A stretch of 32,000 bases of DNA from assembly GCA_942493105.1 (NCBI GenBank), contig OW818668.1, positions 510,001 to 542,000 of the forward strand, given 5' to 3'. The notes beneath the pieces were generated by a model. That model did no database searches. It worked only from the letters and a program-made list of their open reading frames with translations, and was not told the origin of the DNA. Positions within the stretch are counted from its first letter, which is position 1. Each line of letters opens with the position of its first letter. The DNA comes from an uncultured Erysipelotrichaceae bacterium (GTDB lineage: Bacteria; Bacillota_I; Bacilli_A; Erysipelotrichales; Erysipelotrichaceae). A program made the position numbers and the translations under genes. Below are positions 1-32,000 of the stretch, piece by piece.

Positions 1-266
1 ACAAAATATTCTACTCTGTTTTCTGGAAAGAGTTCTTTGAATTCAGAATAAAGCTGACCGGCTAAGGTCTTATTATGGACAAAAACCAAAGTCGGACGAT
101 TGACTCTTTCGATGACCTTAGAAATGGTAAAAGTCTTACCTGTGCCGGTAGCACCCAGTAAGACTTGAGCTCGCTTTTGCTGGTTCAACCCTTCCACCAA
201 AGCTTCTATGGCTTTGGGTTGATCGCCTGTGGGGCTGTAAGGTGAAACCAGCTTAAATTCATTCAT
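1..266 (-). CDS. uvrB: Excinuclease ABC subunit B, N-terminal part (gene runs off the window start)
   Basis: Minus-strand translation from the ATG at 266-264 gives [89 protein letters not shown]. This is the canonical UvrB N-terminus with Walker A GATGTGKT. It is absent from the ORF track because it is truncated. It overlaps the upstream gene's stop by 8 nt. Confidence 0.9.
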
Positions 267-1734
267 TCATGATCTCCAAGGCTTTGATCATTTGCAGATC
301 TTTAACATCTTTATTGAAATGCCAAGTCTTGATCATGGTGGACTGCAGAGAAGCTAAGACTTCTTTGGTTAAGATGCCATCAACACTAAAGCCCATATCC
401 GTCTTGTATTGATTTAGAGCAGTTTGGGTTTGAACTGAGAAATAACCATCTGTTCGATCAACGGCATATCCAATGAAATCTAAACATAACTGAGCATCTT
501 TTGTTGCTTCAGATACGGAATCTAAGGCAAAGGTTTCATTGCCTTCAAATTCATAGAAACTTGTGGTCAAGACAGGATGAAGTGATATATCGAAATCAGG
601 GATGACACCGATCCCATGGATCGATTTTCCACTAGGGCTTAGCCAAGCGGCTTGGGTATACTTTAAAGCAGATCCATCTGAGAATTGGGCCATGGTTTGA
701 ACCAAGCCTTTCCCATAAGTGGTCTTACCGATCACAATGGCTCCTGCTGATTCTTGTAGGGCAGCGGCTAAGACTTCTGAAGCTGAGGCTGAATTATTAT
801 TGACGAGAATGATGACCTTATCGTAGGTATCAATGATGGTTCCTCTTGATTTGTCTAAGCTAATGTCTCCATCAACATCTTTCTGTTGAAGGATGACTGA
901 ATTGGCAGGTAAGAAATAACTGGCAATCCCCACAAGTGCAGTTAAGGATCCACCACCATTGTCTCTTAAATCGATGATGATCTTTTTGATGCCTTTAGCT
1001 TTGAAGTCTCTTAGATAGGCTTGGAATTCAGCACTGCTGGTTTCCCCAAAACTAGCCAATTCGATATAACCGATTTTATCTTCGATGGTTTTACCAAAAG
1101 CTGTATTACTGATTTTTCCACGAGTAATTTCTTTAGTGACTTCTTGATTGTCTCTAAGAAAGACAATGGTGACTTTAGAGCCTGCTTCACCTTTAACTAA
1201 GGCAACGAGTTCATCTGATGTTTTACCTGTTACAGTGACTCCGTTGACTTTATAGATGATGTCTCCAGATTGAACATCGGCTTTGAAAGCAGGTGAATTG
1301 ACAAAGACCCGATCGACGATATATGAACCATTGTTTTCAAAGAAACTGACACCTATGCCTTCATAACCCAAATTGATCGAATTACTGAATTCTTCAAGTT
1401 CTTCTTTGGTGAAATAGGTGGTATATTTATCGCCAAGTTCATTGAGCATGCCTTTGATGGCATCATTGATCATGTCGCTTTCTAGATCATTGTGTTCATT
1501 TCCAAAATACCAGTTGGTTTCCAACACATCCATGATTTGTTGAAGACGAACCATTTTGTTGTCTAACACAACAGGTTTAGGTGCAAAAGCACTTGATAAT
1601 ACAAAACCAAAGACAAAAGACATCACTATTGCAGAGATGATTAATGCTGATTTAGCTCGCTTAGCTCGTCTGGCTCTGATTTCATCTGGCCAGAGATATT
1701 TCTTTAAGCGAATACGTGATTTGTTATCTTCCAT
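259..1734 (-). CDS. S41-family C-terminal processing peptidase with a PDZ domain and a C-terminal peptidoglycan-binding-like domain
   Basis: The N-terminus has a TM anchor ([17 protein letters not shown]). A PDZ-like region follows (GIGVSF...[23 protein letters not shown]). S41 catalytic-region motifs are present ([24 protein letters not shown]). The C-terminus resembles PG_binding_1 ([29 protein letters not shown]). The track start at 1746 is a TTG. The ATG at 1734 is preceded by GAGGTG, so it is the preferred start. Confidence 0.85.
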
Positions 1735-1794
1735 AAGGCACCTCAATCTAACTTATTTTAACACAAAGCCAGTCACACGTGCGACTGGCTGCTT

Positions 1795-3189
1795 TTAATA
1801 TGATTTACCGACTTGAACATTGAAGAAGGTAAGCGGATTTTCTCGACATGGTGGAGTGTGTCCATTATACTCACAGCGATAATTGAGCCCAGTTGAACCA
1901 TTACGGGTCCCAAAAGTCAGATCACCTTTCCATGCATTGGCATAATATCCAACTGTGTTGGTTCCTAAATAGATGATTTCAACATGGACATGAGGTCCAG
2001 TAGAAGAACCAGACGTTCCAACTTTTCCAATGAATTCAGCTCCATCGACGATTTTACCAAGGGATAGTGCGGTATCTTTTTGAAGATGCAAGTAAGCAAT
2101 CGCATAGGATTTATTGTTGACGGATACCATTAAATAGACTTGATTACCACCACCTGAACGACCAGGCTTTCCACAAGTACTGCCTAAGTAACCATAAGTA
2201 GGACAAGCATTACTGGAATAAATGACAACTCCATTGGCGACAGCCATAATGGTTGTTCCTAAAGAGGCCGCAAAATCTACACCTAAATGAACTCCGCCTT
2301 CAGGATAATACCATACACCGGCTGAGACACGGAATTTACCGACTGGGCGAATAAAACCACTGGAAGTTGGAACATTCTTCAGAGCCTCCGCAATGCCTTT
2401 TAAAATGGCTTTTGTTTCTGCGAGATCTCCTGCGATTTCTTCAGCTTTGGATTGGATGAGATCTTGTTGTTTACGATATTCAACAAGGATGGATGCGATA
2501 CTGGTTTTAAGAGACTCAATCGTAGCTTGATTGGTTTCCATGTTGGCTTTGTTTTGAAGCTGAACTTCTTTTTGTCTTACGACTTCAGCTTTGTCTTGAT
2601 TCAAGGCATTGACTTGTTCAACCAAAAGATTCATTTGATGACGATCATATTCGGTGATGTCATTGATACCTTGGATTCGGATTACCAGATCTGAGAAATC
2701 ACTGGCTCCCATCATAAAGTCAATAAACGAATTCAAAGATACAAAAGCTTGCATCTTGACCATTCTGTCTTTGATGGTACCATCGATCGCATTGATATTC
2801 TTTGAACGAATGGCGACTTGAGCTTCAAGTTCCAGGATCGTAAGATCGCTGTTTTTAATGGCTTTTTCTAAATTGACGATGTCTTTTTCTAGTGCTGTGA
2901 TCTGAATTTCATAATCCCCGACTTTTTTAGCCAAGGCGAGTATATTGCTTGATAGGTTCTTAAGATCAGCTTGGAGTTTCTTGAGTTCTGCTTCTGCATC
3001 TTTAACTTTTTGATTGACATAGGCCTGATATGCTGTACAGGCTGCAACGTTTTTTGCGGCTGCTGAAGACGAACAAAGCGCAGCATAATAATCCTCATTA
3101 TCTTTGAAGTTATAGTCAACAGCGCTGACTCTTGTGATCGTGCTGCTTAACAATATAAGTGTGATAAACAGAAGCACCTTTTTTTTCAT
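1795..3189 (-). CDS. Secreted coiled-coil M23 (LytM-type) peptidoglycan metalloendopeptidase; EnvC/PcsB-like partner expected for FtsEX
   Basis: A signal peptide is present (MKKKVLLFITLILLSSTITRVSA). About 250 aa of heptad-rich coiled coil follow. The C-terminal M23 motifs HLGVDFAA (HxxxD) and GPHVHVEI (HxH) are intact. The start overlaps the ftsX stop by 4 nt. Confidence 0.85.
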   Translation of the reverse strand: MKKKVLLFITLILLSSTITRVSAVDYNFKDNEDYYAALCSSSAAAKNVAACTAYQAYVNQKVKDAEAELKKLQADLKNLSSNILALAKKVGDYEIQITALEKDIVNLEKAIKNSDLTILELEAQVAIRSKNINAIDGTIKDRMVKMQAFVSLNSFIDFMMGASDFSDLVIRIQGINDITEYDRHQMNLLVEQVNALNQDKAEVVRQKEVQLQNKANMETNQATIESLKTSIASILVEYRKQQDLIQSKAEEIAGDLAETKAILKGIAEALKNVPTSSGFIRPVGKFRVSAGVWYYPEGGVHLGVDFAASLGTTIMAVANGVVIYSSNACPTYGYLGSTCGKPGRSGGGNQVYLMVSVNNKSYAIAYLHLQKDTALSLGKIVDGAEFIGKVGTSGSSTGPHVHVEIIYLGTNTVGYYANAWKGDLTFGTRNGSTGLNYRCEYNGHTPPCRENPLTFFNVQVGKSY

Positions 3190-4082
3190 GGTTTTATGTG
3201 TAGGTATCTGGTGACGGAGATGAAACTTCCGATCAAACCGACGACTACCCCCAATATAGCTAATAAATAACTAATTTGCAAGACAAAAGGATAAATTGGG
3301 CGCAAAATAAACAATTCTGTGATTAAATAGCCTCCTAAGGCTTTGTATAAATAGGTGTAACCATAGATCGTTAGCGCAACAGGAACCAGTGATCCAAGAA
3401 AACCGATGACCAAACCTTCAAGGACCATAGGGGCTCTAATAAAGCTGTTGGTAGCACCTAAAGTCTTTAAGATCTTGATTTCATCGTAGCGTGATTGGAT
3501 GGTGATCTTAATGGTATTGGCAATCAAGAAGATGGCCAATGAACCTAAAACAAGCACGATGATGATGCCGATGTCTCGAATACTATTCATCAGTTTGATT
3601 AATTTGAGGGTATTTTCTCCCCCGTAATTTACTTTTTCGACCCCAACAAAGTTTTCAATTTGCTCGGAGATGATTTTGATGTCAAAACCTTCTTTAATTT
3701 CTACGATATAGGCATTACGTAAAGGATTGTTTTCTCCACGATACATTTCGAAGATCGAACCTTCTGGTCCATAGGCTGCAATGAATTTATCAAGCTCATT
3801 GTTTTTATCTGAGAATACTGCTGTCTTGACACCGTCTATGATTTTGATTTGATCACCTAATCCTTTGATGGATTCAGTATCAAATGTATTGGTGATCGAT
3901 ACGTGAATTTGAACTTCACCTTGGACTGTTTCTGAAATCTGTCTTACATTGAGTGAAAGCATCAGAAATAGCGACATCAAGGTCAAAGTAATGGTTACGG
4001 CTAAGATCGATGAGAATGACATACCGGCATGTCTGATCAATCCAAAGAAAGCTTCTTTGATGTGTCTTGTTATTTTACGCAT
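3186..4082 (-). CDS. ftsX: Cell-division ABC transporter permease-like protein FtsX
   Basis: The protein is 298 aa. It has an N-terminal TM, a large extracytoplasmic loop, then three C-terminal TM helices (the FtsX-fold topology). It overlaps ftsE by 8 nt, which is the classic ftsEX arrangement. Confidence 0.85.
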   Translation of the reverse strand: MRKITRHIKEAFFGLIRHAGMSFSSILAVTITLTLMSLFLMLSLNVRQISETVQGEVQIHVSITNTFDTESIKGLGDQIKIIDGVKTAVFSDKNNELDKFIAAYGPEGSIFEMYRGENNPLRNAYIVEIKEGFDIKIISEQIENFVGVEKVNYGGENTLKLIKLMNSIRDIGIIIVLVLGSLAIFLIANTIKITIQSRYDEIKILKTLGATNSFIRAPMVLEGLVIGFLGSLVPVALTIYGYTYLYKALGGYLITELFILRPIYPFVLQISYLLAILGVVVGLIGSFISVTRYLHIKP

Positions 4083-4764
4083 TACTATGATAGCCTCCTT
4101 CTTTAAGGTCAGCTATAAGATGTCCATCTTCTAATGCAATGGTTCTTTTACGCATGGTATTGACGATATCGACATCATGTGTGACAACCAAGACGGTCGT
4201 TCTTTCTTCACGATTGATGGTTTCTAAGAGTTGGACGATTTCTTTGGCTTTTGCGAAATCAAGGTTACCGGTTGGTTCATCCGCAATCAACAGTTTTGGT
4301 TTGTTGGCAATGGCTCTGGCGATGACACAACGCTGTTGCTGTCCGCCTGATAACTGATCAGGATAAGAGTTGGCTTTATCGCTTAGTCCTACCAAGTCTA
4401 AAACTTCGCGCACTCTTGTTCGTGCAGGCAATACTGCCATGTTACTGATTTCAAGGGCCAACATGACATTCTCAAAGACTGTTTTTCTTGGAAGTAATTT
4501 ATAGTCTTGATAGACGACTCCAATATATCGACGATAAAAAGGAATTCTGCCGTTTCTTAGTTTTCCAATATTGATACCGGCAACTTCCACAAGACCTTTA
4601 GAAGGTCTTTCTTCCGCATCGATGAGTTTGATCAGAGTAGATTTACCGCTGCCAGTAGGACCAATGATGTAGACGAATTCACCTTGTTCAATGAATAAAT
4701 TGACGTTATATAAGGCATTTACGCCGTTTTTATATGTTTTATAGACTTCTTTTAATTTGAGCAT
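4075..4764 (-). CDS. ftsE: Cell-division ATP-binding protein FtsE
   Basis: Walker A GPTGSGKST, ABC signature LSGGQQQR and Walker B LLIADEPTGNLD are present. The 229-aa size and the position upstream of ftsX fit FtsE. Confidence 0.9.
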   Translation of the reverse strand: MLKLKEVYKTYKNGVNALYNVNLFIEQGEFVYIIGPTGSGKSTLIKLIDAEERPSKGLVEVAGINIGKLRNGRIPFYRRYIGVVYQDYKLLPRKTVFENVMLALEISNMAVLPARTRVREVLDLVGLSDKANSYPDQLSGGQQQRCVIARAIANKPKLLIADEPTGNLDFAKAKEIVQLLETINREERTTVLVVTHDVDIVNTMRKRTIALEDGHLIADLKEGGYHSNA

Positions 4765-4795
4765 GTTTCCCCTTCTTTATGAACAGTATACTCTT

Positions 4796-5641
4796 TTAAA
4801 CTTTATAGTCGAATGAAAAGCCATTGCCTTTGACTTCCATGGCATCCGTTACGACCACAAAAGCATGAGGATCGATCTTATTGATTTCTTTGATCATTTC
4901 TGGATATTCTACTTTAGAGATGACCGTCATAATAATATTTTTAGGGGCTTTCGTGAAGCCACCATAGCCTGAAAGCAAGGTTGACCCTCGATCGACTTCT
5001 TTCTGAATAAAGTCATTTACTTCATCTGTTTTTTCAGAAATGATCATGATACTTAAGGATTCCAAACTTCCAAATAATAATATTTTATTGACTGCGAAAG
5101 ATGTGGCCCAAACAGAAATCAAACCGATCAAGACAGCTTCCACACCATAAGCAAACATCCCAAAGAGAACTGTAAAGCCATCTACGATCAAAATCAGCTT
5201 GTAGAGTTCAATGTGTGTATACTTGTTGATGATCATCGGCGGGACATCCATACCACCAGTAGAGGCTCCTGTCCTAAAGACCAATCCGACTCCTACACCG
5301 CCTATTAAACCGCCATATAAACTGGCCAACACAGGATCGATATTCATTGTAAAACTAAACTGATTGAGTACCAATAGAAAAAACGGATATAGAAAGGAAC
5401 TGATGGCCGTATGGGTCATGAATTTTTTTCCTAAGAAAAGTGAACCAAGAATAAACATGGCTATAATAAGACCATTGACGATAAGATCAGCTTGAATACC
5501 AGACAACTTACTGACTGCTACAGCGATCCCGGCAACCCCACCAGATAATATATTATAGGGCAGAATAAAAAAGCGTACCGCGAAAGCGAGGATCAGATTT
5601 CCGAAGATGACCAAAAGTAAATCGATGACATATCTTTTCAT
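4796..5641 (-). CDS. YitT-family membrane protein (DUF2179 C-terminal domain)
   Basis: The N-terminal half is polytopic and hydrophobic. The soluble C-terminal domain ends in ...HAFVVVTDAMEVKGNGFSF, as in YitT/DUF2179 proteins. Confidence 0.75.
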   Translation of the reverse strand: MKRYVIDLLLVIFGNLILAFAVRFFILPYNILSGGVAGIAVAVSKLSGIQADLIVNGLIIAMFILGSLFLGKKFMTHTAISSFLYPFFLLVLNQFSFTMNIDPVLASLYGGLIGGVGVGLVFRTGASTGGMDVPPMIINKYTHIELYKLILIVDGFTVLFGMFAYGVEAVLIGLISVWATSFAVNKILLFGSLESLSIMIISEKTDEVNDFIQKEVDRGSTLLSGYGGFTKAPKNIIMTVISKVEYPEMIKEINKIDPHAFVVVTDAMEVKGNGFSFDYKV

Positions 5642-5682
5642 AGGGTTTCATTCCTTACGGTTTTATTATATCATTGAGTGAT

Positions 5683-6132
5683 ATGAAGCACTTGAAAAAA
5701 CACGCCTTTCTACTCTTGGCACTACTATGGACCATCCTTATCTTCTCATTTTCACTTCAAAGCGCAGATGAATCGATCATTACCAGCAATGTCCTGCTTG
5801 ATTTTTTAGCGAGCCTTTTCCCTATTCTAAAAGATCCGACTTATTTAAATCTCGCCATTTTGATTTTACGTAAGACAGCTCACTTTACGGAATATTTTAT
5901 TTTAGGTTATTTTTATACTAAAGCCAGCGAAGAAACCAACCAAGATAAGATCTTGCTTATCGGTTATTTGATCCCCATCATCGATGAATCCATTCAATTG
6001 TTTAGTCCAGGAAGATCAGGCCAAGCCTTGGATATGGTAATCGATATGGCAGGATACTTAACTGGTTTAGTTGTCTTTAAGAGTATTAATCGTTTTGTGA
6101 AGCTCATTAAGAAGAATTGGACAGGGAAATAA
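5683..6132 (+). CDS. VanZ-like family membrane protein
   Basis: This is a small four-TM protein with the VanZ signature region RKTAHFTEYFILGYF and DESIQLFSPGRSGQALDMVIDMAGY. The track start at 5674 is a TTG. The ATG at 5683 (MKHLKKH...) is preferred. Confidence 0.7.
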   Translation: MKHLKKHAFLLLALLWTILIFSFSLQSADESIITSNVLLDFLASLFPILKDPTYLNLAILILRKTAHFTEYFILGYFYTKASEETNQDKILLIGYLIPIIDESIQLFSPGRSGQALDMVIDMAGYLTGLVVFKSINRFVKLIKKNWTGK

Positions 6133-6200
6133 GTAAAATTCACTTTACTTAGAAAGTTACAAAATATTCTAAGTAAAATATTTGGTTGTTTATTTTACTT

Positions 6201-6234
6201 AAAAATCACATGTAGATTCATCATGTGACTTTTT
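6201..6234. terminator. Bidirectional rho-independent terminator between the convergent VanZ and AbiEii genes
   Basis: The sequence reads AAAAA-TCACATG(6206-6212)-tagattcat-CATGTGA(6222-6228)-C-TTTTT. That is a 7-bp perfect stem with a 9-nt loop, flanked by an A-run and a T-run, so either strand reads stem plus U-tract. A second AT-rich inverted repeat lies just upstream: TTTACTTAGAA at 6144-6154 and TTCTAAGTAAA at 6167-6177. Confidence 0.5.
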
Positions 6235-6337
6235 GAAATAATGATTCTACTTAGTACGTTGTTCCATCATGCTCTTTAAATGGAAATTTTTGTTAATAGG
6301 TGTTCTGATGAGGTCATTGGAACTATTGTTTGGCATC

Positions 6338-7420
6338 TTAAAATGTTCCCAACTCCATTATCCTATTTTCCACCCATACTGCTTCTAGAAATTGATTATA
6401 AAGGTTAGATCCACTGATCATTCTAAGATGCTTGATCTGTGTTCTATTCAAGAAAGACGCTCTTACTTCTCTTTCATTGAACGAAGTAAGATGATTAAAG
6501 AAATTCTCCTTGCTTTCACAAATTAACATGATTAAGCATCTGTAAACATCCATGGCGCAAATAATGGCATCATGAAACCTGAAATTTGTAGTTGTGAAAT
6601 AACCAAAACCAATAACTCCTCTTTTTAGTAATTTATACATTTCGTGATCCCCAAACTTACCATCGGATAAAATCAATTTACATGTATCAATCGAATCCCT
6701 CAAACAATGTTGATAATCAACTCCTTTGAGCTCGCGATACTTTATTTCCCTGTTGCATATTTCAATATATGTCTCTTTGACTAAAGCAAAATCTTTAGAA
6801 CTCCTAAAAAGCTTTGAACAATCAAATAGTTGTTTGATAATTTCAGTGGTTTTCATATCTTTGTATCTTATCCCAACTGTATTTGGAGCGAATGCAGTTA
6901 GTTTATCACCAAGCATTTCTTCGACAGAAGGAATTTTGACAGAACTCAATGGTGTTATTGTGTCAAGTAGCTCAATGGCTATGTCCTTAGTAGTCAATTT
7001 TTTATACGGATTATCATCGACGACGATATCCAATAAAACATAAGGTAAAACACCATTGTCAGATCTAATTACAGATTGGTAATAAAACTTGTAATGGTGT
7101 TTTTGAAGAAGTGATGGTTTTCGAATATCTTCTGTGATTTTGATAAATCTACTATTTAAGTGGTTTCTTATGGCTTCGCTCAATTTCGCATAATTGTCTT
7201 CACTGATCAAAATATCGATATCCACAGAAAATCGATGAAATGACTCAAACTGTAGAAGTAAGCTGCTGCCCCCTTTGAAAACAAAATCGATATCAAGCAA
7301 TGATATCGATTCAAGAAGATGAAAAGCAGTGATGACTTTTTCAATTATTTCAGATTGACCAGGATTTGTTTTGCTTTTTTGAATAATCCAATCTTTACTA
7401 AAGCTTTTCTCACTGATCAT
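6338..7420 (-). CDS. abiEii: AbiEii/AbiGii-family nucleotidyltransferase toxin (type IV TA)
   Basis: The nucleotidyltransferase-fold motifs are FVFKGGSSLLLQF...RFSVDIDILI (G-S...DxD). The protein is 360 aa. A GGGGAG RBS lies 4 nt upstream of the ATG. The gene overlaps the upstream antitoxin-like gene by 11 nt. Confidence 0.75.
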   Translation of the reverse strand: MISEKSFSKDWIIQKSKTNPGQSEIIEKVITAFHLLESISLLDIDFVFKGGSSLLLQFESFHRFSVDIDILISEDNYAKLSEAIRNHLNSRFIKITEDIRKPSLLQKHHYKFYYQSVIRSDNGVLPYVLLDIVVDDNPYKKLTTKDIAIELLDTITPLSSVKIPSVEEMLGDKLTAFAPNTVGIRYKDMKTTEIIKQLFDCSKLFRSSKDFALVKETYIEICNREIKYRELKGVDYQHCLRDSIDTCKLILSDGKFGDHEMYKLLKRGVIGFGYFTTTNFRFHDAIICAMDVYRCLIMLICESKENFFNHLTSFNEREVRASFLNRTQIKHLRMISGSNLYNQFLEAVWVENRIMELGTF

Positions 7421-8213
7421 AGAACTCCCCGGTATCTATATCAAAGCTTAAGTTACGCTCTATATATTCCTTCATAACATCTTTTTTATTTCTACTTCGA
7501 GCATATGAAAATAAAGTTTTGAAGTTAACCGCATAGTCTCTAAGTATGTTTTTAAAAATCAAATCCCTTTTAGAATCATCAATAATGGTGAGTAGTGGCT
7601 CTACAAACAAATCCATCATTATTTTTTCGATCTTAGGTGTAGACAGTGACGATTTATCACCGTGATAGTTAAGGTTAAATCCTACATGCTTACTAAATCT
7701 TTTTTTATGGGTTGGGGCTTTATAGATCAGTGTCCTAAGAATGATGGTTGAATCTAACCCTATAAATGATTCTATCTGCTCAATATTCGGTTTTAATAAT
7801 ATATTAAATTGTTTATCTCGACTTAACCTTTCTAAAACAATAGACTCAAAGCCCTTTTCAACTTCCACAAAGCAAACATTTTTAAAAATTTGCATTTCAA
7901 GAAACTGATTAAGAGACTTTAGTTCCCATACACAAATCTCTAGTTTTGGATAAATTAAACTTAGGTCAGTCAATGCAGGCAAAACGATTGGTGAAGGTTC
8001 ACTTCTGTACGTCTTTCTAGAAGATATCTTATATTTGTCAGAGCTTAGTTGATATATGATGTTCTTGCTTGTCAAATCAAAAATCGCAAAACTTTTGCTT
8101 CTGGAATTTAAAAGATCAGATTCTTCATCGATAAATTGATTTAATGTCTTTGAATCAATAACGAACCCTTCAGGGAATCTATTCTTTAGTTTTTCAATGG
8201 TTGATTTTCTCAT
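7410..8213 (-). CDS. abiEi: AbiEi-like (DUF6088-type) antitoxin and transcriptional autoregulator
   Basis: Its position is immediately upstream of AbiEii and overlapping it. The N-terminus (STIEKLKNRFPEGFVIDSKTLNQF...) resembles the wHTH lead of AbiEi/DUF6088 proteins as I recall them. Paired palindromic operators sit in its promoter. The family assignment rests on synteny plus weak motif memory. Confidence 0.55.
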   Translation of the reverse strand: MRKSTIEKLKNRFPEGFVIDSKTLNQFIDEESDLLNSRSKSFAIFDLTSKNIIYQLSSDKYKISSRKTYRSEPSPIVLPALTDLSLIYPKLEICVWELKSLNQFLEMQIFKNVCFVEVEKGFESIVLERLSRDKQFNILLKPNIEQIESFIGLDSTIILRTLIYKAPTHKKRFSKHVGFNLNYHGDKSSLSTPKIEKIMMDLFVEPLLTIIDDSKRDLIFKNILRDYAVNFKTLFSYARSRNKKDVMKEYIERNLSFDIDTGEFYDQ

Positions 8214-8220
8214 ACATCTC

Positions 8221-8259
8221 CGGTATGGTTGAATATTCTTGTTTTTTCAACTATACCGA
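8221..8259. promoter_or_regulatory. Proximal palindromic operator (copy 1) over the predicted TSS/leader of abiEi
   Basis: CGGTATGGTTGAA (8221-8233) and TTCAACTATACCG (8247-8259) form a 13-bp inverted repeat with one mismatch and a 13-nt T-rich spacer. The operator lies between the -10 and the RBS (GGAG at 8217-8220). Confidence 0.6.
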
Positions 8260-8260
8260 T

Positions 8261-8289
8261 ATTTTAAATCTTGAATCGTGATATGTCAA
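8261..8289 (-). promoter_or_regulatory. SigA-type promoter of the abiEi-abiEii operon
   Basis: On the minus strand, TTGACA (8289-8284) is followed by an exact 17-nt spacer and then TAAAAT (8266-8261). The promoter is bracketed by the two palindromes. Confidence 0.65.
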
Positions 8290-8330
8290 ATCGGTATGGT
8301 TGAATATTCTTTTTTTTCAACCATACCGAT
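8290..8330. promoter_or_regulatory. Distal palindromic operator (copy 2) abutting the -35
   Basis: ATCGGTATGGTTGAA (8290-8304) and TTCAACCATACCGAT (8316-8330) form a perfect 15-bp inverted repeat with an 11-nt spacer. It is a near-identical direct copy of the 8221-8259 element, about 70 bp away. Confidence 0.6.
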
Positions 8331-8355
8331 AATAGTTTTGAGATTTTATATTAAA

Positions 8356-9768
8356 TCAAGCTAGAGGAATGATAAAGCTGAAGTGAGTTCCTTTATGGAT
8401 TTCACTCTTGACTTCGATTTGGATCTTATGACGATCAGCGATTCTTTTACATAATGCCAGTCCAATCCCATTGCCTTCGGTCGTATGATAGCGTACAAAC
8501 AAGGTTTTGAGCTGATCTTCACTGATGCCTTCTCCTTGATCCATGATGCTTAGGATGACCTTGTTTCCTTCTTGGTGAGCTTTTAGGGTTATGGTTGAAC
8601 CACTAGGGCTGAATTTAACGGCGTTATCAAGCACAATCATCAGCATCTGTCTAAGTCTTTGATGATCAGCTTCAATGCGCCACAAGCCTTCTTGAGTCTC
8701 ACAGGACAGTTTTAGCTTCTTGGTTTCTAGTAGTGGTTGAACAGATCGGCAAGTATCCGATAAGAGATCATGGATCTCAATGGGTTGTTTGTCGATGTTG
8801 AAATCAGGATCTTCGAGTTTACTGAGTTCAAGCAAGTCTTTGATCAGTCTTTGCATGGCTTGAGTTTCGGTGATGATTTGTTCACTGACCGCAATGGGAT
8901 CTTCATAGAGACCATCTTTGACCCCTTCAGCCAAACCACGGATGATGGTGACTGGGGTACGTAGTTCATGGGTGATGTCTGAGATGAAGTTTTGTCTCAT
9001 CTTTTCAAGATTGTCGGATTGGGTCTTGGCTTTAGAAAGACGGCTTGAAAGGATGTTGAGGTTATCTGAGAGTTGACCCAGTTCATCATTGGAGGTTTTG
9101 CTTAAAGCTAAGTTATAATTTCCAGAAGCTAAGGTATCGATGGCGTGGTTGGCTGCTTGAACAGGTTTGATGAAGTGTTTGGATAAGAAGTAACCCATGA
9201 GTGAAGCAATCAAGATGCCGATCAAAGTTGCCATCAACATTTGTCGGACCGCAATATTACTAATAGAGCTTATCGCATTAGAAGAAGCACTGATGAAGAC
9301 AGCTCCGATGATGGTTCCATTGAATGAGACAGGTGAACCTATGGTAAGGGTATCTTGATTAAAGACGCCTCTTAAGCCTTCTGAACTGATGCGTTGACCG
9401 GCTAATACTTTATCGATCATATTACGTGTCGCTGAAGCAAAAGCAGAATAATCACGCATCATGCCCATGCCCATTTTAACAGGGGTTAATCTTGAGATCT
9501 TGCCTGAAGGGTCTACGACCCATACTTGGACATCGTCTAAGGGCATACTGGATAAAACAGAGGATATCTCTTCTTTAGTAGGGGTTAAAGTTGCCTTGTC
9601 TTCCATCAGTTCTACGATCATTTGAGATTCATGAAGAAGACTGGTTTCTATGCCTTCTTTGGTTTGTCTGCGATAGGAGAAACTAAAAATGATACTGATG
9701 ACCACAGCGAAAGATAAGATGACTAAAATGAAATAGGTGACCAGTTTACGGGTGATGCCTGATTTCAT
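8356..9768 (-). CDS. Sensor histidine kinase (two TM helices, HAMP, HisKA, HATPase_c)
   Basis: The H-box is ISDITHELRTPVT. The N/G boxes are LDNAVKFSP and DQGEGIS...GNGIGLALC. TM helices are at the N-terminus and around aa 175-195, followed by a HAMP-like segment. The gene overlaps the response regulator by 4 nt (ATGA). Confidence 0.9.
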   Translation of the reverse strand: MKSGITRKLVTYFILVILSFAVVISIIFSFSYRRQTKEGIETSLLHESQMIVELMEDKATLTPTKEEISSVLSSMPLDDVQVWVVDPSGKISRLTPVKMGMGMMRDYSAFASATRNMIDKVLAGQRISSEGLRGVFNQDTLTIGSPVSFNGTIIGAVFISASSNAISSISNIAVRQMLMATLIGILIASLMGYFLSKHFIKPVQAANHAIDTLASGNYNLALSKTSNDELGQLSDNLNILSSRLSKAKTQSDNLEKMRQNFISDITHELRTPVTIIRGLAEGVKDGLYEDPIAVSEQIITETQAMQRLIKDLLELSKLEDPDFNIDKQPIEIHDLLSDTCRSVQPLLETKKLKLSCETQEGLWRIEADHQRLRQMLMIVLDNAVKFSPSGSTITLKAHQEGNKVILSIMDQGEGISEDQLKTLFVRYHTTEGNGIGLALCKRIADRHKIQIEVKSEIHKGTHFSFIIPLA

Positions 9769-10451
9769 ACTTTTTCCTCTTTTTCGAATTTATAACCGAC
9801 ACCCCATACGGTCTTTAGAGACCATCCAGGATGATCATAAGCATCGACCTTAGATCTAAGTCTAGTCATGTGTGAATCGACGGTTCTGGAGTCTCCGTAA
9901 TAGCTATAGCCCCAGCATTGATCCAATAGATTTTCACGAGAGAAAGCACGGTTAGGATTGTTGGCTAAGGTATATAAGAGTTCGATTTCTTTCTTGGTGA
10001 GTAAGAGTTCATGGGAATCGATCAAGACTTTATAAGCATCCAGATCGATGTGTAAAGAATCAATCGTGAGTTGTTTTTTATCGGTGACTTTGCCTTCTAA
10101 GCGACGCATGATGGCTTTAACACGAGCCATGACTTCAGCTGGTGAGAAAGGTTTGACGATATAATCATCAGCCCCAATATCTAGACCCATGATCCGTTCA
10201 TAGTCTTCACCTTTAGCCGTAATCATGATGATGGGAATATTGTTGGTTTGACGGATTTGACGACAGACTTGAAAGCCATCCATCTTAGGCATCATCACAT
10301 CCAATAAGATCATATCAAAGTCTTCTTTTTCAACTTTATTTAACACATCAAAACCATCGAGTGCGATGGTGACGTTATAACCTTCTTTACGAGCATAGGT
10401 TGCGAGGATAGAAGTGATTTGTGGGTTATCGTCTGCGATGAGTAGGTTCAT
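9765..10451 (-). CDS. OmpR/PhoB-family response regulator
   Basis: The receiver domain shows LIADDNP...DMILLDVMMPKMDG...ITAKG. The C-terminal winged-helix shows LTKKEIELLYTLANNPNRAFSRENLL...VDSHMTRLRSK. An AAGGGAG RBS lies 4 nt upstream of the ATG. Confidence 0.9.
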   Translation of the reverse strand: MNLLIADDNPQITSILATYARKEGYNVTIALDGFDVLNKVEKEDFDMILLDVMMPKMDGFQVCRQIRQTNNIPIIMITAKGEDYERIMGLDIGADDYIVKPFSPAEVMARVKAIMRRLEGKVTDKKQLTIDSLHIDLDAYKVLIDSHELLLTKKEIELLYTLANNPNRAFSRENLLDQCWGYSYYGDSRTVDSHMTRLRSKVDAYDHPGWSLKTVWGVGYKFEKEEKV

Positions 10452-11231
10452 AGATCTCCCTTACAAGAACATTATAGGGGGAAGATGTGACGAAAGTGTA
10501 AAGAATGAATATATTAAGTAGGTAATCCTCTAGAAGTATTTGATAGTTTGTTTATCAATTCAATTATCATTAGCTTTTTTCTGAATTCTTTAGCGAATTT
10601 AATAAATTCATTAATTCAACAACTGATAAGGCATCACTCATAAGGAAATCTCCAAGGTTAGAGAAACTATAGAATGAATCCAATAACCGCATGAACCAGA
10701 ATATATTCTGCGATGAAGACTCGTTAATTTTCTTGCTGATATATTCATGTTATTAAACAACGACAAAAGTCTATTCTCGTTGAGAAAATCGCTATGATGT
10801 TGTTCAACACAGTCGAATAGTTTATTCCCCCCCAGGATTCATCTTCTAGAATATGAATTTGGTATTGCGAATATTGTCACTAGTTGTATCTATTTAGAGT
10901 TGTGATAAGCTAGCTTTATTGGCCTAATACTAATAAAAAACTGAATTGATATTTCTGTTTATAGATTTTCATTATACCGCTTAGAATATGGGAATATTCA
11001 AAATCGAAAATGTTAAACTCTACTGGGATACTCTAACCCCATAAATGACACAAAAACAAGCATTCGAATCTAGTTAACACTTTGCATTAATATTTAGTTT
11101 ACTAATAGTTTTGTTTGAACACATTCTGTAAAGCATGAGTTCCTAATATCTGTTTCAATTTTATGACATCAAGATTCAGTTCACGATATCGTGACTCGCA
11201 CACCTTTTCTCAACTTAAAAATAAAGGTTAA

Positions 11232-12152
11232 TTACTTATATTGTTCCAATGCAACCAATAATTCTTGTATTATCTCTTGTCGTAACGAAGCCGGTTCAAG
11301 GACTTCACAATTTTTCCCAAGAGAAAGTATGAAACCTTTTGTAATATATTCGCCTTCCATTTCAGTCTCGAGGATCAATGTTTTTGAATCTAGATAGGTA
11401 ATCCTTGGATTGTTCCCAACTATGATTTCATCTACAAACCCACTATCTCGGATTTTTAGTTTCACTTTATACAATGGCAATGAAGTACCCTTTGTTACGT
11501 GAAGCGATGTCTTTAAAAATTTCTCATTCATAATCTCAAGATTTACTATTCGATTGAGTTTGTAGTTTCTCTTTTGATCAGGATTATCATCCTTTACAGC
11601 ATTGAAATACCAAGCATTATTTCTTTTCGTTAACTCAAACGGTTGAACAGTATAACTTTCGCTTTCGTCTGAATTAGGCTTATGGTATATTATTTTAACT
11701 TTAAAGCAATATTCAATCGCGTAGAGGAGTTGATCATAATATGTTGCCAGTTGTTCCTTTGGCATCGCTAAGGGAAAACCATTTACAACAGAAGAAATTA
11801 TGTCTTCAGATGCTCCACTTCTTTTCGATATTTTCTCAAGTGTGCGAATACAATCTTGTTGATTAAATATTGAGGTATCCTTTTCCATCAGTGATTTAAT
11901 ATTAAGTAATGTCTGATAGTCTTTTTGTGTAAATGGTATTCGTTGAAAAATACTTTTATTAGCAATATAGTATCCTCCATATTTTCCTTCATATTCTTCG
12001 ATTATTGCGCTCTCGTCATTGATCGCATCCTTGAGTCTCTTAACAGTTTTTGAAGAGACTCCTAAATGGTTTGCCAGTTTTTCCTTTGGTATCGGATCTG
12101 CTGAGTTTAGTAAGTGGTTTATTAATAGGTTGTAGAGTTGATAGTCTGACAT
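11232..12152 (-). CDS. HTH-WYL-domain transcriptional regulator (BrxR/CapW-like architecture)
   Basis: The N-terminal HTH is KEKLANHLGVSSKTVKRLKDAI. The WYL core is YTVQPFELTKRNNAWYFNAVKDD...RNYKLNRIVNLEI, followed by a C-terminal extension. The track start at 12164 is a TTG. The ATG at 12152 follows GGAGG by 5 nt and is preferred. Confidence 0.8.
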   Translation of the reverse strand: MSDYQLYNLLINHLLNSADPIPKEKLANHLGVSSKTVKRLKDAINDESAIIEEYEGKYGGYYIANKSIFQRIPFTQKDYQTLLNIKSLMEKDTSIFNQQDCIRTLEKISKRSGASEDIISSVVNGFPLAMPKEQLATYYDQLLYAIEYCFKVKIIYHKPNSDESESYTVQPFELTKRNNAWYFNAVKDDNPDQKRNYKLNRIVNLEIMNEKFLKTSLHVTKGTSLPLYKVKLKIRDSGFVDEIIVGNNPRITYLDSKTLILETEMEGEYITKGFILSLGKNCEVLEPASLRQEIIQELLVALEQYK

Positions 12153-12163
12153 AGATTCCTCCA

Positions 12164-12188
12164 AACCATACCCGTTTTGGGTATGGTT
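12164..12188. promoter_or_regulatory. Perfect inverted repeat; candidate WYL-regulator operator in the divergent intergenic region
   Basis: AACCATACCC (12164-12173), spacer GTTTT, GGGTATGGTT (12179-12188). This 10-bp perfect inverted repeat lies in the 77-bp gap between the two divergent start codons. Confidence 0.6.
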
Positions 12189-12205
12189 AAAGTATACACT
12201 ATACT
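12177..12205 (+). promoter_or_regulatory. Candidate SigA-type promoter for the PLD-ATPase gene
   Basis: TTGGGT (12177-12182), an exact 17-nt spacer, then TATACT (12200-12205). AGGAG (12215-12219) and the ATG at 12230 follow. The -35 lies inside the right arm of the inverted repeat. Confidence 0.45.
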
Positions 12206-12229
12206 GTGAGAAATAGGAGTGGATTGTCG

Positions 12230-14221
12230 ATGGAAAATTGCAAACTGGACTTATTTAGTGATTTCGCAGAAGAAAAGAGAACTAATTCTCTCAGTGTTGT
12301 TAAGCTAGACTTTATTGAAAGCTTCAATTCCAATTGGATGGATCTGTTTATGGGTTATAAGTTTTTGCATGCCATTACATTTTCATCACAATTATCATTT
12401 ATTGAAAAAGTCATAAAGGAGTTCAATTATGTTGAAATAATTTTTGGAAATGAAACAGTAATTGGCGAAGATATTTCTGCTGTACTTGCTTATCAACACC
12501 AAGTGATTACTCAAATAAATAACGCTCGTCCAGATATTAGGAATGAAATTATCCAGAGAATAGAAGATGGATCACTTGTGTTATGGGTTGCCAAGAAACA
12601 GCTTTCTCATGAAAAAATCTATTTACTGTCCGGTGATAAAAAAGTTGTAATTACTGGCTCAGCTAATTTGTCTTACGCTGCCTTTACAGGTCGACAGAGG
12701 GAAACTATCAACGAAATTACTGGTGATCTTGCATACAAGTATTATTTTGAACAGTTTGAAATTCTTAAGTCGACTTCATCAAATAAAGTTGAACCAAGGC
12801 ATATACGAGAGTATAAGACAAACATTATTGAAAATCTTGACAAGTTACCTATATCTGATGAAATTAAGGAAAAAAATACTGTTGAAATAATTCAAGCTGA
12901 TCCACAAAATGAATCAATTTTCTCATATTCCGTTCTTAAGGATCAAGAGAATCTAAAGCGATACATACCGCTTGATAATGTGAAAGCTAAGCTTTCATTT
13001 CCAAGTCTTATAAACTGGCAGAATAAGTACAAAATGAATAATAGTTTTAAAGATGGAGTAAAAACCGAATATCTCCCTCAACTAGAAATTGATTTTAGTC
13101 AAAAAAAGGTATTCTTGTTAGGCAGAGAACTTGATCTCCATCCACCGCTCGATGAAGTAAAAAATGATCTTCAGCTCTTCAAAGAATTCATGAAGGGTTA
13201 TGATTCCTTTAATGGTACAAAAGAAGAGATAGAGTTAGCTAAGCAAAGATATTACGCCTTTGCAAATTGGTTCTTTATTTCACCGTTATTAAGTCATTTG
13301 CGTTTACTGGCTTACCGACATAATAAGAAGCCAGATTCATTCCCAGTATTTGGTTTGCTCTTCGGGAACAGTAAAGCAGGTAAAACATCTTTTCTATCAA
13401 CCCTACTTTATTTCATGATTAAAGGCGATCCAAAGAACCCGGCACGTGATTTTACAGCGAAGACGATCAATGATATTCGATACACTGCAAAGGGCACTCC
13501 TATCATCTATGACGATATGGTTGCGAGCCGATTTAATGCACATGCAGGTGAGGTTGTCAAAAATGACTCTTATGGGTTGAACGAAGGATTAAACAACTAC
13601 CCAGCAATTGTTATAAGTGCAAATGAAGATGTCAAAGTTGTTACACAGGATCTTGCACGTCGAATTGTTACCTATCGAGTCTCAATAGGACTAGATACAA
13701 CTGAGGCTATGAAGAACAACTCAATTCGACGTATACAGAAAAACATCACAACTGCTCTATACCGTCATTTCTTGGGTATAGTTTTTGATCGCCTAGATAA
13801 TTTTATATCGCCGATGTACGACGAACATAAAGATGAATCAATTGATGTCTTCAAGTTCTCATCTGAAATCCTTATGGAGATTTTCGAAACTCTTGGTAAA
13901 GATGATATCCCTTCTTACGTTCGTAATTTAGTTATTGATGATTATTTTGATGAAAAAATTACGAGTACTTATGCAATAAAGGCAATACAAACTGCTTGGA
14001 AGTACAATCGAGATCGATTTGTAGTAAATAAAAAGCGTAATCTTTTAAGATTTAGCCTTAGCGAACAACACGAACTTAATAGAATTAAGAAGGAACTTCC
14101 CGATTCACTACAAGCAAAAGTATCTCATGATACATTGATTATGGATTTGGCCAAAGCTGTAGAATTCTTCGAAATTGATTTTCATAATTCGAACATTTTT
14201 GACCGACTACTAAATAATTAG
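12230..14221 (+). CDS. Fusion of a single-HKD PLD-family nuclease (N-terminus) and a P-loop NTPase with SF3-helicase-like motif spacing (C-terminus)
   Basis: The only HKD motif is SHEKIYLLSGD...VITGSANLS (H codon at 12608-12610). Walker A is GNSKAGKT (13364-13387). The Walker B-like motif is PIIYDDM. The motif C-like element is PAIVISANED. The track start at 12206 is a GTG. The ATG at 12230 has an AGGAG RBS 10 nt upstream. Confidence 0.7.
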   Translation: MENCKLDLFSDFAEEKRTNSLSVVKLDFIESFNSNWMDLFMGYKFLHAITFSSQLSFIEKVIKEFNYVEIIFGNETVIGEDISAVLAYQHQVITQINNARPDIRNEIIQRIEDGSLVLWVAKKQLSHEKIYLLSGDKKVVITGSANLSYAAFTGRQRETINEITGDLAYKYYFEQFEILKSTSSNKVEPRHIREYKTNIIENLDKLPISDEIKEKNTVEIIQADPQNESIFSYSVLKDQENLKRYIPLDNVKAKLSFPSLINWQNKYKMNNSFKDGVKTEYLPQLEIDFSQKKVFLLGRELDLHPPLDEVKNDLQLFKEFMKGYDSFNGTKEEIELAKQRYYAFANWFFISPLLSHLRLLAYRHNKKPDSFPVFGLLFGNSKAGKTSFLSTLLYFMIKGDPKNPARDFTAKTINDIRYTAKGTPIIYDDMVASRFNAHAGEVVKNDSYGLNEGLNNYPAIVISANEDVKVVTQDLARRIVTYRVSIGLDTTEAMKNNSIRRIQKNITTALYRHFLGIVFDRLDNFISPMYDEHKDESIDVFKFSSEILMEIFETLGKDDIPSYVRNLVIDDYFDEKITSTYAIKAIQTAWKYNRDRFVVNKKRNLLRFSLSEQHELNRIKKELPDSLQAKVSHDTLIMDLAKAVEFFEIDFHNSNIFDRLLNN

Positions 14222-14394
14222 TCTCCCATTTCTATATATAACTTGAGTTATCACTAGATTGCTATAATATCTTATACTTTAATTGACTATTTGTGAGCTC
14301 TCTGAACACTATATAAAGTTATATATTAATTCATCCTTTGGAATATGGCTTAATCAACTTGCGTTGGAATCAATGAGCGCTTGATCGATCACAG

Positions 14395-14447
14395 AAAAAT
14401 CCCCACATAGATACCATGAGATTTATTTTCGTGTCTACTCTATGTGG
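14395..14447 (-). terminator. Possible terminator of the 1245-aa gene
   Basis: CCACATAGA (14403-14411) and TCTATGTGG (14439-14447) form a 9-bp stem. On the minus strand it is followed by GGATTTTTCTGT. The 27-nt loop is long for an intrinsic terminator, so confidence is low. Confidence 0.3.
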
Positions 14448-14469
14448 TTAAATTTATTCAGTATAGCTT

Positions 14470-17400
14470 TTAAGAAGTCTCAAATAGATTAAATTCCTCC
14501 TTATTTCGTTCTGAAAAATGCTCTCTTTCGTGCGAAATTCTTGCATGTAATTGACTTAATAAATTAATTGCATATTCGTGAATTTTTGAATTTCTACTTT
14601 CAACAATATATTGAACTAGTGGAATTCGAGATGTTAATACGTCAGGTAATGTTTGATCCCAACTTCTTGGATATATCCGATCAATTAAGTTTTTGATTAT
14701 TTCTAGATTCGAAGTATTTTCAGCCTTTGAAATATAGAGTAACCCAAGATTTGTCCACGAACATTTTCCTTTGTCAATATCGTTGAATGGCAAGACGTAC
14801 TTCAATAGCAATTCATAACTATTATTCGTTTGTACCCACTTGACTAGAATCTCATCATCGATAAATGAAAGTGGACCTTGATGAAATCCATAAAACCCAG
14901 TTAAGAAATCATTTAGAAAATGACCTGAGTTTTCTGTATCATACCGGATAAATATATCAAGAAATTCTATTGGATAGTTCCTTATTATTGGCTCAAAAAC
15001 TTGATTTAAGTCACTAAACGATATGTACTCAACTTTTAAACAACTGTATAGTTTTTCGAAAATTTTTCTGGCTTGAACTTCATATTTATTTGAACCAAAA
15101 GTAGCTTTCGAGACAATTGAAAATTCATAGTTGATATGAGTATTCTTTGAAAATCGACTATCAAAGCGGTATCTCGATATAGAATCAGCTGATAAATCCA
15201 TTAATCTATCGTCAAATTTCGCCTTACTAATCGAAACACTTATAATGCTTATTTGAAGTTCAATTCCTTCATTAGTGTTTGGTACAAATTGAAAGATATC
15301 TATCATCTCTTCGATAGTTAGATCAACTAAAGTGTAGGCCAAATTCTTGAACTGTTTTAAAGATGTAGAGTCACCAACAAGTCCAGTTTTAATGAGTTGA
15401 ATAATATCACAATCAATTCTCACTGAAGATAAAAGATCTGGAAACATTCTTTTGGTTTTATCACTTGATAAAACCATTTGCATCGCTTCCTTTACTGTTT
15501 TCTTATCATCGATTTTTCCGCTTATCATACCTTTTAGCAACATAGGAGTGTTAGTATAATCTGAATTCGAGATATACTCAAAGACAGTATTAAAAAGTAA
15601 ATCAAATGGAATATCTGAACAAACAAGTCCCCTTCCAAAATATATCATTCGATAATTGTCTGACTCAAGTAACATAGAAAGATGTCTCTGAAAAAGTGTG
15701 AAATCCTTCGCAAACTGTTGGCCAATAGAAAATGCTTTCTCATCTATGTGTCTCTCATTTATATCCAAATCATCTTCTGAAATATAAACTCTTCTAGAGT
15801 TTGAAATATATACATTAAATTCATCGATTAAGTTATTTGGTTTTGTTTGTTCAGCCAAGCATTTAAGTCTCAAACGAATTGACTCTGGAATGTCTTTACC
15901 ACCAAAATGAAGAGTCTCTAAAACACTAATCCAGATTTCTGGCCAAGTTTCAGTTGTAATAACATTATTGATAATATTCTCTAGATGTCCCAACATTCCC
16001 AATTCCGTTAGTCCGGTAAAGTTATTTGATATTGTTTGTTTAAAATCACCTCTCAAATAATTATTTTCAATTTTTGATTGACAATAATCAAGAACTTTCT
16101 GGTACCAAGTTAATTGATCACCATATGTTTTTGGTTGATATCCATAGTCACGTTTCATTGCACCGAAATCAAAATTGTATCCATAAAAACTCGATGTTTT
16201 TAACATTTCATTAACTAGATGTAAACCAAAATCTGTCCGATTTGAATCGTCAGAAACAACTATTTCCTCTACAGCCTTCAATCTTTGCTCAACTGTAGCA
16301 TATGTTCCTGATAAAAATAGATGAAATAGATTTTCTACTCTATCTCTAATAGAGTATGTGTTCTCATTCTTTCCCTCCGAACAAGCGAATCTGAGAAGCA
16401 TAGAGATAACATCACTAAATCCAACATCATCATATCCGAGGAAAATGAGAATGTTAACAAAAGTATTATAATTCTCATTTTTTCTAGAAAAGAATTCCGG
16501 ATTAGTAATCGTCCCGATTCTATCTTTAATGACATCTGGGATTACAAAGGTGAGATTATAAATGATTTCAATATAAGAAGAATCGATGTTTTCAAAATCA
16601 TCAAAATAACCACTTTTATTAATAATCTCTTTTGAAGTGTTTTTTGCCTCGGTTGATGAGTGAAGAAATTTAAGTCTTCTTGAAAACGACAAAAGAGTTC
16701 TCCTATTATGCAGAAATACTTTTACAACTTCATCAGACCTATTCGCTTTTAAACATTTAATGGCCAATGCGTTTGCGAGAGCATGTGGAAGAACTGCTCT
16801 CATATTTCGTCTTACTTGAATTAACTTCATATCAACTAACAAATTAACATTCTCATAAACGTCTCGTGGGGAAATTCCGGAGATATTCGATAATATTCCT
16901 AATTCATTCTCTATGTTAAATGAAAATAGAAGTGAACACGCTTCCGCGGTCCTGGATAAAGGAACATTCAAAATATTCTGATTCATGAATAATCTGTTGA
17001 GTATTTGACTGCTGTTTAGAACCCCAATTGTTTGACTCTCGTTAATATTTGATGCCAAATATTTGGCCATTCTAAAATTCCCCCCCGACATGGAAATGAG
17101 TGTTTCTAAATTCGCGGCATTAATGTTCCCGAAATTCGATTTTATAAACATCTCTATAGTGTGATCTGAAGAAACAGACATATAGTAATTTGTCGTATCA
17201 ACTAAATCATCTTCTTTTGCATCGAACTCTATAGTAAGTAATGAAACTAAACTATTTGGGCTCTTACAGAGGTCGGATAAAACTGTATGCATATTCTTCT
17301 CACAATTATCAACTACAAGAATAATACGTTTATTGAGTTTTAGTAAATATTGAATCATTGTGATTGGTTCAGGGGTTGGATTATTGCTCATATCACAGTA

Positions 17401-18207
17401 AATTAGTATGTTAGCATCTTGAAAATTATCACCTTCATTGTTTGAGAATAATGAAAAAGCAAATCTCGTTTTCCCAACCCCGGACAATCCAGCAAGCCTA
17501 ACTATAGTACTAGGTTTTGATAATAAAATTCGAATTTCACTCAATGCAGAAACAATATCTAACTTATCAGCATCATTATATGAGTCTCTATATAGGCAAG
17601 ACTTTTCATCAAAGACCCATTCCTTTTTGAAACTAGTATCAGAATTTGACCATTCAACAAATGATAGCCATCCTGTAACATTTAGTCCCGTCCGATTTTG
17701 AACCCAAATGCACAAAGAAGGATACTCATTTACCCAAGAAACAATTTTATTGCAATCATAAAATGCAAAGGAAATTTTGCTTTCAGGATCAATGTCTACT
17801 AGACTGCAGCCAATTGCATTTTCGCGCAATATTTGTTCACGATATGTTACATCTGATCTACTGCTTGCAATAATATATTCACCATTATTTTCACGTAAAT
17901 ACGTAAAAATTTCGCGAATTTTCCCATTAGGCTTTATTTCCTCTAAAATTTTCCTATAGGTCATGTTTGGAACCTTGACCTGGATAATAGTGTTTGGATT
18001 TGAAATATAATCTTCAAAATCAAAACTGTTAGTTGACTTAACCAATACATCGACACCACCATCTTTTGCATCCTGGTTTCCACCATAATATACAGATTTC
18101 GAATTTATACCATGTTTACTTAATGTTGCTTCGCATAGTAGACCGATTAAAATCCTCAGATCTTGATCTGATAAATTTTTTATTTCAGTTTTAGTAATTT
18201 CGAACAT
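14470..18207 (-). CDS. Large STAND-type NTPase with an N-terminal Mrr/PD-(D/E)xK-like nuclease domain and a roughly 800-aa helical C-terminal region (Avs/bacterial NLR-like)
   Basis: The N-terminus carries DAKDGGVDVLV...(22 aa)...IIQVKV, matching the Mrr_cat-style D-GG-h-D...Q-x-K pattern. Walker A is GLSGVGKT (aa 240-247, about 17467-17490). Walker B is RIILVVDNCE. The GxP-like element is SGGNFRMAKYLA. A long repeat-poor, helix-rich tail follows. A GAGGT RBS lies 8 nt upstream of the ATG at 18207. Confidence 0.7.
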   Translation of the reverse strand: MFEITKTEIKNLSDQDLRILIGLLCEATLSKHGINSKSVYYGGNQDAKDGGVDVLVKSTNSFDFEDYISNPNTIIQVKVPNMTYRKILEEIKPNGKIREIFTYLRENNGEYIIASSRSDVTYREQILRENAIGCSLVDIDPESKISFAFYDCNKIVSWVNEYPSLCIWVQNRTGLNVTGWLSFVEWSNSDTSFKKEWVFDEKSCLYRDSYNDADKLDIVSALSEIRILLSKPSTIVRLAGLSGVGKTRFAFSLFSNNEGDNFQDANILIYCDMSNNPTPEPITMIQYLLKLNKRIILVVDNCEKNMHTVLSDLCKSPNSLVSLLTIEFDAKEDDLVDTTNYYMSVSSDHTIEMFIKSNFGNINAANLETLISMSGGNFRMAKYLASNINESQTIGVLNSSQILNRLFMNQNILNVPLSRTAEACSLLFSFNIENELGILSNISGISPRDVYENVNLLVDMKLIQVRRNMRAVLPHALANALAIKCLKANRSDEVVKVFLHNRRTLLSFSRRLKFLHSSTEAKNTSKEIINKSGYFDDFENIDSSYIEIIYNLTFVIPDVIKDRIGTITNPEFFSRKNENYNTFVNILIFLGYDDVGFSDVISMLLRFACSEGKNENTYSIRDRVENLFHLFLSGTYATVEQRLKAVEEIVVSDDSNRTDFGLHLVNEMLKTSSFYGYNFDFGAMKRDYGYQPKTYGDQLTWYQKVLDYCQSKIENNYLRGDFKQTISNNFTGLTELGMLGHLENIINNVITTETWPEIWISVLETLHFGGKDIPESIRLRLKCLAEQTKPNNLIDEFNVYISNSRRVYISEDDLDINERHIDEKAFSIGQQFAKDFTLFQRHLSMLLESDNYRMIYFGRGLVCSDIPFDLLFNTVFEYISNSDYTNTPMLLKGMISGKIDDKKTVKEAMQMVLSSDKTKRMFPDLLSSVRIDCDIIQLIKTGLVGDSTSLKQFKNLAYTLVDLTIEEMIDIFQFVPNTNEGIELQISIISVSISKAKFDDRLMDLSADSISRYRFDSRFSKNTHINYEFSIVSKATFGSNKYEVQARKIFEKLYSCLKVEYISFSDLNQVFEPIIRNYPIEFLDIFIRYDTENSGHFLNDFLTGFYGFHQGPLSFIDDEILVKWVQTNNSYELLLKYVLPFNDIDKGKCSWTNLGLLYISKAENTSNLEIIKNLIDRIYPRSWDQTLPDVLTSRIPLVQYIVESRNSKIHEYAINLLSQLHARISHEREHFSERNKEEFNLFETS

Positions 18208-18747
18208 ACATACTTACCTCAAGACATAATTTGTCTATTTATAACGTTTATTTATGGTCTGTTTCGGCTTTTTGTGGAGTAATTTTGAAAACATCCCTTA
18301 ACTCAAAACCACTTATTAATGCTCATATCCAACAAACATTAAAATGATGTCATCTAAGTTTTTACTCATTGTTTTTATTGTACCACACGAATGCTAAACA
18401 CTTATGCCGGCTTAAAAAACTCATCACGGTATCGCATTCACTCTTGGAGGAGCGTTTGGATCATACTAGCACTCACACACATTCCATTACACTTTTATTA
18501 CGACTTTTATGTAAATTGAAATTCATAAAATTGTATTGTAAAAATCACAACTATTTGAAGCGGATCCACAAAGGATTCACGAAAGCAGAAAGTGAATTGA
18601 ATACCTAATTTAAATCCCAATATCGCACAGAAAGCTAAATCAGTTTACACAAGATTTCTGACACTATATTCTGTTTTGCTACTCTCTTAATTTGGTACTT
18701 AACAAATAGACACTTAATAATTCAAATCATTCAAGTATAATATCCTT

Positions 18748-20430
18748 ATGCCCACCATGTATCCTGATTTTCTTCCTAAACCACTAGAAGAGTACTTAAG
18801 GGGAGAAGCTAAAGTGTTCGAAGCTTTTAGAAACCAGCTTAGTAAAGACTGGATTGTTTATCATTGTGTGAACTGGCATATTCCTTCAGATAAACACAAT
18901 AGACAACGAGATGCTGAAACCGACTTTATCTTAACCCATCCACAATATGGAATCTTAGTGATTGAAGTTAAAGGCGGCGTTCAAATTAGATATGTTGCTG
19001 AACATAATCAATGGTTGAGTACAGACTATCATCTTAAAGTTCACGAGATCAATGATCCTTACCTACAAGCCAAACAAAACAAATACAATGTAATCAATGA
19101 ATTGCTTAAAATTCCTGAATTGAGTTTCTATGATAAACAAAGTTTAGATAATAAAATTAGTATAGGATATGCTGTCATCTTTCCAGATGTGACCATTGTG
19201 AATGGATCTTTACCTGTAGAAGCAGCTACCGAAATTACTTTGACCAGTAATCACTTAAGTCACATTGAGGAAATATTGATTTCTTTATGTACTTATTATG
19301 CTTGTGGGAAACAACACAGTACTGCTTTAGCTTTTCAAGCTCACTTGGGTTTAAAGAATCTATTGGCTCCTTCCTTTACCATTGAAAGAACACTGACAAC
19401 TTGGTTTGAAGATGAAGAGAGAAGAATCATTGAGCTTACAGATGAACAATATAACTTGCTGAATTATATAAGACTTGTCAAGAAAGCCAGTATCTATGGT
19501 TGTGCTGGTAGTGGAAAAACGTTGATTGCGATTCGTAAATCAGAATTGTTAAGTCAAGAGAATCAAGGTGTCTTGTTGGTATGCTTCAACAACATCCTTG
19601 GTAAACACTTAGAACATCACTTTAGAAAAGATGAGAATGTCGTTGCAGGATCTTTTTATAATATCCTTTGTCAAGAGTTGAAACTACCCATGACCTATGA
19701 TAACGATGCCCTACTTAAAACCAAGATCCTTGAAGATCATCCTGGTTACTTTGATGCGATCATCATTGATGAAGCTCAAGACTTCTCATCATCTCAACTT
19801 GAGATCATCAAACTATTGCTTAAACAAGATGGCTTGCTTTATTACTTCTGGGATGATAATCAACAAGTCATGAAAAGAGACATCAATGTTGAGTTTGATA
19901 AAGATGCTTTCCCACTGATCTTATCCACCAATCACAGAAATACAGCCAAGATATTTGAAGCAGTTAAACAACATTTCCACAAAGACATAGACATCACTCA
20001 TAAAGGGGTGGAAGGTCGTAATGTTGAGGTTTTAGAACCTTATAAACACAAGAATGCGACAGTATTGTTTGTTCGTCTTAGAGAGATTCTAGATCGCTTG
20101 ATTGATGTTGAAAAGATCAATCCAAAAGACATTGTTATCTTAACTTTCAAGTCTAAAACAAAATCACATTTGATTGATTTTAGTTGTGTATATCCAATTT
20201 GTCTCTTCAGTGATGAAGCTCAACCAAATGGGGTAAGAATTGATACAGTGCGTCGTTTTAAAGGCATGGAATCAAAAGTAGTTATCGTTACTGAAATGGA
20301 TGATGAGCGAAGCTTAAAGGATCCAATGATGTTTGAAGATATGTGTTATGTATCTTTCTCAAGAGCTGTTCATCACTTGATTATCTTGCCTCCGGATAAT
20401 GCTGAACTCTTTTTATCTCAATCAAAATGA
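18748..20430 (+). CDS. NERD-domain nuclease fused to a UvrD/AAA_30-type SF1 helicase
   Basis: The NERD core is DAETDFILTHPQYGILVIEVKGG. The helicase Walker A is GCAGSGKT and motif II is AIIIDEAQDF. The C-terminal motif is VDTVRRFKGMESKVVIV, followed by CYVSFSRA. No SD sequence is present. TATAAT (18736-18741) ends 6 nt before the ATG. Confidence 0.8.
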   Translation: MPTMYPDFLPKPLEEYLRGEAKVFEAFRNQLSKDWIVYHCVNWHIPSDKHNRQRDAETDFILTHPQYGILVIEVKGGVQIRYVAEHNQWLSTDYHLKVHEINDPYLQAKQNKYNVINELLKIPELSFYDKQSLDNKISIGYAVIFPDVTIVNGSLPVEAATEITLTSNHLSHIEEILISLCTYYACGKQHSTALAFQAHLGLKNLLAPSFTIERTLTTWFEDEERRIIELTDEQYNLLNYIRLVKKASIYGCAGSGKTLIAIRKSELLSQENQGVLLVCFNNILGKHLEHHFRKDENVVAGSFYNILCQELKLPMTYDNDALLKTKILEDHPGYFDAIIIDEAQDFSSSQLEIIKLLLKQDGLLYYFWDDNQQVMKRDINVEFDKDAFPLILSTNHRNTAKIFEAVKQHFHKDIDITHKGVEGRNVEVLEPYKHKNATVLFVRLREILDRLIDVEKINPKDIVILTFKSKTKSHLIDFSCVYPICLFSDEAQPNGVRIDTVRRFKGMESKVVIVTEMDDERSLKDPMMFEDMCYVSFSRAVHHLIILPPDNAELFLSQSK

Positions 20431-20473
20431 TTATAGACACTTTATACCCAGGTAATTATTGTAAAATGTAAAT

Positions 20474-23047
20474 ATGAACCAGCATTTTGATTATATTGAT
20501 CAAGTTCTAGGCAAATACAATTATTCTCGTATCGAAACTTTTTACTATTATCCTCAAGATAAACAAATAGTTTCACTATTTTATGATTCTTCTGATACTT
20601 GTATAATCATCGATATCAATATATGTGATCAAAGGAATCCAATTTTCAACTACGAATTCTACACACAAAGACAAAACGAATATATGGCTCAATATTCACG
20701 CTGCTTTAGAATAGTTTATGATGAGAATCTTGAGCGTAAAGTAGATGAACTTTTAAATAACAATAAAGTTTTAGAGTTCTCTAAAGACTCCTATAGTCAA
20801 AGAGATACCCAATATATTGATAACTCCGCTTTGGAATCCGAATTTGAGAATCGTTTTATTGATGTTTATGGTACTGAAGCTTTGGAATTTCTATATAAGG
20901 AGTTTGGATTCTTAGATTTTGAAGGAAAACAGACTTTCTTAGATTTTGTCTTGAATACAGAAAATGGTTATGTTGCTATCGAAGAAAACGGTGTAGGTTT
21001 TCATCATCCGCAACTTATTGGTTTGGAAAAATACCAGAAACAACTTGATAAACAGAATGCATTTTGTTATTTCGGGTATAAGCTGTTCAGATTTTCTTCT
21101 ATGGATTGTGTTAACCGGGACAAAATTAACGATAATATTCGACACTATTTCGGTGATATATCCAAGTTTAAGAAAAAAGAATATGTCATGGGTACACGTG
21201 ATGTTGAACTATATGATCACCAAAAACTGACATTATCCAAGATCATAGAAGACAGAAAAAACGGGAAGTATAATTTCCTCGTTGTGTTTCCAACTGCCGC
21301 AGGAAAATCGAAAATCATTGAAGAAGATCTGAGTAGTCTTCTTGTACTCAACCCAAAATTGAAAGTTTGCATCGTAGCACCGAATAAACCCATTGTTGAA
21401 GATTGGAAGGAAAGAGTTCATAAAGTTCTGCAATCTCTGAAAATGAATCTGAGTGTTGGAGAAGGTATTGAAAATCAAATCATTTGTGCTTCATATTATG
21501 CACTATGGAATAATGCTTATACAATACGTCCAGATTTCTTTGATTACATTGTTATTGATGAGGCCCATCATGCTGCCGCACCGATGATGAGAAGAGCACT
21601 TCAATACTTCACACCAAAATATCTTGTTGGTCTTTCAGCAACACCTGAGAGGATGGACCTACAACAGATAAGCACCATTTTTGGTGAGTACCAAACTCCA
21701 TTAACTATTGAAGAAGCTATGAAAACAGGTGTCATTTCCAAAGCAAGAGCTTATCGTATAAACACTAATTTAGATTTATCTGAAGTTCGCTTCAATGGAA
21801 AGTCATTCAATAATTCCGATCTTGAGAAAACGATTCGTGTTAAGTCCAGAAATGAATTAATTGCGGATGTTATTGAAAGATATTTTACAGAGGGTGAATA
21901 TGGGAAGTTACAGGGCATTATTTTCTGTACGAGCATTGCACATACTGAAGAAATGGAAAAAATCATGAATAGACGTGGCATTCCAACTCTAGCAGCCCAT
22001 TCCTCTAAAAGAGAAGATCCTATAAAACAATATTCAGAAAAGAAAATCCGTTTTTTAGCCAGTTGTGCTCTTATTTCTGAAGGATGGGACAGTCCTCAAA
22101 CCAGCATCGTTGTTATGGCTAGACCAACCTTATCAAAAGCTCTCTACCTGCAACAGGTTGGTCGAGGTTTTAGAAGATATCCAGGTAAAGAAGCTCTTTA
22201 TGTTATCGATGTTGTGGATCAGTATGGATCATTGGCTATCCCTTGGTCAATCAACGCTATATTTCACAACCCCAATTATGTTCCATTTGGCGATCCATCT
22301 AAACAACCACATCTTGGAGATATGATTACTGTAAATGGTATTCAAGAAAAGATTCTAAGTATTCAAGAAATCAATATCAACACATTCGAGAAATCATATG
22401 GAGACATGTTGAGTAGTGAACAAGCCGCTAGAGAACTTTATACTGGAACAAACACGCTTATCAATTGGGTTAAAAATGGAACAATCAAAGCCGATCTCGT
22501 TATCCCCTTCGGTTCTTCGAAACTTTACTTCTTCAAACCGGATTCTATTAAAACGATTCGTGATCTAAAGAATCTTGGTGTTCATGATGATTCAACACTC
22601 TTTACTGACTTTTTTGAGTTTATTAAAGACAAAAAATTTAGCTTCTCATTCAAGATAATATTCATGTTGGCATTAATGAAAAACATTGACGTTAATGGTG
22701 AAGCTATGCTTGATAATGTAAGGAAATTGTATGTTCAGTTCTATCTTGACCGAATTGAAAAGGGTCTTAAAGTTGATCGAGATAATTGTATTTATACCAA
22801 GGAATATCTAAGTAATGAAAAGATCGTTGATAATAGTATTCTATCTAATCCATTTGAGAAATTTGAACGCAAACGATTTGTCTTTTACAGCAAAGATCTT
22901 TCACGCATATCATTTAATCAGACACTTTGGCTACAACTAAAAGAAAGCCATTTTATTGAGATTGAAAAAATAATGGTTAACCACCTGATAGAATATTATA
23001 GAGATATGGATGGGGTACAAGATATCCCATACCTTAGGAGATTTTAA
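20474..23047 (+). CDS. Multidomain SF2 (ResIII/DEAH) helicase with an N-terminal Vsr/DUF559-like endonuclease-fold region, a C-terminal MerR/excisionase-like HTH and an uncharacterised tail
   Basis: The nuclease-like region spans aa ~120-225 (ESEFENRFIDVYG...FLDFVL...YVAIEENGVGFH...YKLFRFSS). Helicase motif I is FPTAAGKS, motif II is VIDEAHH, motif III is LSATPER and motif VI is QQVGRGFRR. The HTH-like segment is LSSEQAARELYTGTNTLINWVKNGTIKA. The tail of about 150 aa is unassigned. Confidence 0.8.
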   Translation: MNQHFDYIDQVLGKYNYSRIETFYYYPQDKQIVSLFYDSSDTCIIIDINICDQRNPIFNYEFYTQRQNEYMAQYSRCFRIVYDENLERKVDELLNNNKVLEFSKDSYSQRDTQYIDNSALESEFENRFIDVYGTEALEFLYKEFGFLDFEGKQTFLDFVLNTENGYVAIEENGVGFHHPQLIGLEKYQKQLDKQNAFCYFGYKLFRFSSMDCVNRDKINDNIRHYFGDISKFKKKEYVMGTRDVELYDHQKLTLSKIIEDRKNGKYNFLVVFPTAAGKSKIIEEDLSSLLVLNPKLKVCIVAPNKPIVEDWKERVHKVLQSLKMNLSVGEGIENQIICASYYALWNNAYTIRPDFFDYIVIDEAHHAAAPMMRRALQYFTPKYLVGLSATPERMDLQQISTIFGEYQTPLTIEEAMKTGVISKARAYRINTNLDLSEVRFNGKSFNNSDLEKTIRVKSRNELIADVIERYFTEGEYGKLQGIIFCTSIAHTEEMEKIMNRRGIPTLAAHSSKREDPIKQYSEKKIRFLASCALISEGWDSPQTSIVVMARPTLSKALYLQQVGRGFRRYPGKEALYVIDVVDQYGSLAIPWSINAIFHNPNYVPFGDPSKQPHLGDMITVNGIQEKILSIQEININTFEKSYGDMLSSEQAARELYTGTNTLINWVKNGTIKADLVIPFGSSKLYFFKPDSIKTIRDLKNLGVHDDSTLFTDFFEFIKDKKFSFSFKIIFMLALMKNIDVNGEAMLDNVRKLYVQFYLDRIEKGLKVDRDNCIYTKEYLSNEKIVDNSILSNPFEKFERKRFVFYSKDLSRISFNQTLWLQLKESHFIEIEKIMVNHLIEYYRDMDGVQDIPYLRRF

Positions 23048-23647
23048 ATGAGTTACAAATATTACGATGATCATGCTGAAGAATACTACGAGAGTTCTTT
23101 CAATGCCAACATGAGTGAAACGATGGAAAGATTCTTGCACTATGTCCCAAAGGGTGCCACCATTCTTGATGCTGGTTCTGGTACAGGCAGAGACACAAAG
23201 ACCTTGCTTGATCTTGGCTATACCGTAAAGGCATTTGATGCTTCTATAGAAATGGTAAAGATGAGCGCTCTATATACGGGAATTGAAACTCTACACGCAA
23301 AGTTTGAAGAGATTGAATATTGTGATGAATTTGATGGGATATGGGCTTGCGCATCTTTGTTGCATGTTGATAGGCACAGCCTTGATCATGTTTTCTTTTT
23401 GCTTAAAAAGGCACTCAAGAAAGATGGGATTCTATATTGTTCTTTCAAATCCCGGGAAAAAGACTACATAAAGGATGGACGTCATTTCACTTGTTTTACT
23501 AATGAGAATCTCGCTAAATATTTGGAAGGAATTAATCAGTTTTCGATAATCGAAATTTGGGATTCCAGGGATGTTAGGGAGGATCGAAAAAGTGAAGTCT
23601 GGGTTAATTGTATTCTCAAGAATGGATCACAAGTTACTAAAAAGTAG
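23048..23647 (+). CDS. Small class-I SAM-dependent methyltransferase (Methyltransf_11/25-like; not a recognisable DNA methyltransferase)
   Basis: Motif I is ILDAGSGTGRDT, followed by the acidic loop FDAS and post-motif GIWACASLLHV. There is no (D/N/S)PP(Y/F/W) motif, no PCQ/ENV motif and no target-recognition domain. The ATG directly abuts the helicase TAA (taaATG), and an AGGAG RBS lies 7 nt upstream inside the helicase gene. Confidence 0.8.
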   Translation: MSYKYYDDHAEEYYESSFNANMSETMERFLHYVPKGATILDAGSGTGRDTKTLLDLGYTVKAFDASIEMVKMSALYTGIETLHAKFEEIEYCDEFDGIWACASLLHVDRHSLDHVFFLLKKALKKDGILYCSFKSREKDYIKDGRHFTCFTNENLAKYLEGINQFSIIEIWDSRDVREDRKSEVWVNCILKNGSQVTKK

Positions 23648-23862
23648 ATTTGTATATTTGTAAATAAAAGGACTAGAAGTAGCCCTGTCTTCCAAAAATA
23701 GTATCAGTTCATCAATGGTCTGGATATTCTCATATGCGGGTATTTTTAACACAATCATTTCCTTACTAGGCTAAACTAGTTATAGTCTAGTATTCCTTTA
23801 TTCACCTAAATTGTTAAGAAAATGAAACCCAAACTTTTAATAATAGGAAACTTTAGTCTAGC

Positions 23863-26826
23863 CTATTTTTTATATTGATGTCCCACTCTAGTGAATGGTG
23901 ATAGGTTAATATAGAGTGTATTGACATCACCTTTTTCCCATTGGCGTTTTTCTAATGTTTTGAACAAATCTTCCTGTCGAGGTTGACCCAAGGTGAGCCG
24001 ATACAATGACAAAACATTAATTAATCGGTCATATTTGATTTTATCTTGACTATATGGGTACATAGGAACAATTCTTTCGATCTTGACCGAGAATGGGAAA
24101 TTCTCGGGTAAACACCAGTATGGAACCAAGTCCGAATTATTTCCCTTCAATTCAATAGAAGCCTTAGCAAGCATTTCTTCCCAGACGTTTTTATGGAAAT
24201 CCATTTTACCAAAATTGCTGTTGGCAATATTTTGTCGTATAGCATGACACATATATCTGTTGATGCGCCCTTCGCGCTGTTCCAAATCAACAGGGTTGGA
24301 TGGGAGGTTCCAGTGCATGATTTTTCGGCTATAGCTATGAAAATCAAGACCTTCTTGACCTATTGAAGTGGTGGCCAGCACGAAAGGTCTAAACGGAGAG
24401 TTAAAAGCGGTCCTGATGTTTTCAGTTCGCTGAATGGTTACTTCACTGATGGTCGCATTGAAATAGCCAGTCGCAAAATGGGTGCGCATGTTGACTTGTG
24501 ACTTGTTTTGCTCGAATTGTTCTCTAGTCTTGATCTGTAGTTGGACAGTATTTATAAAAGCCCCTTTCATGGAGTTGAGCAATTGCTCATCCTTTTCTCC
24601 TAGGACATAAGCGTATTCATCCAATACTGCTTGAAGATTGCCCTCAGCACAATAGCTGAATACATTCTCGTAATAAAACTCATCTTTTGTCTCATATATA
24701 AGATCGATGATGGCAATTGACTCAGGTTTATTGAATAAGGACACAAAACTTGCAGCTAGGTTTGAAGCATATACTTCATTCTTGAAAATTCTCAATGCAC
24801 ATACTGCAGGGGAACCGATCGCCATAGTTGCTAAGGTTTCAGCTGCATTTGATGTGATGGTTAGAAGTTTGTCTGTTGAAGGCTTTCCATCCAAAATTTT
24901 CAGAAGTTCAATCAACTGGGTTGCCCCACCGCGTCCTGCCATGATGTTGTGTTGTTCTGCGATCAGATCAATTTTTAGTTGAATGATCTGTGTCAATTCT
25001 CTTTTAAGTTGAGACAATGGCTTATCTTTGTGATCAAGTGGGGCATAGAGACTAGCCAAATATTGTGAGGCATATTTAACCAGATCTTCAGTCTCTCCCT
25101 TAAGTCTTGCCGTAATTGCGCGTCTTATTTCACTAGCGAAGTATTTTGTGTCGATATTTCCAGTTTTCTGATTGAGCTTACCAACGGTTCTTCTTTCAGC
25201 TTCATAGGAAGTGAGAACAGCAATCATGCGGGGAACCATTTCCCAACTTGAAAACACCAGTAATTTTGAATAATCTTTGTTTTGGTGGAAGTAGCCTTTT
25301 GTTTGATAGTAAGGTAAAGACGCGGGAATCCATAGTAAAAGTTCAGGTCCGCCTTTATCCAAAGGGAACACTTCCTGGAAGAGCATGTCTAGACGCGCAT
25401 TGTTGGTAGGAATGAGTTTATAGTTATTGATCCTATTCTTTCTGATTAGAGCGGTTTCTGCTTTTTGAAGCTGAGTGTAATTTCCACTCTTTTTTAAAGC
25501 ATCAACAACTTTCTCATTGACCTTATATTTCCCCATAATCGATAAGAGATAGGGGGAGGATTTTACATATTCGATTGGAAAGTTTCCAAGTTCCAAACTT
25601 ATCATGAGTTGTTGCATTTGAATGTAAGAATGGATGTCTTCAGGCGTTATCGACATCTCCTTTACTTTAGAAGTGTCGATCATCGCATTATTCATTCTTT
25701 CGGTTCGACATACGTTTCTGTAAAGTTCATCCTCAGCCTTTTTTTTCTGTACAATCAGAACTGTGATGTCATCGGATTTCAACTCTCCTAAAACAGCCGA
25801 ATAACTACTCCATACTTGGTGGAAATACTCCTTCTTTGTTTTGGTAAATAACAGGAAATCCATTACGTCGATGAACTCTTTATAGTGTTCTGTCTCACCA
25901 TTGGATAATTCCTCTATGGTTGTGTAGGGTTTATACGGGGTTGCTGATAAGAGCAATACTTTAGTGTTCTCATTGAAGAGAAAACGGTTTGAAAACATAG
26001 ATCTTTCGTTGCTTTGAACAGCATTCTGGTTGTTATGGTCAGCTATTAGATCTTTGAAGCGCTGGAACTCATCCATGATGATAAGATCAGGCTCCAATTT
26101 TTCCAAACTGATTTGAGCAAAAAGCTGTCTCAGTTCAGTGATGATTTTTGAGCGCTCTGACTTTTTCACCGCAAAAACATCGGTCAATTGTACAATGGAG
26201 AGAATCTTTTGGTACAGTGTGTCCGTCATTTTTTTATTAAGCGCCGTTATCATGTCGTTGATGTAGGATCCGTGTTTATTGTCACATAAGGTCACTTGCT
26301 TTTCATACCATTGTATATTGGATTCCCAATATTTCATGTTTTCTAAGTGTTGTAAAAGATCATTTAACTTGCTCGAGTATAAACCTAAATCCCTGAACCG
26401 GACCAAAAAAACGTAAAGCAATGCCCTTTCCCAATAAGTTCCTTCGCCATTTTTCATAAAAGATGTGGCTGGAGTTAGTGGTATCAATTGGCGTGTGTTG
26501 TTTTTCTCGCCGGCCTTCTGATATATTTTAAGATGGAGCATAGATAAACGACTTTCGGCGATATTTATACAATCATTCTCATCCACACCAAGTTTGCGAA
26601 AATTCTGATTAGCGATGTTCATATTCGAACAGACATAGATAATCCTAAACATAGGGTCTTTCATCTCGGTATGCCAATCATAAACTTTACGCACAACTTC
26701 TCTTGCAATGATTGTTTTCCCCAAGCCGACCTCGTCGGCTAATAGGACACGATTTTGATGATCATCTCTGTAAATCTGCAAAATCCGGTCCGCTGTCGCA
26801 ATCTGAAAATCCTTAGCATTTATCAT
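23863..26826 (-). CDS. SNF2-like SF2 helicase/ATPase
   Basis: Motif I is LADEVGLGKT, motif II is LIIMDEFQRF, motif III is LLLSATPYKP, motif V is TTSIGQEGLDFH and motif VI is LEQREGRINRY. The start overlaps the upstream PLD gene's stop by 4 nt (ATGA). Confidence 0.8.
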   Translation of the reverse strand: MINAKDFQIATADRILQIYRDDHQNRVLLADEVGLGKTIIAREVVRKVYDWHTEMKDPMFRIIYVCSNMNIANQNFRKLGVDENDCINIAESRLSMLHLKIYQKAGEKNNTRQLIPLTPATSFMKNGEGTYWERALLYVFLVRFRDLGLYSSKLNDLLQHLENMKYWESNIQWYEKQVTLCDNKHGSYINDMITALNKKMTDTLYQKILSIVQLTDVFAVKKSERSKIITELRQLFAQISLEKLEPDLIIMDEFQRFKDLIADHNNQNAVQSNERSMFSNRFLFNENTKVLLLSATPYKPYTTIEELSNGETEHYKEFIDVMDFLLFTKTKKEYFHQVWSSYSAVLGELKSDDITVLIVQKKKAEDELYRNVCRTERMNNAMIDTSKVKEMSITPEDIHSYIQMQQLMISLELGNFPIEYVKSSPYLLSIMGKYKVNEKVVDALKKSGNYTQLQKAETALIRKNRINNYKLIPTNNARLDMLFQEVFPLDKGGPELLLWIPASLPYYQTKGYFHQNKDYSKLLVFSSWEMVPRMIAVLTSYEAERRTVGKLNQKTGNIDTKYFASEIRRAITARLKGETEDLVKYASQYLASLYAPLDHKDKPLSQLKRELTQIIQLKIDLIAEQHNIMAGRGGATQLIELLKILDGKPSTDKLLTITSNAAETLATMAIGSPAVCALRIFKNEVYASNLAASFVSLFNKPESIAIIDLIYETKDEFYYENVFSYCAEGNLQAVLDEYAYVLGEKDEQLLNSMKGAFINTVQLQIKTREQFEQNKSQVNMRTHFATGYFNATISEVTIQRTENIRTAFNSPFRPFVLATTSIGQEGLDFHSYSRKIMHWNLPSNPVDLEQREGRINRYMCHAIRQNIANSNFGKMDFHKNVWEEMLAKASIELKGNNSDLVPYWCLPENFPFSVKIERIVPMYPYSQDKIKYDRLINVLSLYRLTLGQPRQEDLFKTLEKRQWEKGDVNTLYINLSPFTRVGHQYKK

Positions 26827-28562
26827 AGTTTAACCTTCTTGGCAGCAGTTTTGAACATTTCCAACATGACTCTTAATTCTGTTGTTGCGACTTCCGGATC
26901 CAAACGGTTCATTACTTCTTCAATCTCTGATATTTTCTTGGGATCAGTGACCACCGACTTCAATAATCGTTCATACAAAGCAGAGGGAATCATATCTTGC
27001 TTCTGTTCCCCTGTTAGAAATTGTCTCTCAAAATAGATTTGCTGTTCCAACGAGACTTCTGCATAATTGTCAGCCAGCATAAAAGTTACATAAGCAAGGA
27101 AACCACCTTTATCTTGGATAACTGATTTGTAAATCATGTTGTCGCGTTCAAAGATGGGTATACCTTTTGTTTGAATTTTTATAACAGCAAAGTCCTGAAG
27201 ATGATTGATGACATAAAACTCCGATAAATCAACCAGTTTTAAACCGGAAATATTGGTTTCCCTTTCCAACTTGACAAAAGCATTAGGAGAAGTGATTGGT
27301 CTGATAAACACGGATTCAGAGGGCTTACTACAAATTACTTTAATTTGGTATCGATCCCCATCTGGAGAAACAATGGCTCCAGTAAAACTACGCAAGACGT
27401 CAATTAGCGGGGAACTGATTTCTTCAGATTCTGGATCAAGTTGCTGATCAAAAGATTCGAGTTTTTCAAATGGACAAGGTTCAGTCTGAAGCAAGTCTTT
27501 ACTCACTGTATAGAAACTTGTAACGCCAGATTTGAATTTTAACCCAACCATGAACTCTATGTTTCTATGAAAGGCATTTTCTGAGGCATTAAGGGAACCT
27601 AAATAAAGATAATTACCGCTGGCGGATCCTTTAAAGTAAATCTTGGCATGAATGTCTCGTCTTGAAGTTGCTTCCAGAACATCCTCTTCAAGAGCATCCA
27701 GATCAACCATACCATCTTTAACGATATACACTTCTTTGAATTGATCGAATATCTTTCTCGTGAGTGAACTCTTTCTAGTAATCAATATTTTATCCTTGGG
27801 TCGTTTAGTTATCCGATCTATAGTCCCTTCAGATAGGAAAGGGGAAATAACGATGAGACTGTTAGCATCAGCCAGCAGAGTTTCCGCCTTTACAGAATTC
27901 TTCAAACCAAAATGATGAAAACTGACTTTTTCAAATTGACCCAAGCCTTCAAAATTAGATACATTTAAAATTTCGTTTGCGAGAGTTCGAATTTTCTTGG
28001 CTTTGGTTGAACTTGCATGGTCTGCCACGAAATTCAACAATTCCGATAATGGATTATTATCATCATTTTTCTTAGCATTTTCCTCAGATGTTGGTCTACC
28101 CGTAAGTTCAACAGCAATGTCCAAACTACGATCGAAAGTGAGATTGCGACTCAAAGTAATAATTTTAATAAGTGAATTACCACTTTTGTTTACATATTTC
28201 AAAAACCAAATTTTGGGGTGGAAGTTGGTATCTTTACGCAGTTTTATTTCAAAGACGCTTTGCTCAAGTAAGGTGAATACTGAACGATATTCTTGAGGAA
28301 CTTTGATTGAACCAAGATTACAGAACACAGCGAGTCTATCGCTGCTTTTTCTAATAGCCTCAAGCAAAAAGAATGGGTTGTTTCGGTGAGTGCTGTCAAG
28401 ATCATCCATCATGCCCAATGAAATTGGTATACCAAGAAGTGCCTCTAAATCCAAAGAATAAGTAAGTCCTACCGCAAACTCTAGTTGGAATCCAGGATCT
28501 GGTTGTAATATATCCCCCATGTTTAGACGATTTATTTCCTGATGAAACAATGTGCTAGCCAT
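26823..28562 (-). CDS. Two-HKD phospholipase-D-family nuclease with an unassigned C-terminal half
   Basis: HKD motif 1 is FHPKIWFLKY...LSRNLT (H115, about 28218-28220). HKD motif 2 is IHAKIYFKG...LGSLNASENAF (H305, about 27648-27650). It overlaps the upstream gene by 8 nt. Confidence 0.85.
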   Translation of the reverse strand: MASTLFHQEINRLNMGDILQPDPGFQLEFAVGLTYSLDLEALLGIPISLGMMDDLDSTHRNNPFFLLEAIRKSSDRLAVFCNLGSIKVPQEYRSVFTLLEQSVFEIKLRKDTNFHPKIWFLKYVNKSGNSLIKIITLSRNLTFDRSLDIAVELTGRPTSEENAKKNDDNNPLSELLNFVADHASSTKAKKIRTLANEILNVSNFEGLGQFEKVSFHHFGLKNSVKAETLLADANSLIVISPFLSEGTIDRITKRPKDKILITRKSSLTRKIFDQFKEVYIVKDGMVDLDALEEDVLEATSRRDIHAKIYFKGSASGNYLYLGSLNASENAFHRNIEFMVGLKFKSGVTSFYTVSKDLLQTEPCPFEKLESFDQQLDPESEEISSPLIDVLRSFTGAIVSPDGDRYQIKVICSKPSESVFIRPITSPNAFVKLERETNISGLKLVDLSEFYVINHLQDFAVIKIQTKGIPIFERDNMIYKSVIQDKGGFLAYVTFMLADNYAEVSLEQQIYFERQFLTGEQKQDMIPSALYERLLKSVVTDPKKISEIEEVMNRLDPEVATTELRVMLEMFKTAAKKVKL

Positions 28563-29718
28563 GTTGATCCAATCCTTTTAAGATGTCCGTGACGATTGTT
28601 AAAACCGTCGGATACCGGTATGACAGTTTATAGTTGTGAATTGGATTTTTATATCGATTGTCGCTGCTGTTAGAAAGCTTTGCTCGATCACCTTTGATGA
28701 GTTTCTCTCGTCGAATAATTAACCTCTTAGCTTCCTCAAGATTGTTTGTTTTTATGTTTTCGTCGAATCTCCTTAGAAACTCCGAAGTTTGGCGTGAACA
28801 ATGAGTAATCCGTATCACAGCCTCGAGGTCAATAGACTGATAGTTCTGAAGCCATTGATCAAAGAGACTTACGATGTTTGAGTCTTTGCCTTCCGAGTAG
28901 ATGACATTGAATAGCAAATGTGCACCATAAATAAAGTTTGCAAAATCTTGAGCCAAGTGAACTAATCGACCCATCTCTTCTGGCAAGTCATTGGGGTTGA
29001 TGTTCTCAAAATTATTTGGTAATTGTTTTTTACTAAGAATATTTGACAAAAGTGTATCTTTGGTTTTTGGTGAGTTTACAATTTGCTGATAAAGAAAGTT
29101 TGCCTCTTCCTTGGTTAAATCAATCGAGGCATCATTCATGAAGTCATAATCTGGGGTTAAAGGAATAAACACTTCCAACCCATCATAACGACTATCTTTA
29201 TCATCAGCAGCATCTTCAGATGTTTCTAATTTTAAAGAAAGATCATGTGATCTCTTTCTTTTTAGTGTTATTAGTTGACATGTATCATCCAATGAAATGT
29301 CATTATTTGTAACGATCCCTAAAACTCTCAGTCCGTTCCAATAGGTGCCAGATGGTTTATACTTCACAGAACCACCCTCGTTTAGTTTACGAGCGCCGAT
29401 GATCCCACTGGTGCCTGCGACTGAATTCTTAACCAATGTTACTACAAGATCGTTCTCTCGATCTTCAATCCATTTTCTAACCTTACCACTTTCCACTCTC
29501 GAATCGGTTTTTGCCTTTTGAAAAAGATAAGGGATCAAGACGAAATATTTAGCTCTAGTATGCAAGGTTGATATACCAGGAAACATCAGATTAGAAAAAG
29601 CGTCCCTAATTGTACCAATCCCCAACTCATCGAGGGCAGTTTGGTTTCTTATATTTCTGAGTATATAAAGAATCTTGTTGCGTTCTTCTCTTGAATAATC
29701 GACCCATCCTAATTTCAT
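28555..29718 (-). CDS. Conserved hypothetical protein, DUF6361-like; first gene of the PLD/SNF2 operon
   Basis: From the ATG at 29718 the N-terminus reads MKLGWVDYSREERNKILYIL...LDELGIGTIRDAFSNLMFPGISTLHTRAKYFVLIPYLF. This matches my recollection of the DUF6361 lead motif, which I could not verify here. The ATG at 29718 follows AGGGGAG. The track's upstream ATG at 29754 has no RBS. Confidence 0.5.
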   Translation of the reverse strand: MKLGWVDYSREERNKILYILRNIRNQTALDELGIGTIRDAFSNLMFPGISTLHTRAKYFVLIPYLFQKAKTDSRVESGKVRKWIEDRENDLVVTLVKNSVAGTSGIIGARKLNEGGSVKYKPSGTYWNGLRVLGIVTNNDISLDDTCQLITLKRKRSHDLSLKLETSEDAADDKDSRYDGLEVFIPLTPDYDFMNDASIDLTKEEANFLYQQIVNSPKTKDTLLSNILSKKQLPNNFENINPNDLPEEMGRLVHLAQDFANFIYGAHLLFNVIYSEGKDSNIVSLFDQWLQNYQSIDLEAVIRITHCSRQTSEFLRRFDENIKTNNLEEAKRLIIRREKLIKGDRAKLSNSSDNRYKNPIHNYKLSYRYPTVLTIVTDILKGLDQHG

Positions 29719-30071
29719 GTGCTCCCCTTCATTAAAACCATCTCTAAAGACCATTATACTATTTGATTATGTCAATTTATTTTGTATAACAGGGAAATTC
29801 AACCTTGTAGCTTAAACTTTTGGAATTTATTAGATTTATAGGAGAGCAGTCACAGTACTATCATGCTGTAAGAAAATGTTAGATACCCTTATACATATAG
29901 TTTAGTCGTCTTTCGGTGGGTGAGTCAAATCTTATCTCTGATAGATTACAACAAAAGCTATCTATTTCATTAAGAAATATAATTCATATTGAGAGTTTAG
30001 TTTCACTAAACTGTTTATAATTGTTCAAATTTAACGAAACATTTTTCAAAAAATTGAGTTATTCAACCATG

Positions 30072-30935
30072 CTACTTTTCTTCTTTTTTATGTAACTTTA
30101 TGTTGAGCTTTCCTAACTGCTTTCCTAGTTTTTGGGCTAGATCTTTAGTTGTGTCCATCGTTTCTTTTGAAATGTCCTTGGTAACTTTACCAATCTTGTC
30201 CATATTCTGGGCTAAGTTTTTAGTTGTATCTATCGTTGCTGCAGATAAATCTTTTGCGAAGTCTTTGGTAGCTTTTTCAAATTTTTCTTTCGCTTCTTGT
30301 TTTTCTTCTTCTTTTTTGATCTGTATAGATTTGCTTTCTAAAATGACTTCATCCGTTACATAATAAAGCCAAACTCGTTCACCATTTTTTAGTTTCGGCC
30401 CGATTTTTTGGTTATTTGGATAAGTGACTCTTGTAACCTGACCATCTTCTTTATTCGCAAAACTTAAGTTGGGTGTTTCAATTTTCTCAGAAACCCTTAA
30501 GCCCAAACTTTCAAGATCTTCTCGTGCTTCATATCTATTAAGCCCAATGACCATTGGAATACTGAACTCACTTAATGCACTTCCCAATAAGTCTTTACTC
30601 TTTTCAATCACTTCTTGAGTGAGATAGTAAACCTTAACTGCTGTTCCTGGACTTACTCTTGATCCAAACTTAGGTTCTGAACTCGTAACTTTGTTTTCAC
30701 TCTCATCTGCATACGCAATATTTGGTTTCGCAATGGCAAATGTTGGAAGCAAGTGAAGTTCATTAAGAACTCGAGTTGCTTCTTCAATGTATACATCCTT
30801 TAAATCTGGAATTTTAATGAGTGCTTTCTGTTGTTCATAGGCATCAGAACCTATTTTCAAACCTAAATCTATAACTTCCGGTACTTTTTCTGCAAGTGCA
30901 TCTACACTTTTTAATGCTGACTTAATCAAACCCAT
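30072..30935 (-). CDS. Protein with two PASTA-like domains and a C-terminal charged tandem repeat; no kinase or PBP domain
   Basis: The first PASTA-like unit is IKIPDLKDVYIEEATRVLNELHL...SEPKFGSRVSPGTAVKVYY. The second is FSIPMVIGLNRYEAREDLESLGLRV...VTYPNNQKIGPKLKNGERVWLYY. The C-terminal repeat is TIDTTKNLAQNMDKIGKVTKDIS followed by TMDTTKDLAQKLGKQLGKL. Confidence 0.65.
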   Translation of the reverse strand: MGLIKSALKSVDALAEKVPEVIDLGLKIGSDAYEQQKALIKIPDLKDVYIEEATRVLNELHLLPTFAIAKPNIAYADESENKVTSSEPKFGSRVSPGTAVKVYYLTQEVIEKSKDLLGSALSEFSIPMVIGLNRYEAREDLESLGLRVSEKIETPNLSFANKEDGQVTRVTYPNNQKIGPKLKNGERVWLYYVTDEVILESKSIQIKKEEEKQEAKEKFEKATKDFAKDLSAATIDTTKNLAQNMDKIGKVTKDISKETMDTTKDLAQKLGKQLGKLNIKLHKKEEK

Positions 30936-31636
30936 TTTAAAATCCCTCGCTTTCTAAAGTAGTTAAATGGTCATATGTTAAATTAATCATAACACCTCGA
31001 ATGTTAATTTGGACCATATAATAAAAGTTTAGATCTCATTCATATACCAGATTGAGTAAAGAAAAAAACATAATAAGTTCACCTATGCAGTTTAGTAATT
31101 TTAACTACACAATTTCAAATGTAAAATCTATAATTTGGAATGCTAATCTCGTTATAATGAATTCCTTCTTCTTGGTTCACCTTGATTGATTGCATTCTTC
31201 ATCAATGCTGCAATGATATAAAGTGGTAACAACACTATAACTATAAACACATTTCTTAGAAAGGTTTTCATTCACGGTTTCCTTTGTGGGTTCATATCAC
31301 TATCTTAGAATGTTTTGGTGTTCGCATTTTGGAATGTCCAAATCAAAGGACATTATTGCTTTGAGAATTAATTCATTCTGGATAAGAACTGCACTCCATA
31401 AATGGGAAGTTAAACATACTTACTTTCAGGAATAATATACTTAGAATCTTTTTCAAATTCAGAAGAGGCTGGGAACCAGTTCAATCTATAACATAAAAGG
31501 ACCCATGATAAATCTTGGTTCCTTTTTACTACAATTTATTATCAATCAAATCAATGATTTATCTATACACTATTTTGGGTAATGGTTATTGATATGCGTT
31601 AAAATATAAGAAAGAAATGAAAGCGTTGGGGTGAAT

Positions 31637-32000
31637 GTGAAAAGATTTGGGCCACCTATTGGGAAAGAAACACTGATAAGGTATCTGTGGAAATATAAAT
31701 TCTTGTTTATTGTGTCTTCAATTGCAGGGATAATTTTTAATACAGCTGTAGTTTTGGGACCAATATTCCTGGGAAGACTGATTGATGCTTCTGCAAGTTC
31801 AACAACACAAGTCGTTTACCTTTCAGCCTTGTATTTTGTAGGAGTCACTGCTTTTTTTCAGTTCTCACGTTTTATAAAACGTTGGACCATGAGAGATCAG
31901 TTTAATCGTGTGGCTTGTGACTTAAGACAAACCCTTCTGGATCGAATATTGAGTTATAAACTACCTCAGCTTGATCAAGAAACCGTTGGGGATCTGATGT
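31637..32000 (+). CDS. ABC exporter (fused TMD-NBD, MsbA/LmrA-type), N-terminal fragment running off the window end
   Basis: The frame is open from the GTG at 31637 (or the GTG at 31631) to the window end. It reads KRFGPPIGKETLIRYLWKYKFLFIVSSIAGIIFNTAVVLGPIFLGRLID...RDQFNRVACDLRQTLLDRILSYKLPQLDQETVGDLM, the typical ABC_membrane TM1-TM2 and intracellular loop 1 region. The start codon is uncertain. Confidence 0.75.
   Translation, partial: MKRFGPPIGKETLIRYLWKYKFLFIVSSIAGIIFNTAVVLGPIFLGRLIDASASSTTQVVYLSALYFVGVTAFFQFSRFIKRWTMRDQFNRVACDLRQTLLDRILSYKLPQLDQETVGDLM

Follow-up and report, generated by a model that had tools for sequence, protein, structure and literature searches.

What kind of locus sets several different nucleases and NTPases side by side next to a two-component system? 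Such an arrangement is found in the window analysed here, a 32,000-nt stretch of contig OW818668.1 from an uncultured Erysipelotrichaceae bacterium, in which an earlier note had marked positions 10452-31636 as an AT-rich island of nuclease and NTPase/helicase modules. These modules were confirmed by Pfam, PADLOC, Foldseek and motif searches, and the ORF layout agrees with the alternation of divergent and convergent units that the note had described. By PADLOC, Pfam and fold searches, we identified a WYL regulator with a PLD/SF3-like ATPase, an Avs8 protein, a NERD-UvrD fusion, a nuclease/DEAH helicase with a methyltransferase, and an Azaca operon. The PADLOC run, which the note had proposed, gave full-length matches to the Azaca and Avs8 models and also matched AbiE to the left of the two-component system. 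The functions of all island units are assigned by homology, and our searches found no experimentally characterised close relative of the PLD-ATPase, NERD-UvrD or helicase-methyltransferase units.

Boundaries of the island and cargo of related genomes

The left side of the island is fixed by a two-component system on the minus strand, assigned by Pfam, that consists of a histidine kinase (8356-9768) and an OmpR-type response regulator (9765-10451). Together with about 60 bp of conserved upstream sequence, it forms a conserved anchor (8356-10516, minus strand) that is present in 17 of the 18 sampled genomes of the genus. The left junction is sharp: in a four-genome alignment, the sequences are conserved to about 10,512-10,517 and unrelated beyond. 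Just inside this junction lies an AT-rich non-coding spacer (10517-11047) with no ORF of 45 aa or more, no convincing gene remnant and no homology to relatives. The proposal that the ORF-free ends of the island are its junctions holds on the left, where the break falls at about 10,515, and fails on the right (30936-31636). The ABC exporter had been taken as the right bound; this heterodimeric pair (plus strand, starting at 31631 and continuing past the end of the window at 32000 to 35,156) matches the genome mean in GC content and has no DNA homologue in any of 20 genomes of the genus. Further right, sequence homologous to the closest relative reappears at 35,318, and the backbone of the genus at about 47,200. 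Since the exporter pair is itself accessory, not backbone, and the variable interval runs on to 35.3 kb or 47.2 kb, the island is not bounded by the exporter.

The relatives compared are mostly metagenome-assembled genomes; the closest is about 90% identical at the amino acid level, and its assembly breaks at the junction. Gains and losses are inferred across species, since all genomes compared come from other species, and no empty site was seen among the relatives aligned. The left flank and the two-component system are syntenic in three of them (G007, G001 and G006), with different cargo, and the conserved right side consists of RmuC and membrane-protein genes. In the six genomes measured, the interval from the response regulator to RmuC is 8.6, 13.8, 38, 50, 54 and 69 kb (38 kb here), and the orientation is always identical. 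In the same slot, G001 carries PDC-M34AB, an HNH protein, a type II REase-like protein, NERD-UvrD, and PDC-S15-like and LmuA-like genes; matches in the response-regulator-side slot of 11 relatives include Mokosh-like, PDC-S01, PsyrT and DpdF; the cargo of G006 gave weak PADLOC matches only.

The histidine kinase and vanZ enclose a second, smaller slot, whose cargo is AbiE in G007, SoFic in G001 and Azaca in G002. Here it is occupied by AbiE (6338-8213, outside 10452-31636; gene GC 31-33%, 1st-4th percentile), composed of the AbiEii toxin (6338-7420, minus strand; PADLOC E = 1e-90; Pfam AbiEii) and the AbiEi antitoxin/regulator (7410-8213, minus strand; PADLOC E = 7e-44; Pfam DUF6577). The differing defence cargo of relatives in the same slot, together with the second slot, indicates a core-gene-flanked defence hotspot, and the stretch very probably represents its left two-thirds in this uncultured Erysipelotrichaceae. 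The interval is a general plasticity zone and not purely defensive: its non-defence genes include the ABC exporter, an AEC transporter and a PTS/ceramidase-like operon. To the right of the defence units described below there is also an XRE/DUF6036 nucleotidyltransferase pair.

Defence units of the island

The first unit is a self-contained WYL-regulator/PLD-ATPase module that forms one homology block (11048-14259). A metagenome bin (L043) has a copy with 90.4% nucleotide identity along 3.2 kb, flanked there by a type I R-M on one side and an integrase/SIR2 region on the other. The same divergent pair was found in G008 at another chromosomal place (50% and 58% aa identity). The regulator (11232-12164, minus strand; Pfam WYL, WCX and HTH_11; PADLOC WYL E = 1e-20) resembles BrxR/CapW in its HTH-WYL-WCX architecture, in being divergent from its putative target gene and in having a palindromic candidate operator. 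The latter is a perfect 10-nt inverted repeat, AACCATACCC-N5-GGGTATGGTT (12164-12188), which lies in the divergent control region at its upstream end. The left arm of the repeat begins at 12164, on the TTG annotated as the start codon of the regulator, and the L043 module has an identical repeat. The divergent gene (12206-14221, plus strand) encodes a 671-aa fusion of a PLD nuclease and an SF3-like P-loop ATPase, assigned by Pfam, Foldseek and motifs. Its N-terminal part is a single-HKD, NgoFVII/NgoAVII-like PLD domain (Pfam RE_NgoFVII/PLDc_2), and the motifs include HEK at residue 135, GSANLS, Walker A GNSKAGKT at 387 and IIYDD. Foldseek matched the Cch helicase (E = 5e-6), the NgoAVII R-protein (E = 4e-4) and then D5/E5/Rep40; the top matches to the SF3-like C-terminal P-loop are Cch, D5/E5, Rep40 and SaPI helicases. 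At least 1475 homologues were found, and no PADLOC model matched. The fusion shares with NgoAVII/CglI-type restriction enzymes the coupling of an ATPase to a single-HKD PLD domain, which resembles the NgoAVII R-protein both in sequence and in fold; unlike in those enzymes, the ATPase is of the SF3-like Cch/D5 type and part of the same polypeptide, no cognate C5 methyltransferase is present, and control appears to come from the WYL repressor. This BrxR/CapW-type repressor probably sits on the 10-nt palindrome and silences the PLD/SF3-like ATPase until an infection cue.

The second unit is a single 1245-aa protein (14470-18207, minus strand) with an Mrr-type nuclease, a STAND NTPase and a long helical sensor. 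Residues 1-1239 match positions 3-1279 of the 1283-position PADLOC model PD-Lambda-4_A (E = 3e-178), and the protein is by full-length homology a member of the Avs8 (PD-lambda-4A) family. It contains Walker A (GLSGVGKT) and Walker B (ILVVDNCE) motifs; no Pfam model matched its domains, and the N-terminal Mrr-type motif was read by eye only. The PD-lambda-4A family has been described as an Mrr nuclease joined to STAND, Avs8 senses the phage major capsid protein, and its partner Avs8B is reported to be dispensable for defence (bioRxiv 10.1101/2025.07.02.662641; 10.64898/2026.01.04.697583). According to this literature, the STAND receptor would bind the major capsid protein, oligomerise and release the Mrr nuclease, leading to abortive infection. 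The protein thus resembles Avs8/PD-lambda-4 (Vassallo et al. 2022) in its full-length PD-Lambda-4_A match, Mrr-type motif, STAND Walker motifs and helical sensor. Unlike published Avs8, it lies in a member of the Bacillota, not a Gammaproteobacterium, and has no Avs8B partner here, neither as a co-directional ORF beside 14470-18207 nor as a PD-Lambda-4_B match.

The divergent spacer between the Avs8 and NERD genes contains a dispersed intergenic repeat of roughly 120 bp (18544-18666). A second copy (G000:964712-964832, 76% identity) lies upstream of another PLD-type gene. The repeat has 14 matches in G007, 12 of which abut a contig end; one internal copy examined there has no transposase-sized ORF adjacent.

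Beyond the repeat lie three genes on the plus strand. The first (18748-20430) encodes a 560-aa fusion of a NERD nuclease and an SF1 (UvrD-like) helicase (Pfam NERD, UvrD), with PADLOC matches to RTasNERD-Hel (E = 6e-89) and NERD+UvrD (E = 7e-26). Like the Nhi-like proteins, this fusion probably targets intermediates of phage replication. The second (20474-23047) encodes an 857-aa PD-(D/E)xK nuclease with a DEAH SF2 motor (Pfam ResIII, Helicase_C), laid out as a Vsr/DUF559-like nuclease domain, a SauUSI/RadD/XPB-like motor, an HTH and a C-terminal helical domain; 2925 homologues of this helicase were found. In an AlphaFold2 model searched with Foldseek, its N-terminal domain has an alpha-beta-beta-beta-alpha-beta topology, and residues D157, E170, E171 and K193 in this part are invariant; among 34 homologues, REase_MTES_1575 matched weakly in two and HTH_17 in 15. 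The third gene (23048-23647) directly abuts the helicase stop codon, forms a translationally coupled pair with the helicase gene and encodes a 199-aa class-I SAM-dependent methyltransferase (Pfam Methyltransf_25, _11 and _23), for which NCBIfam returned small-molecule methyltransferase families only, all below cut-off. Pairing of helicase and methyltransferase is conserved in five lineages: in all other lineages examined, a methyltransferase orthologue (37-55% aa identity) adjoins that of the helicase, with either gene coming first. This conservation suggests that the PD-(D/E)xK nuclease/DEAH translocase works with a dedicated small SAM methyltransferase.

Among known enzymes, the 857-aa motor is closest in sequence to the core of SauUSI (PDB 7CLG; E = 2e-28, helicase region only), which likewise joins nuclease and translocase in a single polypeptide. 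A SauUSI-family type IV restriction enzyme was considered and rejected: only the motor aligns, the nuclease is of the PD-(D/E)xK (Vsr/DUF559-like) and not the PLD type, an HTH is present, and a DUF3427-type C-terminal reader is missing (no DUF3427 match). Type IV enzymes also lack a conserved class-I methyltransferase partner such as the one found here.

Could the three genes (18748-23647) be one system instead of two units? They are co-directional, with a gap of 43 bp and then none, and Lachnospiraceae loci have a NERD/AAA_19 gene two genes away from the methyltransferase-helicase pair. A single system is nevertheless unlikely. G001 has an 83% identical (aa) NERD-UvrD homologue about 9.5 kb away from the response regulator on the same contig; it lacks the downstream pair and is followed by an unrelated PDC-S15-like gene. 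In four other lineage contexts the pair has no NERD gene nearby. We therefore treat NERD-UvrD and the helicase-methyltransferase pair as two units.

The rightmost defence unit is an operon of three minus-strand genes that overlap by 8 and 4 nt: zacA (28555-29754), encoding a DUF6361 protein (Pfam DUF6361 E = 5.5e-23; PADLOC E = 2.8e-91); zacB (26823-28562), encoding a two-HxK PLD nuclease (PADLOC E = 1.6e-135; HxK at H115 and H305); and zacC (23863-26826), encoding an SNF2/SF2 helicase (PADLOC E = 1.5e-271; motifs GLGKT and DEFQ). With its overlapping DUF6361, two-HxK PLD and SF2 genes and full-length PADLOC matches, as in described Azaca (Millman et al. 2022; bioRxiv 10.1101/2025.07.10.664194), ZacABC is by homology a complete Azaca operon. 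Azaca cuts modified T4 DNA, a property established for BmAzaca only (bioRxiv 10.1101/2025.07.10.664194); following this literature, the PLD-helicase complex would degrade hypermodified phage DNA. The present host is only distantly related to those of described Azaca, and the target here is predicted from homology.

To the right of Azaca, an orphan gene (30072-30935, minus strand) encodes a 287-aa protein with two PASTA domains (Pfam) and a Lys/Glu-rich repetitive tail; the gene is AT-rich (GC3 26%, 5th percentile), and the protein has no match in the five closest genus genomes. Next to it, within the ORF-free stretch 30936-31636, is a truncated gene remnant (31286-31435, plus strand) that retains the C-terminal 27 aa or so of a membrane-protein gene of about 101 aa. 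The gene is intact within the same interval in relatives (tblastn matches in G006, G002 and two Erysipelotrichaceae that are more distant, E = 8e-7 to 2e-5), and L027 shows the same strand and order with respect to RmuC, the response regulator and the helicase-methyltransferase pair. Colinearity of the pair and of this remnant extends to more distantly related Erysipelotrichaceae genomes, in which the histidine kinase shares only 43% identity with the one here; of the hotspot's residents, the pair appears to be the oldest.

Self/non-self discrimination

The earlier note had reported no recognisable DNA methyltransferase. This is right for canonical types: no N6_Mtase, DNA_methylase or N4 family was found in any island ORF. 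It overlooked the SAM methyltransferase at 23048-23647, which Pfam detects and which has a Rossmann core only and no DPPY-type motif. Classical restriction-modification of types I-III was rejected, as no cognate DNA methyltransferase (DPPY N6/N4 or PCQ/ENV C5) is present. Discrimination thus appears to operate without a classical R-M methyltransferase, and the likely mechanisms of the current cargo suggest that it probably rests on protein sensing, modified-DNA recognition and transcriptional gating. The note's view that it does not work by R-M methylation fits published Avs8 and Azaca; it may not extend to the DEAH helicase/nuclease unit, for which a methylation-based mechanism is possible. 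Its methyltransferase may mark self unconventionally, or may modify a nucleotide or protein signal.

Composition and mobility of the island

The GC content of 10452-31636 is 34.6%, compared with 38.2% for the genome (2.9th percentile of equal-sized genomic windows, z = -2.1); comparable low-GC segments number 12 and cover 11.8% of the genome. The AT-richness noted earlier applies to the block as a whole and to 11232-23047, where the genes fall in the 2nd-14th percentile of gene GC, but not to the methyltransferase and ZacABC genes, which lie about the genome mean (32nd-53rd percentile), so that Azaca differs from the rest of the island; synonymous codon usage is not atypical. The outcomes that the note had named as refuting its claim were not observed: the block as a whole is absent from relatives, and its overall composition is shifted.

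The claim that mobility genes are absent was likewise upheld. No integrase or transposase domain was found in the scanned ORFs from 11.2 to about 48.0 kb (the ABC exporter pair and PTS IIB/IIC/IID ORFs excepted), and no tRNA or Rfam family was found. The search for att-like repeats that the note had suggested gave a longest exact repeat between the two proposed junctions of 11 nt, no longer than in shuffles (mean 10.8, maximum 15). Megablast returned no match to plasmid or phage records. An integrative mobile element (genomic island, ICE or prophage) was rejected for want of an integrase/recombinase, att repeats, a tRNA or a plasmid/phage match.

A related possibility is that the block is one degenerate mobile element, inserted once beside the response regulator, that later lost its integrase and att sites. 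The regional GC below that of the genome, the sharp left junction, the dispersed repeat copy within the island and the occurrence of the WYL-PLD module near a phage-type integrase in another bin would all fit such an event. We consider it very unlikely, given that the units differ by up to 7 GC points, that every unit is distributed differently among relatives, that distant relatives show colinearity for the helicase-methyltransferase pair and the remnant of the small gene, that junction repeats do not exceed chance, that megablast found no plasmid or phage record and that 37 kb yielded no integrase or transposase. The GC heterogeneity, the WYL-PLD block elsewhere, NERD-UvrD alone in G001, and the pair and remnant shared with distant Erysipelotrichaceae instead indicate piecemeal assembly: its modules have had separate histories and make up a mosaic, and the island is not a single insert of uniform composition.

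Although the helicase cores resemble RadD, XPB and UvrD and RmuC lies nearby, it is hardly credible that these genes are core-genome housekeeping DNA repair or recombination genes, as no unit is genus-conserved (isolated single units or operons only, in 5 of 20 genus genomes), syntenic conservation in most related genomes was looked for and not found, Azaca and Avs8 defence models match at full length, and the neighbours include AbiE and toxin-antitoxin-like cassettes.

Discussion

Taken together, the locus is a horizontally assembled, integrase-less defence island, put together piecemeal from at least five separate defence systems in a variable slot beside a conserved two-component regulator. 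The hotspot belongs to a known kind, flanked by core genes, and is an ordinary but well-stocked example. The concept of core defence hotspots comes from cDHS1 and cDHS2 of Pseudomonas aeruginosa (Johnson et al. 2023; PMC10250203), and defence-island hotspots of E. coli offer a further comparison (PMC10121019). The present locus shares with them a variable region between fixed core genes, defence sets that differ by genome, many function-unassigned genes, an overall GC content below the genome average and the lack of attribution to one mobile-element family. It differs in phylum (Bacillota), in its anchors (the promoter of an OmpR-type response regulator and RmuC), in having two slots that flank one two-component system, and in showing no tRNA or tmRNA at its flanks; it is documented here from about a dozen genomes at species level, as against thousands of isolates.

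Two of the modules carry no system name. We tentatively suggest, while leaning slightly the other way, that at least one of them could be a widespread, undescribed anti-phage system; the helicase-nuclease and methyltransferase pair is the more interesting candidate, and the WYL-gated PLD/SF3-ATPase comes second. The stretch from the response-regulator promoter to RmuC is probably a plastic interval in this Erysipelotrichaceae lineage, in which, as in the kinase-side slot, self-contained defence modules are gained, lost and swapped singly, most likely by recombination and with no dedicated integrase.

Gene content of the defence island

The uncultured Erysipelotrichaceae genome studied here (G000) is closed (2.03 Mb, 38.2% GC), and the window corresponds to G000:C1:510001-542000. 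Its left flank carries the conserved genes ctpA, a pcsB-like gene, ftsX, ftsE, yitT, and vanZ; next come an AbiEi/AbiEii pair and an OmpR-type two-component system (kinase, 8356-9768; response regulator, 9765-10451). The ten ORFs at 11232-30935 make up five defence units plus a single orphan gene. Therefore, the inventory of nuclease folds and NTPase classes drawn up in the earlier note is correct, as is the alternating gene orientation that it described. Functions of the units are predicted by homology throughout. Overall, the defence island is genuine; it lacks an integrase, is AT-rich in part, and is best described as the present fill of a conserved defence hotspot.

The first unit consists of an HTH-WYL-WCX regulator (WYL regulator; 11232-12164, minus strand) and a divergent 671-aa PLD-ATPase (12206-14221), which joins an NgoFVII-type single-HKD PLD domain to a P-loop at the C terminus (Walker A, GNSKAGKT). 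There is no PADLOC model for the PLD-ATPase, and a PDB sequence search was uninformative. Its AlphaFold2 model (mean pLDDT 77) matched the folds of the SCCmec Cch helicase and the NgoAVII R-protein, and then those of the D5, E5, Rep40, and SaPI SF3 helicases; with this run of SF3 helicases among the matches, the initial "SF3-like" call holds. A perfect 10-nt palindrome lies in the short control region of the pair (12164-12188). The 9-mer GGTATGGTT occurs 17 times in the genome on either strand, versus approximately 15 expected. Five of these occurrences fall in two places, three upstream of AbiEi (8222-8327) and two as the WYL palindrome, and this clustering may reflect operators that are shared, or cross-talk, between the two defence units flanking the two-component system.

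The WYL/PLD-ATPase unit forms a discrete 3.2-kb homology block (11,048-14,259); a second copy, with 90% identity, lies in another bin between a type I R-M system and an integrase/SIR2 region. The unit is also present in the genus relative G008, at an unrelated chromosomal site. In the related bin, the module is adjoined by a 2.1-kb segment (L043:6189-8318, 83% nucleotide identity) encoding an HTH_26 protein and a 495-aa DUF4379 protein; this segment is found twice in G000 (1879669-1881804 and 388133-390251) and could thus be a small cassette that is mobile or duplicated. At a Eubacteriales locus (L044:2889-6083), a PLD/SF3-ATPase homologue (40% aa identity) is divergent from a Methyltransf_21 (FkbM-type) methyltransferase, which takes the place of the WYL regulator. 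The PLD/SF3-ATPase family may therefore use alternative partners.

Two units correspond to described systems. A 1245-aa protein matches PADLOC PD-Lambda-4_A from end to end (E 3e-178). This family, now named Avs8, is described as an Mrr-nuclease/STAND receptor activated by the phage major capsid protein, and defence does not require the second gene of the operon as first reported (bioRxiv 10.1101/2025.07.02.662641; 10.64898/2026.01.04.697583). The other is Azaca, an overlapping operon of ZacA, ZacB, and ZacC (23863-29754; PADLOC E 3e-91, 2e-135, and 2e-271, respectively); in published work on Azaca, all three proteins are needed for T4 DNA cleavage (bioRxiv 10.1101/2025.07.10.664194). PDB sequence searches with Avs8 and ZacB were uninformative. 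On the same strand, 317 bp upstream of ZacA, is the orphan gene (30072-30935), with a very low GC3 of 26%. Its 287-aa product carries two PASTA domains and a tail that is rich in Lys and Glu and contains TKD..AQ repeats; a signal or transmembrane segment is not obvious in it, and no homologue was found in the five closest genus genomes.

Avs8 is divergent from a NERD-UvrD fusion protein (18748-20430). The spacer between them contains an approximately 120-bp repeat (18544-18666), the only repeat-like feature of the island. Its single other copy in G000 (964712-964832, 76% identity) lies in a different low-GC segment, beside QueC-like genes and upstream of a PLD-type gene of 909 aa. In G007, the closest relative, 12 of 14 matches abut a contig end, so the repeat is multi-copy there; no transposase-sized ORF was found beside the one internal G007 copy examined.

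The remaining unit encodes an 857-aa nuclease-helicase (20474-23047), whose motor is closest to those of SauUSI, RadD, and XPB, followed with zero intergenic bases by a 199-aa class-I SAM methyltransferase (23048-23647). The N-terminal domain of the helicase resembles restriction endonucleases in its alpha-beta-beta-beta-alpha-beta topology, D157, E170, E171, and K193 are invariant in it, and REase_MTES_1575 gave weak matches in 2 of 34 homologues. The motor dominated the Foldseek matches of the whole model, so the nuclease domain was not independently named. Orthologues of the methyltransferase (37-55% aa identity) adjoin the helicase in every lineage examined, either downstream or upstream and overlapping. 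A limited literature search, which is no proof of absence, found no published description of the pair.

Base composition and mobility signals

The description of the region as AT-rich applies to it as a whole: 10452-31636 has 34.6% GC, against 38.2% for the genome (2.9th percentile of equal-length windows, z = -2.1), and its left 13.4 kb has 33.4%. At the gene level, GC lies between the 2nd and 14th percentiles for the WYL regulator, the PLD-ATPase, Avs8, NERD-UvrD, and the DEAH helicase. The description does not extend to the methyltransferase and the three Azaca genes (32nd-53rd percentile), or to synonymous codon usage, which is unremarkable in island genes throughout. Twelve segments of similarly low GC make up 11.8% of the length of G000. 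The GC shift is genuine; it is also moderate and patchy, and within this genome it is nothing unusual.

The absence of integrase, transposase, tRNA, and clear flanking direct repeats was borne out. No integrase, transposase, or recombinase domain was detected in the ORFs scanned from 11.2 to ~48.0 kb, a set that excludes the ABC exporter pair and three ORFs of the PTS, and no tRNA, tmRNA, or Rfam family was found. The longest direct or inverted repeats between the ORF-free gaps, including any att-like ones, are 11-12 nt, which is the chance level. Megablast found no match to the island in plasmid or phage records. A terminator and promoter scan was uninformative, with terminator counts near shuffle expectation.

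Boundaries of the island

The earlier note placed the junctions in the ORF-free stretches at both ends, which is right on the left only. There, G000, G001, G002, and G006 align through the start of the response regulator and approximately 60 bp upstream of it, and the alignment turns unrelated at ~10,512-10,517. On the right, a junction at 30936-31636 was rejected: the ABC exporter pair beyond it (31631-35156) is accessory, a DNA comparison with 20 genus genomes having yielded no homologue, and homology to G007 (~90% aa identity in flanking genes) restarts only at 35,318, where an XRE/DUF6036-nucleotidyltransferase cassette is followed by an AEC transporter. G007 lacks 37,820-38,645 and an 8.4-kb PTS/ceramidase-like operon (38,763-47,192), and the backbone common to G001, G006, and G007 restarts at ~47,200, where genes for two small membrane proteins and for RmuC lie. 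The island was correctly inventoried and wrongly bounded on the right.

Among candidate pseudogene remnants in the ORF-free stretches, only that at 31286-31435 was convincing, and a weak match at 10,580-10,750 was dismissed. The convincing remnant, within 30,936-31,636, comprises the last 27 codons of a gene for a ~101-aa membrane protein. G006, G002, and two more distantly related genomes have this gene intact in the corresponding interval, with strand and order unchanged.

Beyond the window, the XRE-HTH (193 aa) and DUF6036 nucleotidyltransferase (240 aa) genes (G000:545309-546602, window-equivalent 35309-36602) are kept in the same interval of G007 (72-90% aa identity) and G001 (53-70%). 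This cassette looks like an AbiE/MenAT-like toxin-antitoxin variant, and there is no PADLOC model for it. Further right (G000:547820-557192, window-equivalent 37820-47192) are a 3-hydroxyisobutyrate-dehydrogenase-like gene and the 8.4-kb operon, which encodes a PRD/Mga regulator, two neutral-ceramidase-like proteins, a 343-aa protein, and mannose-type PTS IIA-D. Both are absent from G007; therefore, this plastic interval takes up metabolic cargo too.

Two hotspots with varied cargo in relatives

The comparison genomes were mostly metagenome bins, and the closest, G007, has an assembly break at the junction. An exact-protein look-up of the response regulator returned no record. The whole block was found in none of the compared relatives; neither observation that would have counted against the island, the same block in relatives at core GC or a lack of compositional shift, was made. 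Within the genus, the 20-kb DNA query recovered isolated pieces only: NERD-UvrD in G001 (80% nucleotide identity), its 3' end in G005 (69%), Azaca in G002 (64-67%), and the PLD-ATPase in G008 (65%). Only weak, scattered matches were obtained in 120 other genomes of the family. The origin of the island is mosaic, with units that occur separately in relatives and bins.

The slot on the response-regulator side is filled in all relatives examined; no empty site was seen, the smallest occupancy of the interval being 8.6 kb. In G001 it holds PDC-M34A/B, an HNH protein, a type II REase-like protein, NERD-UvrD, PDC-S15-like and LmuA-like proteins, and an XRE/nucleotidyltransferase pair. Eleven further relatives gave, among others, Mokosh-like, PDC-S01, PsyrT, and DpdF matches no more than 9 kb from the response regulator. 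The distance from the response regulator to RmuC in six genomes is 8.6, 13.8, 38, 50, 54, and 69 kb, with orientation preserved. The smaller slot between the kinase and vanZ contains AbiE in G000 and G007, SoFic in G001, and Azaca in G002. Thus, the two-component system is bracketed by two hotspots. They match core defence hotspots (PMC10250203) in their fixed core flanks, varied cargo, partly lower GC, and lack of a single mobile-element family.

Two Erysipelotrichaceae with only 43% kinase identity carry the helicase-methyltransferase pair ~2.2 kb from the orthologous response regulator, and the identity of their pair to that of G000 (53-55% aa) is similar to that of core genes, e.g., yitT (58%). 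Judging from these positions and identities, the pair may be the oldest tenant of the slot; repeated independent capture is a possible alternative.

Self/non-self discrimination

None of the island ORFs falls into a DNA-methyltransferase family, so the earlier statement that no canonical one is present stands literally. The conclusion that discrimination must work another way needs qualification for the helicase-nuclease, which has a conserved methyltransferase partner and for which an unconventional methylation-based safeguard is possible. That Avs8 and Azaca need no DNA methyltransferase is explained by their published mechanisms. For the WYL unit, the architecture and the palindrome point to transcriptional gating as the likely safeguard.

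Implications

The island is of the textbook core-hotspot type, so how such islands are understood does not change. The analysis defines conserved anchor pairs, the response-regulator promoter with RmuC and, on the other side, the histidine kinase with vanZ, that are usable for harvesting defence cargo from uncultured Erysipelotrichaceae. It also places Avs8 and Azaca, which were characterised in Proteobacteria and in Bacillus, in a lineage of Bacillota that has been little studied. Finally, two very widespread uncharacterised modules, the PLD/SF3-ATPase with its putative WYL repressor and the nuclease-helicase with its small methyltransferase, are found in a strongly defence-enriched context, the usual route to the discovery of new systems, and both unnamed candidate systems merit follow-up of their own.

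Follow-up and report, generated by a model that had tools for sequence, protein, structure and literature searches.

Within the window, the 32-kb stretch of DNA that we analysed, we found a gene for a protein in which a single-HKD restriction-type PLD domain is fused to an AAA+ ATPase of the SF3 type and, at the C-terminal end, to a small helix/strand domain. On balance, we think that it is a DNA endonuclease that works autonomously and is driven by nucleotides, and that it is a putative one-gene anti-phage/anti-plasmid defence effector, a role suggested by gene neighbourhood and domain logic. It is probably an ATP-dependent PLD defence nuclease of a type in which an SF3 motor replaces the SF2 motor.

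The gene is part of a two-gene cassette (11048–14259) that consists of a WYL regulator gene, a candidate operator and the nuclease gene. The limits of the cassette are those of a blastn block common to the related locus L081, with 90% nucleotide identity across the block and divergent flanks on either side. An earlier note on this DNA had described a 663/671-aa effector with a WYL regulator gene next to it, and both open reading frames are as it stated, with their starts now refined. Mechanical ORFs run from a GTG at 12206 for the nuclease (12206–14221, + strand, 671 aa) and to a TTG at 12164 for the regulator (11232–12164, − strand, 310 aa). The most likely nuclease start is instead the ATG at 12230 (12230–14221, + strand, 663 aa), because an AGGAG ribosome-binding site lies at 12215–12219, homologues are 659–671 aa long, and the 94% identical homologue P0001 has 663 aa. 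Similarly, the regulator, an HTH-WYL-WCX protein, most likely starts at the ATG at 12152 (11232–12152, − strand, 306 aa), given a GGAGG ribosome-binding site read from the sequence (12158–12162, − strand) and homologue lengths of 306–307 aa. Residue numbers below are those of the 663-aa protein; adding 8 converts them to the 671-aa numbering of the earlier note.

Domains and motifs of the nuclease protein

The PLD (HKD) nuclease domain spans approximately residues 20–190 (12287–12799, + strand), as delimited by Pfam, Foldseek and the secondary structure of an AF2 model. It scores above the gathering cut-offs of two Pfam families, RE_NgoFVII (28.6 bits, cut-off 23.8) and PLDc_2 (27.6 bits, cut-off 27), and in a Foldseek search with the full-length AF2 model it matches the fold of R.NgoAVII (4rct; E = 6e-4, probability 1.00). 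These matches bear out the earlier claim of a restriction-enzyme-type PLD domain with exactly one HKD motif. That motif, SHEKIYLLSGDKKVVITGSANLS (residues 126–148; 12605–12673, + strand), contains the sole HxK in the protein with a GSxN after it. In an alignment of 33 homologues, with identity down to 39%, S126-H127-E128-K129 and G143-S144-A145-N146 are invariant, and so is E158 in the motif GRQRETI (12689–12709, + strand). The protein thus resembles Nuc and BfiI in having one HKD per chain and the same H, K, N, E constellation (H127, K129, N146 and E158), and metal-independent chemistry is expected, as in those enzymes. Nuc and BfiI are small and ATP-independent, whereas the PLD domain here is joined to a predicted motor through some 95 linker residues (approximately residues 191–284; 12800–13081, + strand), which have low column conservation and a pLDDT of 40–65 in the full-length model.

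The SF3-type ATPase module occupies residues 285–569 (13082–13936, + strand), as defined by an AF2 model of residues 285–663 (pLDDT 87, pTM 0.85) and by fold searches. The model predicts a beta-hairpin, a long helical collar, a P-loop core and a helical lid. Four motifs are invariant in the same alignment of 33 homologues: the Walker A motif GNSKAGKT (residues 379–386, with K385; invariant at G379 and S381-T386; 13364–13387, + strand), the Walker B motif PIIYDDM (residues 424–430, invariant at D428-D429; 13499–13519, + strand), the SF3 motif C or sensor-1 sequence IVISANED (residues 460–467, with N465; invariant at I462-D467; 13607–13630, + strand), and R477-R478 (13658–13663, + strand), which by analogy with SF3/AAA+ ATPases are a candidate arginine finger. 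Among 102 full-length cluster representatives, most of them 25–45% identical to the C-terminal region of the query, Walker A is kept in 100 and a strict HxK...GSxN in 86. This invariance across homologues argues that neither the HKD motif nor the ATPase motifs arose by chance, and the high conservation of the module in both samples disposes of the idea, which the earlier note had named as a possible refutation, that the C-terminal P-loop region is degenerate.

The same note had compared the P-loop spacing to SF3/D5-type ATPases, and fold searches against PDB and BFVD agree with it. The PDB matches of the C-terminal model include Cch (5dgk; 1.7e-5), the large T proteins of JCV and SV40, ASFV PrimPol, D5, SaPIbov1 Rep, B19V NS1, E1 and Rep40; SF3 helicases dominate this list, which also holds a few other AAA+ proteins, for example Rubisco activase and Vps4. 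The BFVD matches are dominated by phage DUF927/D5/P4-type primase-helicases (4.6e-6). SF3 helicases were also matched by the C-terminal half of the full-length model. TM-scores are low (0.26–0.44), and the assignment to SF3 is based on Foldseek probability, the predominance of SF3 helicases among the top matches and the motif pattern. Searches of the Pfam SF3 families gave no sequence match to the protein. By its modelled structure, the ATPase core groups with replicative helicases of SF3, such as Cch, D5, large T, E1 and Rep, and with the phage DUF927/P4 primase-helicases.

The C-terminal domain (residues 570–660; 13937–14209, + strand), defined by AF2 secondary structure, is predicted to have the order H-H-H-E-E-H-E-E-H in a winged-helix-like topology (pLDDT ~90). 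Y572, F573, E575, T578, R618, E622 and P624 are invariant in the 33 homologues. Neither Pfam nor the AF2 model revealed a recognised modification-reading or sequence-reading domain anywhere in the protein.

Distribution and neighbourhoods of the family

We found the C-terminal module in 419 clusters at 50% identity. In the full-length proteins among the best 150 of these clusters, it lies at approximately residues 285–660 of proteins of about 650–690 aa, so that, judging from the sequences, the nuclease-ATPase architecture appears to be fixed across the family. The only family label for the module is Pfam PF27394 ("Aq_aa27", uncharacterised), which covers the C-terminal half. In NCBI, members carry the name "restriction endonuclease PLD domain-containing protein". 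PADLOC 2.0.0 gave no match to a named system; its only hits, at E ~0.01, were to the PLD regions of DrmC and ZacB. NCBIfam and PDB sequence searches gave no match to the fusion, and we did not find the architecture as a named system in the literature searched. The earlier suggestion of an undescribed architecture therefore stands as regards named systems, but the protein already belongs to a sequence family, PF27394. The family is patchily distributed across Bacillota, Kiritimatiellia, Bacteroidota, Spirochaetota and Fibrobacterota (a Chitinispirillia MAG), with further members on plasmids of Acetobacteraceae, Thermotogota and Thermus.

The nuclease gene lies in defence islands. In the window, the cassette sits between AbiE and Avs8/PD-lambda-4, with Azaca farther along (PADLOC), in a chromosomal island adjoining ftsEX. 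Elsewhere, its neighbours include SauUSI-like PLD-ResIII-DUF3427 genes, which are the commonest, as well as Schlafen-group-3 helicases, GmrSD, AlbA_2 and NERD proteins; when the 97 nearest large neighbours were tallied with PADLOC, 11 were mREase_IV, five PDC-S41, four PDC-S01 and three HEC-05. No partner gene is conserved, since every neighbour cluster occurs in at most 12 of 80 genome loci. As the earlier note had observed, no DNA methyltransferase gene adjoins the nuclease gene in the window (the nearest methyltransferase-like ORF, at 23048–23647, is paired with a different helicase), and we found none conserved beside it across 80 genomes, where the scattered type I/II methyltransferases belong to other systems. 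From the lack of a conserved partner or methyltransferase in these genomes and from the defence-gene neighbours, we infer that the nuclease is an autonomous effector.

It is very improbable that the gene is an accessory or second component of Avs8/PD-lambda-4, or an R subunit that has lost the rest of a classical restriction-modification system. It is convergent with a full-length PD-Lambda-4_A homologue only 248 nt away, and some relatives carry the NCBI name "NgoFVII family restriction endonuclease". The neighbourhood data contradict both ideas: an Avs8 homologue is present in one of 81 loci, that of the window itself, the block shared with L081 stops at 14259, short of the Avs8 gene, and there is no conserved methyltransferase. 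Avs8 is, moreover, described as a self-contained STAND sensor-effector (10.64898/2026.01.04.697583).

We also weighed whether the protein could initiate the replication or mobilisation of a mobile element. Its PLD domain would nick an origin via a phosphohistidine-DNA intermediate and its SF3 helicase would unwind the DNA, making it a functional analogue of the HUH-endonuclease/SF3-helicase Rep proteins of parvoviruses and CRESS viruses, and of the primase-SF3 proteins of satellites and SCCmec. PLD enzymes do act via a covalent histidine intermediate (BfiI/Nuc chemistry), nearly all the best structural relatives of the C-terminal half are replication proteins rather than defence proteins (the SaPI5 primase-helicase is among them), tyrosine integrase or serine recombinase genes lie near close relatives of the cassette, and distant relatives are plasmid-borne. 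We nevertheless regard this role as quite unlikely. Integrase, primase, origin repeats and partition genes are not conserved with the gene in 80 loci, where its variable neighbours are mostly defence genes, and the 32-kb window contains no recombinase gene around a cassette lodged between defence systems in a chromosomal island. We found no match to the family among 50,697 phage records or in PHROGs, although SF3 replication proteins are plentiful there. The PLD domain is, by Pfam, of the double-strand-cutting restriction type, and the repeated recruitment of WYL repressors described below is typical for toxic defence genes. SF3 replicative helicases (SCCmec Cch, SaPI Rep/primase-helicase, poxvirus D5/E5 and phage DUF927/P4-alpha-type proteins) share with our protein the fold of residues 285–663 and the compact Walker A, Walker B, motif C(N) and Arg layout, but they have an N-terminal primase or origin-binding domain and replicate their own element, where our protein has a nuclease.

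Proposed mechanism and relation to known systems

For a defence endonuclease, we propose that the SF3 module, like SF3 helicases, assembles into a ring, and that the ring would load onto DNA, with ATP powering translocation or unwinding. Single-HKD domains must pair to form one active site, as in Nuc and BfiI; the ring would bring the PLD domains together pairwise, one active site per two domains, and the paired domains would then cut DNA. As the gene has no conserved methyltransferase beside it, cognate methylation would not provide self-protection, which would instead have to come from a substrate preference (modified DNA, replication-type structures or free ends), from the enzyme being kept off, or from both. 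The earlier note had taken the missing methyltransferase to point to a mode of action that depends on modification, is induced by damage or is abortive; this, like the defence role, is a hypothesis.

PLD nucleases with ATP motors are known to restrict DNA, for example SauUSI (PMC7913695), CglI/NgoAVII (PMC4267653, PMC5861437) and MtsD (10.64898/2026.09.23.753747). The closest parallel in layout is SauUSI, a Type IV enzyme of Staphylococcus aureus, which likewise consists of one chain with an N-terminal single-HKD PLD domain, an ATPase and a C-terminal domain, and is likewise autonomous, with no methyltransferase. Its PLD site is formed by dimerisation and its C-terminal domain interacts with DNA (PMC7913695), the counterpart here being the predicted helix/strand domain. 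However, SauUSI has an SF2 helicase, whereas our protein has an SF3/AAA+ ring-type ATPase with no ResIII/Helicase_C match, it lacks the DUF3427 target-recognition domain, and we would expect a ring of six rather than the SauUSI dimer. NgoAVII and CglI have a PLD domain of the same Pfam family, RE_NgoFVII, with the fold of 4rct, and their cleavage requires nucleotide hydrolysis (PMC4267653). They comprise three genes, for a methyltransferase, R (PLD plus a B3-like reader) and N/H (an SF2 DEAD-Z1 motor) (PMC4267653, PMC4267654, PMC5861437); here, in contrast, a single polypeptide holds both the nuclease and an SF3 ATPase, and we recognised no B3 domain and saw no linked methyltransferase. MtsD, the defence effector of MANTIS (Gao_RL), is also an ATPase-coupled PLD nuclease in which a dimer builds one PLD site (10.64898/2026.09.23.753747), but it has an SF2 motor and needs MtsABC and a methyltransferase, unlike the autonomous SF3-type protein described here.

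The ATPase could alternatively be a switch and not a motor, with nucleotide binding or a phage cue driving oligomerisation, in the manner of STAND or other AAA+ switches, and so assembling PLD dimers that degrade DNA indiscriminately, which would amount to abortive infection. We consider this the less likely mode of action, though it deserves some weight. A single gene with no recognised reading domain would suit it, the need of single-HKD domains to pair means that oligomerisation alone could activate them, the tight repression that we infer in the window's clade (below) suggests toxicity, and the island neighbours Avs8 and AbiE follow an abortive logic. The SF3 catalytic residues, namely the Walker B DD, the sensor-1 Asn and the Arg-Arg pair, are all invariant, which argues instead for cycles of hydrolysis, beyond mere binding; the characterised PLD-ATPase nucleases SauUSI and CglI translocate by hydrolysis (PMC7913695, PMC5861437); and the protein lacks a sensor domain, for instance one of TPR or other repeats.

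The WYL regulator and the palindrome

The regulator matches the Pfam domains WYL (1.6e-9), WCX (8.2e-9) and, under the Pfam cut-off, HTH_11 (1.4e-3), as well as PADLOC WYL models (1e-20 and 4e-19). Its sole PDB sequence match, to PafBC (6sj9), is weak (E = 4.8e-4). It belongs to a small subfamily with seven close homologue clusters (306–314 aa), after which identity drops to at most 30%. On the contigs read, homologues of at least 59% identity (P0269, P0270, P0273 and P0274) all flank the nuclease on its divergent side, as P0271 and P0272 presumably do too, and the close homologues examined have no other consistent linkage. The subfamily therefore looks dedicated to the nuclease in the window's own clade, which we define by a nuclease identity of at least 58%, and only there is the pairing strict. 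Across the family, a WYL gene lies within 3 kb of the nuclease in only about five of 81 loci, from different lineages, and in L037, L040 and L032 other WYL lineages were recruited independently. The earlier proposal of a dedicated WYL regulator thus holds for the window's clade but not family-wide, where the nuclease stands alone. With no WYL gene nearby in ~94% of loci, transcriptional gating is not the family's general safeguard.

Between the two genes lies a perfect 10-5-10 palindrome, AACCATACCC-N5-GGGTATGGTT (12164–12188), which is a candidate operator. The window contains no second copy, and the number of matches expected by chance is 0. When we aligned eight related loci (L081–L083, L086, L089, L090, L092 and, as a half-site, L001), the arms were conserved, the spacer was variable, and the palindrome lay ~40 nt ahead of the ATG of the nuclease gene; L084 and L085 also have the palindrome, giving ten related loci altogether. 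Changes in the arms are uncompensated, which fits a protein-binding site rather than an RNA hairpin. A possible nuclease promoter, TTGGGT and TATACT with a 17-nt spacer (12177–12205, + strand), has its -35 element within the palindrome; it is tentative because it was read by eye and a consensus scan made no call there. In the regulator direction, alignment and sequence point to a -10-like TATACT (12191–12196, − strand) 2 nt upstream of the palindrome, which is TATAAT in relatives L082–L092 and is tentative as it has no recognisable -35 element.

The regulator resembles BrxR and CapW in its HTH-WYL-WCX architecture, in its gene lying beside a defence gene and in having a palindrome in the promoter region, and the divergent layout resembles that of CapW-CBASS; regulators of this type are documented beside diverse defence systems (PMC9122601). 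Its sequence relationship to them is weak, and it forms a small subfamily tied to one effector family. More generally, three reports (PMC9122601, PMC9122589, PMC13622015) describe defence systems that co-localise with, and are controlled by, WYL repressors. We propose that in the window's clade the regulator acts as a transcriptional switch: position and conservation suggest that it would bind the palindrome, and since this overlaps the putative nuclease -35 region and the start of the regulator transcript, both genes would be repressed. Binding of a ligand that derives from infection or damage to the WYL domain may then free the repressor, as described for BrxR/CapW-type regulators.

It is unlikely, in our view, that the regulator controls only its own cargo-bearing operon, with the nuclease expressed constitutively from an independent promoter. 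The best -10 element by the palindrome does point toward the WYL gene, some relatives have two to five cargo genes, which are possible targets, between the WYL gene and the palindrome plus nuclease, and the majority of the family has no WYL gene. However, the intergenic region is only 77 nt, with ~41 nt from the palindrome to the nuclease ATG, so any nuclease promoter must overlap the palindrome; the pairing is kept in the window and L081, where the WYL operon has no cargo; and the close regulator homologues examined are consistently linked to nothing except the nuclease. Where cargo separates the WYL gene, the palindrome remains with the nuclease gene, and blastn similarity to these cargo-bearing relatives breaks exactly at 12164 and 12152.

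Domains and family of the nuclease-ATPase protein

Both of the open reading frames claimed in the earlier note, 11232-12164(-) (310 aa) and 12206-14221(+) (671 aa), are present, with starts that we have refined. The nuclease gene most likely starts at ATG 12230 rather than at GTG 12206: an AGGAG ribosome-binding site (12215-12219) lies 10 nt ahead of the ATG, no comparable site can be read from the sequence upstream of the GTG, and homologs are 659-671 aa long, the closest (94% identity) having 663 aa. The most likely start of the divergent WYL regulator gene is ATG 12152, which is preceded on the minus strand by a GGAGG site (12158-12162); its homologs are 306-307 aa long. With starts at 12152 and 12230, the genes become 11232-12152(-) (306 aa) and 12230-14221(+) (663 aa), and the intergenic region is 77 nt long (12153-12229).

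All of the quoted motifs were found in the nuclease. They are the phospholipase D (PLD) catalytic motif HKD, SHEKIYLLSGDKKVVITGSANLS (residues 126-148 in 663-aa numbering), an invariant Walker A motif GNSKAGKT (379-386), the Walker B motif PIIYDDM (424-430, with IIYDD at 425-429 invariant), motif C with its sensor-1 Asn in IVISANED (460-467, with ISAN at 462-465 invariant), and an invariant arginine pair, the candidate arginine finger R477-R478. There is one HKD motif per chain, as claimed–a single HxK with GSxN after it. Across 33 aligned homologs, with identity down to 39%, H127, K129, G143-S144-A145-N146 and E158 are invariant, as are the whole of Walker A, the DD of Walker B, the RR pair and ISANED. 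Where the classical HxKxxxxD pattern has its 'D', the nuclease family has Ser or a variable residue; the D is not known to be strictly kept in the restriction-enzyme branch of PLD nucleases.

Residues 112-192 match the Pfam families RE_NgoFVII (28.6 bits, cut-off 23.8) and PLDc_2 (27.6 bits, cut-off 27), and a Foldseek search of the PDB matched the PLD fold to R.NgoAVII (4rct_A, E 6e-4, probability 1.00, 195 columns). By analogy, two such single-HKD domains would pair to form a single active site that cleaves DNA. In the AlphaFold2 prediction for the full-length protein (pLDDT 77.8) four parts can be distinguished: a beta/alpha PLD domain (approximately residues 20-190), a low-confidence linker (approximately 191-284), a P-loop domain with a beta-hairpin and two long helices ahead of it, and a C-terminal helix/strand domain. 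A separate model of residues 285-663 is better (pLDDT 87, pTM 0.85).

The earlier note compared the ATPase to the SF3/D5 type, and this holds for its fold and motifs but not for membership of a curated SF3 sequence family. In Foldseek searches of the PDB, the C-terminal half of the whole-protein model matched SF3 helicases, and the best matches of residues 285-663 were SCCmec Cch, the large T antigens of JCV and SV40, ASFV PrimPol, vaccinia D5, SaPIbov1 Rep, B19V NS1, E1 and Rep40, at probabilities of 0.9-1.0 and with modest TM-scores (0.26-0.39 for these matches, 0.26-0.44 overall). A few other AAA+ proteins were also among the top matches. In BFVD the best matches were phage primase-helicases of the DUF927/D5/P4 type. 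The Walker A, Walker B, motif C (Asn) and Arg elements are packed into roughly 100 residues and have SF3-style spacing. We assign the module to SF3 because SF3 helicases predominate among the top matches, because the probabilities are high (0.9-1.0), and because of this motif spacing. Pfam searches gave no match to curated SF3 families (Pox_D5, DUF927, Parvo_NS1, PPV_E1_C and similar) at E-values up to 1, the sole ATPase match being a non-significant one to AAA_25 (E 0.1). Precomputed annotation of the homologs places the ATPase region in Pfam family PF27394 ('Aq_aa27'), for which we found no description and nothing useful in the literature searched. SF3 ring ATPases are otherwise known from the replication proteins of viruses, plasmids and satellites, and by analogy the module would form a hexameric ring that unwinds or translocates DNA. 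On its motifs and predicted structure, the protein is a restriction-type single-HKD nuclease fused to a putative SF3-type ATPase whose catalytic motif set is complete; we consider this fusion very likely.

A word-indexed search with the nuclease found more than 1,300 homologs, each of about 660 aa. In an exhaustive HMMER search with the C-terminal 379 residues as query, the matches fall into 419 clusters (50% identity), for which gut and rumen anaerobes are the main source. Among the full-length proteins in the best 150 matches listed, the match spans residues ~285-660 of proteins of ~650-690 aa, and because its position is constant, the ATPase module is in essence always preceded by some 285 N-terminal residues. 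Of the 102 full-length representatives checked, most of them 25-45% identical to the C-terminal region of the nuclease, at least 86 retain the HKD motif in this N-terminal part: 86 match the strict HKD pattern, and most of the others still show HxK(I/L)YLL. Walker A is present in 100 of the 102. Since its motifs are invariant or retained across homologs, the P-loop is real, and not the degenerate, non-conserved segment that the earlier note had allowed for.

Comparison with named systems

The fusion also proved, as proposed, to lack a named defense family in the resources that we searched. In PADLOC-DB 2.0.0 no model matched significantly, the best being DrmC (E 0.011) and ZacB (E 0.012), both through the PLD segment only. 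There was no match to the nuclease in NCBIfam, in PHROGs, or among PDB sequences searched with the nuclease itself and with the 33-sequence profile, and the literature searched held nothing relevant on PLD combined with SF3 in defense. The homologs carry only generic names in the databases ("NgoFVII family restriction endonuclease", "phospholipase D family protein", "restriction endonuclease PLD domain-containing protein").

The ATP-coupled PLD nucleases that have been described–SauUSI, CglI/NgoAVII and MtsD–all use SF2 motors (PMC7913695, PMC4267653, PMC5861437, 10.64898/2026.09.23.753747). NgoAVII and CglI consist of a methyltransferase, an R protein (PLD plus a B3-like domain) and a separate N/H protein with an SF2 DEAD-Z1 motor (PMC4267653, PMC4267654, PMC5861437, PMC5737866), whereas the nuclease is one polypeptide, has no DEAD, ResIII or Z1 match in Pfam, and has an ATPase with an SF3 fold. 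SauUSI has the order PLD-SF2-TRD (PMC7913695), in Pfam terms a PLD domain, an SF2 helicase and DUF3427; the nuclease matches its PLD part only and has no Pfam match to ResIII, Helicase_C or DUF3427. MtsD of the MANTIS system is a PLD-SF2 protein (10.64898/2026.09.23.753747). An ATP-coupled PLD defense nuclease under a WYL repressor is an already known kind of enzyme. What the literature and databases searched do not describe is this build: an SF3 ring-type motor in cis in place of SF2, no recognized reader domain, autonomy, and a compact cassette, seemingly operator-controlled, with a slot for cargo genes.

Unlike NgoAVII and CglI, which have a linked cognate methyltransferase, the nuclease has none adjacent in the window, in agreement with the earlier note, and none is conserved across the 80 loci that we analyzed. 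We therefore rejected classical restriction-modification. Because no methyltransferase is linked, discrimination would come from substrate preference (for modified DNA, or for replication-type structures or ends), from control of expression, or from both.

Genomic neighborhoods of the nuclease gene

We scanned one genome per GTDB species, which gave 161 loci, and analyzed 80 of them with flanks of up to 8 kb. All-against-all clustering of the open reading frames in these 80 loci revealed no conserved partner. The largest cluster of neighbors, present at 12 loci, is a SauUSI-like PLD-ResIII-DUF3427 Type IV enzyme, a system in its own right; others are a Schlafen group-3 helicase (7 loci), AlbA_2/HATPase_c_4 (4 loci), NERD (4 members) and GmrSD (3 loci). 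Among the 97 nearest large neighbors, PADLOC identified 11 mREase_IV, five PDC-S41, four PDC-S01 and three HEC-05 proteins. In the window, housekeeping genes (S41 peptidase, PcsB-like, FtsX, FtsE, YitT and VanZ) are followed by a ~23-kb island that contains, around the cassette formed by the regulator and the nuclease, AbiEi/AbiEii, Avs8/PD-lambda-4, a NERD-UvrD helicase, an SF2 helicase paired with a small methyltransferase, and Azaca ZacABC. Searches of the window for Rfam families and tRNAs found none. The nuclease gene is autonomous, is horizontally mobile and lies within defense islands, a combination that is circumstantial but typical of defense genes. Wholly from such context and analogy, we infer that the protein is likely to be a defense effector.

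The same data bear on the idea that the protein initiates replication or transfer of a cryptic mobile element, with a PLD phosphohistidine nickase joined to an SF3 helicase in analogy to HUH-SF3 Rep proteins. The structural relatives of the ATPase are nearly all replication proteins, and relatives of the nuclease occur near recombinases and on plasmids: distant ones (21-27% identity) are carried by plasmids of Acetobacter, Komagataeibacter, Athalassotoga, Arcobacter and Thermus, where they adjoin toxin-antitoxin genes and recombinases. However, the loci share no mobile-element module, the family has zero matches in 50,697 phage records, and the neighbors are defense genes, so we regard an initiator role as quite improbable. 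A hybrid is possible, in which a defense enzyme uses this chemistry to load in ring form onto phage replication intermediates, which it destroys. If the protein is indeed a defense enzyme, mobile elements would have been the source of a replicative-helicase module that now acts against them, and a compact one-gene system with 419 clusters at 50% identity would join the defense catalog.

Convergent with the nuclease gene, at 14470-18207(-), is a full-length PD-Lambda-4_A homolog (PADLOC E 3.2e-178, residues 1-1239 of 1245), a protein that a 2026 preprint renames Avs8 and describes as a STAND protein that senses the major capsid protein of phages (10.64898/2026.01.04.697583). We rejected a partnership between the two because they co-occur only in the window (1 of 81 loci) and because the cassette ends at 14259; the nuclease itself has no match to PD-Lambda-4 in PADLOC. 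These neighborhood data contradict a role for the nuclease as an Avs8 accessory or as the orphan R subunit of a restriction-modification system, either of which is highly improbable.

Farther along the island, a NERD plus UvrD-like helicase gene at 18748-20430(+) matches the PADLOC model 'RTasNERD-Hel' (DRT-associated, E 5.7e-89), with no reverse-transcriptase gene evident in the neighboring open reading frames. At 20474-23647(+) an 857-aa ResIII/SF2 helicase, mREase_IV/PbeA-like and with an N-terminal stretch of about 240 aa lacking an assignment, is abutted stop to start by a 199-aa SAM methyltransferase (a partial 'mad2' match), and the two probably form a two-gene unit. A complete Azaca system occupies 23863-29754(-) (ZacA 2.8e-91, ZacB 1.6e-135, ZacC 1.5e-271). 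The left edge of the island is an AbiEi/AbiEii toxin-antitoxin defense pair (DUF6577 plus nucleotidyltransferase) at 6338-8213(-). Between it and the cassette, at 8356-10451(-), is a histidine kinase/OmpR-type response regulator pair that could be a passenger or have a regulatory role.

The WYL regulator and its candidate operator

The regulator gene matches the Pfam families WYL (1.6e-9) and WCX (8.2e-9), with an N-terminal HTH_11 match below the cut-off (1.4e-3), and the PADLOC WYL model (1.3e-20). This is the layout of BrxR/CapW-type proteins (N-terminal HTH, WYL, WCX), apart from the sub-threshold score of HTH_11. A dedicated pairing with the nuclease had been proposed, and it is strict within the window's clade but does not extend to the family. 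When neighbors were screened with Pfam and a custom WYL profile, a WYL protein was found within 3 kb in only four of 80 loci (L001, L032, L037 and L040), so the nuclease family as a whole is not a regulator-effector pair; family-wide, a WYL gene is near the nuclease gene in about five of 81 loci. A phmmer search of these neighbors with the window's own WYL protein finds L001 only.

Homologs of the regulator comprise seven clusters at identities of at least 59%, after which identity falls to 30% or less. The close homologs that we looked up (L081, L082 and L089-L092, all in the window's clade) all flank a PLD-SF3 gene on its divergent side, and L083-L085, found through the nuclease, have the same arrangement. 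The linkage therefore holds in every clade locus with enough flanking sequence (the window, L001, L081-L085 and L089-L092), and the clade's nuclease comes with a dedicated WYL regulator as well as a conserved palindrome. A homolog with only 27% identity (P0277) adjoins an FtsK-like gene rather than a PLD-SF3 gene.

Some distant members of the nuclease family also have a WYL neighbor, but of unrelated lineage and differently oriented (L037:2623-3621, L040:6534-7541 and L032:7560-8519); those at L037 and L040 belong to a different lineage from the window's gene and are co-directional with the nuclease gene, in a BrxR-like position, with a gap of 12 nt at L037. The occurrence of unrelated WYL genes beside these distant members suggests that WYL regulators have been recruited to this effector repeatedly and independently.

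The palindrome, at 12164-12188 in the intergenic region, is perfect, with two 10-nt arms and a 5-nt spacer: AACCATACCC-GTTTT-GGGTATGGTT. It is single-copy in the 32-kb window at up to three mismatches, with 0 copies expected from shuffled sequences. Relatives keep the arms but differ in the spacer (GAAAT, TTTAA, TGTAC or TTTTT), and the few changes in the arms are uncompensated, which fits a site bound by a dimeric protein, here a candidate WYL operator, rather than an RNA stem. We rejected an RNA hairpin or terminator, since there is no T-run and the arm changes are uncompensated.

Two promoter elements can be recognized by eye: a -10-like TATACT (12191-12196, minus strand; TATAAT in relatives) in the WYL direction, 2 nt upstream of the palindrome, and a plus-strand nuclease promoter TTGGGT-17-TATACT (12177-12205) whose -35 element is inside the palindrome. 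Both remain tentative, because a promoter and terminator consensus scan, in which the number of sites was about that in shuffled sequence, called neither of the two intergenic elements. The palindrome ends only ~41 nt ahead of the nuclease ATG, so a promoter for this gene must overlap it. That the nuclease is WYL-controlled at this operator is likely, and that the WYL protein controls its own operon only is rather unlikely.

At L082-L086 and L089-L092, two to five unannotated genes are inserted on the divergent strand between the palindrome and the WYL gene (for example at L082:1609-4976, L083:4482-5845, L089:2735-4098 and L092:3092-6916). They consist of a core pair (345-353 aa and ~101 aa) with optional DUF6508 (160 aa), HI_0787_N (328 aa) and 335-aa proteins. 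PADLOC found no match for this cargo or for the downstream genes of close relatives; the cargo may be a second defense cargo under the same candidate operator. Nucleotide similarity to the window stops exactly at 12152, the WYL start codon, and restarts exactly where the palindrome begins, at 12164. From these breakpoints, the palindrome and adjacent promoter block stay with the nuclease and stand at the front of a divergent operon whose last gene is always the WYL gene. The window shares with L081 a block at 11048-14259 (90% identity) with unrelated flanks, and because similarity is confined to this block we take it as the extent of the cassette.

BrxR/CapW regulators, WYL repressors that are found with defense systems and control them (PMC9122601, PMC9122589, PMC13622015), offer a model for the window's regulator. 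A WYL dimer would repress both divergent units through the palindrome until a ligand derived from infection or damage lifted repression; the nuclease would then assemble on DNA as a ring through its SF3 module, ATP hydrolysis would drive translocation or unwinding, and PLD domains would pair to create active sites and cut the DNA. If the protein is a defense enzyme, this would pose a new structural puzzle, of a six-fold ring against nuclease domains that need pairs. A somewhat unlikely variant is a defense effector whose ATPase serves as an oligomerization switch, with an abortive outcome. The joint package of fusion, defense role and WYL control at this operator is marginally favored. The cassette is a minimal model for WYL-mediated control, with one regulator, one 25-bp candidate operator and one effector, and has natural variants with extra cargo genes between the candidate operator and the regulator gene.

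On the regulator side, the ~780 nt at 10452-11231 contain no open reading frame of 60 aa or more and no Rfam match; the part conserved with L081 (11048-11231) is the tail of the cassette. On the nuclease side, close relatives share a convergent unannotated trio of genes (576-629, 153-167 and 54-94 aa) after the nuclease gene (L081:8298-10759, L082:7100-9629 and L083:8009-10552), and beyond it a Peptidase_S24-like gene (418-422 aa) and recombinases. The window lacks the trio and has Avs8 in its place.

Follow-up and report, generated by a model that had tools for sequence, protein, structure and literature searches.

A distant, stand-alone member of the Avs8 (PD-λ-4A) family of STAND NTPases in a defence island of Erysipelotrichaceae-type Bacillota

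In the Avs1-4 proteins (AVAST; structures of SeAvs3 and EcAvs4), ligand binding leads to tetramerisation, which activates the N-terminal nuclease, and the triggers are terminase or portal. The protein described here shares with Avs1-4 the logic of an effector, an NTPase and a TPR-like sensor, but its sequence detectably matches neither the solved structures nor the PADLOC models of those proteins. It is much closer to PD-λ-4 from Escherichia coli (Avs8A of ECOR07, WP_000963924.1; Vassallo 2022, PMC9519451), a system renamed Avs8 in 2025-26 (10.1101/2025.07.02.662641; 10.64898/2026.01.04.697583). Once E. coli Avs8A has bound the HK97-fold major capsid protein (MCP), it degrades dsDNA, an activity that depends on ATP/Mg, and its nuclease mutants lose defence (10.1101/2025.07.02.662641; 10.64898/2026.01.04.697583). 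The Mrr assignment and the DNase activity come from the work on the E. coli protein, which recognises by shape capsid proteins with less than 15% identity (10.1101/2025.07.02.662641); MCP is sensed by both EcAvs8 and KpAvs8 (10.64898/2026.01.04.697583). Avs7 and Avs10 (Erebus/Hypnos/bNACHT64) are likewise STAND NTPases that sense capsids, with a helical sensor wrapped around the HK97-fold MCP, but they are reported as separate families with other sensor architectures (10.64898/2026.01.04.697583).

We analysed a 32,000-nt stretch of DNA (the window), in which a direct ORF call found a gene of 1245 codons on the minus strand, starting with ATG, with the position and length given in the original prediction. 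Its features are as follows (window coordinates):

14470..18207, minus strand: avs8-like gene (PD-λ-4A family), 1245 aa plus stop codon (ORF, PADLOC and BLASTP)
18216..18220, minus strand: Shine-Dalgarno-like GAGGT, 8 nt before the ATG (direct sequence reading)
17638..18207, minus strand: predicted N-terminal Mrr-type PD-(D/E)xK nuclease domain, residues ~1-190 (invariant motif residues, predicted core)
18061-18063 and 17974-17982, minus strand: nuclease motif codons, D49 and Q76-V-K78, respectively
17173..17610, minus strand: STAND P-loop nucleotide-binding domain, residues ~200-345 (invariant residues and Foldseek)
17467-17490, minus strand: Walker A, GLSGVGKT
17299-17322, minus strand: Walker B, ILVVDNCE
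16786..17172, minus strand: predicted helical and winged-helix-like STAND modules, residues ~346-474 (conserved residues, predicted helices)
14473..16785, minus strand: α-helical repeat (TPR/HEAT-like) sensor, residues 475-1245 (~45 consecutive helices, Foldseek, profiles)

The gene has a GC content of 31.9%, compared to 39.7% in the core flank (1-5641). A chance ORF is excluded, because it runs over 1245 codons in DNA of 32% GC and has relatives in 834 clusters (50% identity) at E<=1e-30. The predicted GAGGT ribosome-binding site is in place and was rated good. The neighbouring genes are a converging PLD/P-loop gene (12206-14221, plus strand; Pfam RE_NgoFVII and PLDc_2) and a diverging NERD-helicase gene (18748-20430, plus strand), so that the avs8-like gene is monocistronic by geometry and does converge on the PLD-ATPase gene as had been proposed. 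Its placement as a single gene within a defence island also agrees with the neighbour annotation, which comprises AbiE, the NERD-helicase, a type-IV-restriction-like helicase with a methyltransferase and a complete Azaca system; five other defence modules surround the gene.

The comparison with E. coli Avs8A (whose gene adjoins that of Avs8B, WP_000443183.1) revealed homology over the full length of the protein. The PADLOC model PD-Lambda-4_A matches residues 1-1239 on profile positions 3-1279 of 1283 (E=3.2e-178, 593 bits; E. coli Avs8A, used as the positive control, scores 2524 bits), and BLASTP aligns residues 1-1220 with E. coli Avs8A co-linearly from end to end (E=7e-111, with 25% identity across 1295 alignment columns; 23% identity in the multiple alignment). 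Profiles of separate segments all find E. coli Avs8A in register: residues 1-190 (E=4e-51), 191-474 (E=2e-88), 475-800 (E=6e-81), 801-1000 (E=4e-23), 1001-1245 (E=2e-28) and 801-1245 taken together (E=7e-57). The two proteins are of the same length class (1245 and 1283 aa), match the same PADLOC model, and share the co-linear architecture of predicted nuclease, P-loop and sensor, an identical Walker A (GLSGVGKT), the D...QxK triad, the DNC Walker B, and the motifs GGNxR, LPHAxAN, LSGT.A..EQR and RDYG. They differ in their low overall identity (23-25%, and 12-14% in the last third), and in that E. coli Avs8 comes from an enterobacterial host and is accompanied by Avs8B, whereas the window protein belongs to Bacillota (Erysipelotrichaceae-type) and has no Avs8B. 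This host assignment derives from a neighbouring histidine kinase, which falls into one 90%-identity cluster with a protein of an Erysipelotrichaceae MAG. The gene thus belongs, as a remote gut-Firmicute representative, to the known Avs8 (PD-λ-4) family of phage sensors made of one protein, and is a probable defence gene whose kind is not new.

D49, G51, D53, Q76 and K78 of the N-terminal domain do not vary among 74 homologues, and E. coli Avs8A has the same five residues. The predicted core has the topology α-β-β-β-α-β, with D49 before β2 and QxK on β3 (pLDDT 87). Foldseek searches with the isolated domain returned non-significant matches (best E=0.18), at the top of which stand the PD-(D/E)xK nucleases Card1, Mus81 and Hef. 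Pfam does not recognise Mrr_cat in the 1245-aa protein or in any of the 19 family members scanned, hence the assignment of the nuclease fold rests on the placement of the motif, the topology and the published biochemistry of the E. coli protein. The original prediction proposed a linker of about 150 aa between the nuclease motif and the P-loop, yet residues 80-190 are a well-predicted (pLDDT about 90, with lower confidence confined to ~175-215) and conserved remainder of the α/β nuclease domain, with G109, Y111, I113, S115, R128, D151, W158, W168, G179 and W180 invariant. The residues suggested for mutagenesis (D49, K78 and K246), on the other hand, show no variation within the family.

The P-loop domain contains ten residues invariant in the 74 homologues (G240, S242, G243, G245, K246, T247, R248, D300, N301, C302), and a set of 19 sequences including E. 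coli likewise shows no change in the nuclease triad or in Walker A and Walker B. Walker B has the form D-N-C versus the usual D-D/E. Foldseek matched this domain to NOD2, CED-4, Apaf-1, Dark, a plant TIR-NLR and AVAST5 (E 3e-6 to 1e-3). With the eukaryotic STAND/NLR proteins (NOD2, Apaf-1, CED-4 and plant TIR-NLR; E 3e-6 to 5e-4) the similarity lies in the fold of the nucleotide-binding core, but the identity is a mere 10-13% and the effector and sensor domains are different. In the following segment residues 348-459 are modelled as helical, followed by a β-hairpin at 463-472; GGNxR occupies residues 375-379, LPHAxAN (473-479) opens the sensor segment, and G376, N377, R379, R405, L406, F407, Q464, R466, L473, P474 and N479 are invariant in the 74 homologues. 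Residues ~346-474 may correspond to an ARC/WH module. Pfam scans of the 19 family members gave marginal matches to AAA_16, NPHP3_N, NB-ARC and nSTAND3 in some of them. The model and Foldseek agree with the layout of the STAND superfamily, in which helical and winged-helix modules follow the P-loop NBD and a repeat sensor comes last. All motifs quoted in the original prediction sit at the given residues (DGGVDVLV at 49, IIQVK at 74, GLSGVGKT at 240, ILVVDNCE at 296, SGGNFRMA at 374); the proposed order of nuclease, STAND P-loop NTPase and long helical sensor is supported, and the Avs-like effector-NTPase-sensor logic holds.

The AlphaFold prediction, made for residues 1-1200 of 1245, has a pLDDT of 86.4, with Foldseek matches to STAND NTPases and α-solenoids. 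From about residue 475 the model is all-helical save for a few very short strands, and the C-terminal part of some 800 aa described earlier as helix-rich resolves into ~45 consecutive helices (residues 475-1245), for which Foldseek returns CAND1, karyopherins and SF3b. Pairwise identity to E. coli Avs8A drops from 26% to 12-14% past residue 800 (the last ~445 residues), and the sensor residues F572, N577, F597, E611, S633, R642, G689, W701, W759, G829, G860, W1124 and W1151 are invariant family-wide. No match of the protein to the PADLOC C-terminal-only model PDLC03989 was reported. Some family members match to about residue 860 only.

The protein combines full-length family membership, intact catalytic and nucleotide-binding residues, a predicted three-part fold and a single-gene organisation in a defence-island setting, and we consider it likely to be a stand-alone Avs8 (PD-λ-4A) antiviral STAND NTPase of Erysipelotrichaceae-type Bacillota with a mechanism like that proposed for E. 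coli Avs8A. Carried over from the E. coli protein, this mechanism would start from an inactive monomer before infection. On infection, the C-terminal α-solenoid sensor would wrap newly made monomeric HK97-fold MCP; capsid binding would license the P-loop core to oligomerise in an ATP-dependent way, probably as a tetramer, and thereby bring together the N-terminal Mrr-type nuclease domains, which would degrade phage and host dsDNA indiscriminately and abort the infection. Trigger identity, oligomerisation and abortive outcome are thus proposed by analogy, and capsid sensing in particular is something that we infer, because the protein lies on the branch farthest from E. coli and is 23% identical to Avs8A. 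The terminase and portal proteins listed in the original prediction as candidate triggers give way to the MCP, which is the known trigger of Avs8.

Because so little of the sequence is shared with E. coli Avs8A (23-25% identity overall, 12-14% across the final ~445 sensor residues), the protein may differ from it in trigger specificity. An alternative that we regard as unlikely is that the protein retains the family's nuclease/NTPase switch while its diverged gut-Bacillota sensor sees another phage protein or another capsid surface. In this view, the Avs8 scaffold of the AT-rich gut-Bacillota branch would now be directed at a phage protein other than the HK97-fold capsid, or at a capsid surface found only in phages that infect Erysipelotrichaceae and related hosts; such retargeting, equally improbable in our estimate, would make the branch a functionally distinct sub-family and Avs8 an example of a trigger that switches while the sensor stays co-linear. 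The alternative draws on the low identity of residues 801-1245, on the position of the protein in the rough neighbour-joining tree, on the members that match to ~860, which hint at a more plastic C-terminal module, and on the literature, where sensors are the fast-evolving part within Avs families generally. Against it, profiles still show the entire sensor to be homologous and in register (residues 801-1245 at E=7e-57), 13 sensor residues from F572 to W1151 are invariant family-wide, divergent capsids are recognised by E. coli Avs8A through their shape (10.1101/2025.07.02.662641), and EcAvs8 and KpAvs8 are both MCP sensors (10.64898/2026.01.04.697583).

Two further readings are far less probable. 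The original prediction regarded the protein as a possible Avs/NLR-like lineage of unclear family, not captured by Avs1-5 or bNACHT models. It is correct that no PADLOC Avs1-5 or NLR/bNACHT model matches at E<=1 (the PD-Lambda-4_A models alone were reported), that Pfam and NCBIfam scans gave no match, that PDB sequences searched by profile yielded apolipoprotein A-I helical noise alone and no solved structure, and that the database relatives are all labelled "hypothetical protein". Nevertheless, a novel lineage beyond all existing families is very improbable and in effect already refuted: the protein is captured over its full length by PD-Lambda-4_A and is homologous throughout to E. coli Avs8A, the family is already named and characterised (10.1101/2025.07.02.662641; 10.64898/2026.01.04.697583), and the claim of novelty fails because a confident HMM match to an existing Avs clade was found. 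Least probable of all is a decayed or non-defensive STAND protein, such as a regulatory ATPase or an inactive island relic. It could be argued from the promoter scan, where 33 promoter-like sites against 25±5 expected from shuffled sequence are not above expectation, from the terminator scan, which detected no terminator-like site, and from KpAvs8, reported to have degenerate Walker motifs (10.64898/2026.01.04.697583), so that an active NTPase is not kept by every family member. The frame, however, is intact over 1245 codons, all family-invariant residues are kept, including the nuclease triad and Walker A/B, the ribosome-binding site is good, and five other defence modules lie around the gene.

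With respect to the second gene of the E. coli system, a tblastn search of the window with E. coli Avs8B gave a best E=6.6, i.e. Avs8B is absent; there is no ORF of >=60 aa between the avs8-like stop codon and the converging gene, and none of 84 other loci contains Avs8B (PD-Lambda-4_B). A DUF2335 gene that lies downstream of the homologue in Enterobacter was considered as Avs8B and rejected, as it is an unrelated gene, found in a prophage in E. coli. Defence in E. coli does not need Avs8B (10.1101/2025.07.02.662641), and Avs8B does not adjoin the homologue in E. coli STEC434, therefore it does not define the protein family. Rather, it is a lineage-specific passenger gene. Rule-based system callers such as PADLOC and DefenseFinder may demand both Avs8A and Avs8B, and may thus overlook stand-alone Avs8A genes. 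Nor is there any other conserved neighbour gene in the 84 loci of homologues; the PLD-ATPase, a WYL regulator and the NERD-helicase were rejected as functional partners, since none of them recurs there.

Relatives are present in at least 480 species representatives from Bacillota, Pseudomonadota, Bacteroidota, Chloroflexota, Planctomycetota and other phyla, which contradicts a DefenseFinder-based statement that PD-Lambda-4 is confined to Proteobacteria. In a rough neighbour-joining tree of 19 sequences, the protein falls on a sparse, AT-rich Erysipelotrichaceae-type branch, farthest from E. coli. Avs8-type proteins are therefore far commoner across bacteria than the studied enterobacterial examples, and neither Pfam nor NCBIfam has a model for the family, whose members are labelled "hypothetical" everywhere. 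A Gram-positive orthologue such as the one described here would be useful for gauging how far shape-based capsid recognition is conserved.

The product of the avs8-like gene (the window protein, 1245 aa) is a new, divergent member of the already known Avs8 family, formerly PD-λ-4 (10.1101/2025.07.02.662641), and we make this family assignment with high confidence. Searches of Pfam and NCBIfam with the window protein returned no matches, and the original prediction had considered its family unclear and possibly not captured by current models. This view is refuted, on the terms that the prediction had itself laid down, by the PADLOC PD-Lambda-4_A model, which spans residues 1-1239 (E=3.2e-178); the protein does stand apart from the Avs1-5 and NLR models of PADLOC, none of which matched it. 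The gene itself was recovered as predicted, as an uninterrupted ORF with an ATG start (14470-18207, minus strand) and the Shine-Dalgarno-like sequence GAGGT 8 nt upstream. It is monocistronic by geometry, as had been proposed, since the downstream neighbour (12206-14221, plus strand), which encodes the expected PLD nuclease domain, converges on it and the upstream neighbour (18748-20430, plus strand) diverges from it. A scan found no canonical intrinsic terminator between the converging genes; amid their two stop codons lies an inverted repeat, CCACATAGA ... TCTATGTGG, with 9-bp arms and a loop of ~30 nt (~14386-14447).

The predicted order of nuclease, STAND NTPase and helical sensor proved correct, and every motif quoted in support of it is found at its quoted site. 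An AlphaFold2 model of residues 1-1200 (mean pLDDT 86.4) divides into four segments.

Segments of the window protein in the AlphaFold2 model, with motif positions
Residues 1 to ~190: α/β domain (DGGVDVLV at 49, IIQVK at 74)
Residues ~200-345: P-loop α/β domain (GLSGVGKT at 240, ILVVDNCE at 296)
Residues ~348-472: helical modules and a β-hairpin (SGGNFRMA at 374)
After ~472 to the end: ~45 helices

In Foldseek searches against the PDB the core matched NOD2, CED-4, Apaf-1, Dark, a plant TIR-NLR, ORC1 and AVAST5, and the sensor matched the α-solenoids of CAND1, karyopherins and SF3b. Modelled alone (pLDDT 86.8), the N-terminal domain adopts the canonical α-β-β-β-α-β order, with D49 preceding β2 and Q76-x-K78 on β3. 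The stretch that had been taken for a 150-aa linker belongs to this domain and makes up its conserved second half. Its assignment as a nuclease is well supported by the motif, the predicted topology and the biochemistry of the E. coli protein, but not proven by fold searches, in which the isolated domain gave nothing significant (best weak matches: the PD-(D/E)xK nucleases Card1, Mus81 and Hef).

An alignment of 74 homologues revealed that the predicted Mrr-like catalytic residues D49, Q76 and K78 are invariant, as are G51 and D53 in the nuclease region, G240, S242, G243, G245, K246, T247 and R248 of Walker A, D300, N301 and C302 of Walker B, G376, N377, R379, L473, P474 and N479 of the helical/winged-helix core, and a number of positions in the sensor. 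Adding the three enterobacterial proteins leaves the main motif residues of the nuclease and NTPase invariant. Family-wide, Walker B thus reads D-N-C in place of the usual acidic pair; on the next strand T325, E327 and D329 are invariant or nearly so, and the catalytic carboxylate for the reported ATP hydrolysis by E. coli Avs8A may sit there.

As a reference we took the Avs8 operon of E. coli EC71 from an E. coli genome collection, in which a 1283-aa gene is followed by WP_000443183.1, the exact published accession of Avs8B; as positive controls, PD-Lambda-4_A gave 2524 bits for the Avs8A of this operon and PD-Lambda-4_B gave E=2e-164 for its Avs8B. A single BLASTP alignment joins residues 1-1220 of the window protein to this Avs8A (25% identity, E=7e-111), with identity unevenly distributed: ~30% in the nuclease, NTPase and winged-helix region (residues 1-474), 26% in the first half of the sensor (475-800) and 12-14% in the last ~445 residues (801-1245). 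Segment-specific profiles made from Bacillota-type relatives each matched E. coli Avs8A at the corresponding positions, even the one for residues 801-1245 (E=7e-57 at Z=10^6), and homology therefore covers the whole protein, including the sensor.

The Avs8-type family comprises 834 clusters (50% identity) at E<=1e-30, nearly all with full-length matches and 1240-1280 aa. Relatives were found in at least 480 species representatives of many phyla, and plasmid-borne ones occur in Bacillus, Rhizobium, Leptospira, Legionella, Xanthomonas and others. Among named homologues, that of Breznakia pachnodae comes closest (38%). NCBI holds an identical copy of the window protein, encoded on a contig of 2.03 Mb, and a histidine kinase encoded nearby shares its 90%-identity cluster with a protein of an Erysipelotrichaceae MAG. 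A 19-sequence distance tree (neighbour-joining on p-distances, hence not a robust phylogeny) shows an enterobacterial group with the characterised proteins, a broad core and an AT-rich gut-Bacillota group, the most distant from E. coli, which includes the window protein. A few members (cluster-list entries P0216, P0217, P0225 and P0241, and plasmid matches H18-H25) match partially, some only from ~residue 141 on and others only to ~residue 860. The sequence of P0216 (1368 aa) and its like suggests a different N-terminus, and the partial matches hint at occasional replacement of the effector or distal sensor, or simply at extreme divergence, an alternative raised by the Enterobacter case, which the profile still matches.

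In contrast to the EC71 locus, where Avs8B adjoins Avs8A, no Avs8B homologue was found in the window, nor in 84 other loci. In the E. coli STEC434 locus (positions 5001-10613) an Avs8A homologue, 67% identical to that of EC71, is without Avs8B and is followed by an "RNA-directed DNA polymerase" gene, so Avs8B is not fixed even within E. coli. None of the window's neighbour genes recurs beside homologues in other loci, where the commonest flanking-gene cluster occurs in only 5 of 84. The avs8-like gene is a self-contained module. It has a GC content of 31.9% (core-gene flank: 39.7%) and sits in a dense defence island bordered by FtsE/X and PcsB-like division genes and a PASTA-domain gene.

Genes of the defence island
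6338-8213, minus strand: AbiEii (E=1.2e-90) and AbiEi (6.9e-44), toxin-antitoxin abortive-infection pair
11232-12164, minus strand: WYL/WCX-domain regulator
12206-14221, plus strand: 671-aa protein with NgoFVII-like PLD nuclease domain and P-loop GNSKAGKT
14470-18207, minus strand: avs8-like gene
18748-20430, plus strand: NERD and UvrD-type helicase, PADLOC "RTasNERD-Hel" (reverse-transcriptase-associated; 5.7e-89)
20474-23647, plus strand: ResIII/DEAD helicase (857 aa) and directly abutting SAM methyltransferase (199 aa)
23863-29754, minus strand: complete Azaca system (ZacABC) with overlapping start and stop codons

The AbiE pair lies in a 32% GC patch with core genes on one side and a two-component system on the other. 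The regulator and the 671-aa gene are divergent, their start codons ~40 bp apart; the 671-aa protein has no PADLOC or NCBIfam match, and its relatives on Acetobacter and Komagataeibacter plasmids (27% identity, 82% coverage) are annotated as "restriction endonuclease PLD domain-containing protein". We regard it as a candidate for an unclassified defence gene that the WYL regulator would control. No reverse transcriptase was matched among the window ORFs scanned, so the NERD-helicase is apparently a Nhi-like nuclease-helicase that stands alone. The 857-aa helicase (PADLOC type IV methyl-directed restriction model, 1.6e-34) and the mad2-like methyltransferase (4.5e-14) probably constitute a two-gene restriction-like module. 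The Azaca genes encode ZacC (987 aa, E=1.5e-271), ZacB (579 aa, 1.6e-135) and ZacA/DUF6361 (399 aa, 2.8e-91).

Avs8A, a STAND NTPase that carries an Mrr-family nuclease at its N-terminus, binds λ gpE (KD 127 nM) and the Bas21 major capsid protein (14 nM) and, when capsid-bound, degrades dsDNA in a reaction that depends on Mg2+ and ATP; mutation of the nuclease active site abolishes defence, and the operon partner Avs8B is dispensable (10.1101/2025.07.02.662641). In a separate screen both EcAvs8 and KpAvs8 sensed the major capsid protein, whose A-domain is wrapped by the TPR-like sensor (10.64898/2026.01.04.697583). In the window protein, ligand binding by the sensor would lead to ATP-dependent oligomerisation, activation of the Mrr-type DNase and abortive infection; the invariant residues make it very likely that this logic of switch and effector has been retained. 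By orthology, the ligand would be, with fair probability, an HK97-fold capsid protein, an estimate held at this level by the strong divergence of the distal sensor. For annotation, these results are of some value in that the Avs8 family is without a Pfam or NCBIfam model and Avs8B lies outside the conserved system, and shape-based recognition of capsids could be tested in a Gram-positive setting with the window protein.

Follow-up and report, generated by a model that had tools for sequence, protein, structure and literature searches.

A nuclease-helicase gene and a small methyltransferase gene form an obligately linked pair that appears to be a new restriction-like defence module

In a 32,000-nucleotide stretch of DNA from an uncultured Erysipelotrichaceae bacterium (GCA_942493105.1 OW818668.1:510001-542000; here called the window), a gene for a large protein with a helicase core runs directly into a gene for a small SAM-dependent methyltransferase, which raises the question of whether the two belong together and, if they do, what kind of system they form. 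A sequence-only reading had described them as a translationally coupled pair that is not a restriction-modification (R-M) system. Both open reading frames, the contiguous TAA and ATG codons, and the AGGAG element inside the helicase gene were found exactly as claimed there (Table 1), with 7 nt between AGGAG and the methyltransferase ATG, and a junction sequence of ccttAGGAGattttaaATG. The candidate promoter matches the consensus at 9 of 12 positions, which is weak, and the number of such sites in the region is about that expected from shuffled sequence. Analysis with Pfam and PADLOC showed that the window contains a defence island.

Table 1. Positions in the window of the two genes, the domains of the large protein and the associated signals.
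Feature	Position	Strand	Basis
Candidate sigma-70-like promoter TAGACA-17-TATTGT, in the 43-nt gap 5' of the helicase gene	20434..20462	+	Consensus scan
Nuclease-helicase-HTH-tail gene, 857 aa, ATG start	20474..23047 (including stop)	+	ORF
N-terminal alpha/beta subdomain, aa 1-110	20474..20803	+	AF2 model, pLDDT >90
Probable diverged PD-(D/E)xK nuclease of REase_MTES_1575/DUF559 (Vsr-like) type, aa 111-240	20804..21193	+	hhalign, AF2
SF2 helicase/translocase core, aa 241-585: Walker A PTAAGKS, DEAH, motif VI QQVGRGFR	21194..22228	+	Pfam, PDB, PADLOC
Small beta-rich linker, aa 586-640	22229..22393	+	AF2 model m35760d9d2d83 (residues 32-41 of the fragment form strands); assigned to no family
MerR/excisionase-type winged HTH, aa 641-705	22394..22588	+	Foldseek, Pfam
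Conserved 150-aa tail, aa 706-857	22589..23044	+	Family conservation; motifs FS(F/Y)K...L and invariant NPFEKxERKRF
Methyltransferase Shine-Dalgarno AGGAG, inside the helicase ORF	23036..23040	+	Read from sequence
Abutting TAA (23045-23047) and ATG (23048-23050), translational coupling junction	23045..23050	+	Sequence
Class-I SAM-dependent methyltransferase gene, 199 aa, ATG start	23048..23647	+	ORF

The large protein has 993 homologues in which every domain is kept, with 323 confirmed places in species-representative genomes. Linkage was scored at 80 species-level loci, one of which was uninformative, and in 72 of the remaining 79 a small class-I methyltransferase gene lies directly adjacent to the helicase gene. 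The orthologous methyltransferase is present in 69 of the 80 loci (68 adjacent, and 2.2 kb off in L067), and four further loci carry a different class-I methyltransferase, of 207 aa, in the same coupled position. Adjacent pairs occur in at least four phyla, Bacillota, Actinomycetota (Coriobacteriia), Spirochaetota and Fusobacteriota, and in both gene orders, with the methyltransferase first in 49 and the helicase first in 20 of 69 two-gene loci. With few exceptions, the genes in these 69 are separated by -37 to +32 nt, and stop/start junctions like that of the window, with an overlap or short gap, recur in either order. Furthermore, the two proteins have co-diversified (Mantel r = 0.86, 0 of 999 permutations) and no third conserved gene was found, as the window neighbours do not recur and any one family accounts for at most 4 of the 147 flanking ORFs. 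The coupling of the two genes is far beyond chance and they are a co-inherited, translationally coupled and obligately linked unit, which confirms the co-occurrence that the sequence-only reading had set out for checking. That a housekeeping small-molecule methyltransferase lies by chance beside a stand-alone helicase-nuclease is extremely improbable. A homologue with 44% identity does stand alone in Sphaerochaeta, between genes for a transketolase and an ADP-ribosylglycohydrolase, and six of the 79 helicase loci have no adjacent methyltransferase; however, accidental adjacency is effectively refuted by the linkage over four phyla and two orders, the distribution of gaps with overlapping or abutting codons, and the Mantel correlation, and the flanks are otherwise unrelated.

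The large protein is formed of five parts, an N-terminal subdomain, a probable PD-(D/E)xK nuclease, an SF2 motor, a winged HTH (wHTH) and a tail. The Vsr/DUF559-like nuclease, full SF2 core, MerR-like HTH and unassigned tail proposed previously were supported by hhalign, Foldseek and Pfam, and the motifs quoted for both proteins are present in the translations (FLDFVL, VAIEENGVGFHHPQ and FRFS in the helicase; ILDAGSGTGRD, FDAS and WACASLLHV in the methyltransferase). The N-terminal subdomain has no Pfam match and is the most variable part, with a mean pairwise identity of 0.48 compared with 0.63-0.75 in the other domains. The window protein itself also has no Pfam match in the nuclease region; the profile of its family aligned with homologue P0452 in hhalign (probability 97.6%, E = 4.6e-12) over a segment that corresponds to Pfam REase_MTES_1575 (E = 9e-7; score 29 bits, cutoff 38), and among family members one matched MTES_1575 (1.3e-4) and one DUF559 (0.065) directly. 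The AF2 model has an alpha-beta-beta-beta-alpha-beta topology, consistent with an MTES_1575/DUF559-type fold, and Foldseek against the PDB gave weak matches (E > 0.03), themed on PD-(D/E)xK nucleases. Invariant residues are E121, E125, E143, D157, E170-E171-N172-G173, H177-H178, K193-Q194-N195 and R206. However, the core reads E-E-N-G where MTES_1575 has E-V-D-G, so catalysis by the nuclease is not assured.

Pfam matches of the large protein were limited to aa 244-584 (ResIII, 1.6e-24; Helicase_C, 1.7e-10), and its PADLOC matches (mREase_IV, 1.6e-34; PbeA; REase_I) likewise cover only the helicase core. In NCBIfam the motor matched RadD and EcoAI-family HsdR (1.3e-24), both far under cutoff, and the best PDB match was 7clg_A (2.1e-28, core only, aa 254-594), which we take to be the SauUSI structure. 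On these matches the motor is predicted to be closest to SauUSI and to be a dsDNA translocase of the SauUSI/HsdR kind. The wHTH is basic (pI 8.0) and in Foldseek matched RacA, BldC, Xis and MerR-family DNA-binding domains (probability ~1, TM(target) 0.53-0.68, E ~0.1-0.5), with HTH_17 and MerR_1 detected by Pfam in 15 and 9 of 25 family members, respectively. The tail is mildly acidic and has no Pfam or NCBIfam match, and an AF2 model of the C-terminus (pLDDT 87) matched nothing in the PDB beyond the HTH. Mean pairwise identity in the HTH and tail is 0.63-0.65, equal to that of the catalytic domains, and a search with the tail returned 704 representatives at E <= 1e-3.

By its sequence, the methyltransferase is a class-I SAM enzyme with neither a target-recognition domain (TRD) nor room for one. 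The SAM motifs are intact (GxGxG, the acidic D64, and WACASLLH after strand 4), residues D41, G43, G45, G47, D49 and D64 are invariant in the family, and Pfam Methyltransf_25, Methyltransf_11 and Methyltransf_23 matched at 2e-10 to 4e-9, passing the cutoffs for Methyltransf_25 (41.5 bits, cutoff 27) and Methyltransf_11 (40.4 bits, cutoff 21.2). The absence of N6/N4 and C5 motifs held up, with no [DNS]PP[YFW], PC(Q) or ENV in the 199 aa. None of the 55 PDB relatives at E <= 1e-6 is a DNA methyltransferase; all are small-molecule or protein methyltransferases, protein N-terminal and lysine enzymes included. The resemblance to TehB, YcgJ and SmtA stood in part: the sequence relatives are TehB, PEAMT, GNMT and 3E23-type enzymes, but the TehB Pfam score is marginal (22.3 bits, cutoff 20.4) and no NCBIfam equivalog was reached (TehB 26.9 against 218; BchM 37.3 against 158.9). 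There is sub-threshold similarity to the carboxyl-O-methyltransferases BchM, BioC and CmoM. The closest solved relative is 3E23 (RPA2492; 4.6e-19 with the single sequence, 7e-35 with the family profile), reported elsewhere to be the nearest structural homologue of Trm9, which methylates a tRNA base and depends on a second protein (PMC4678810). In the main clade the enzyme is acidic (pI 4.6-6.1), with conserved basic and aromatic residues (R48, K134, R145, R177, R180, H106, W99, F147 and W185).

Neither member of the pair is confined to it. The methyltransferase family is also paired with PLD-helicase-tail proteins (L081, L083, L085) and with HNH proteins (L082, L087), in which the tail is not detectable, and it occurs as orphan copies (L086); P0383 is one candidate methyltransferase-helicase fusion. 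At five loci the helicase-nuclease has all motifs intact and no adjacent methyltransferase. The tail is homologous to the C-terminus of the methyltransferase-paired PLD-helicases (hhalign 88.6%, E = 2.7e-6) and, with or without the HTH, ends a GmrSD_N+GmrSD_C protein (P0478), whose locus has no methyltransferase within 5 kb, and a DUF262 protein from a viral metagenome (Foldseek, TM 0.62, E = 3.6e-8).

The five methyltransferase-less loci weaken the antitoxin-like role that had been suggested for the methyltransferase, and we consider it distinctly unlikely that it restrains the nuclease-helicase, by methylating it or as a SAM-sensing inhibitory subunit, with the nuclease freed by a phage SAM-degrading enzyme or by methyltransferase loss. 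Translational coupling suggests a fixed stoichiometry, and the co-diversification, the possible fusion and the protein N-terminal and lysine methyltransferases among the relatives would all fit. However, the family serves unrelated partners (MTES-helicase, PLD-helicase and HNH) and the non-orthologous 207-aa enzyme substitutes for it in one helicase subclade, both of which count against any specific substrate or interface on a protein, and the stand-alone copy lies in a metabolic context.

For a second model, helicase-nucleases that lack a methyltransferase would be harmless, in keeping with the five loci. Here the methyltransferase would act on a nucleotide or small anionic metabolite, perhaps one specific to a phage, and its product or a shift in SAM/SAH would be sensed by the tail and switch on the nuclease-translocase. 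Such a layout, a generator plus a sensor-effector, is that of other signalling defences, and the use of base-modified nucleotides as signals in immunity has a precedent (bioRxiv 10.1101/2024.12.20.629578). Every sequence test gave a small-molecule-type methyltransferase, its acidity and conserved basic/aromatic cluster suit an anionic ligand, the tail is conserved, mildly acidic and not hypervariable, unlike a DNA-specificity domain, and, as is typical for signalling, one generator would serve several nuclease effectors. We nevertheless regard this model as doubtful: the 199-aa enzyme has no infection-sensing domain, so activation must depend on a phage-supplied substrate, to which nothing points, the HNH partners have no detectable tail, and the tail is present in the GmrSD fusion with no methyltransferase nearby.

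The pair is not named by any model in PADLOC (2023; PADLOC-DB 2.0.0), Pfam or NCBIfam, and we found no publication on it in the literature, in agreement with the earlier view that it matches no named defence family. For the methyltransferase the sole PADLOC match was mad2 (4.5e-14), which extends over no more than the Rossmann core (positions 278-402 of the 492 in the profile). The MADS system has eight genes, and its MAD2 methylates adenine at N6 together with a specificity subunit (bioRxiv 10.1101/2023.03.30.534895); no other MADS gene is present with the pair. SauUSI has a homologous motor core and the same order of N-terminal nuclease, helicase and C-terminal accessory domain, and PLD-headed relatives of the window protein carry the tail of the latter. 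However, the SauUSI nuclease is PLD, while that of the window protein is probably an MTES_1575-type PD-(D/E)xK, with no PLDc_2 match, and DUF3427 forms the C-terminus of SauUSI, where the window protein has the wHTH and novel tail and no DUF3427 match. SauUSI, a modification-dependent enzyme, has no companion methylase, and Type IV enzymes are defined by the absence of a cognate methyltransferase (PMC3141236), from which the pair departs at the 72 adjacent loci. GmrSD/BrxU-type Type IV proteins (DUF262) share the tail, or HTH and tail, at the C-terminus, but their catalytic machinery is wholly unlike that of the window protein.

Elsewhere the neighbours of the pair include GmrSD (frequently), SauUSI-like, SBD-HNH, DarTG and Wadjet genes, and Type IV enzymes lie beside it repeatedly (SauUSI-like PLD-helicase-DUF3427 with NUDIX, GmrSD, SBD-HNH, SRA-HNH and EVE-HNH). 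This placement, the motor matches to 7clg and mREase_IV, and a conserved rather than hypervariable tail at the position of the SauUSI TRD, found also in GmrSD-type proteins, favour a large protein that is itself a modification-dependent restriction enzyme of the SauUSI or GmrSD sort, with the HTH and tail as reader and the methyltransferase as accessory. The latter might mask a triggering host modification or metabolite, or methylate a phage hypermodified base (for example at a carboxyl or amine side chain) for recognition, as the similarity to BchM, BioC, CmoM and the Trm9-like 3E23 would allow. We think this fairly unlikely, since the methyltransferase adjoins the helicase so regularly, the modified-base reader folds SRA, EVE, DUF3427 and SBD were not detected, and the pair has no linked modification pathway.

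An N-terminal nuclease followed by an SF2 motor and a DNA-binding module is the order of HsdR and Type ISP enzymes. Type ISP (LlaGI, LlaBIII), Type I HsdR and Type III Res resemble the pair in having an N-terminal PD-(D/E)xK nuclease, a probable one in the case of the pair, and an SF2 translocase joined to a methyltransferase, and the EcoAI-family HsdR and ResIII matches agree with this, although scores are well under family cutoffs (86.6 against 550 bits). They differ in that the methyltransferase here is separate, of Methyltransf_11/25 type and without NPPY/DPPY, there is no hypervariable TRD, and the flanks hold no S-subunit gene. The claim that the pair is not an R-M system is not established: its layout parallels Type ISP and Type I/III, partner swapping is typical of R-M, and an enzyme with a small-molecule-type fold may still act on nucleic acid, given the 3E23-Trm9 kinship (PMC4678810).

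Our preferred guess, a tentative one, is a split Type ISP/III-like R-M logic with a non-canonical methyltransferase. The large protein would bring the TRD-less methyltransferase to nucleic acid, much as Trm112 does with Trm9 and Bud23; the methyltransferase would mark host DNA, or a DNA modification that is already there, with a non-canonical methyl group; and the ATP-driven nuclease-translocase would load via the HTH and tail module and cut DNA without the mark. Trm9 and Bud23 are small class-I methyltransferases that need Trm112 as a platform to act on RNA. The Trm9-Trm112 and Bud23-Trm112 likeness, in that a small methyltransferase lacks a TRD and depends on a protein partner, is an analogy only, which runs via 3E23 and not via direct comparison with Trm9, and no Trm112-like partner lies beside the window methyltransferase.

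Several observations favour this split R-M logic, namely the tight linkage in both gene orders with co-diversification, the lack of a third conserved gene, the domain order, the candidate fusion, orphan methyltransferase copies like those of R-M systems, and the restriction-rich context of the window and other loci. The methyltransferase also swaps among MTES_1575-helicase, PLD-helicase and HNH partners, a pattern that a shared nucleic-acid substrate predicts, and partner-bound Methyltransf_11-type enzymes can modify nucleic acids (PMC4678810). However, the methyltransferase is acidic, has no N6/N4/C5 motif or TRD, and has small-molecule or protein enzymes as its PDB relatives, while the HTH and tail are conserved, with only aa 1-110 more variable and no hypervariable specificity domain. 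Likewise, the five methyltransferase-less loci would be lethal under strict R-M logic unless the enzyme sits elsewhere in the genome, SauUSI as the nearest characterised motor relative is modification-dependent with no companion methylase (PMC3141236), the tail is found in a Type IV-like fusion of GmrSD type that has no neighbouring methyltransferase, and the nuclease has EENG in place of E-V-D-G.

Because it is linked across phyla and located among restriction-type genes, the pair reads as a restriction-like module, one that is horizontally mobile and self-contained, and it looks like a restriction-like defence module that has not been described before.

The genes of the large protein (a helicase-nuclease) and the small protein (a methyltransferase) lie back to back on the forward strand, and translation and reading of the junction (ccttAGGAGattttaaATG) confirmed exactly the coordinates, abutting stop and start codons and AGGAG motif given in a sequence-only reading. 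AGGAG occupies 23036-23040, and the TAA stop of the large protein (23045-23047) is followed directly by the ATG of the methyltransferase (23048-23050). On GC content, Pfam and PADLOC results, the pair is situated within a low-GC stretch (about 0.32-0.36) that forms a defence island, with housekeeping genes to its left (FtsE- and FtsX-like proteins and a two-component system, translations judged by eye). The AbiEii gene and its overlapping DUF6577 neighbour, which holds the position where the AbiEi antitoxin is the expected partner, may form the left edge of this island. The 671-aa PLD-like protein matched no PADLOC model; it lies close to the PD-Lambda-4_A homologue, as does the WYL-WCX regulator, and could be either a PD-Lambda-4 partner of variant type or a gene of its own under WYL control. 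The NERD-UvrD helicase, ending 43 nt upstream of the large-protein gene, matches RTasNERD-Hel, which is normally a reverse transcriptase-associated helicase, and no reverse transcriptase was found among the Pfam-scanned window ORFs, which are part of all ORFs. A complete cluster of ZacA (DUF6361), ZacB and ZacC (SNF2-like helicase) is convergent to the methyltransferase gene. A promoter and terminator scan of the region gave site counts at shuffle expectation.

Coordinates of the pair, its neighbours and related modules (positions are those of the window unless a locus is named; L numbers are loci from the homologue scans and P numbers are homologous protein representatives)
Feature	Position	Strand	Evidence or remark
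AbiEii and DUF6577 protein	6338-8213	-	AbiEii nucleotidyltransferase toxin, 1.8e-22; DUF6577, 3e-40; the two overlap
WYL (WYL-WCX) regulator	11232-12164	-	domain call
PLD-like protein, 671 aa	12206-14221	+	RE_NgoFVII/PLDc_2, about 1e-6
PD-Lambda-4_A homologue	14470-18207	-	PADLOC, 3e-178
NERD-UvrD helicase	18748-20430	+	full-length PADLOC RTasNERD-Hel match, 5.7e-89
Large protein, 857 aa	20474-23047	+	ORF call
Methyltransferase, 199 aa	23048-23647	+	ORF call
ZacC, ZacB, ZacA	23863-29754	-	PADLOC, 1.5e-271, 1.6e-135 and 2.8e-91, respectively
207-aa replacement methyltransferase	L063, L066, L074, L079 (e.g. L063 4310-4933)		motif DLIIADLSLHYF
Methyltransferase and HNH modules	L082 4976-7048 (Heliobacillus); L087 3989-6117 (metagenomic contig)		
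SauUSI-like PLD-helicase-DUF3427 and adjacent NUDIX	L084 1211-4342 and 778-1206; L090 6453-9764		
S24-bearing tail relatives	P0391, P0396, P0401, P0385, P0378; L084 5001-8138		
GmrSD_N+GmrSD_C protein ending in the tail	P0478; L094 5001-7514		

We identified 993 homologues of the large protein, conserved across all of its domains. Scanning one genome per species gave 323 confirmed helicase places, from which 80 loci were retained in Lachnospiraceae, Erysipelotrichaceae, Coriobacteriia, Treponema, Sphaerochaeta, Fusobacteriaceae and others. In 69 of these the window methyltransferase has a same-strand orthologue, which is directly adjacent in 68 and 2.2 kb away in one (L067); the methyltransferase comes first in 49 and the helicase in 20, and the intergenic gap is almost always between -37 and +32 nt. 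Among the other 11 loci, four have a different 207-aa class-I methyltransferase with 23-24% identity to the usual enzyme, translationally coupled downstream of the helicase in the same position and belonging to one helicase subclade. L016 is at a contig edge and uninformative, leaving 79 informative loci, 72 of which have a directly adjacent methyltransferase; five loci hold a helicase-nuclease with every motif intact and no adjacent methyltransferase. Pairwise distances of the two proteins were strongly correlated (Mantel r = 0.86, 0/999 permutations). The profile searches and co-occurrence analysis proposed as a check in the sequence-only reading thus showed that the pair does co-occur, that its genetic coupling is obligate and that the two proteins co-diversify, and the alternative that their adjacency is accidental is effectively excluded. 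Hundreds of species from several phyla, mostly gut and rumen Bacillota, Coriobacteriia, spirochaetes and fusobacteria, share this conserved coupling.

A third component was also considered and rejected, since neither the NERD-UvrD helicase nor any other gene of the window recurs beside the pair in related loci, and in the flanks of 21 loci (147 ORFs) no Pfam family appeared more than four times. As the adjacency is meaningful and no flanking gene recurs, the unit is exactly two genes. Just one fusion remains, a methyltransferase-helicase-tail protein of 1081 aa seen in a single representative (P0383), which may itself stem from a frameshift; what looked like a fusion in L028 was produced by a run of N. 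There were no full-length plasmid matches. The single full-length 'phage' match (L088; GenBank MT836124.1, 'Bacteriophage sp.') contains GmrSD along with the methyltransferase and helicase, and its flanking genes encode a TRAP transporter and a subtilase; it is probably a bacterial contig labelled phage in error, and carriage by phages or plasmids was rejected.

Pfam matches in the large protein were confined to ResIII and Helicase_C (aa 244-584). The closest solved structure (7clg, listed as 'Putative helicase', which we take to be SauUSI; 2.1e-28) and the top PADLOC model (mREase_IV; 1.6e-34) likewise covered the motor core only. The N-terminus (aa 1-243; pLDDT 87.6, pTM 0.86) and C-terminus (aa 586-857; pLDDT 87.4) were modelled from the family alignment. 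In the N-terminal model an alpha/beta subdomain (aa 1-110) precedes an alpha-beta-beta-beta-alpha-beta domain (aa 119-226); for this model Foldseek gave only weak PDB matches (E > 0.03), mostly PD-(D/E)xK nucleases (CinB, Can2, R2 RLE, AF1548, MGME1, Bax1 and Cap4). Compared with these weak matches, a profile alignment is the decisive evidence for the predicted nuclease assignment: the family profile aligns to P0452, a homologue of lesser length, over its residues 9-131 (97.6% probability, E = 4.6e-12), and Pfam assigns residues 47-119 within this segment to REase_MTES_1575, a PD-(D/E)xK nuclease family. The 'Vsr/DUF559-like' call of the sequence-only reading is therefore probably correct at the level of fold family. 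However, the nuclease core is canonical AFEVDGIVWHAP in P0452 but an invariant AIEENGVGFHHP in the window family, and with its core altered in this way nuclease activity of the large protein cannot be assumed. The C-terminal model has a small beta linker and a MerR/excisionase-type winged HTH (wHTH), followed by a helical tail. Foldseek matched the wHTH to RacA, BldC and Xis structures in the PDB (probability about 1), and Pfam HTH_17 was found in 15 of 25 family members. The large protein is shown to combine three elements on a single chain: a domain of nuclease fold, an SF2 motor of dsDNA-translocase type and a basic wHTH.

The small protein is a class-I SAM methyltransferase, with Methyltransf_25/11/23 above the Pfam cutoff and intact SAM-binding motifs. 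Its sequence contains no [DNS]PP[YFW], PCQ or ENV motif, and a length of 199 aa leaves no room for a target-recognition domain (TRD), both as had been read from the sequence at the outset. At E <= 1e-6 the family profile matched 55 PDB sequences, led by the uncharacterised RPA2492 (3E23; 7e-35). The characterised relatives are TehB, phosphoethanolamine and glycine N-methyltransferases, cypemycin N-methyltransferase and UbiG, with no DNA or RNA methyltransferase among the 55, and all NCBIfam equivalogs scored far under cutoff. A DNA methyltransferase in disguise was rejected because the catalytic motifs are absent and the PDB relatives are small-molecule or protein methyltransferases. The enzymes are uniformly acidic, with a pI of 4.6-6.1 in the main clade, and 6.1 and 7.0 in the two divergent 207-aa enzymes, yet a group of basic and aromatic residues is conserved in them. 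As a caveat to the 'small-molecule' reading, 3E23 has been described as the nearest structural relative of Trm9, which is of the Methyltransf_11 type, methylates a modified base in tRNA and requires the partner protein Trm112 (PMC4678810).

Homologues of this methyltransferase (46-51% identity) are also coupled to 801-890-aa PLD-ResIII-Helicase_C proteins with a SauUSI-like head, with a 17-nt overlap in Caldicellulosiruptor and Caldicoprobacter and a 9-nt gap on a third contig (L085). For L081, the one PLD-helicase tested, hhalign shows homology between its C-terminus and the window tail (88.6%, E = 2.7e-6). In L082 and L087 the methyltransferase lies downstream of 341-342-aa HNH proteins (mutual identity 54%; weak HNH_4 matches, E = 0.007 and 1.3e-4) and is followed by a DUF4268 protein in L082 and an unassigned 166-aa protein with no DUF4268 match in L087. 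A stand-alone copy was found in a metabolic gene context in Sphaerochaeta. These pairings show that the methyltransferase swaps partners among three nuclease types. The HNH pairing may represent a second kind of methyltransferase-nuclease module, and that of Heliobacillus is clustered with EVE-HNH, NUDIX and SRA-HNH genes. Furthermore, the pair recurrently adjoins bona fide Type IV enzymes, with GmrSD in L085, L088 and three of the 21 loci of the flanking-ORF survey, and SBD-HNH in L084. These Type IV neighbours also include a SauUSI-like PLD-helicase-DUF3427 gene with an adjacent NUDIX gene, observed immediately beside the pair in two unrelated metagenomic contigs (L084 and L090).

The tail (aa 706-857) had no PDB match, searched within the HTH and tail model, and no Pfam match, and its candidacy as a sulfur-binding, SRA or DUF3427 reader was rejected as PDB, Pfam and hhalign gave no support. 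The tail profile matched 704 representatives at E <= 1e-3; a further homology search with this profile gave mainly gene fragments and little was gained. Within the 67 long tail-bearing representatives, Helicase_C was detected in 31 and ResIII in 27, a C-terminal Peptidase_S24 (LexA-like) domain after the tail in 13 (about one fifth), and GmrSD_N and GmrSD_C fused to the tail in two. The S24 domain suggests RecA- or DNA-damage-linked control in one subclade; the S24 variant locus examined (n=1) retains the methyltransferase, with a 4-nt overlap. Using Foldseek against viral predicted structures, the HTH and tail matched a DUF262 protein (E = 3.6e-8) and an 'AAA ATPase' (E = 9.4e-13), both from one metagenomic siphovirus contig (BFVD A0A8S5PWA5 and A0A8S5PWP8). 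Its presence in GmrSD-type, DUF262 and 'AAA ATPase' proteins makes the tail look like a wider module of restriction-type enzymes. A role as a dedicated methyltransferase dock is weakened, because the GmrSD-tail locus (L094) has no methyltransferase within 5 kb and the HNH partners in L082 and L087 have no detectable tail.

We tentatively favour, at less than even confidence, a logic of R-M kind, akin to that of a split Type ISP/III enzyme, on the strength of three R-M-typical features: the nuclease-motor-DNA-binding-methyltransferase layout, the swapping of partners and the occurrence of orphan copies. The large protein would deliver the methyltransferase, which would mark self nucleic acid, and we infer the mode by which methylation would control cutting. 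Against this stand the type and acidity of the methyltransferase, the lack of a hypervariable specificity domain (mean identity of the HTH and tail is 0.63-0.65, like the catalytic domains), the five motif-intact loci with no adjacent methyltransferase, and the Type IV affinities of the motor, tail and neighbourhood. The same points feed a signalling or metabolite model, which we consider unlikely, a Type IV enzyme with an accessory methyltransferase, improbable to a similar degree, and a regulator or SAM-sensor model, which is more improbable still. It is rather doubtful, but conceivable, that the methyltransferase acts on a nucleotide, metabolite or hypermodified base, possibly phage-supplied, and not on ordinary DNA bases, with the tail reading this methylation and licensing or blocking the SauUSI-like nuclease-motor. 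If true, small-molecule or side-chain methylation would be an immune logic common to helicase-, PLD- and HNH-type effectors.

Tested against the defining features of each named system considered, the pair fails in every case. Unlike SauUSI, the description of which stresses the absent companion methylase (PMC3141236), it has a methyltransferase and neither PLD nor DUF3427, and unlike Type I, III and ISP R-M it lacks a canonical DNA methyltransferase and has neither a TRD nor an S subunit. Matches to PADLOC 2.0 systems are confined to core domains. The sole PADLOC match of the methyltransferase, mad2, covers the Rossmann core only, and MAD2 of MADS is an N6-methyltransferase with a specificity (S) subunit (bioRxiv 10.1101/2023.03.30.534895). 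A known defence system was rejected, as PADLOC, Pfam and NCBIfam yield core-domain matches only. Likewise, no description of the pair was found in the full text of open-access papers and bioRxiv covering SauUSI, PLD-helicase or nuclease-helicase with methyltransferase, MTES_1575, TehB with restriction, MADS and RPA2492. What is known in the pair is a restriction-type nuclease-translocase plus a cognate methyltransferase; that its control logic is new is possible, if on the doubtful side.

To our knowledge, the well-characterised methylation-based defences (R-M types I-III, BREX, DISARM and MADS) all use canonical N6A, N4C or C5 DNA methyltransferases, whereas this pair couples a nuclease-translocase to a TRD-less methyltransferase of small-molecule type. 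The tail, present in GmrSD-type enzymes too, is an uncharacterised restriction-protein module, and the pair, self-contained and only 3.2 kb long, lends itself to direct testing by heterologous expression. If the methyltransferase marks DNA, this would mean a new DNA modification or a new mode of methyltransferase targeting, and if it does not, a new control logic for restriction enzymes.

What the first reader, a model, noticed from the sequence alone, without database searches (positions are those of the whole stretch)
23863..29754. Tightly overlapped DUF6361-like / two-HKD PLD / SNF2-helicase operon (Azaca-like or reduced DISARM-like triad)
The three genes are coupled by 8-nt and 4-nt (ATGA) overlaps. 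The middle protein has two intact HKD motifs (FHPKIW, IHAKIY). The last has a complete SNF2-type core (DEVGLGKT, DEFQ, SATP, QREGRINR). The first carries the LGWVDYS...DELGIGTIRDAF...FPGISTLHTRAKYF lead.

As I recall it, this content resembles the Azaca (ZacABC) architecture, but I cannot confirm that here. It also shares the PLD plus SNF2 pair with class 1 DISARM, while lacking DrmA, DrmB and a DNA methyltransferase. Even if it is Azaca-like, the mechanism is unknown, and the 250-aa PLD C-terminal extension is unassigned.
Basis: partly seen in the sequence, partly recalled or inferred. Interest (0 to 1): 0.6.

Follow-up and report, generated by a model that had tools for sequence, protein, structure and literature searches.

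The report
Ordinary Azaca (ZacABC) anti-phage operon
These three overlapping genes are a complete copy of the already described Azaca anti-phage system (helper protein, DNA-cutting PLD enzyme, ATP-driven motor) in a defence island of a gut Firmicute; it is a real defence operon but not a new kind.

Summary
Three minus-strand ORFs (28555-29754, 26823-28562, 23863-26826) overlap by 8 nt and 4 nt, and every quoted motif sits at the stated residue.

The PADLOC models settle the identity. All three match end to end: ZacA 2.8e-91, ZacB 1.6e-135, ZacC 1.5e-271. Pfam also finds DUF6361 in the first protein. The order zacA-zacB-zacC is kept in 60 of 62 evaluable species genomes, spanning several bacterial phyla and one archaeon. 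DISARM is rejected: only marginal or partial DrmC/DrmD hits, and no DrmB or DNA-methyltransferase model match.

The mechanism is no longer wholly unknown. bioRxiv 10.1101/2025.07.10.664194 shows that homologous Azaca operons block T4. A ZacABC complex cleaves T4 DNA, and cleavage needs all three subunits, the PLD active site and the ZacC Walker A motif.

Corrections:
- zacA probably starts at 29718 (387 aa).
- The ZacB motifs are HxK...N without the canonical Asp, with Tdp1 and PLD3 as closest folds.
- The ZacB extension is about 220 aa.

Still open for the whole family: ZacA gives a confident all-alpha model with no PDB or BFVD fold match, and the ZacB C-terminal domain has no sequence match.

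This scan had already found Azaca in at least 29 other genomes. Low interest; new member of a known kind.

The parts
28555..29718 (-). zacA. DUF6361 protein, probably 387 aa; the open frame reaches up to 29754, giving 399 aa. All-alpha protein whose fold has no solved counterpart. A required third subunit in the homologous system.
   Evidence: - PADLOC ZacA 2.8e-91, model positions 4-394 of 396; Pfam DUF6361 5.5e-23.
- Start: GAAGGGGAG lies upstream of the ATG at 29718, while the ATG at 29754 overlaps TATAAT. Homologues are mostly 387-400 aa and begin at profile position 1.
- AF2 model: pLDDT 84, pTM 0.81, all helices.
- No fold match in PDB (best E 0.66) or BFVD (best E 0.28).
26823..28562 (-). 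zacB. PLD-superfamily nuclease, 579 aa. Residues about 1-360 form a two-lobed PLD core with H115/K117/N140 and H305/K307/N325. An acidic linker follows, then a beta domain (about 393-462) and a helical bundle (about 470-578) of unassigned function.
   Evidence: - PADLOC ZacB 1.6e-135, model positions 4-583 of 586.
- The catalytic residues are invariant in 61 homologues.
- AF2 model: pLDDT 86, pTM 0.88.
- Foldseek: Tdp1 7e-9, PLD3 9e-8. Profile search: NucT 0.005, BfiI 0.06.
- The C-terminal domain has no Pfam match and no significant PDB sequence match.
23863..26826 (-). zacC. SF2 helicase/translocase-type ATPase, 987 aa. RecA1 is about 1-300, a roughly 490-aa insert has no known domain, and RecA2 motifs V-VI lie at about 800-860.
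   Evidence: - PADLOC ZacC 1.5e-271, model positions 12-1018 of 1019; Pfam ResIII and Helicase_C.
- Motifs conserved at 95% or more in 61 ZacC sequences: Q, I (G34/G36/K37/T38), II (D252-Q255), III (S294-T296), V (T819-D828), VI (Q850-R857).
- The insert, residues 300-790, has no Pfam hit.
23669..23686 (-). Terminator-like hairpin followed by a T-run, about 180 nt downstream of the zacC stop. Candidate operon terminator, in the gap between zacC and the convergent methyltransferase gene.
   Evidence: Consensus scan only; not tested.
29899..29928 (-). Candidate sigma-70-like promoter, TTGACT-18-TAAACT, in the 317-nt gap upstream of zacA. A TATAAT box at 29753-29758 is a second candidate -10 element, without a well-spaced -35.
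   Evidence: Consensus scan gives 9 of 12 matches; sequence read directly. Not tested.

Best explanation
The locus is a complete, single-copy Azaca (zacA-zacB-zacC) anti-phage operon. The most likely working is as follows.

1. The three translationally coupled products assemble into one ZacABC complex.
2. ZacC, an SF2 ATPase, binds double-stranded DNA and uses ATP to license or drive cleavage.
3. ZacB cuts the DNA. It has one composite PLD active site built from two HxK...N half-sites, and would act through a covalent phospho-histidine intermediate, at very degenerate sites.
4. ZacA is an obligatory structural or targeting subunit with a fold not seen so far.
5. The operon has no methyltransferase, so self-protection is probably not by host methylation. 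The tested homologue prefers hypermodified T4 DNA. The most likely discrimination is therefore type-IV-restriction-like: attack on modified or otherwise marked phage DNA.

Shown here: identity, intact catalytic residues, folds and conserved linkage. Shown elsewhere, on homologues only: complex formation, T4 DNA cleavage and the subunit and active-site requirements. Inferred: the modification cue, the role of ZacA and the target phages in this host.
For: - **Identity.** Full-length PADLOC ZacA, ZacB and ZacC hits; DUF6361.
- **Operon.** Overlaps of 8 nt and 4 nt, each with a Shine-Dalgarno-like sequence upstream.
- **Linkage.** zacA-zacB-zacC are colinear in 60 of 62 evaluable species genomes. 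One of the two exceptions, L081, is also colinear but aligns poorly over the ZacB C-terminus. Four of four further contigs agree.
- **Catalytic residues.** ZacB H115/K117/N140 and H305/K307/N325 are invariant. ZacC motifs I-VI are conserved at 95% or more and are present here.
- **Fold.** The ZacB core resembles the DNA-acting PLD enzymes Tdp1 and PLD3, NucT, and more weakly BfiI (E 0.06).
- **Biochemistry on homologues** (bioRxiv 10.1101/2025.07.10.664194).
  - BmAzaca and KpAzaca defend against T4; Azaca gives more than 1e6-fold protection.
  - Only ZacABC cleaves T4 double-stranded DNA, at 5' A|NT.
  - PLD active-site and ZacC Walker A mutants are dead.
  - The authors propose glucosyl-hydroxymethylcytosine as a possible cue.
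- **Context and distribution.** The operon sits in a defence island. It is sporadic among relatives, in 2 of 61 genomes.
Against: - Nothing here was tested on this copy. It is only about 30-45% identical to most homologues, and its identity to the tested BmAzaca and KpAzaca proteins is unknown.
- In the preprint, mutating conserved ZacA residues changed neither complex formation nor cleavage, so no role for ZacA is established.
- Modification dependence is the authors' suggestion, not a demonstrated requirement.
- Mass photometry of the Azaca complex was unstable, so its stoichiometry is unknown.
- Operon GC equals genome GC, at 38.2%, so composition gives no sign of recent transfer.
Confidence: 0.9

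Rival explanations
1. This is Azaca, but it is not modification-directed. The complex senses a phage-induced DNA state (free ends, damage, replication intermediates) or a phage protein. It then degrades DNA indiscriminately, as the Hachiman helicase-nuclease complex does, so the outcome is closer to abortive infection.
For: - The cleavage motif of BmAzaca is highly degenerate (A|NT) and cuts fall all over T4 DNA.
- No recognisable modified-base reader domain was found in ZacA, the ZacB C-terminal domain or the ZacC insert.
- Other nuclease-helicase systems work this way (Hachiman; listed).
Against: - BmAzaca showed a clear preference for T4 double-stranded DNA over the other substrates tested in vitro, with no infection cue present.
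- Its defence is narrow, aimed at T-even phages.
Confidence: 0.3
2. The triad is a reduced class 1 DISARM: a DrmC-like PLD and a DrmD-like SNF2 helicase that have lost DrmA, DrmB and the methyltransferase.
For: - Weak PADLOC hit of ZacB to DrmC (2e-4).
- Partial hits of ZacC to DrmD (1.6e-13) and to NCBIfam DISARM_DrmD (57.6 bits against a cut-off of 610).
Against: - The same proteins match the ZacB and ZacC models end to end with E-values more than 100 orders of magnitude better.
- The DrmD hits cover only about 65 residues, around motifs V-VI.
- No DrmB or DNA-methyltransferase model matches the neighbouring ORFs, and the only DrmA hit is ZacC's own partial one.
- The first gene is DUF6361, which is not a DISARM component.
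- The triad is a fixed unit across phyla.
Confidence: 0.02
3. ZacB acts on phospholipids rather than DNA, as a membrane-damaging effector, as the name PLD suggests.
For: One bacterial phospholipase D structure appears among the fold matches (7e0m, E 2.7e-7).
Against: - The best fold and profile matches are DNA-acting PLD enzymes: Tdp1, PLD3 and NucT, with BfiI only weakly at E 0.06.
- The homologous complex cleaves DNA in vitro in a PLD-site-dependent way.
- Its partner is a DNA-motor-type ATPase.
Confidence: 0.02

Closest known systems
Azaca (ZacA/ZacB/ZacC). To my own knowledge it was named by Millman et al. 2022, Cell Host Microbe. The 2022 preprint text held here does not mention it. Biochemistry of BmAzaca and KpAzaca is in bioRxiv 10.1101/2025.07.10.664194.
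   Same: - Three components in the same order.
- End-to-end matches to all three PADLOC models.
- The same catalytic residues.
- Defence-island setting.
   Different: - A divergent copy from a gut Firmicute. The nearest database relatives are 59-61% identical, and most are 41-45%.
- Untested experimentally.
- No architectural difference was found.
Class 1 DISARM (DrmA, DrmB, DrmC PLD, DrmD SNF2 helicase, DrmMI methyltransferase)
   Same: It pairs a PLD-family protein with an SNF2-like SF2 ATPase in a defence island.
   Different: - No DrmB and no methyltransferase; the only DrmA similarity is ZacC's own partial hit.
- The similarity to DrmC and DrmD is marginal or partial.
- A DUF6361 subunit is present instead.
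ATP-dependent type IV restriction enzymes with a PLD nuclease and an SF2 helicase, for example SauUSI. This comparison rests on my own knowledge and on earlier scan notes.
   Same: - PLD nuclease plus SF2 ATPase.
- No cognate methyltransferase.
- The homologue prefers modified phage DNA.
   Different: - Three separate subunits rather than one polypeptide.
- No identifiable modified-base reader domain.
- Modification dependence is not demonstrated.
- An extra DUF6361 subunit.
Tdp1 and PLD3/PLD4 (eukaryotic DNA-acting PLD enzymes)
   Same: - The best fold matches of the ZacB core (E 7e-9 and 9e-8).
- A single chain with two half-sites.
- HxK...N motifs lacking the canonical Asp, as in the Tdp1 'HKN' motifs (the Tdp1 detail is my own knowledge).
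   Different: - About 10-14% identity, TM about 0.35-0.48; the shared fold does not make it a family member.
- ZacB carries a roughly 220-aa extra C-terminal domain.
- ZacB works only with ZacA and ZacC.

Membership tests
Azaca | ZacA: stand-alone DUF6361 protein of about 390 aa | tested here: met
   PADLOC ZacA 2.8e-91 over model positions 4-394 of 396. Pfam DUF6361 82 bits against a cut-off of 25.
Azaca | ZacB: PLD-family nuclease with two HxK half-sites | tested here: met
   PADLOC ZacB 1.6e-135 over positions 4-583 of 586. H115/K117/N140 and H305/K307/N325 are invariant. Double PLD fold.
Azaca | [quoted passage not shown] | tested here: met
   PADLOC ZacC 1.5e-271 over positions 12-1018 of 1019. 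GLGKT at 34-38 and DEFQ at 252-255 are present and conserved.
Azaca | The three genes are adjacent, on one strand, in the order A-B-C | tested here: met
   Overlaps of 8 nt and 4 nt here. The same order in 60 of 62 evaluable loci and in 4 of 4 further contigs.
Azaca | Protects against phage; ZacABC complex cleaves phage DNA | not testable with these tools
   Shown only for BmAzaca and KpAzaca in bioRxiv 10.1101/2025.07.10.664194.
DISARM class 1 | DrmA helicase, DrmB (DUF1998) and DrmMI methyltransferase present | tested here: not met
   A PADLOC scan of the ORFs from 8.3 to 31 kb found no DrmB or DNA-methyltransferase model. The only DrmA hit is ZacC's own partial one, and the neighbouring 199-aa methyltransferase hits only mad2 and general small methyltransferase domains.
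DISARM class 1 | DrmC and DrmD orthology of the PLD and helicase genes | tested here: not met
   DrmC 2e-4, partial. DrmD 1.6e-13 over about 65 residues. NCBIfam DrmD 57.6 bits against a cut-off of 610.
Classical HKD PLD motif | HxK(x)4D in each half-site | tested here: not met
   The pattern H.K....D is absent from ZacB, and no conserved Asp lies 5 residues after the Lys in 61 homologues. The HxK and downstream Asn are kept.
SNF2 family (Pfam SNF2-related domain) | Match to the SNF2 N-terminal domain model | tested here: not met
   At E <= 0.01 Pfam gives only ResIII, Helicase_C, AAA_22 and DEAD. RapA, DrmD and DpdE are hit only over short stretches.
Type IV (modification-dependent) restriction | Cleaves modified DNA only; no cognate methyltransferase | tested here: inconclusive
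   There is no methyltransferase in the operon. The preference for modified T4 DNA is reported for BmAzaca only, and dependence on the modification has not been shown.

The most novel reading that the evidence does not exclude
ZacA (a confident all-alpha model with no PDB or BFVD fold match) or the unassigned ZacB C-terminal beta-plus-helical domain is a new kind of reader for hypermodified phage DNA. Azaca would then be a three-subunit, ATP-dependent type IV restriction machine built on a recognition fold not yet described. This would hold for the whole family, not just this copy.
Probability: 0.25. Interest if true: 0.55.

Novelty: new member of a known kind. Interest (0 to 1): 0.18.

Why it matters
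For annotation, the locus can be labelled zacA, zacB and zacC, and the surrounding 6-30 kb can be called a multi-system defence island of a gut Firmicute.

Scientifically, this copy adds little beyond another divergent sequence. The open questions belong to the whole Azaca family:
- what ZacA does;
- what the ZacB C-terminal domain and the 490-aa ZacC insert do;
- how the system tells self from non-self.

The models made here give a starting point for those questions. They show a confident ZacA fold without a known counterpart, a Tdp1/PLD3-like ZacB core without the canonical Asp, and a conserved GIPxxERDxAIY stretch in the ZacB C-terminal domain.

Tried and rejected
- **First genome-contig scan** with the single ZacA protein found nothing. 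The repeat with the alignment found 391 loci.
- **Island borders by synteny** with same-genus genomes led nowhere. The left-flank histidine kinase is found, at 42-73% identity. The right-flank ABC gene has only weak hits at other places. The borders were left undefined.
- **tRNA genes, flanking direct repeats and Rfam families**: none were informative.
- **ZacB C-terminal domain**: no Pfam hit at E <= 10, and the PDB profile hits are insignificant, with a best E of 0.13.
- **ZacC insert, residues 300-790**: no Pfam hit.
- **ZacA**:
  - no further Pfam family at E <= 10;
  - no NCBIfam model;
  - no significant PDB sequence match, best E 0.065;
  - no fold match in PDB or BFVD;
  - no sign of fusions among the best 150 representatives; two are longer (504 and 602 aa) and were not inspected.
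- **Millman 2022 preprint**: the text held here does not contain the word Azaca. The attribution of the name rests on my own knowledge and on later papers that cite it.
- **DISARM and phospholipase readings**: considered and rejected; see the rival explanations.
- **Fold of the ZacB C-terminal domain alone**: not searched.
Full report
**1. Observation**

ORF listing and translation confirm three minus-strand frames: 28555..29754 (399 aa), 26823..28562 (579 aa) and 23863..26826 (987 aa). The junctions read ...CAACATGGCTAGC... and ...AAACTATGATAA... These give overlaps of 8 nt (ATGGCTAG) and 4 nt (ATGA), each with a purine-rich Shine-Dalgarno-like stretch upstream.

- ZacA: LGWVDYS 15-21, DELGIGTIRDAF 42-53, FPGISTLHTRAKYF 58-71.
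- ZacB: H115 and H305.
- ZacC: K37, DEFQ 252-255, SATP 294-297, QREGRINR 850-857.

Three details need correction.

- **Start of zacA.** The ATG at 29754 overlaps the last two bases of a TATAAT box and has no ribosome-binding site. The ATG at 29718 is preceded by GAAGGGGAG. The ZacA model starts aligning at residue 14. Most homologues are 387-400 aa. In the profile search, profile position 1 (M13 here) coincides with residue 1 of most representatives. zacA is therefore probably 28555..29718, 387 aa.
- **HKD motifs.** The pattern HxK(x)4D does not occur in ZacB. The invariant residues across 61 homologues are H115/K117/N140 and H305/K307/N325. These are HxK...N half-sites without the canonical Asp.
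- **C-terminal extension.** It begins near residue 360, so it is about 220 aa rather than 250.

**2. Identity**

PADLOC-DB models match all three proteins end to end:

| Protein | Model | E-value | Model positions |
|---|---|---|---|
| first | ZacA | 2.8e-91 | 4-394 of 396 |
| middle | ZacB | 1.6e-135 | 4-583 of 586 |
| last | ZacC | 1.5e-271 | 12-1018 of 1019 |

Pfam finds DUF6361 in the first protein (82 bits, cut-off 25). It finds nothing in the second. In the third it finds only ResIII and Helicase_C above their cut-offs, with weaker AAA_22 and DEAD hits. NCBIfam has no model for ZacA or ZacB, and gives only sub-threshold partial hits of ZacC to DpdE, DrmD and RapA. No chain in the PDB is a sequence relative of ZacA. 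ZacB touches NucT and BfiI only weakly, and ZacC touches RapA only weakly.

**3. Linkage and distribution**

A pattern scan of one genome per species found 391 genomes encoding a ZacA relative. The best 80 loci were fetched. Of these, 62 have at least 4.6 kb downstream of zacA. In 60 of them zacB and zacC follow directly on the same strand.

Of the two exceptions, L081 is also colinear but its ZacB C-terminus aligns poorly. L041 is an N-terminally truncated orphan zacA. Four further contigs show the same three genes, with products of about 390, 575 and 985 aa.

The hosts span Bacillota, Cloacimonadota, Planctomycetota, Desulfobacterota, Bacteroidota, Spirochaetota, Fusobacteriota and a methanogen. 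ZacC relatives also occur on plasmids of Proteobacteria, Bacteroidota and a haloarchaeon. One occurs on a 'Bacteriophage sp.' record from human faeces.

Among 61 genomes of the same genus, family and order, only 2 carry ZacA, which is the sporadic pattern typical of defence genes. The ZacA family is large: 3061 clusters at 50% identity with E <= 1e-3. Its best 150 representatives are nearly all about 390-430 aa (two are longer), so I saw no sign of fusions.

In this genome the operon is single-copy. Its GC content (38.2%) equals the genome mean (38.2%). The neighbouring island segment 11.2-23.6 kb is at 33.6%.

**4. Context**

The window runs as follows.
- **Cell-envelope housekeeping genes, 0.3-6.1 kb:** S41 peptidase, PcsB-like M23 peptidase, FtsX, an ABC-transporter ATPase (FtsE-like by position; my reading), YitT, VanZ.
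- **Defence island:**
  - an AbiEii/DUF6577 pair (6.3-8.2 kb);
  - a two-component system;
  - a WYL regulator with a PLD-domain protein;
  - a PD-Lambda-4_A protein (3.2e-178);
  - a NERD-UvrD helicase;
  - a ResIII nuclease-helicase with a small methyltransferase;
  - Azaca;
  - a PASTA-domain protein.

Earlier scan notes on the neighbouring genes agree with this picture. No tRNA gene, flanking direct repeat or Rfam family marks the borders.

**5. Structure**

- **ZacA.** AlphaFold2 with 62 sequences gives a confident all-helical model (pLDDT 84, pTM 0.81). Residues 1-40 are poorly modelled, although G16, S21 and neighbouring residues are invariant or nearly so. Foldseek finds nothing significant in the PDB (best E 0.66, TM <= 0.15) or in BFVD (best E 0.28).
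- **ZacB.** The model is confident (pLDDT 86, pTM 0.88).
  - It has a two-lobed alpha/beta core up to about residue 360.
  - An acidic linker follows.
  - Then come a beta domain (393-462) and a helical bundle (470-578).
  - The core matches Tdp1 best (E 7e-9), then PLD3 (9e-8). Together with the missing Asp, this puts it nearer the DNA-acting 'HKN'-type PLD enzymes than classical phospholipases. The Tdp1 motif detail is from my own knowledge.
  - The C-terminal domain has its own invariant residues (P469, R473, F488, Y530, E531, L534), but no Pfam match and no significant PDB sequence match.
- **ZacC.** It keeps SF2 motifs Q, I, II, III, V and VI at 95% conservation or more across 61 sequences. 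The roughly 490-residue insert between the RecA lobes has no Pfam match.

**6. What is known**

A full-text search found one experimental study, bioRxiv 10.1101/2025.07.10.664194. It reports the following.
- BmAzaca and KpAzaca defend against T4. Azaca gives more than 1e6-fold protection and is narrow in range.
- Purified BmAzaca prefers T4 double-stranded DNA.
- Only the three-protein ZacABC preparation cleaves; single subunits and pairs do not.
- Mutants of the PLD active site and of the ZacC Walker A motif are inactive.
- Mutations of conserved ZacA residues affect neither complex formation nor cleavage.
- The cut site is degenerate (5' A|NT).
- The authors suggest glucosyl-hydroxymethylcytosine as a possible cue.
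- Mass photometry of the complex was not stable enough to give a stoichiometry.

'Mechanism unknown' is now only partly true.

**7. Mechanism and rivals**

My best reading is an ATP-dependent, three-subunit PLD nuclease complex that degrades phage DNA. Discrimination is probably by a feature of phage DNA rather than by host methylation, because the operon has no methyltransferase.

- **Main rival (about 0.3).** The same complex responds to a DNA state or to a phage protein rather than to base modification.
- **DISARM.** Rejected on tested grounds.
- **Lipid-directed PLD.** Rejected on fold matches and on the published DNA cleavage.

**8. Verdict**

This is a canonical, complete Azaca operon: a new and rather divergent member of a known system. 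Its nearest relatives are 59-61% identical, from uncultured Erysipelotrichaceae and metagenomes. This scan has already reported Azaca or Azaca-like cassettes in at least 29 other genomes.

Interest is low. What remains open (the ZacA fold and role, the ZacB C-terminal domain, the ZacC insert, the self/non-self cue) concerns the family, not this locus.

Noticed in passing
L003:5362-7974; L005:5417-8019; L006:4317-5450; also L012, L013, L016, L036, L043, L053, L054, L066: In at least 8 of the 80 species-genome loci, plus 3 other contigs, zacABC is flanked by some or all of three genes. These encode a Macro-domain protein (about 340 aa), a 216-aa protein whose N-terminus has a DxSxS stretch that looks vWA-like to me (untested), and an ADP-ribosylglycohydrolase. 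They lie sometimes upstream (overlapping the zacA start in L005) and sometimes downstream. None of them is in this window. They may be a separate ADP-ribose-related module that travels with Azaca, or an accessory to it.
   Followed up: partly
window 6338-8213 (-): An AbiEii nucleotidyltransferase gene (360 aa) overlaps a DUF6577 gene (267 aa). It looks like a type IV toxin-antitoxin or Abi-like pair at the left edge of the island.
   Followed up: no
window 11232-23647: The rest of the island holds a WYL regulator with a 671-aa PLD-domain protein, a PD-Lambda-4_A protein (3.2e-178), a NERD-UvrD helicase (the PADLOC DRT-associated model RTasNERD-Hel, 5.7e-89, although no reverse transcriptase was found among the ORFs scanned) and a ResIII nuclease-helicase with a small methyltransferase. 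This segment has 33.6% GC against 38.2% for the genome.
   Followed up: partly
MT835621.1:16149-19331 (hit H1): A 24-kb unannotated 'Bacteriophage sp.' record from human faeces encodes a full-length ZacC relative (39.5% identity over 99% of the query). Azaca may be carried by a phage, a prophage fragment or a misbinned contig.
   Followed up: no
L041:8001-9068: An orphan zacA relative that lacks the N-terminal 39 residues, with no zacB or zacC within 8 kb downstream. It is the only clear break of the three-gene linkage among 62 evaluable loci.
   Followed up: no
L080 (Candidatus Methanocrinis natronophilus); H10 (Halomarina sp. plasmid NZ_CP100458.1): L080 carries a colinear zacABC and the Halomarina plasmid a ZacC relative, so Azaca genes occur in archaea as well as bacteria.
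   Followed up: no
window 30072-30935 (-): A 287-aa protein with a PASTA domain (5.8e-12) lies directly upstream of zacA on the same strand, separated by 317 nt. No PADLOC model matches it, and it is not found next to zacA in the other loci inspected.
   Followed up: no
ZacA residues 13-40 (window 29637-29718): The N-terminal segment of ZacA holds invariant or nearly invariant residues (M13, G16, D19, S21, E24-N26), yet it is modelled with pLDDT below 50. It may fold only against a partner subunit or DNA.
   Followed up: no
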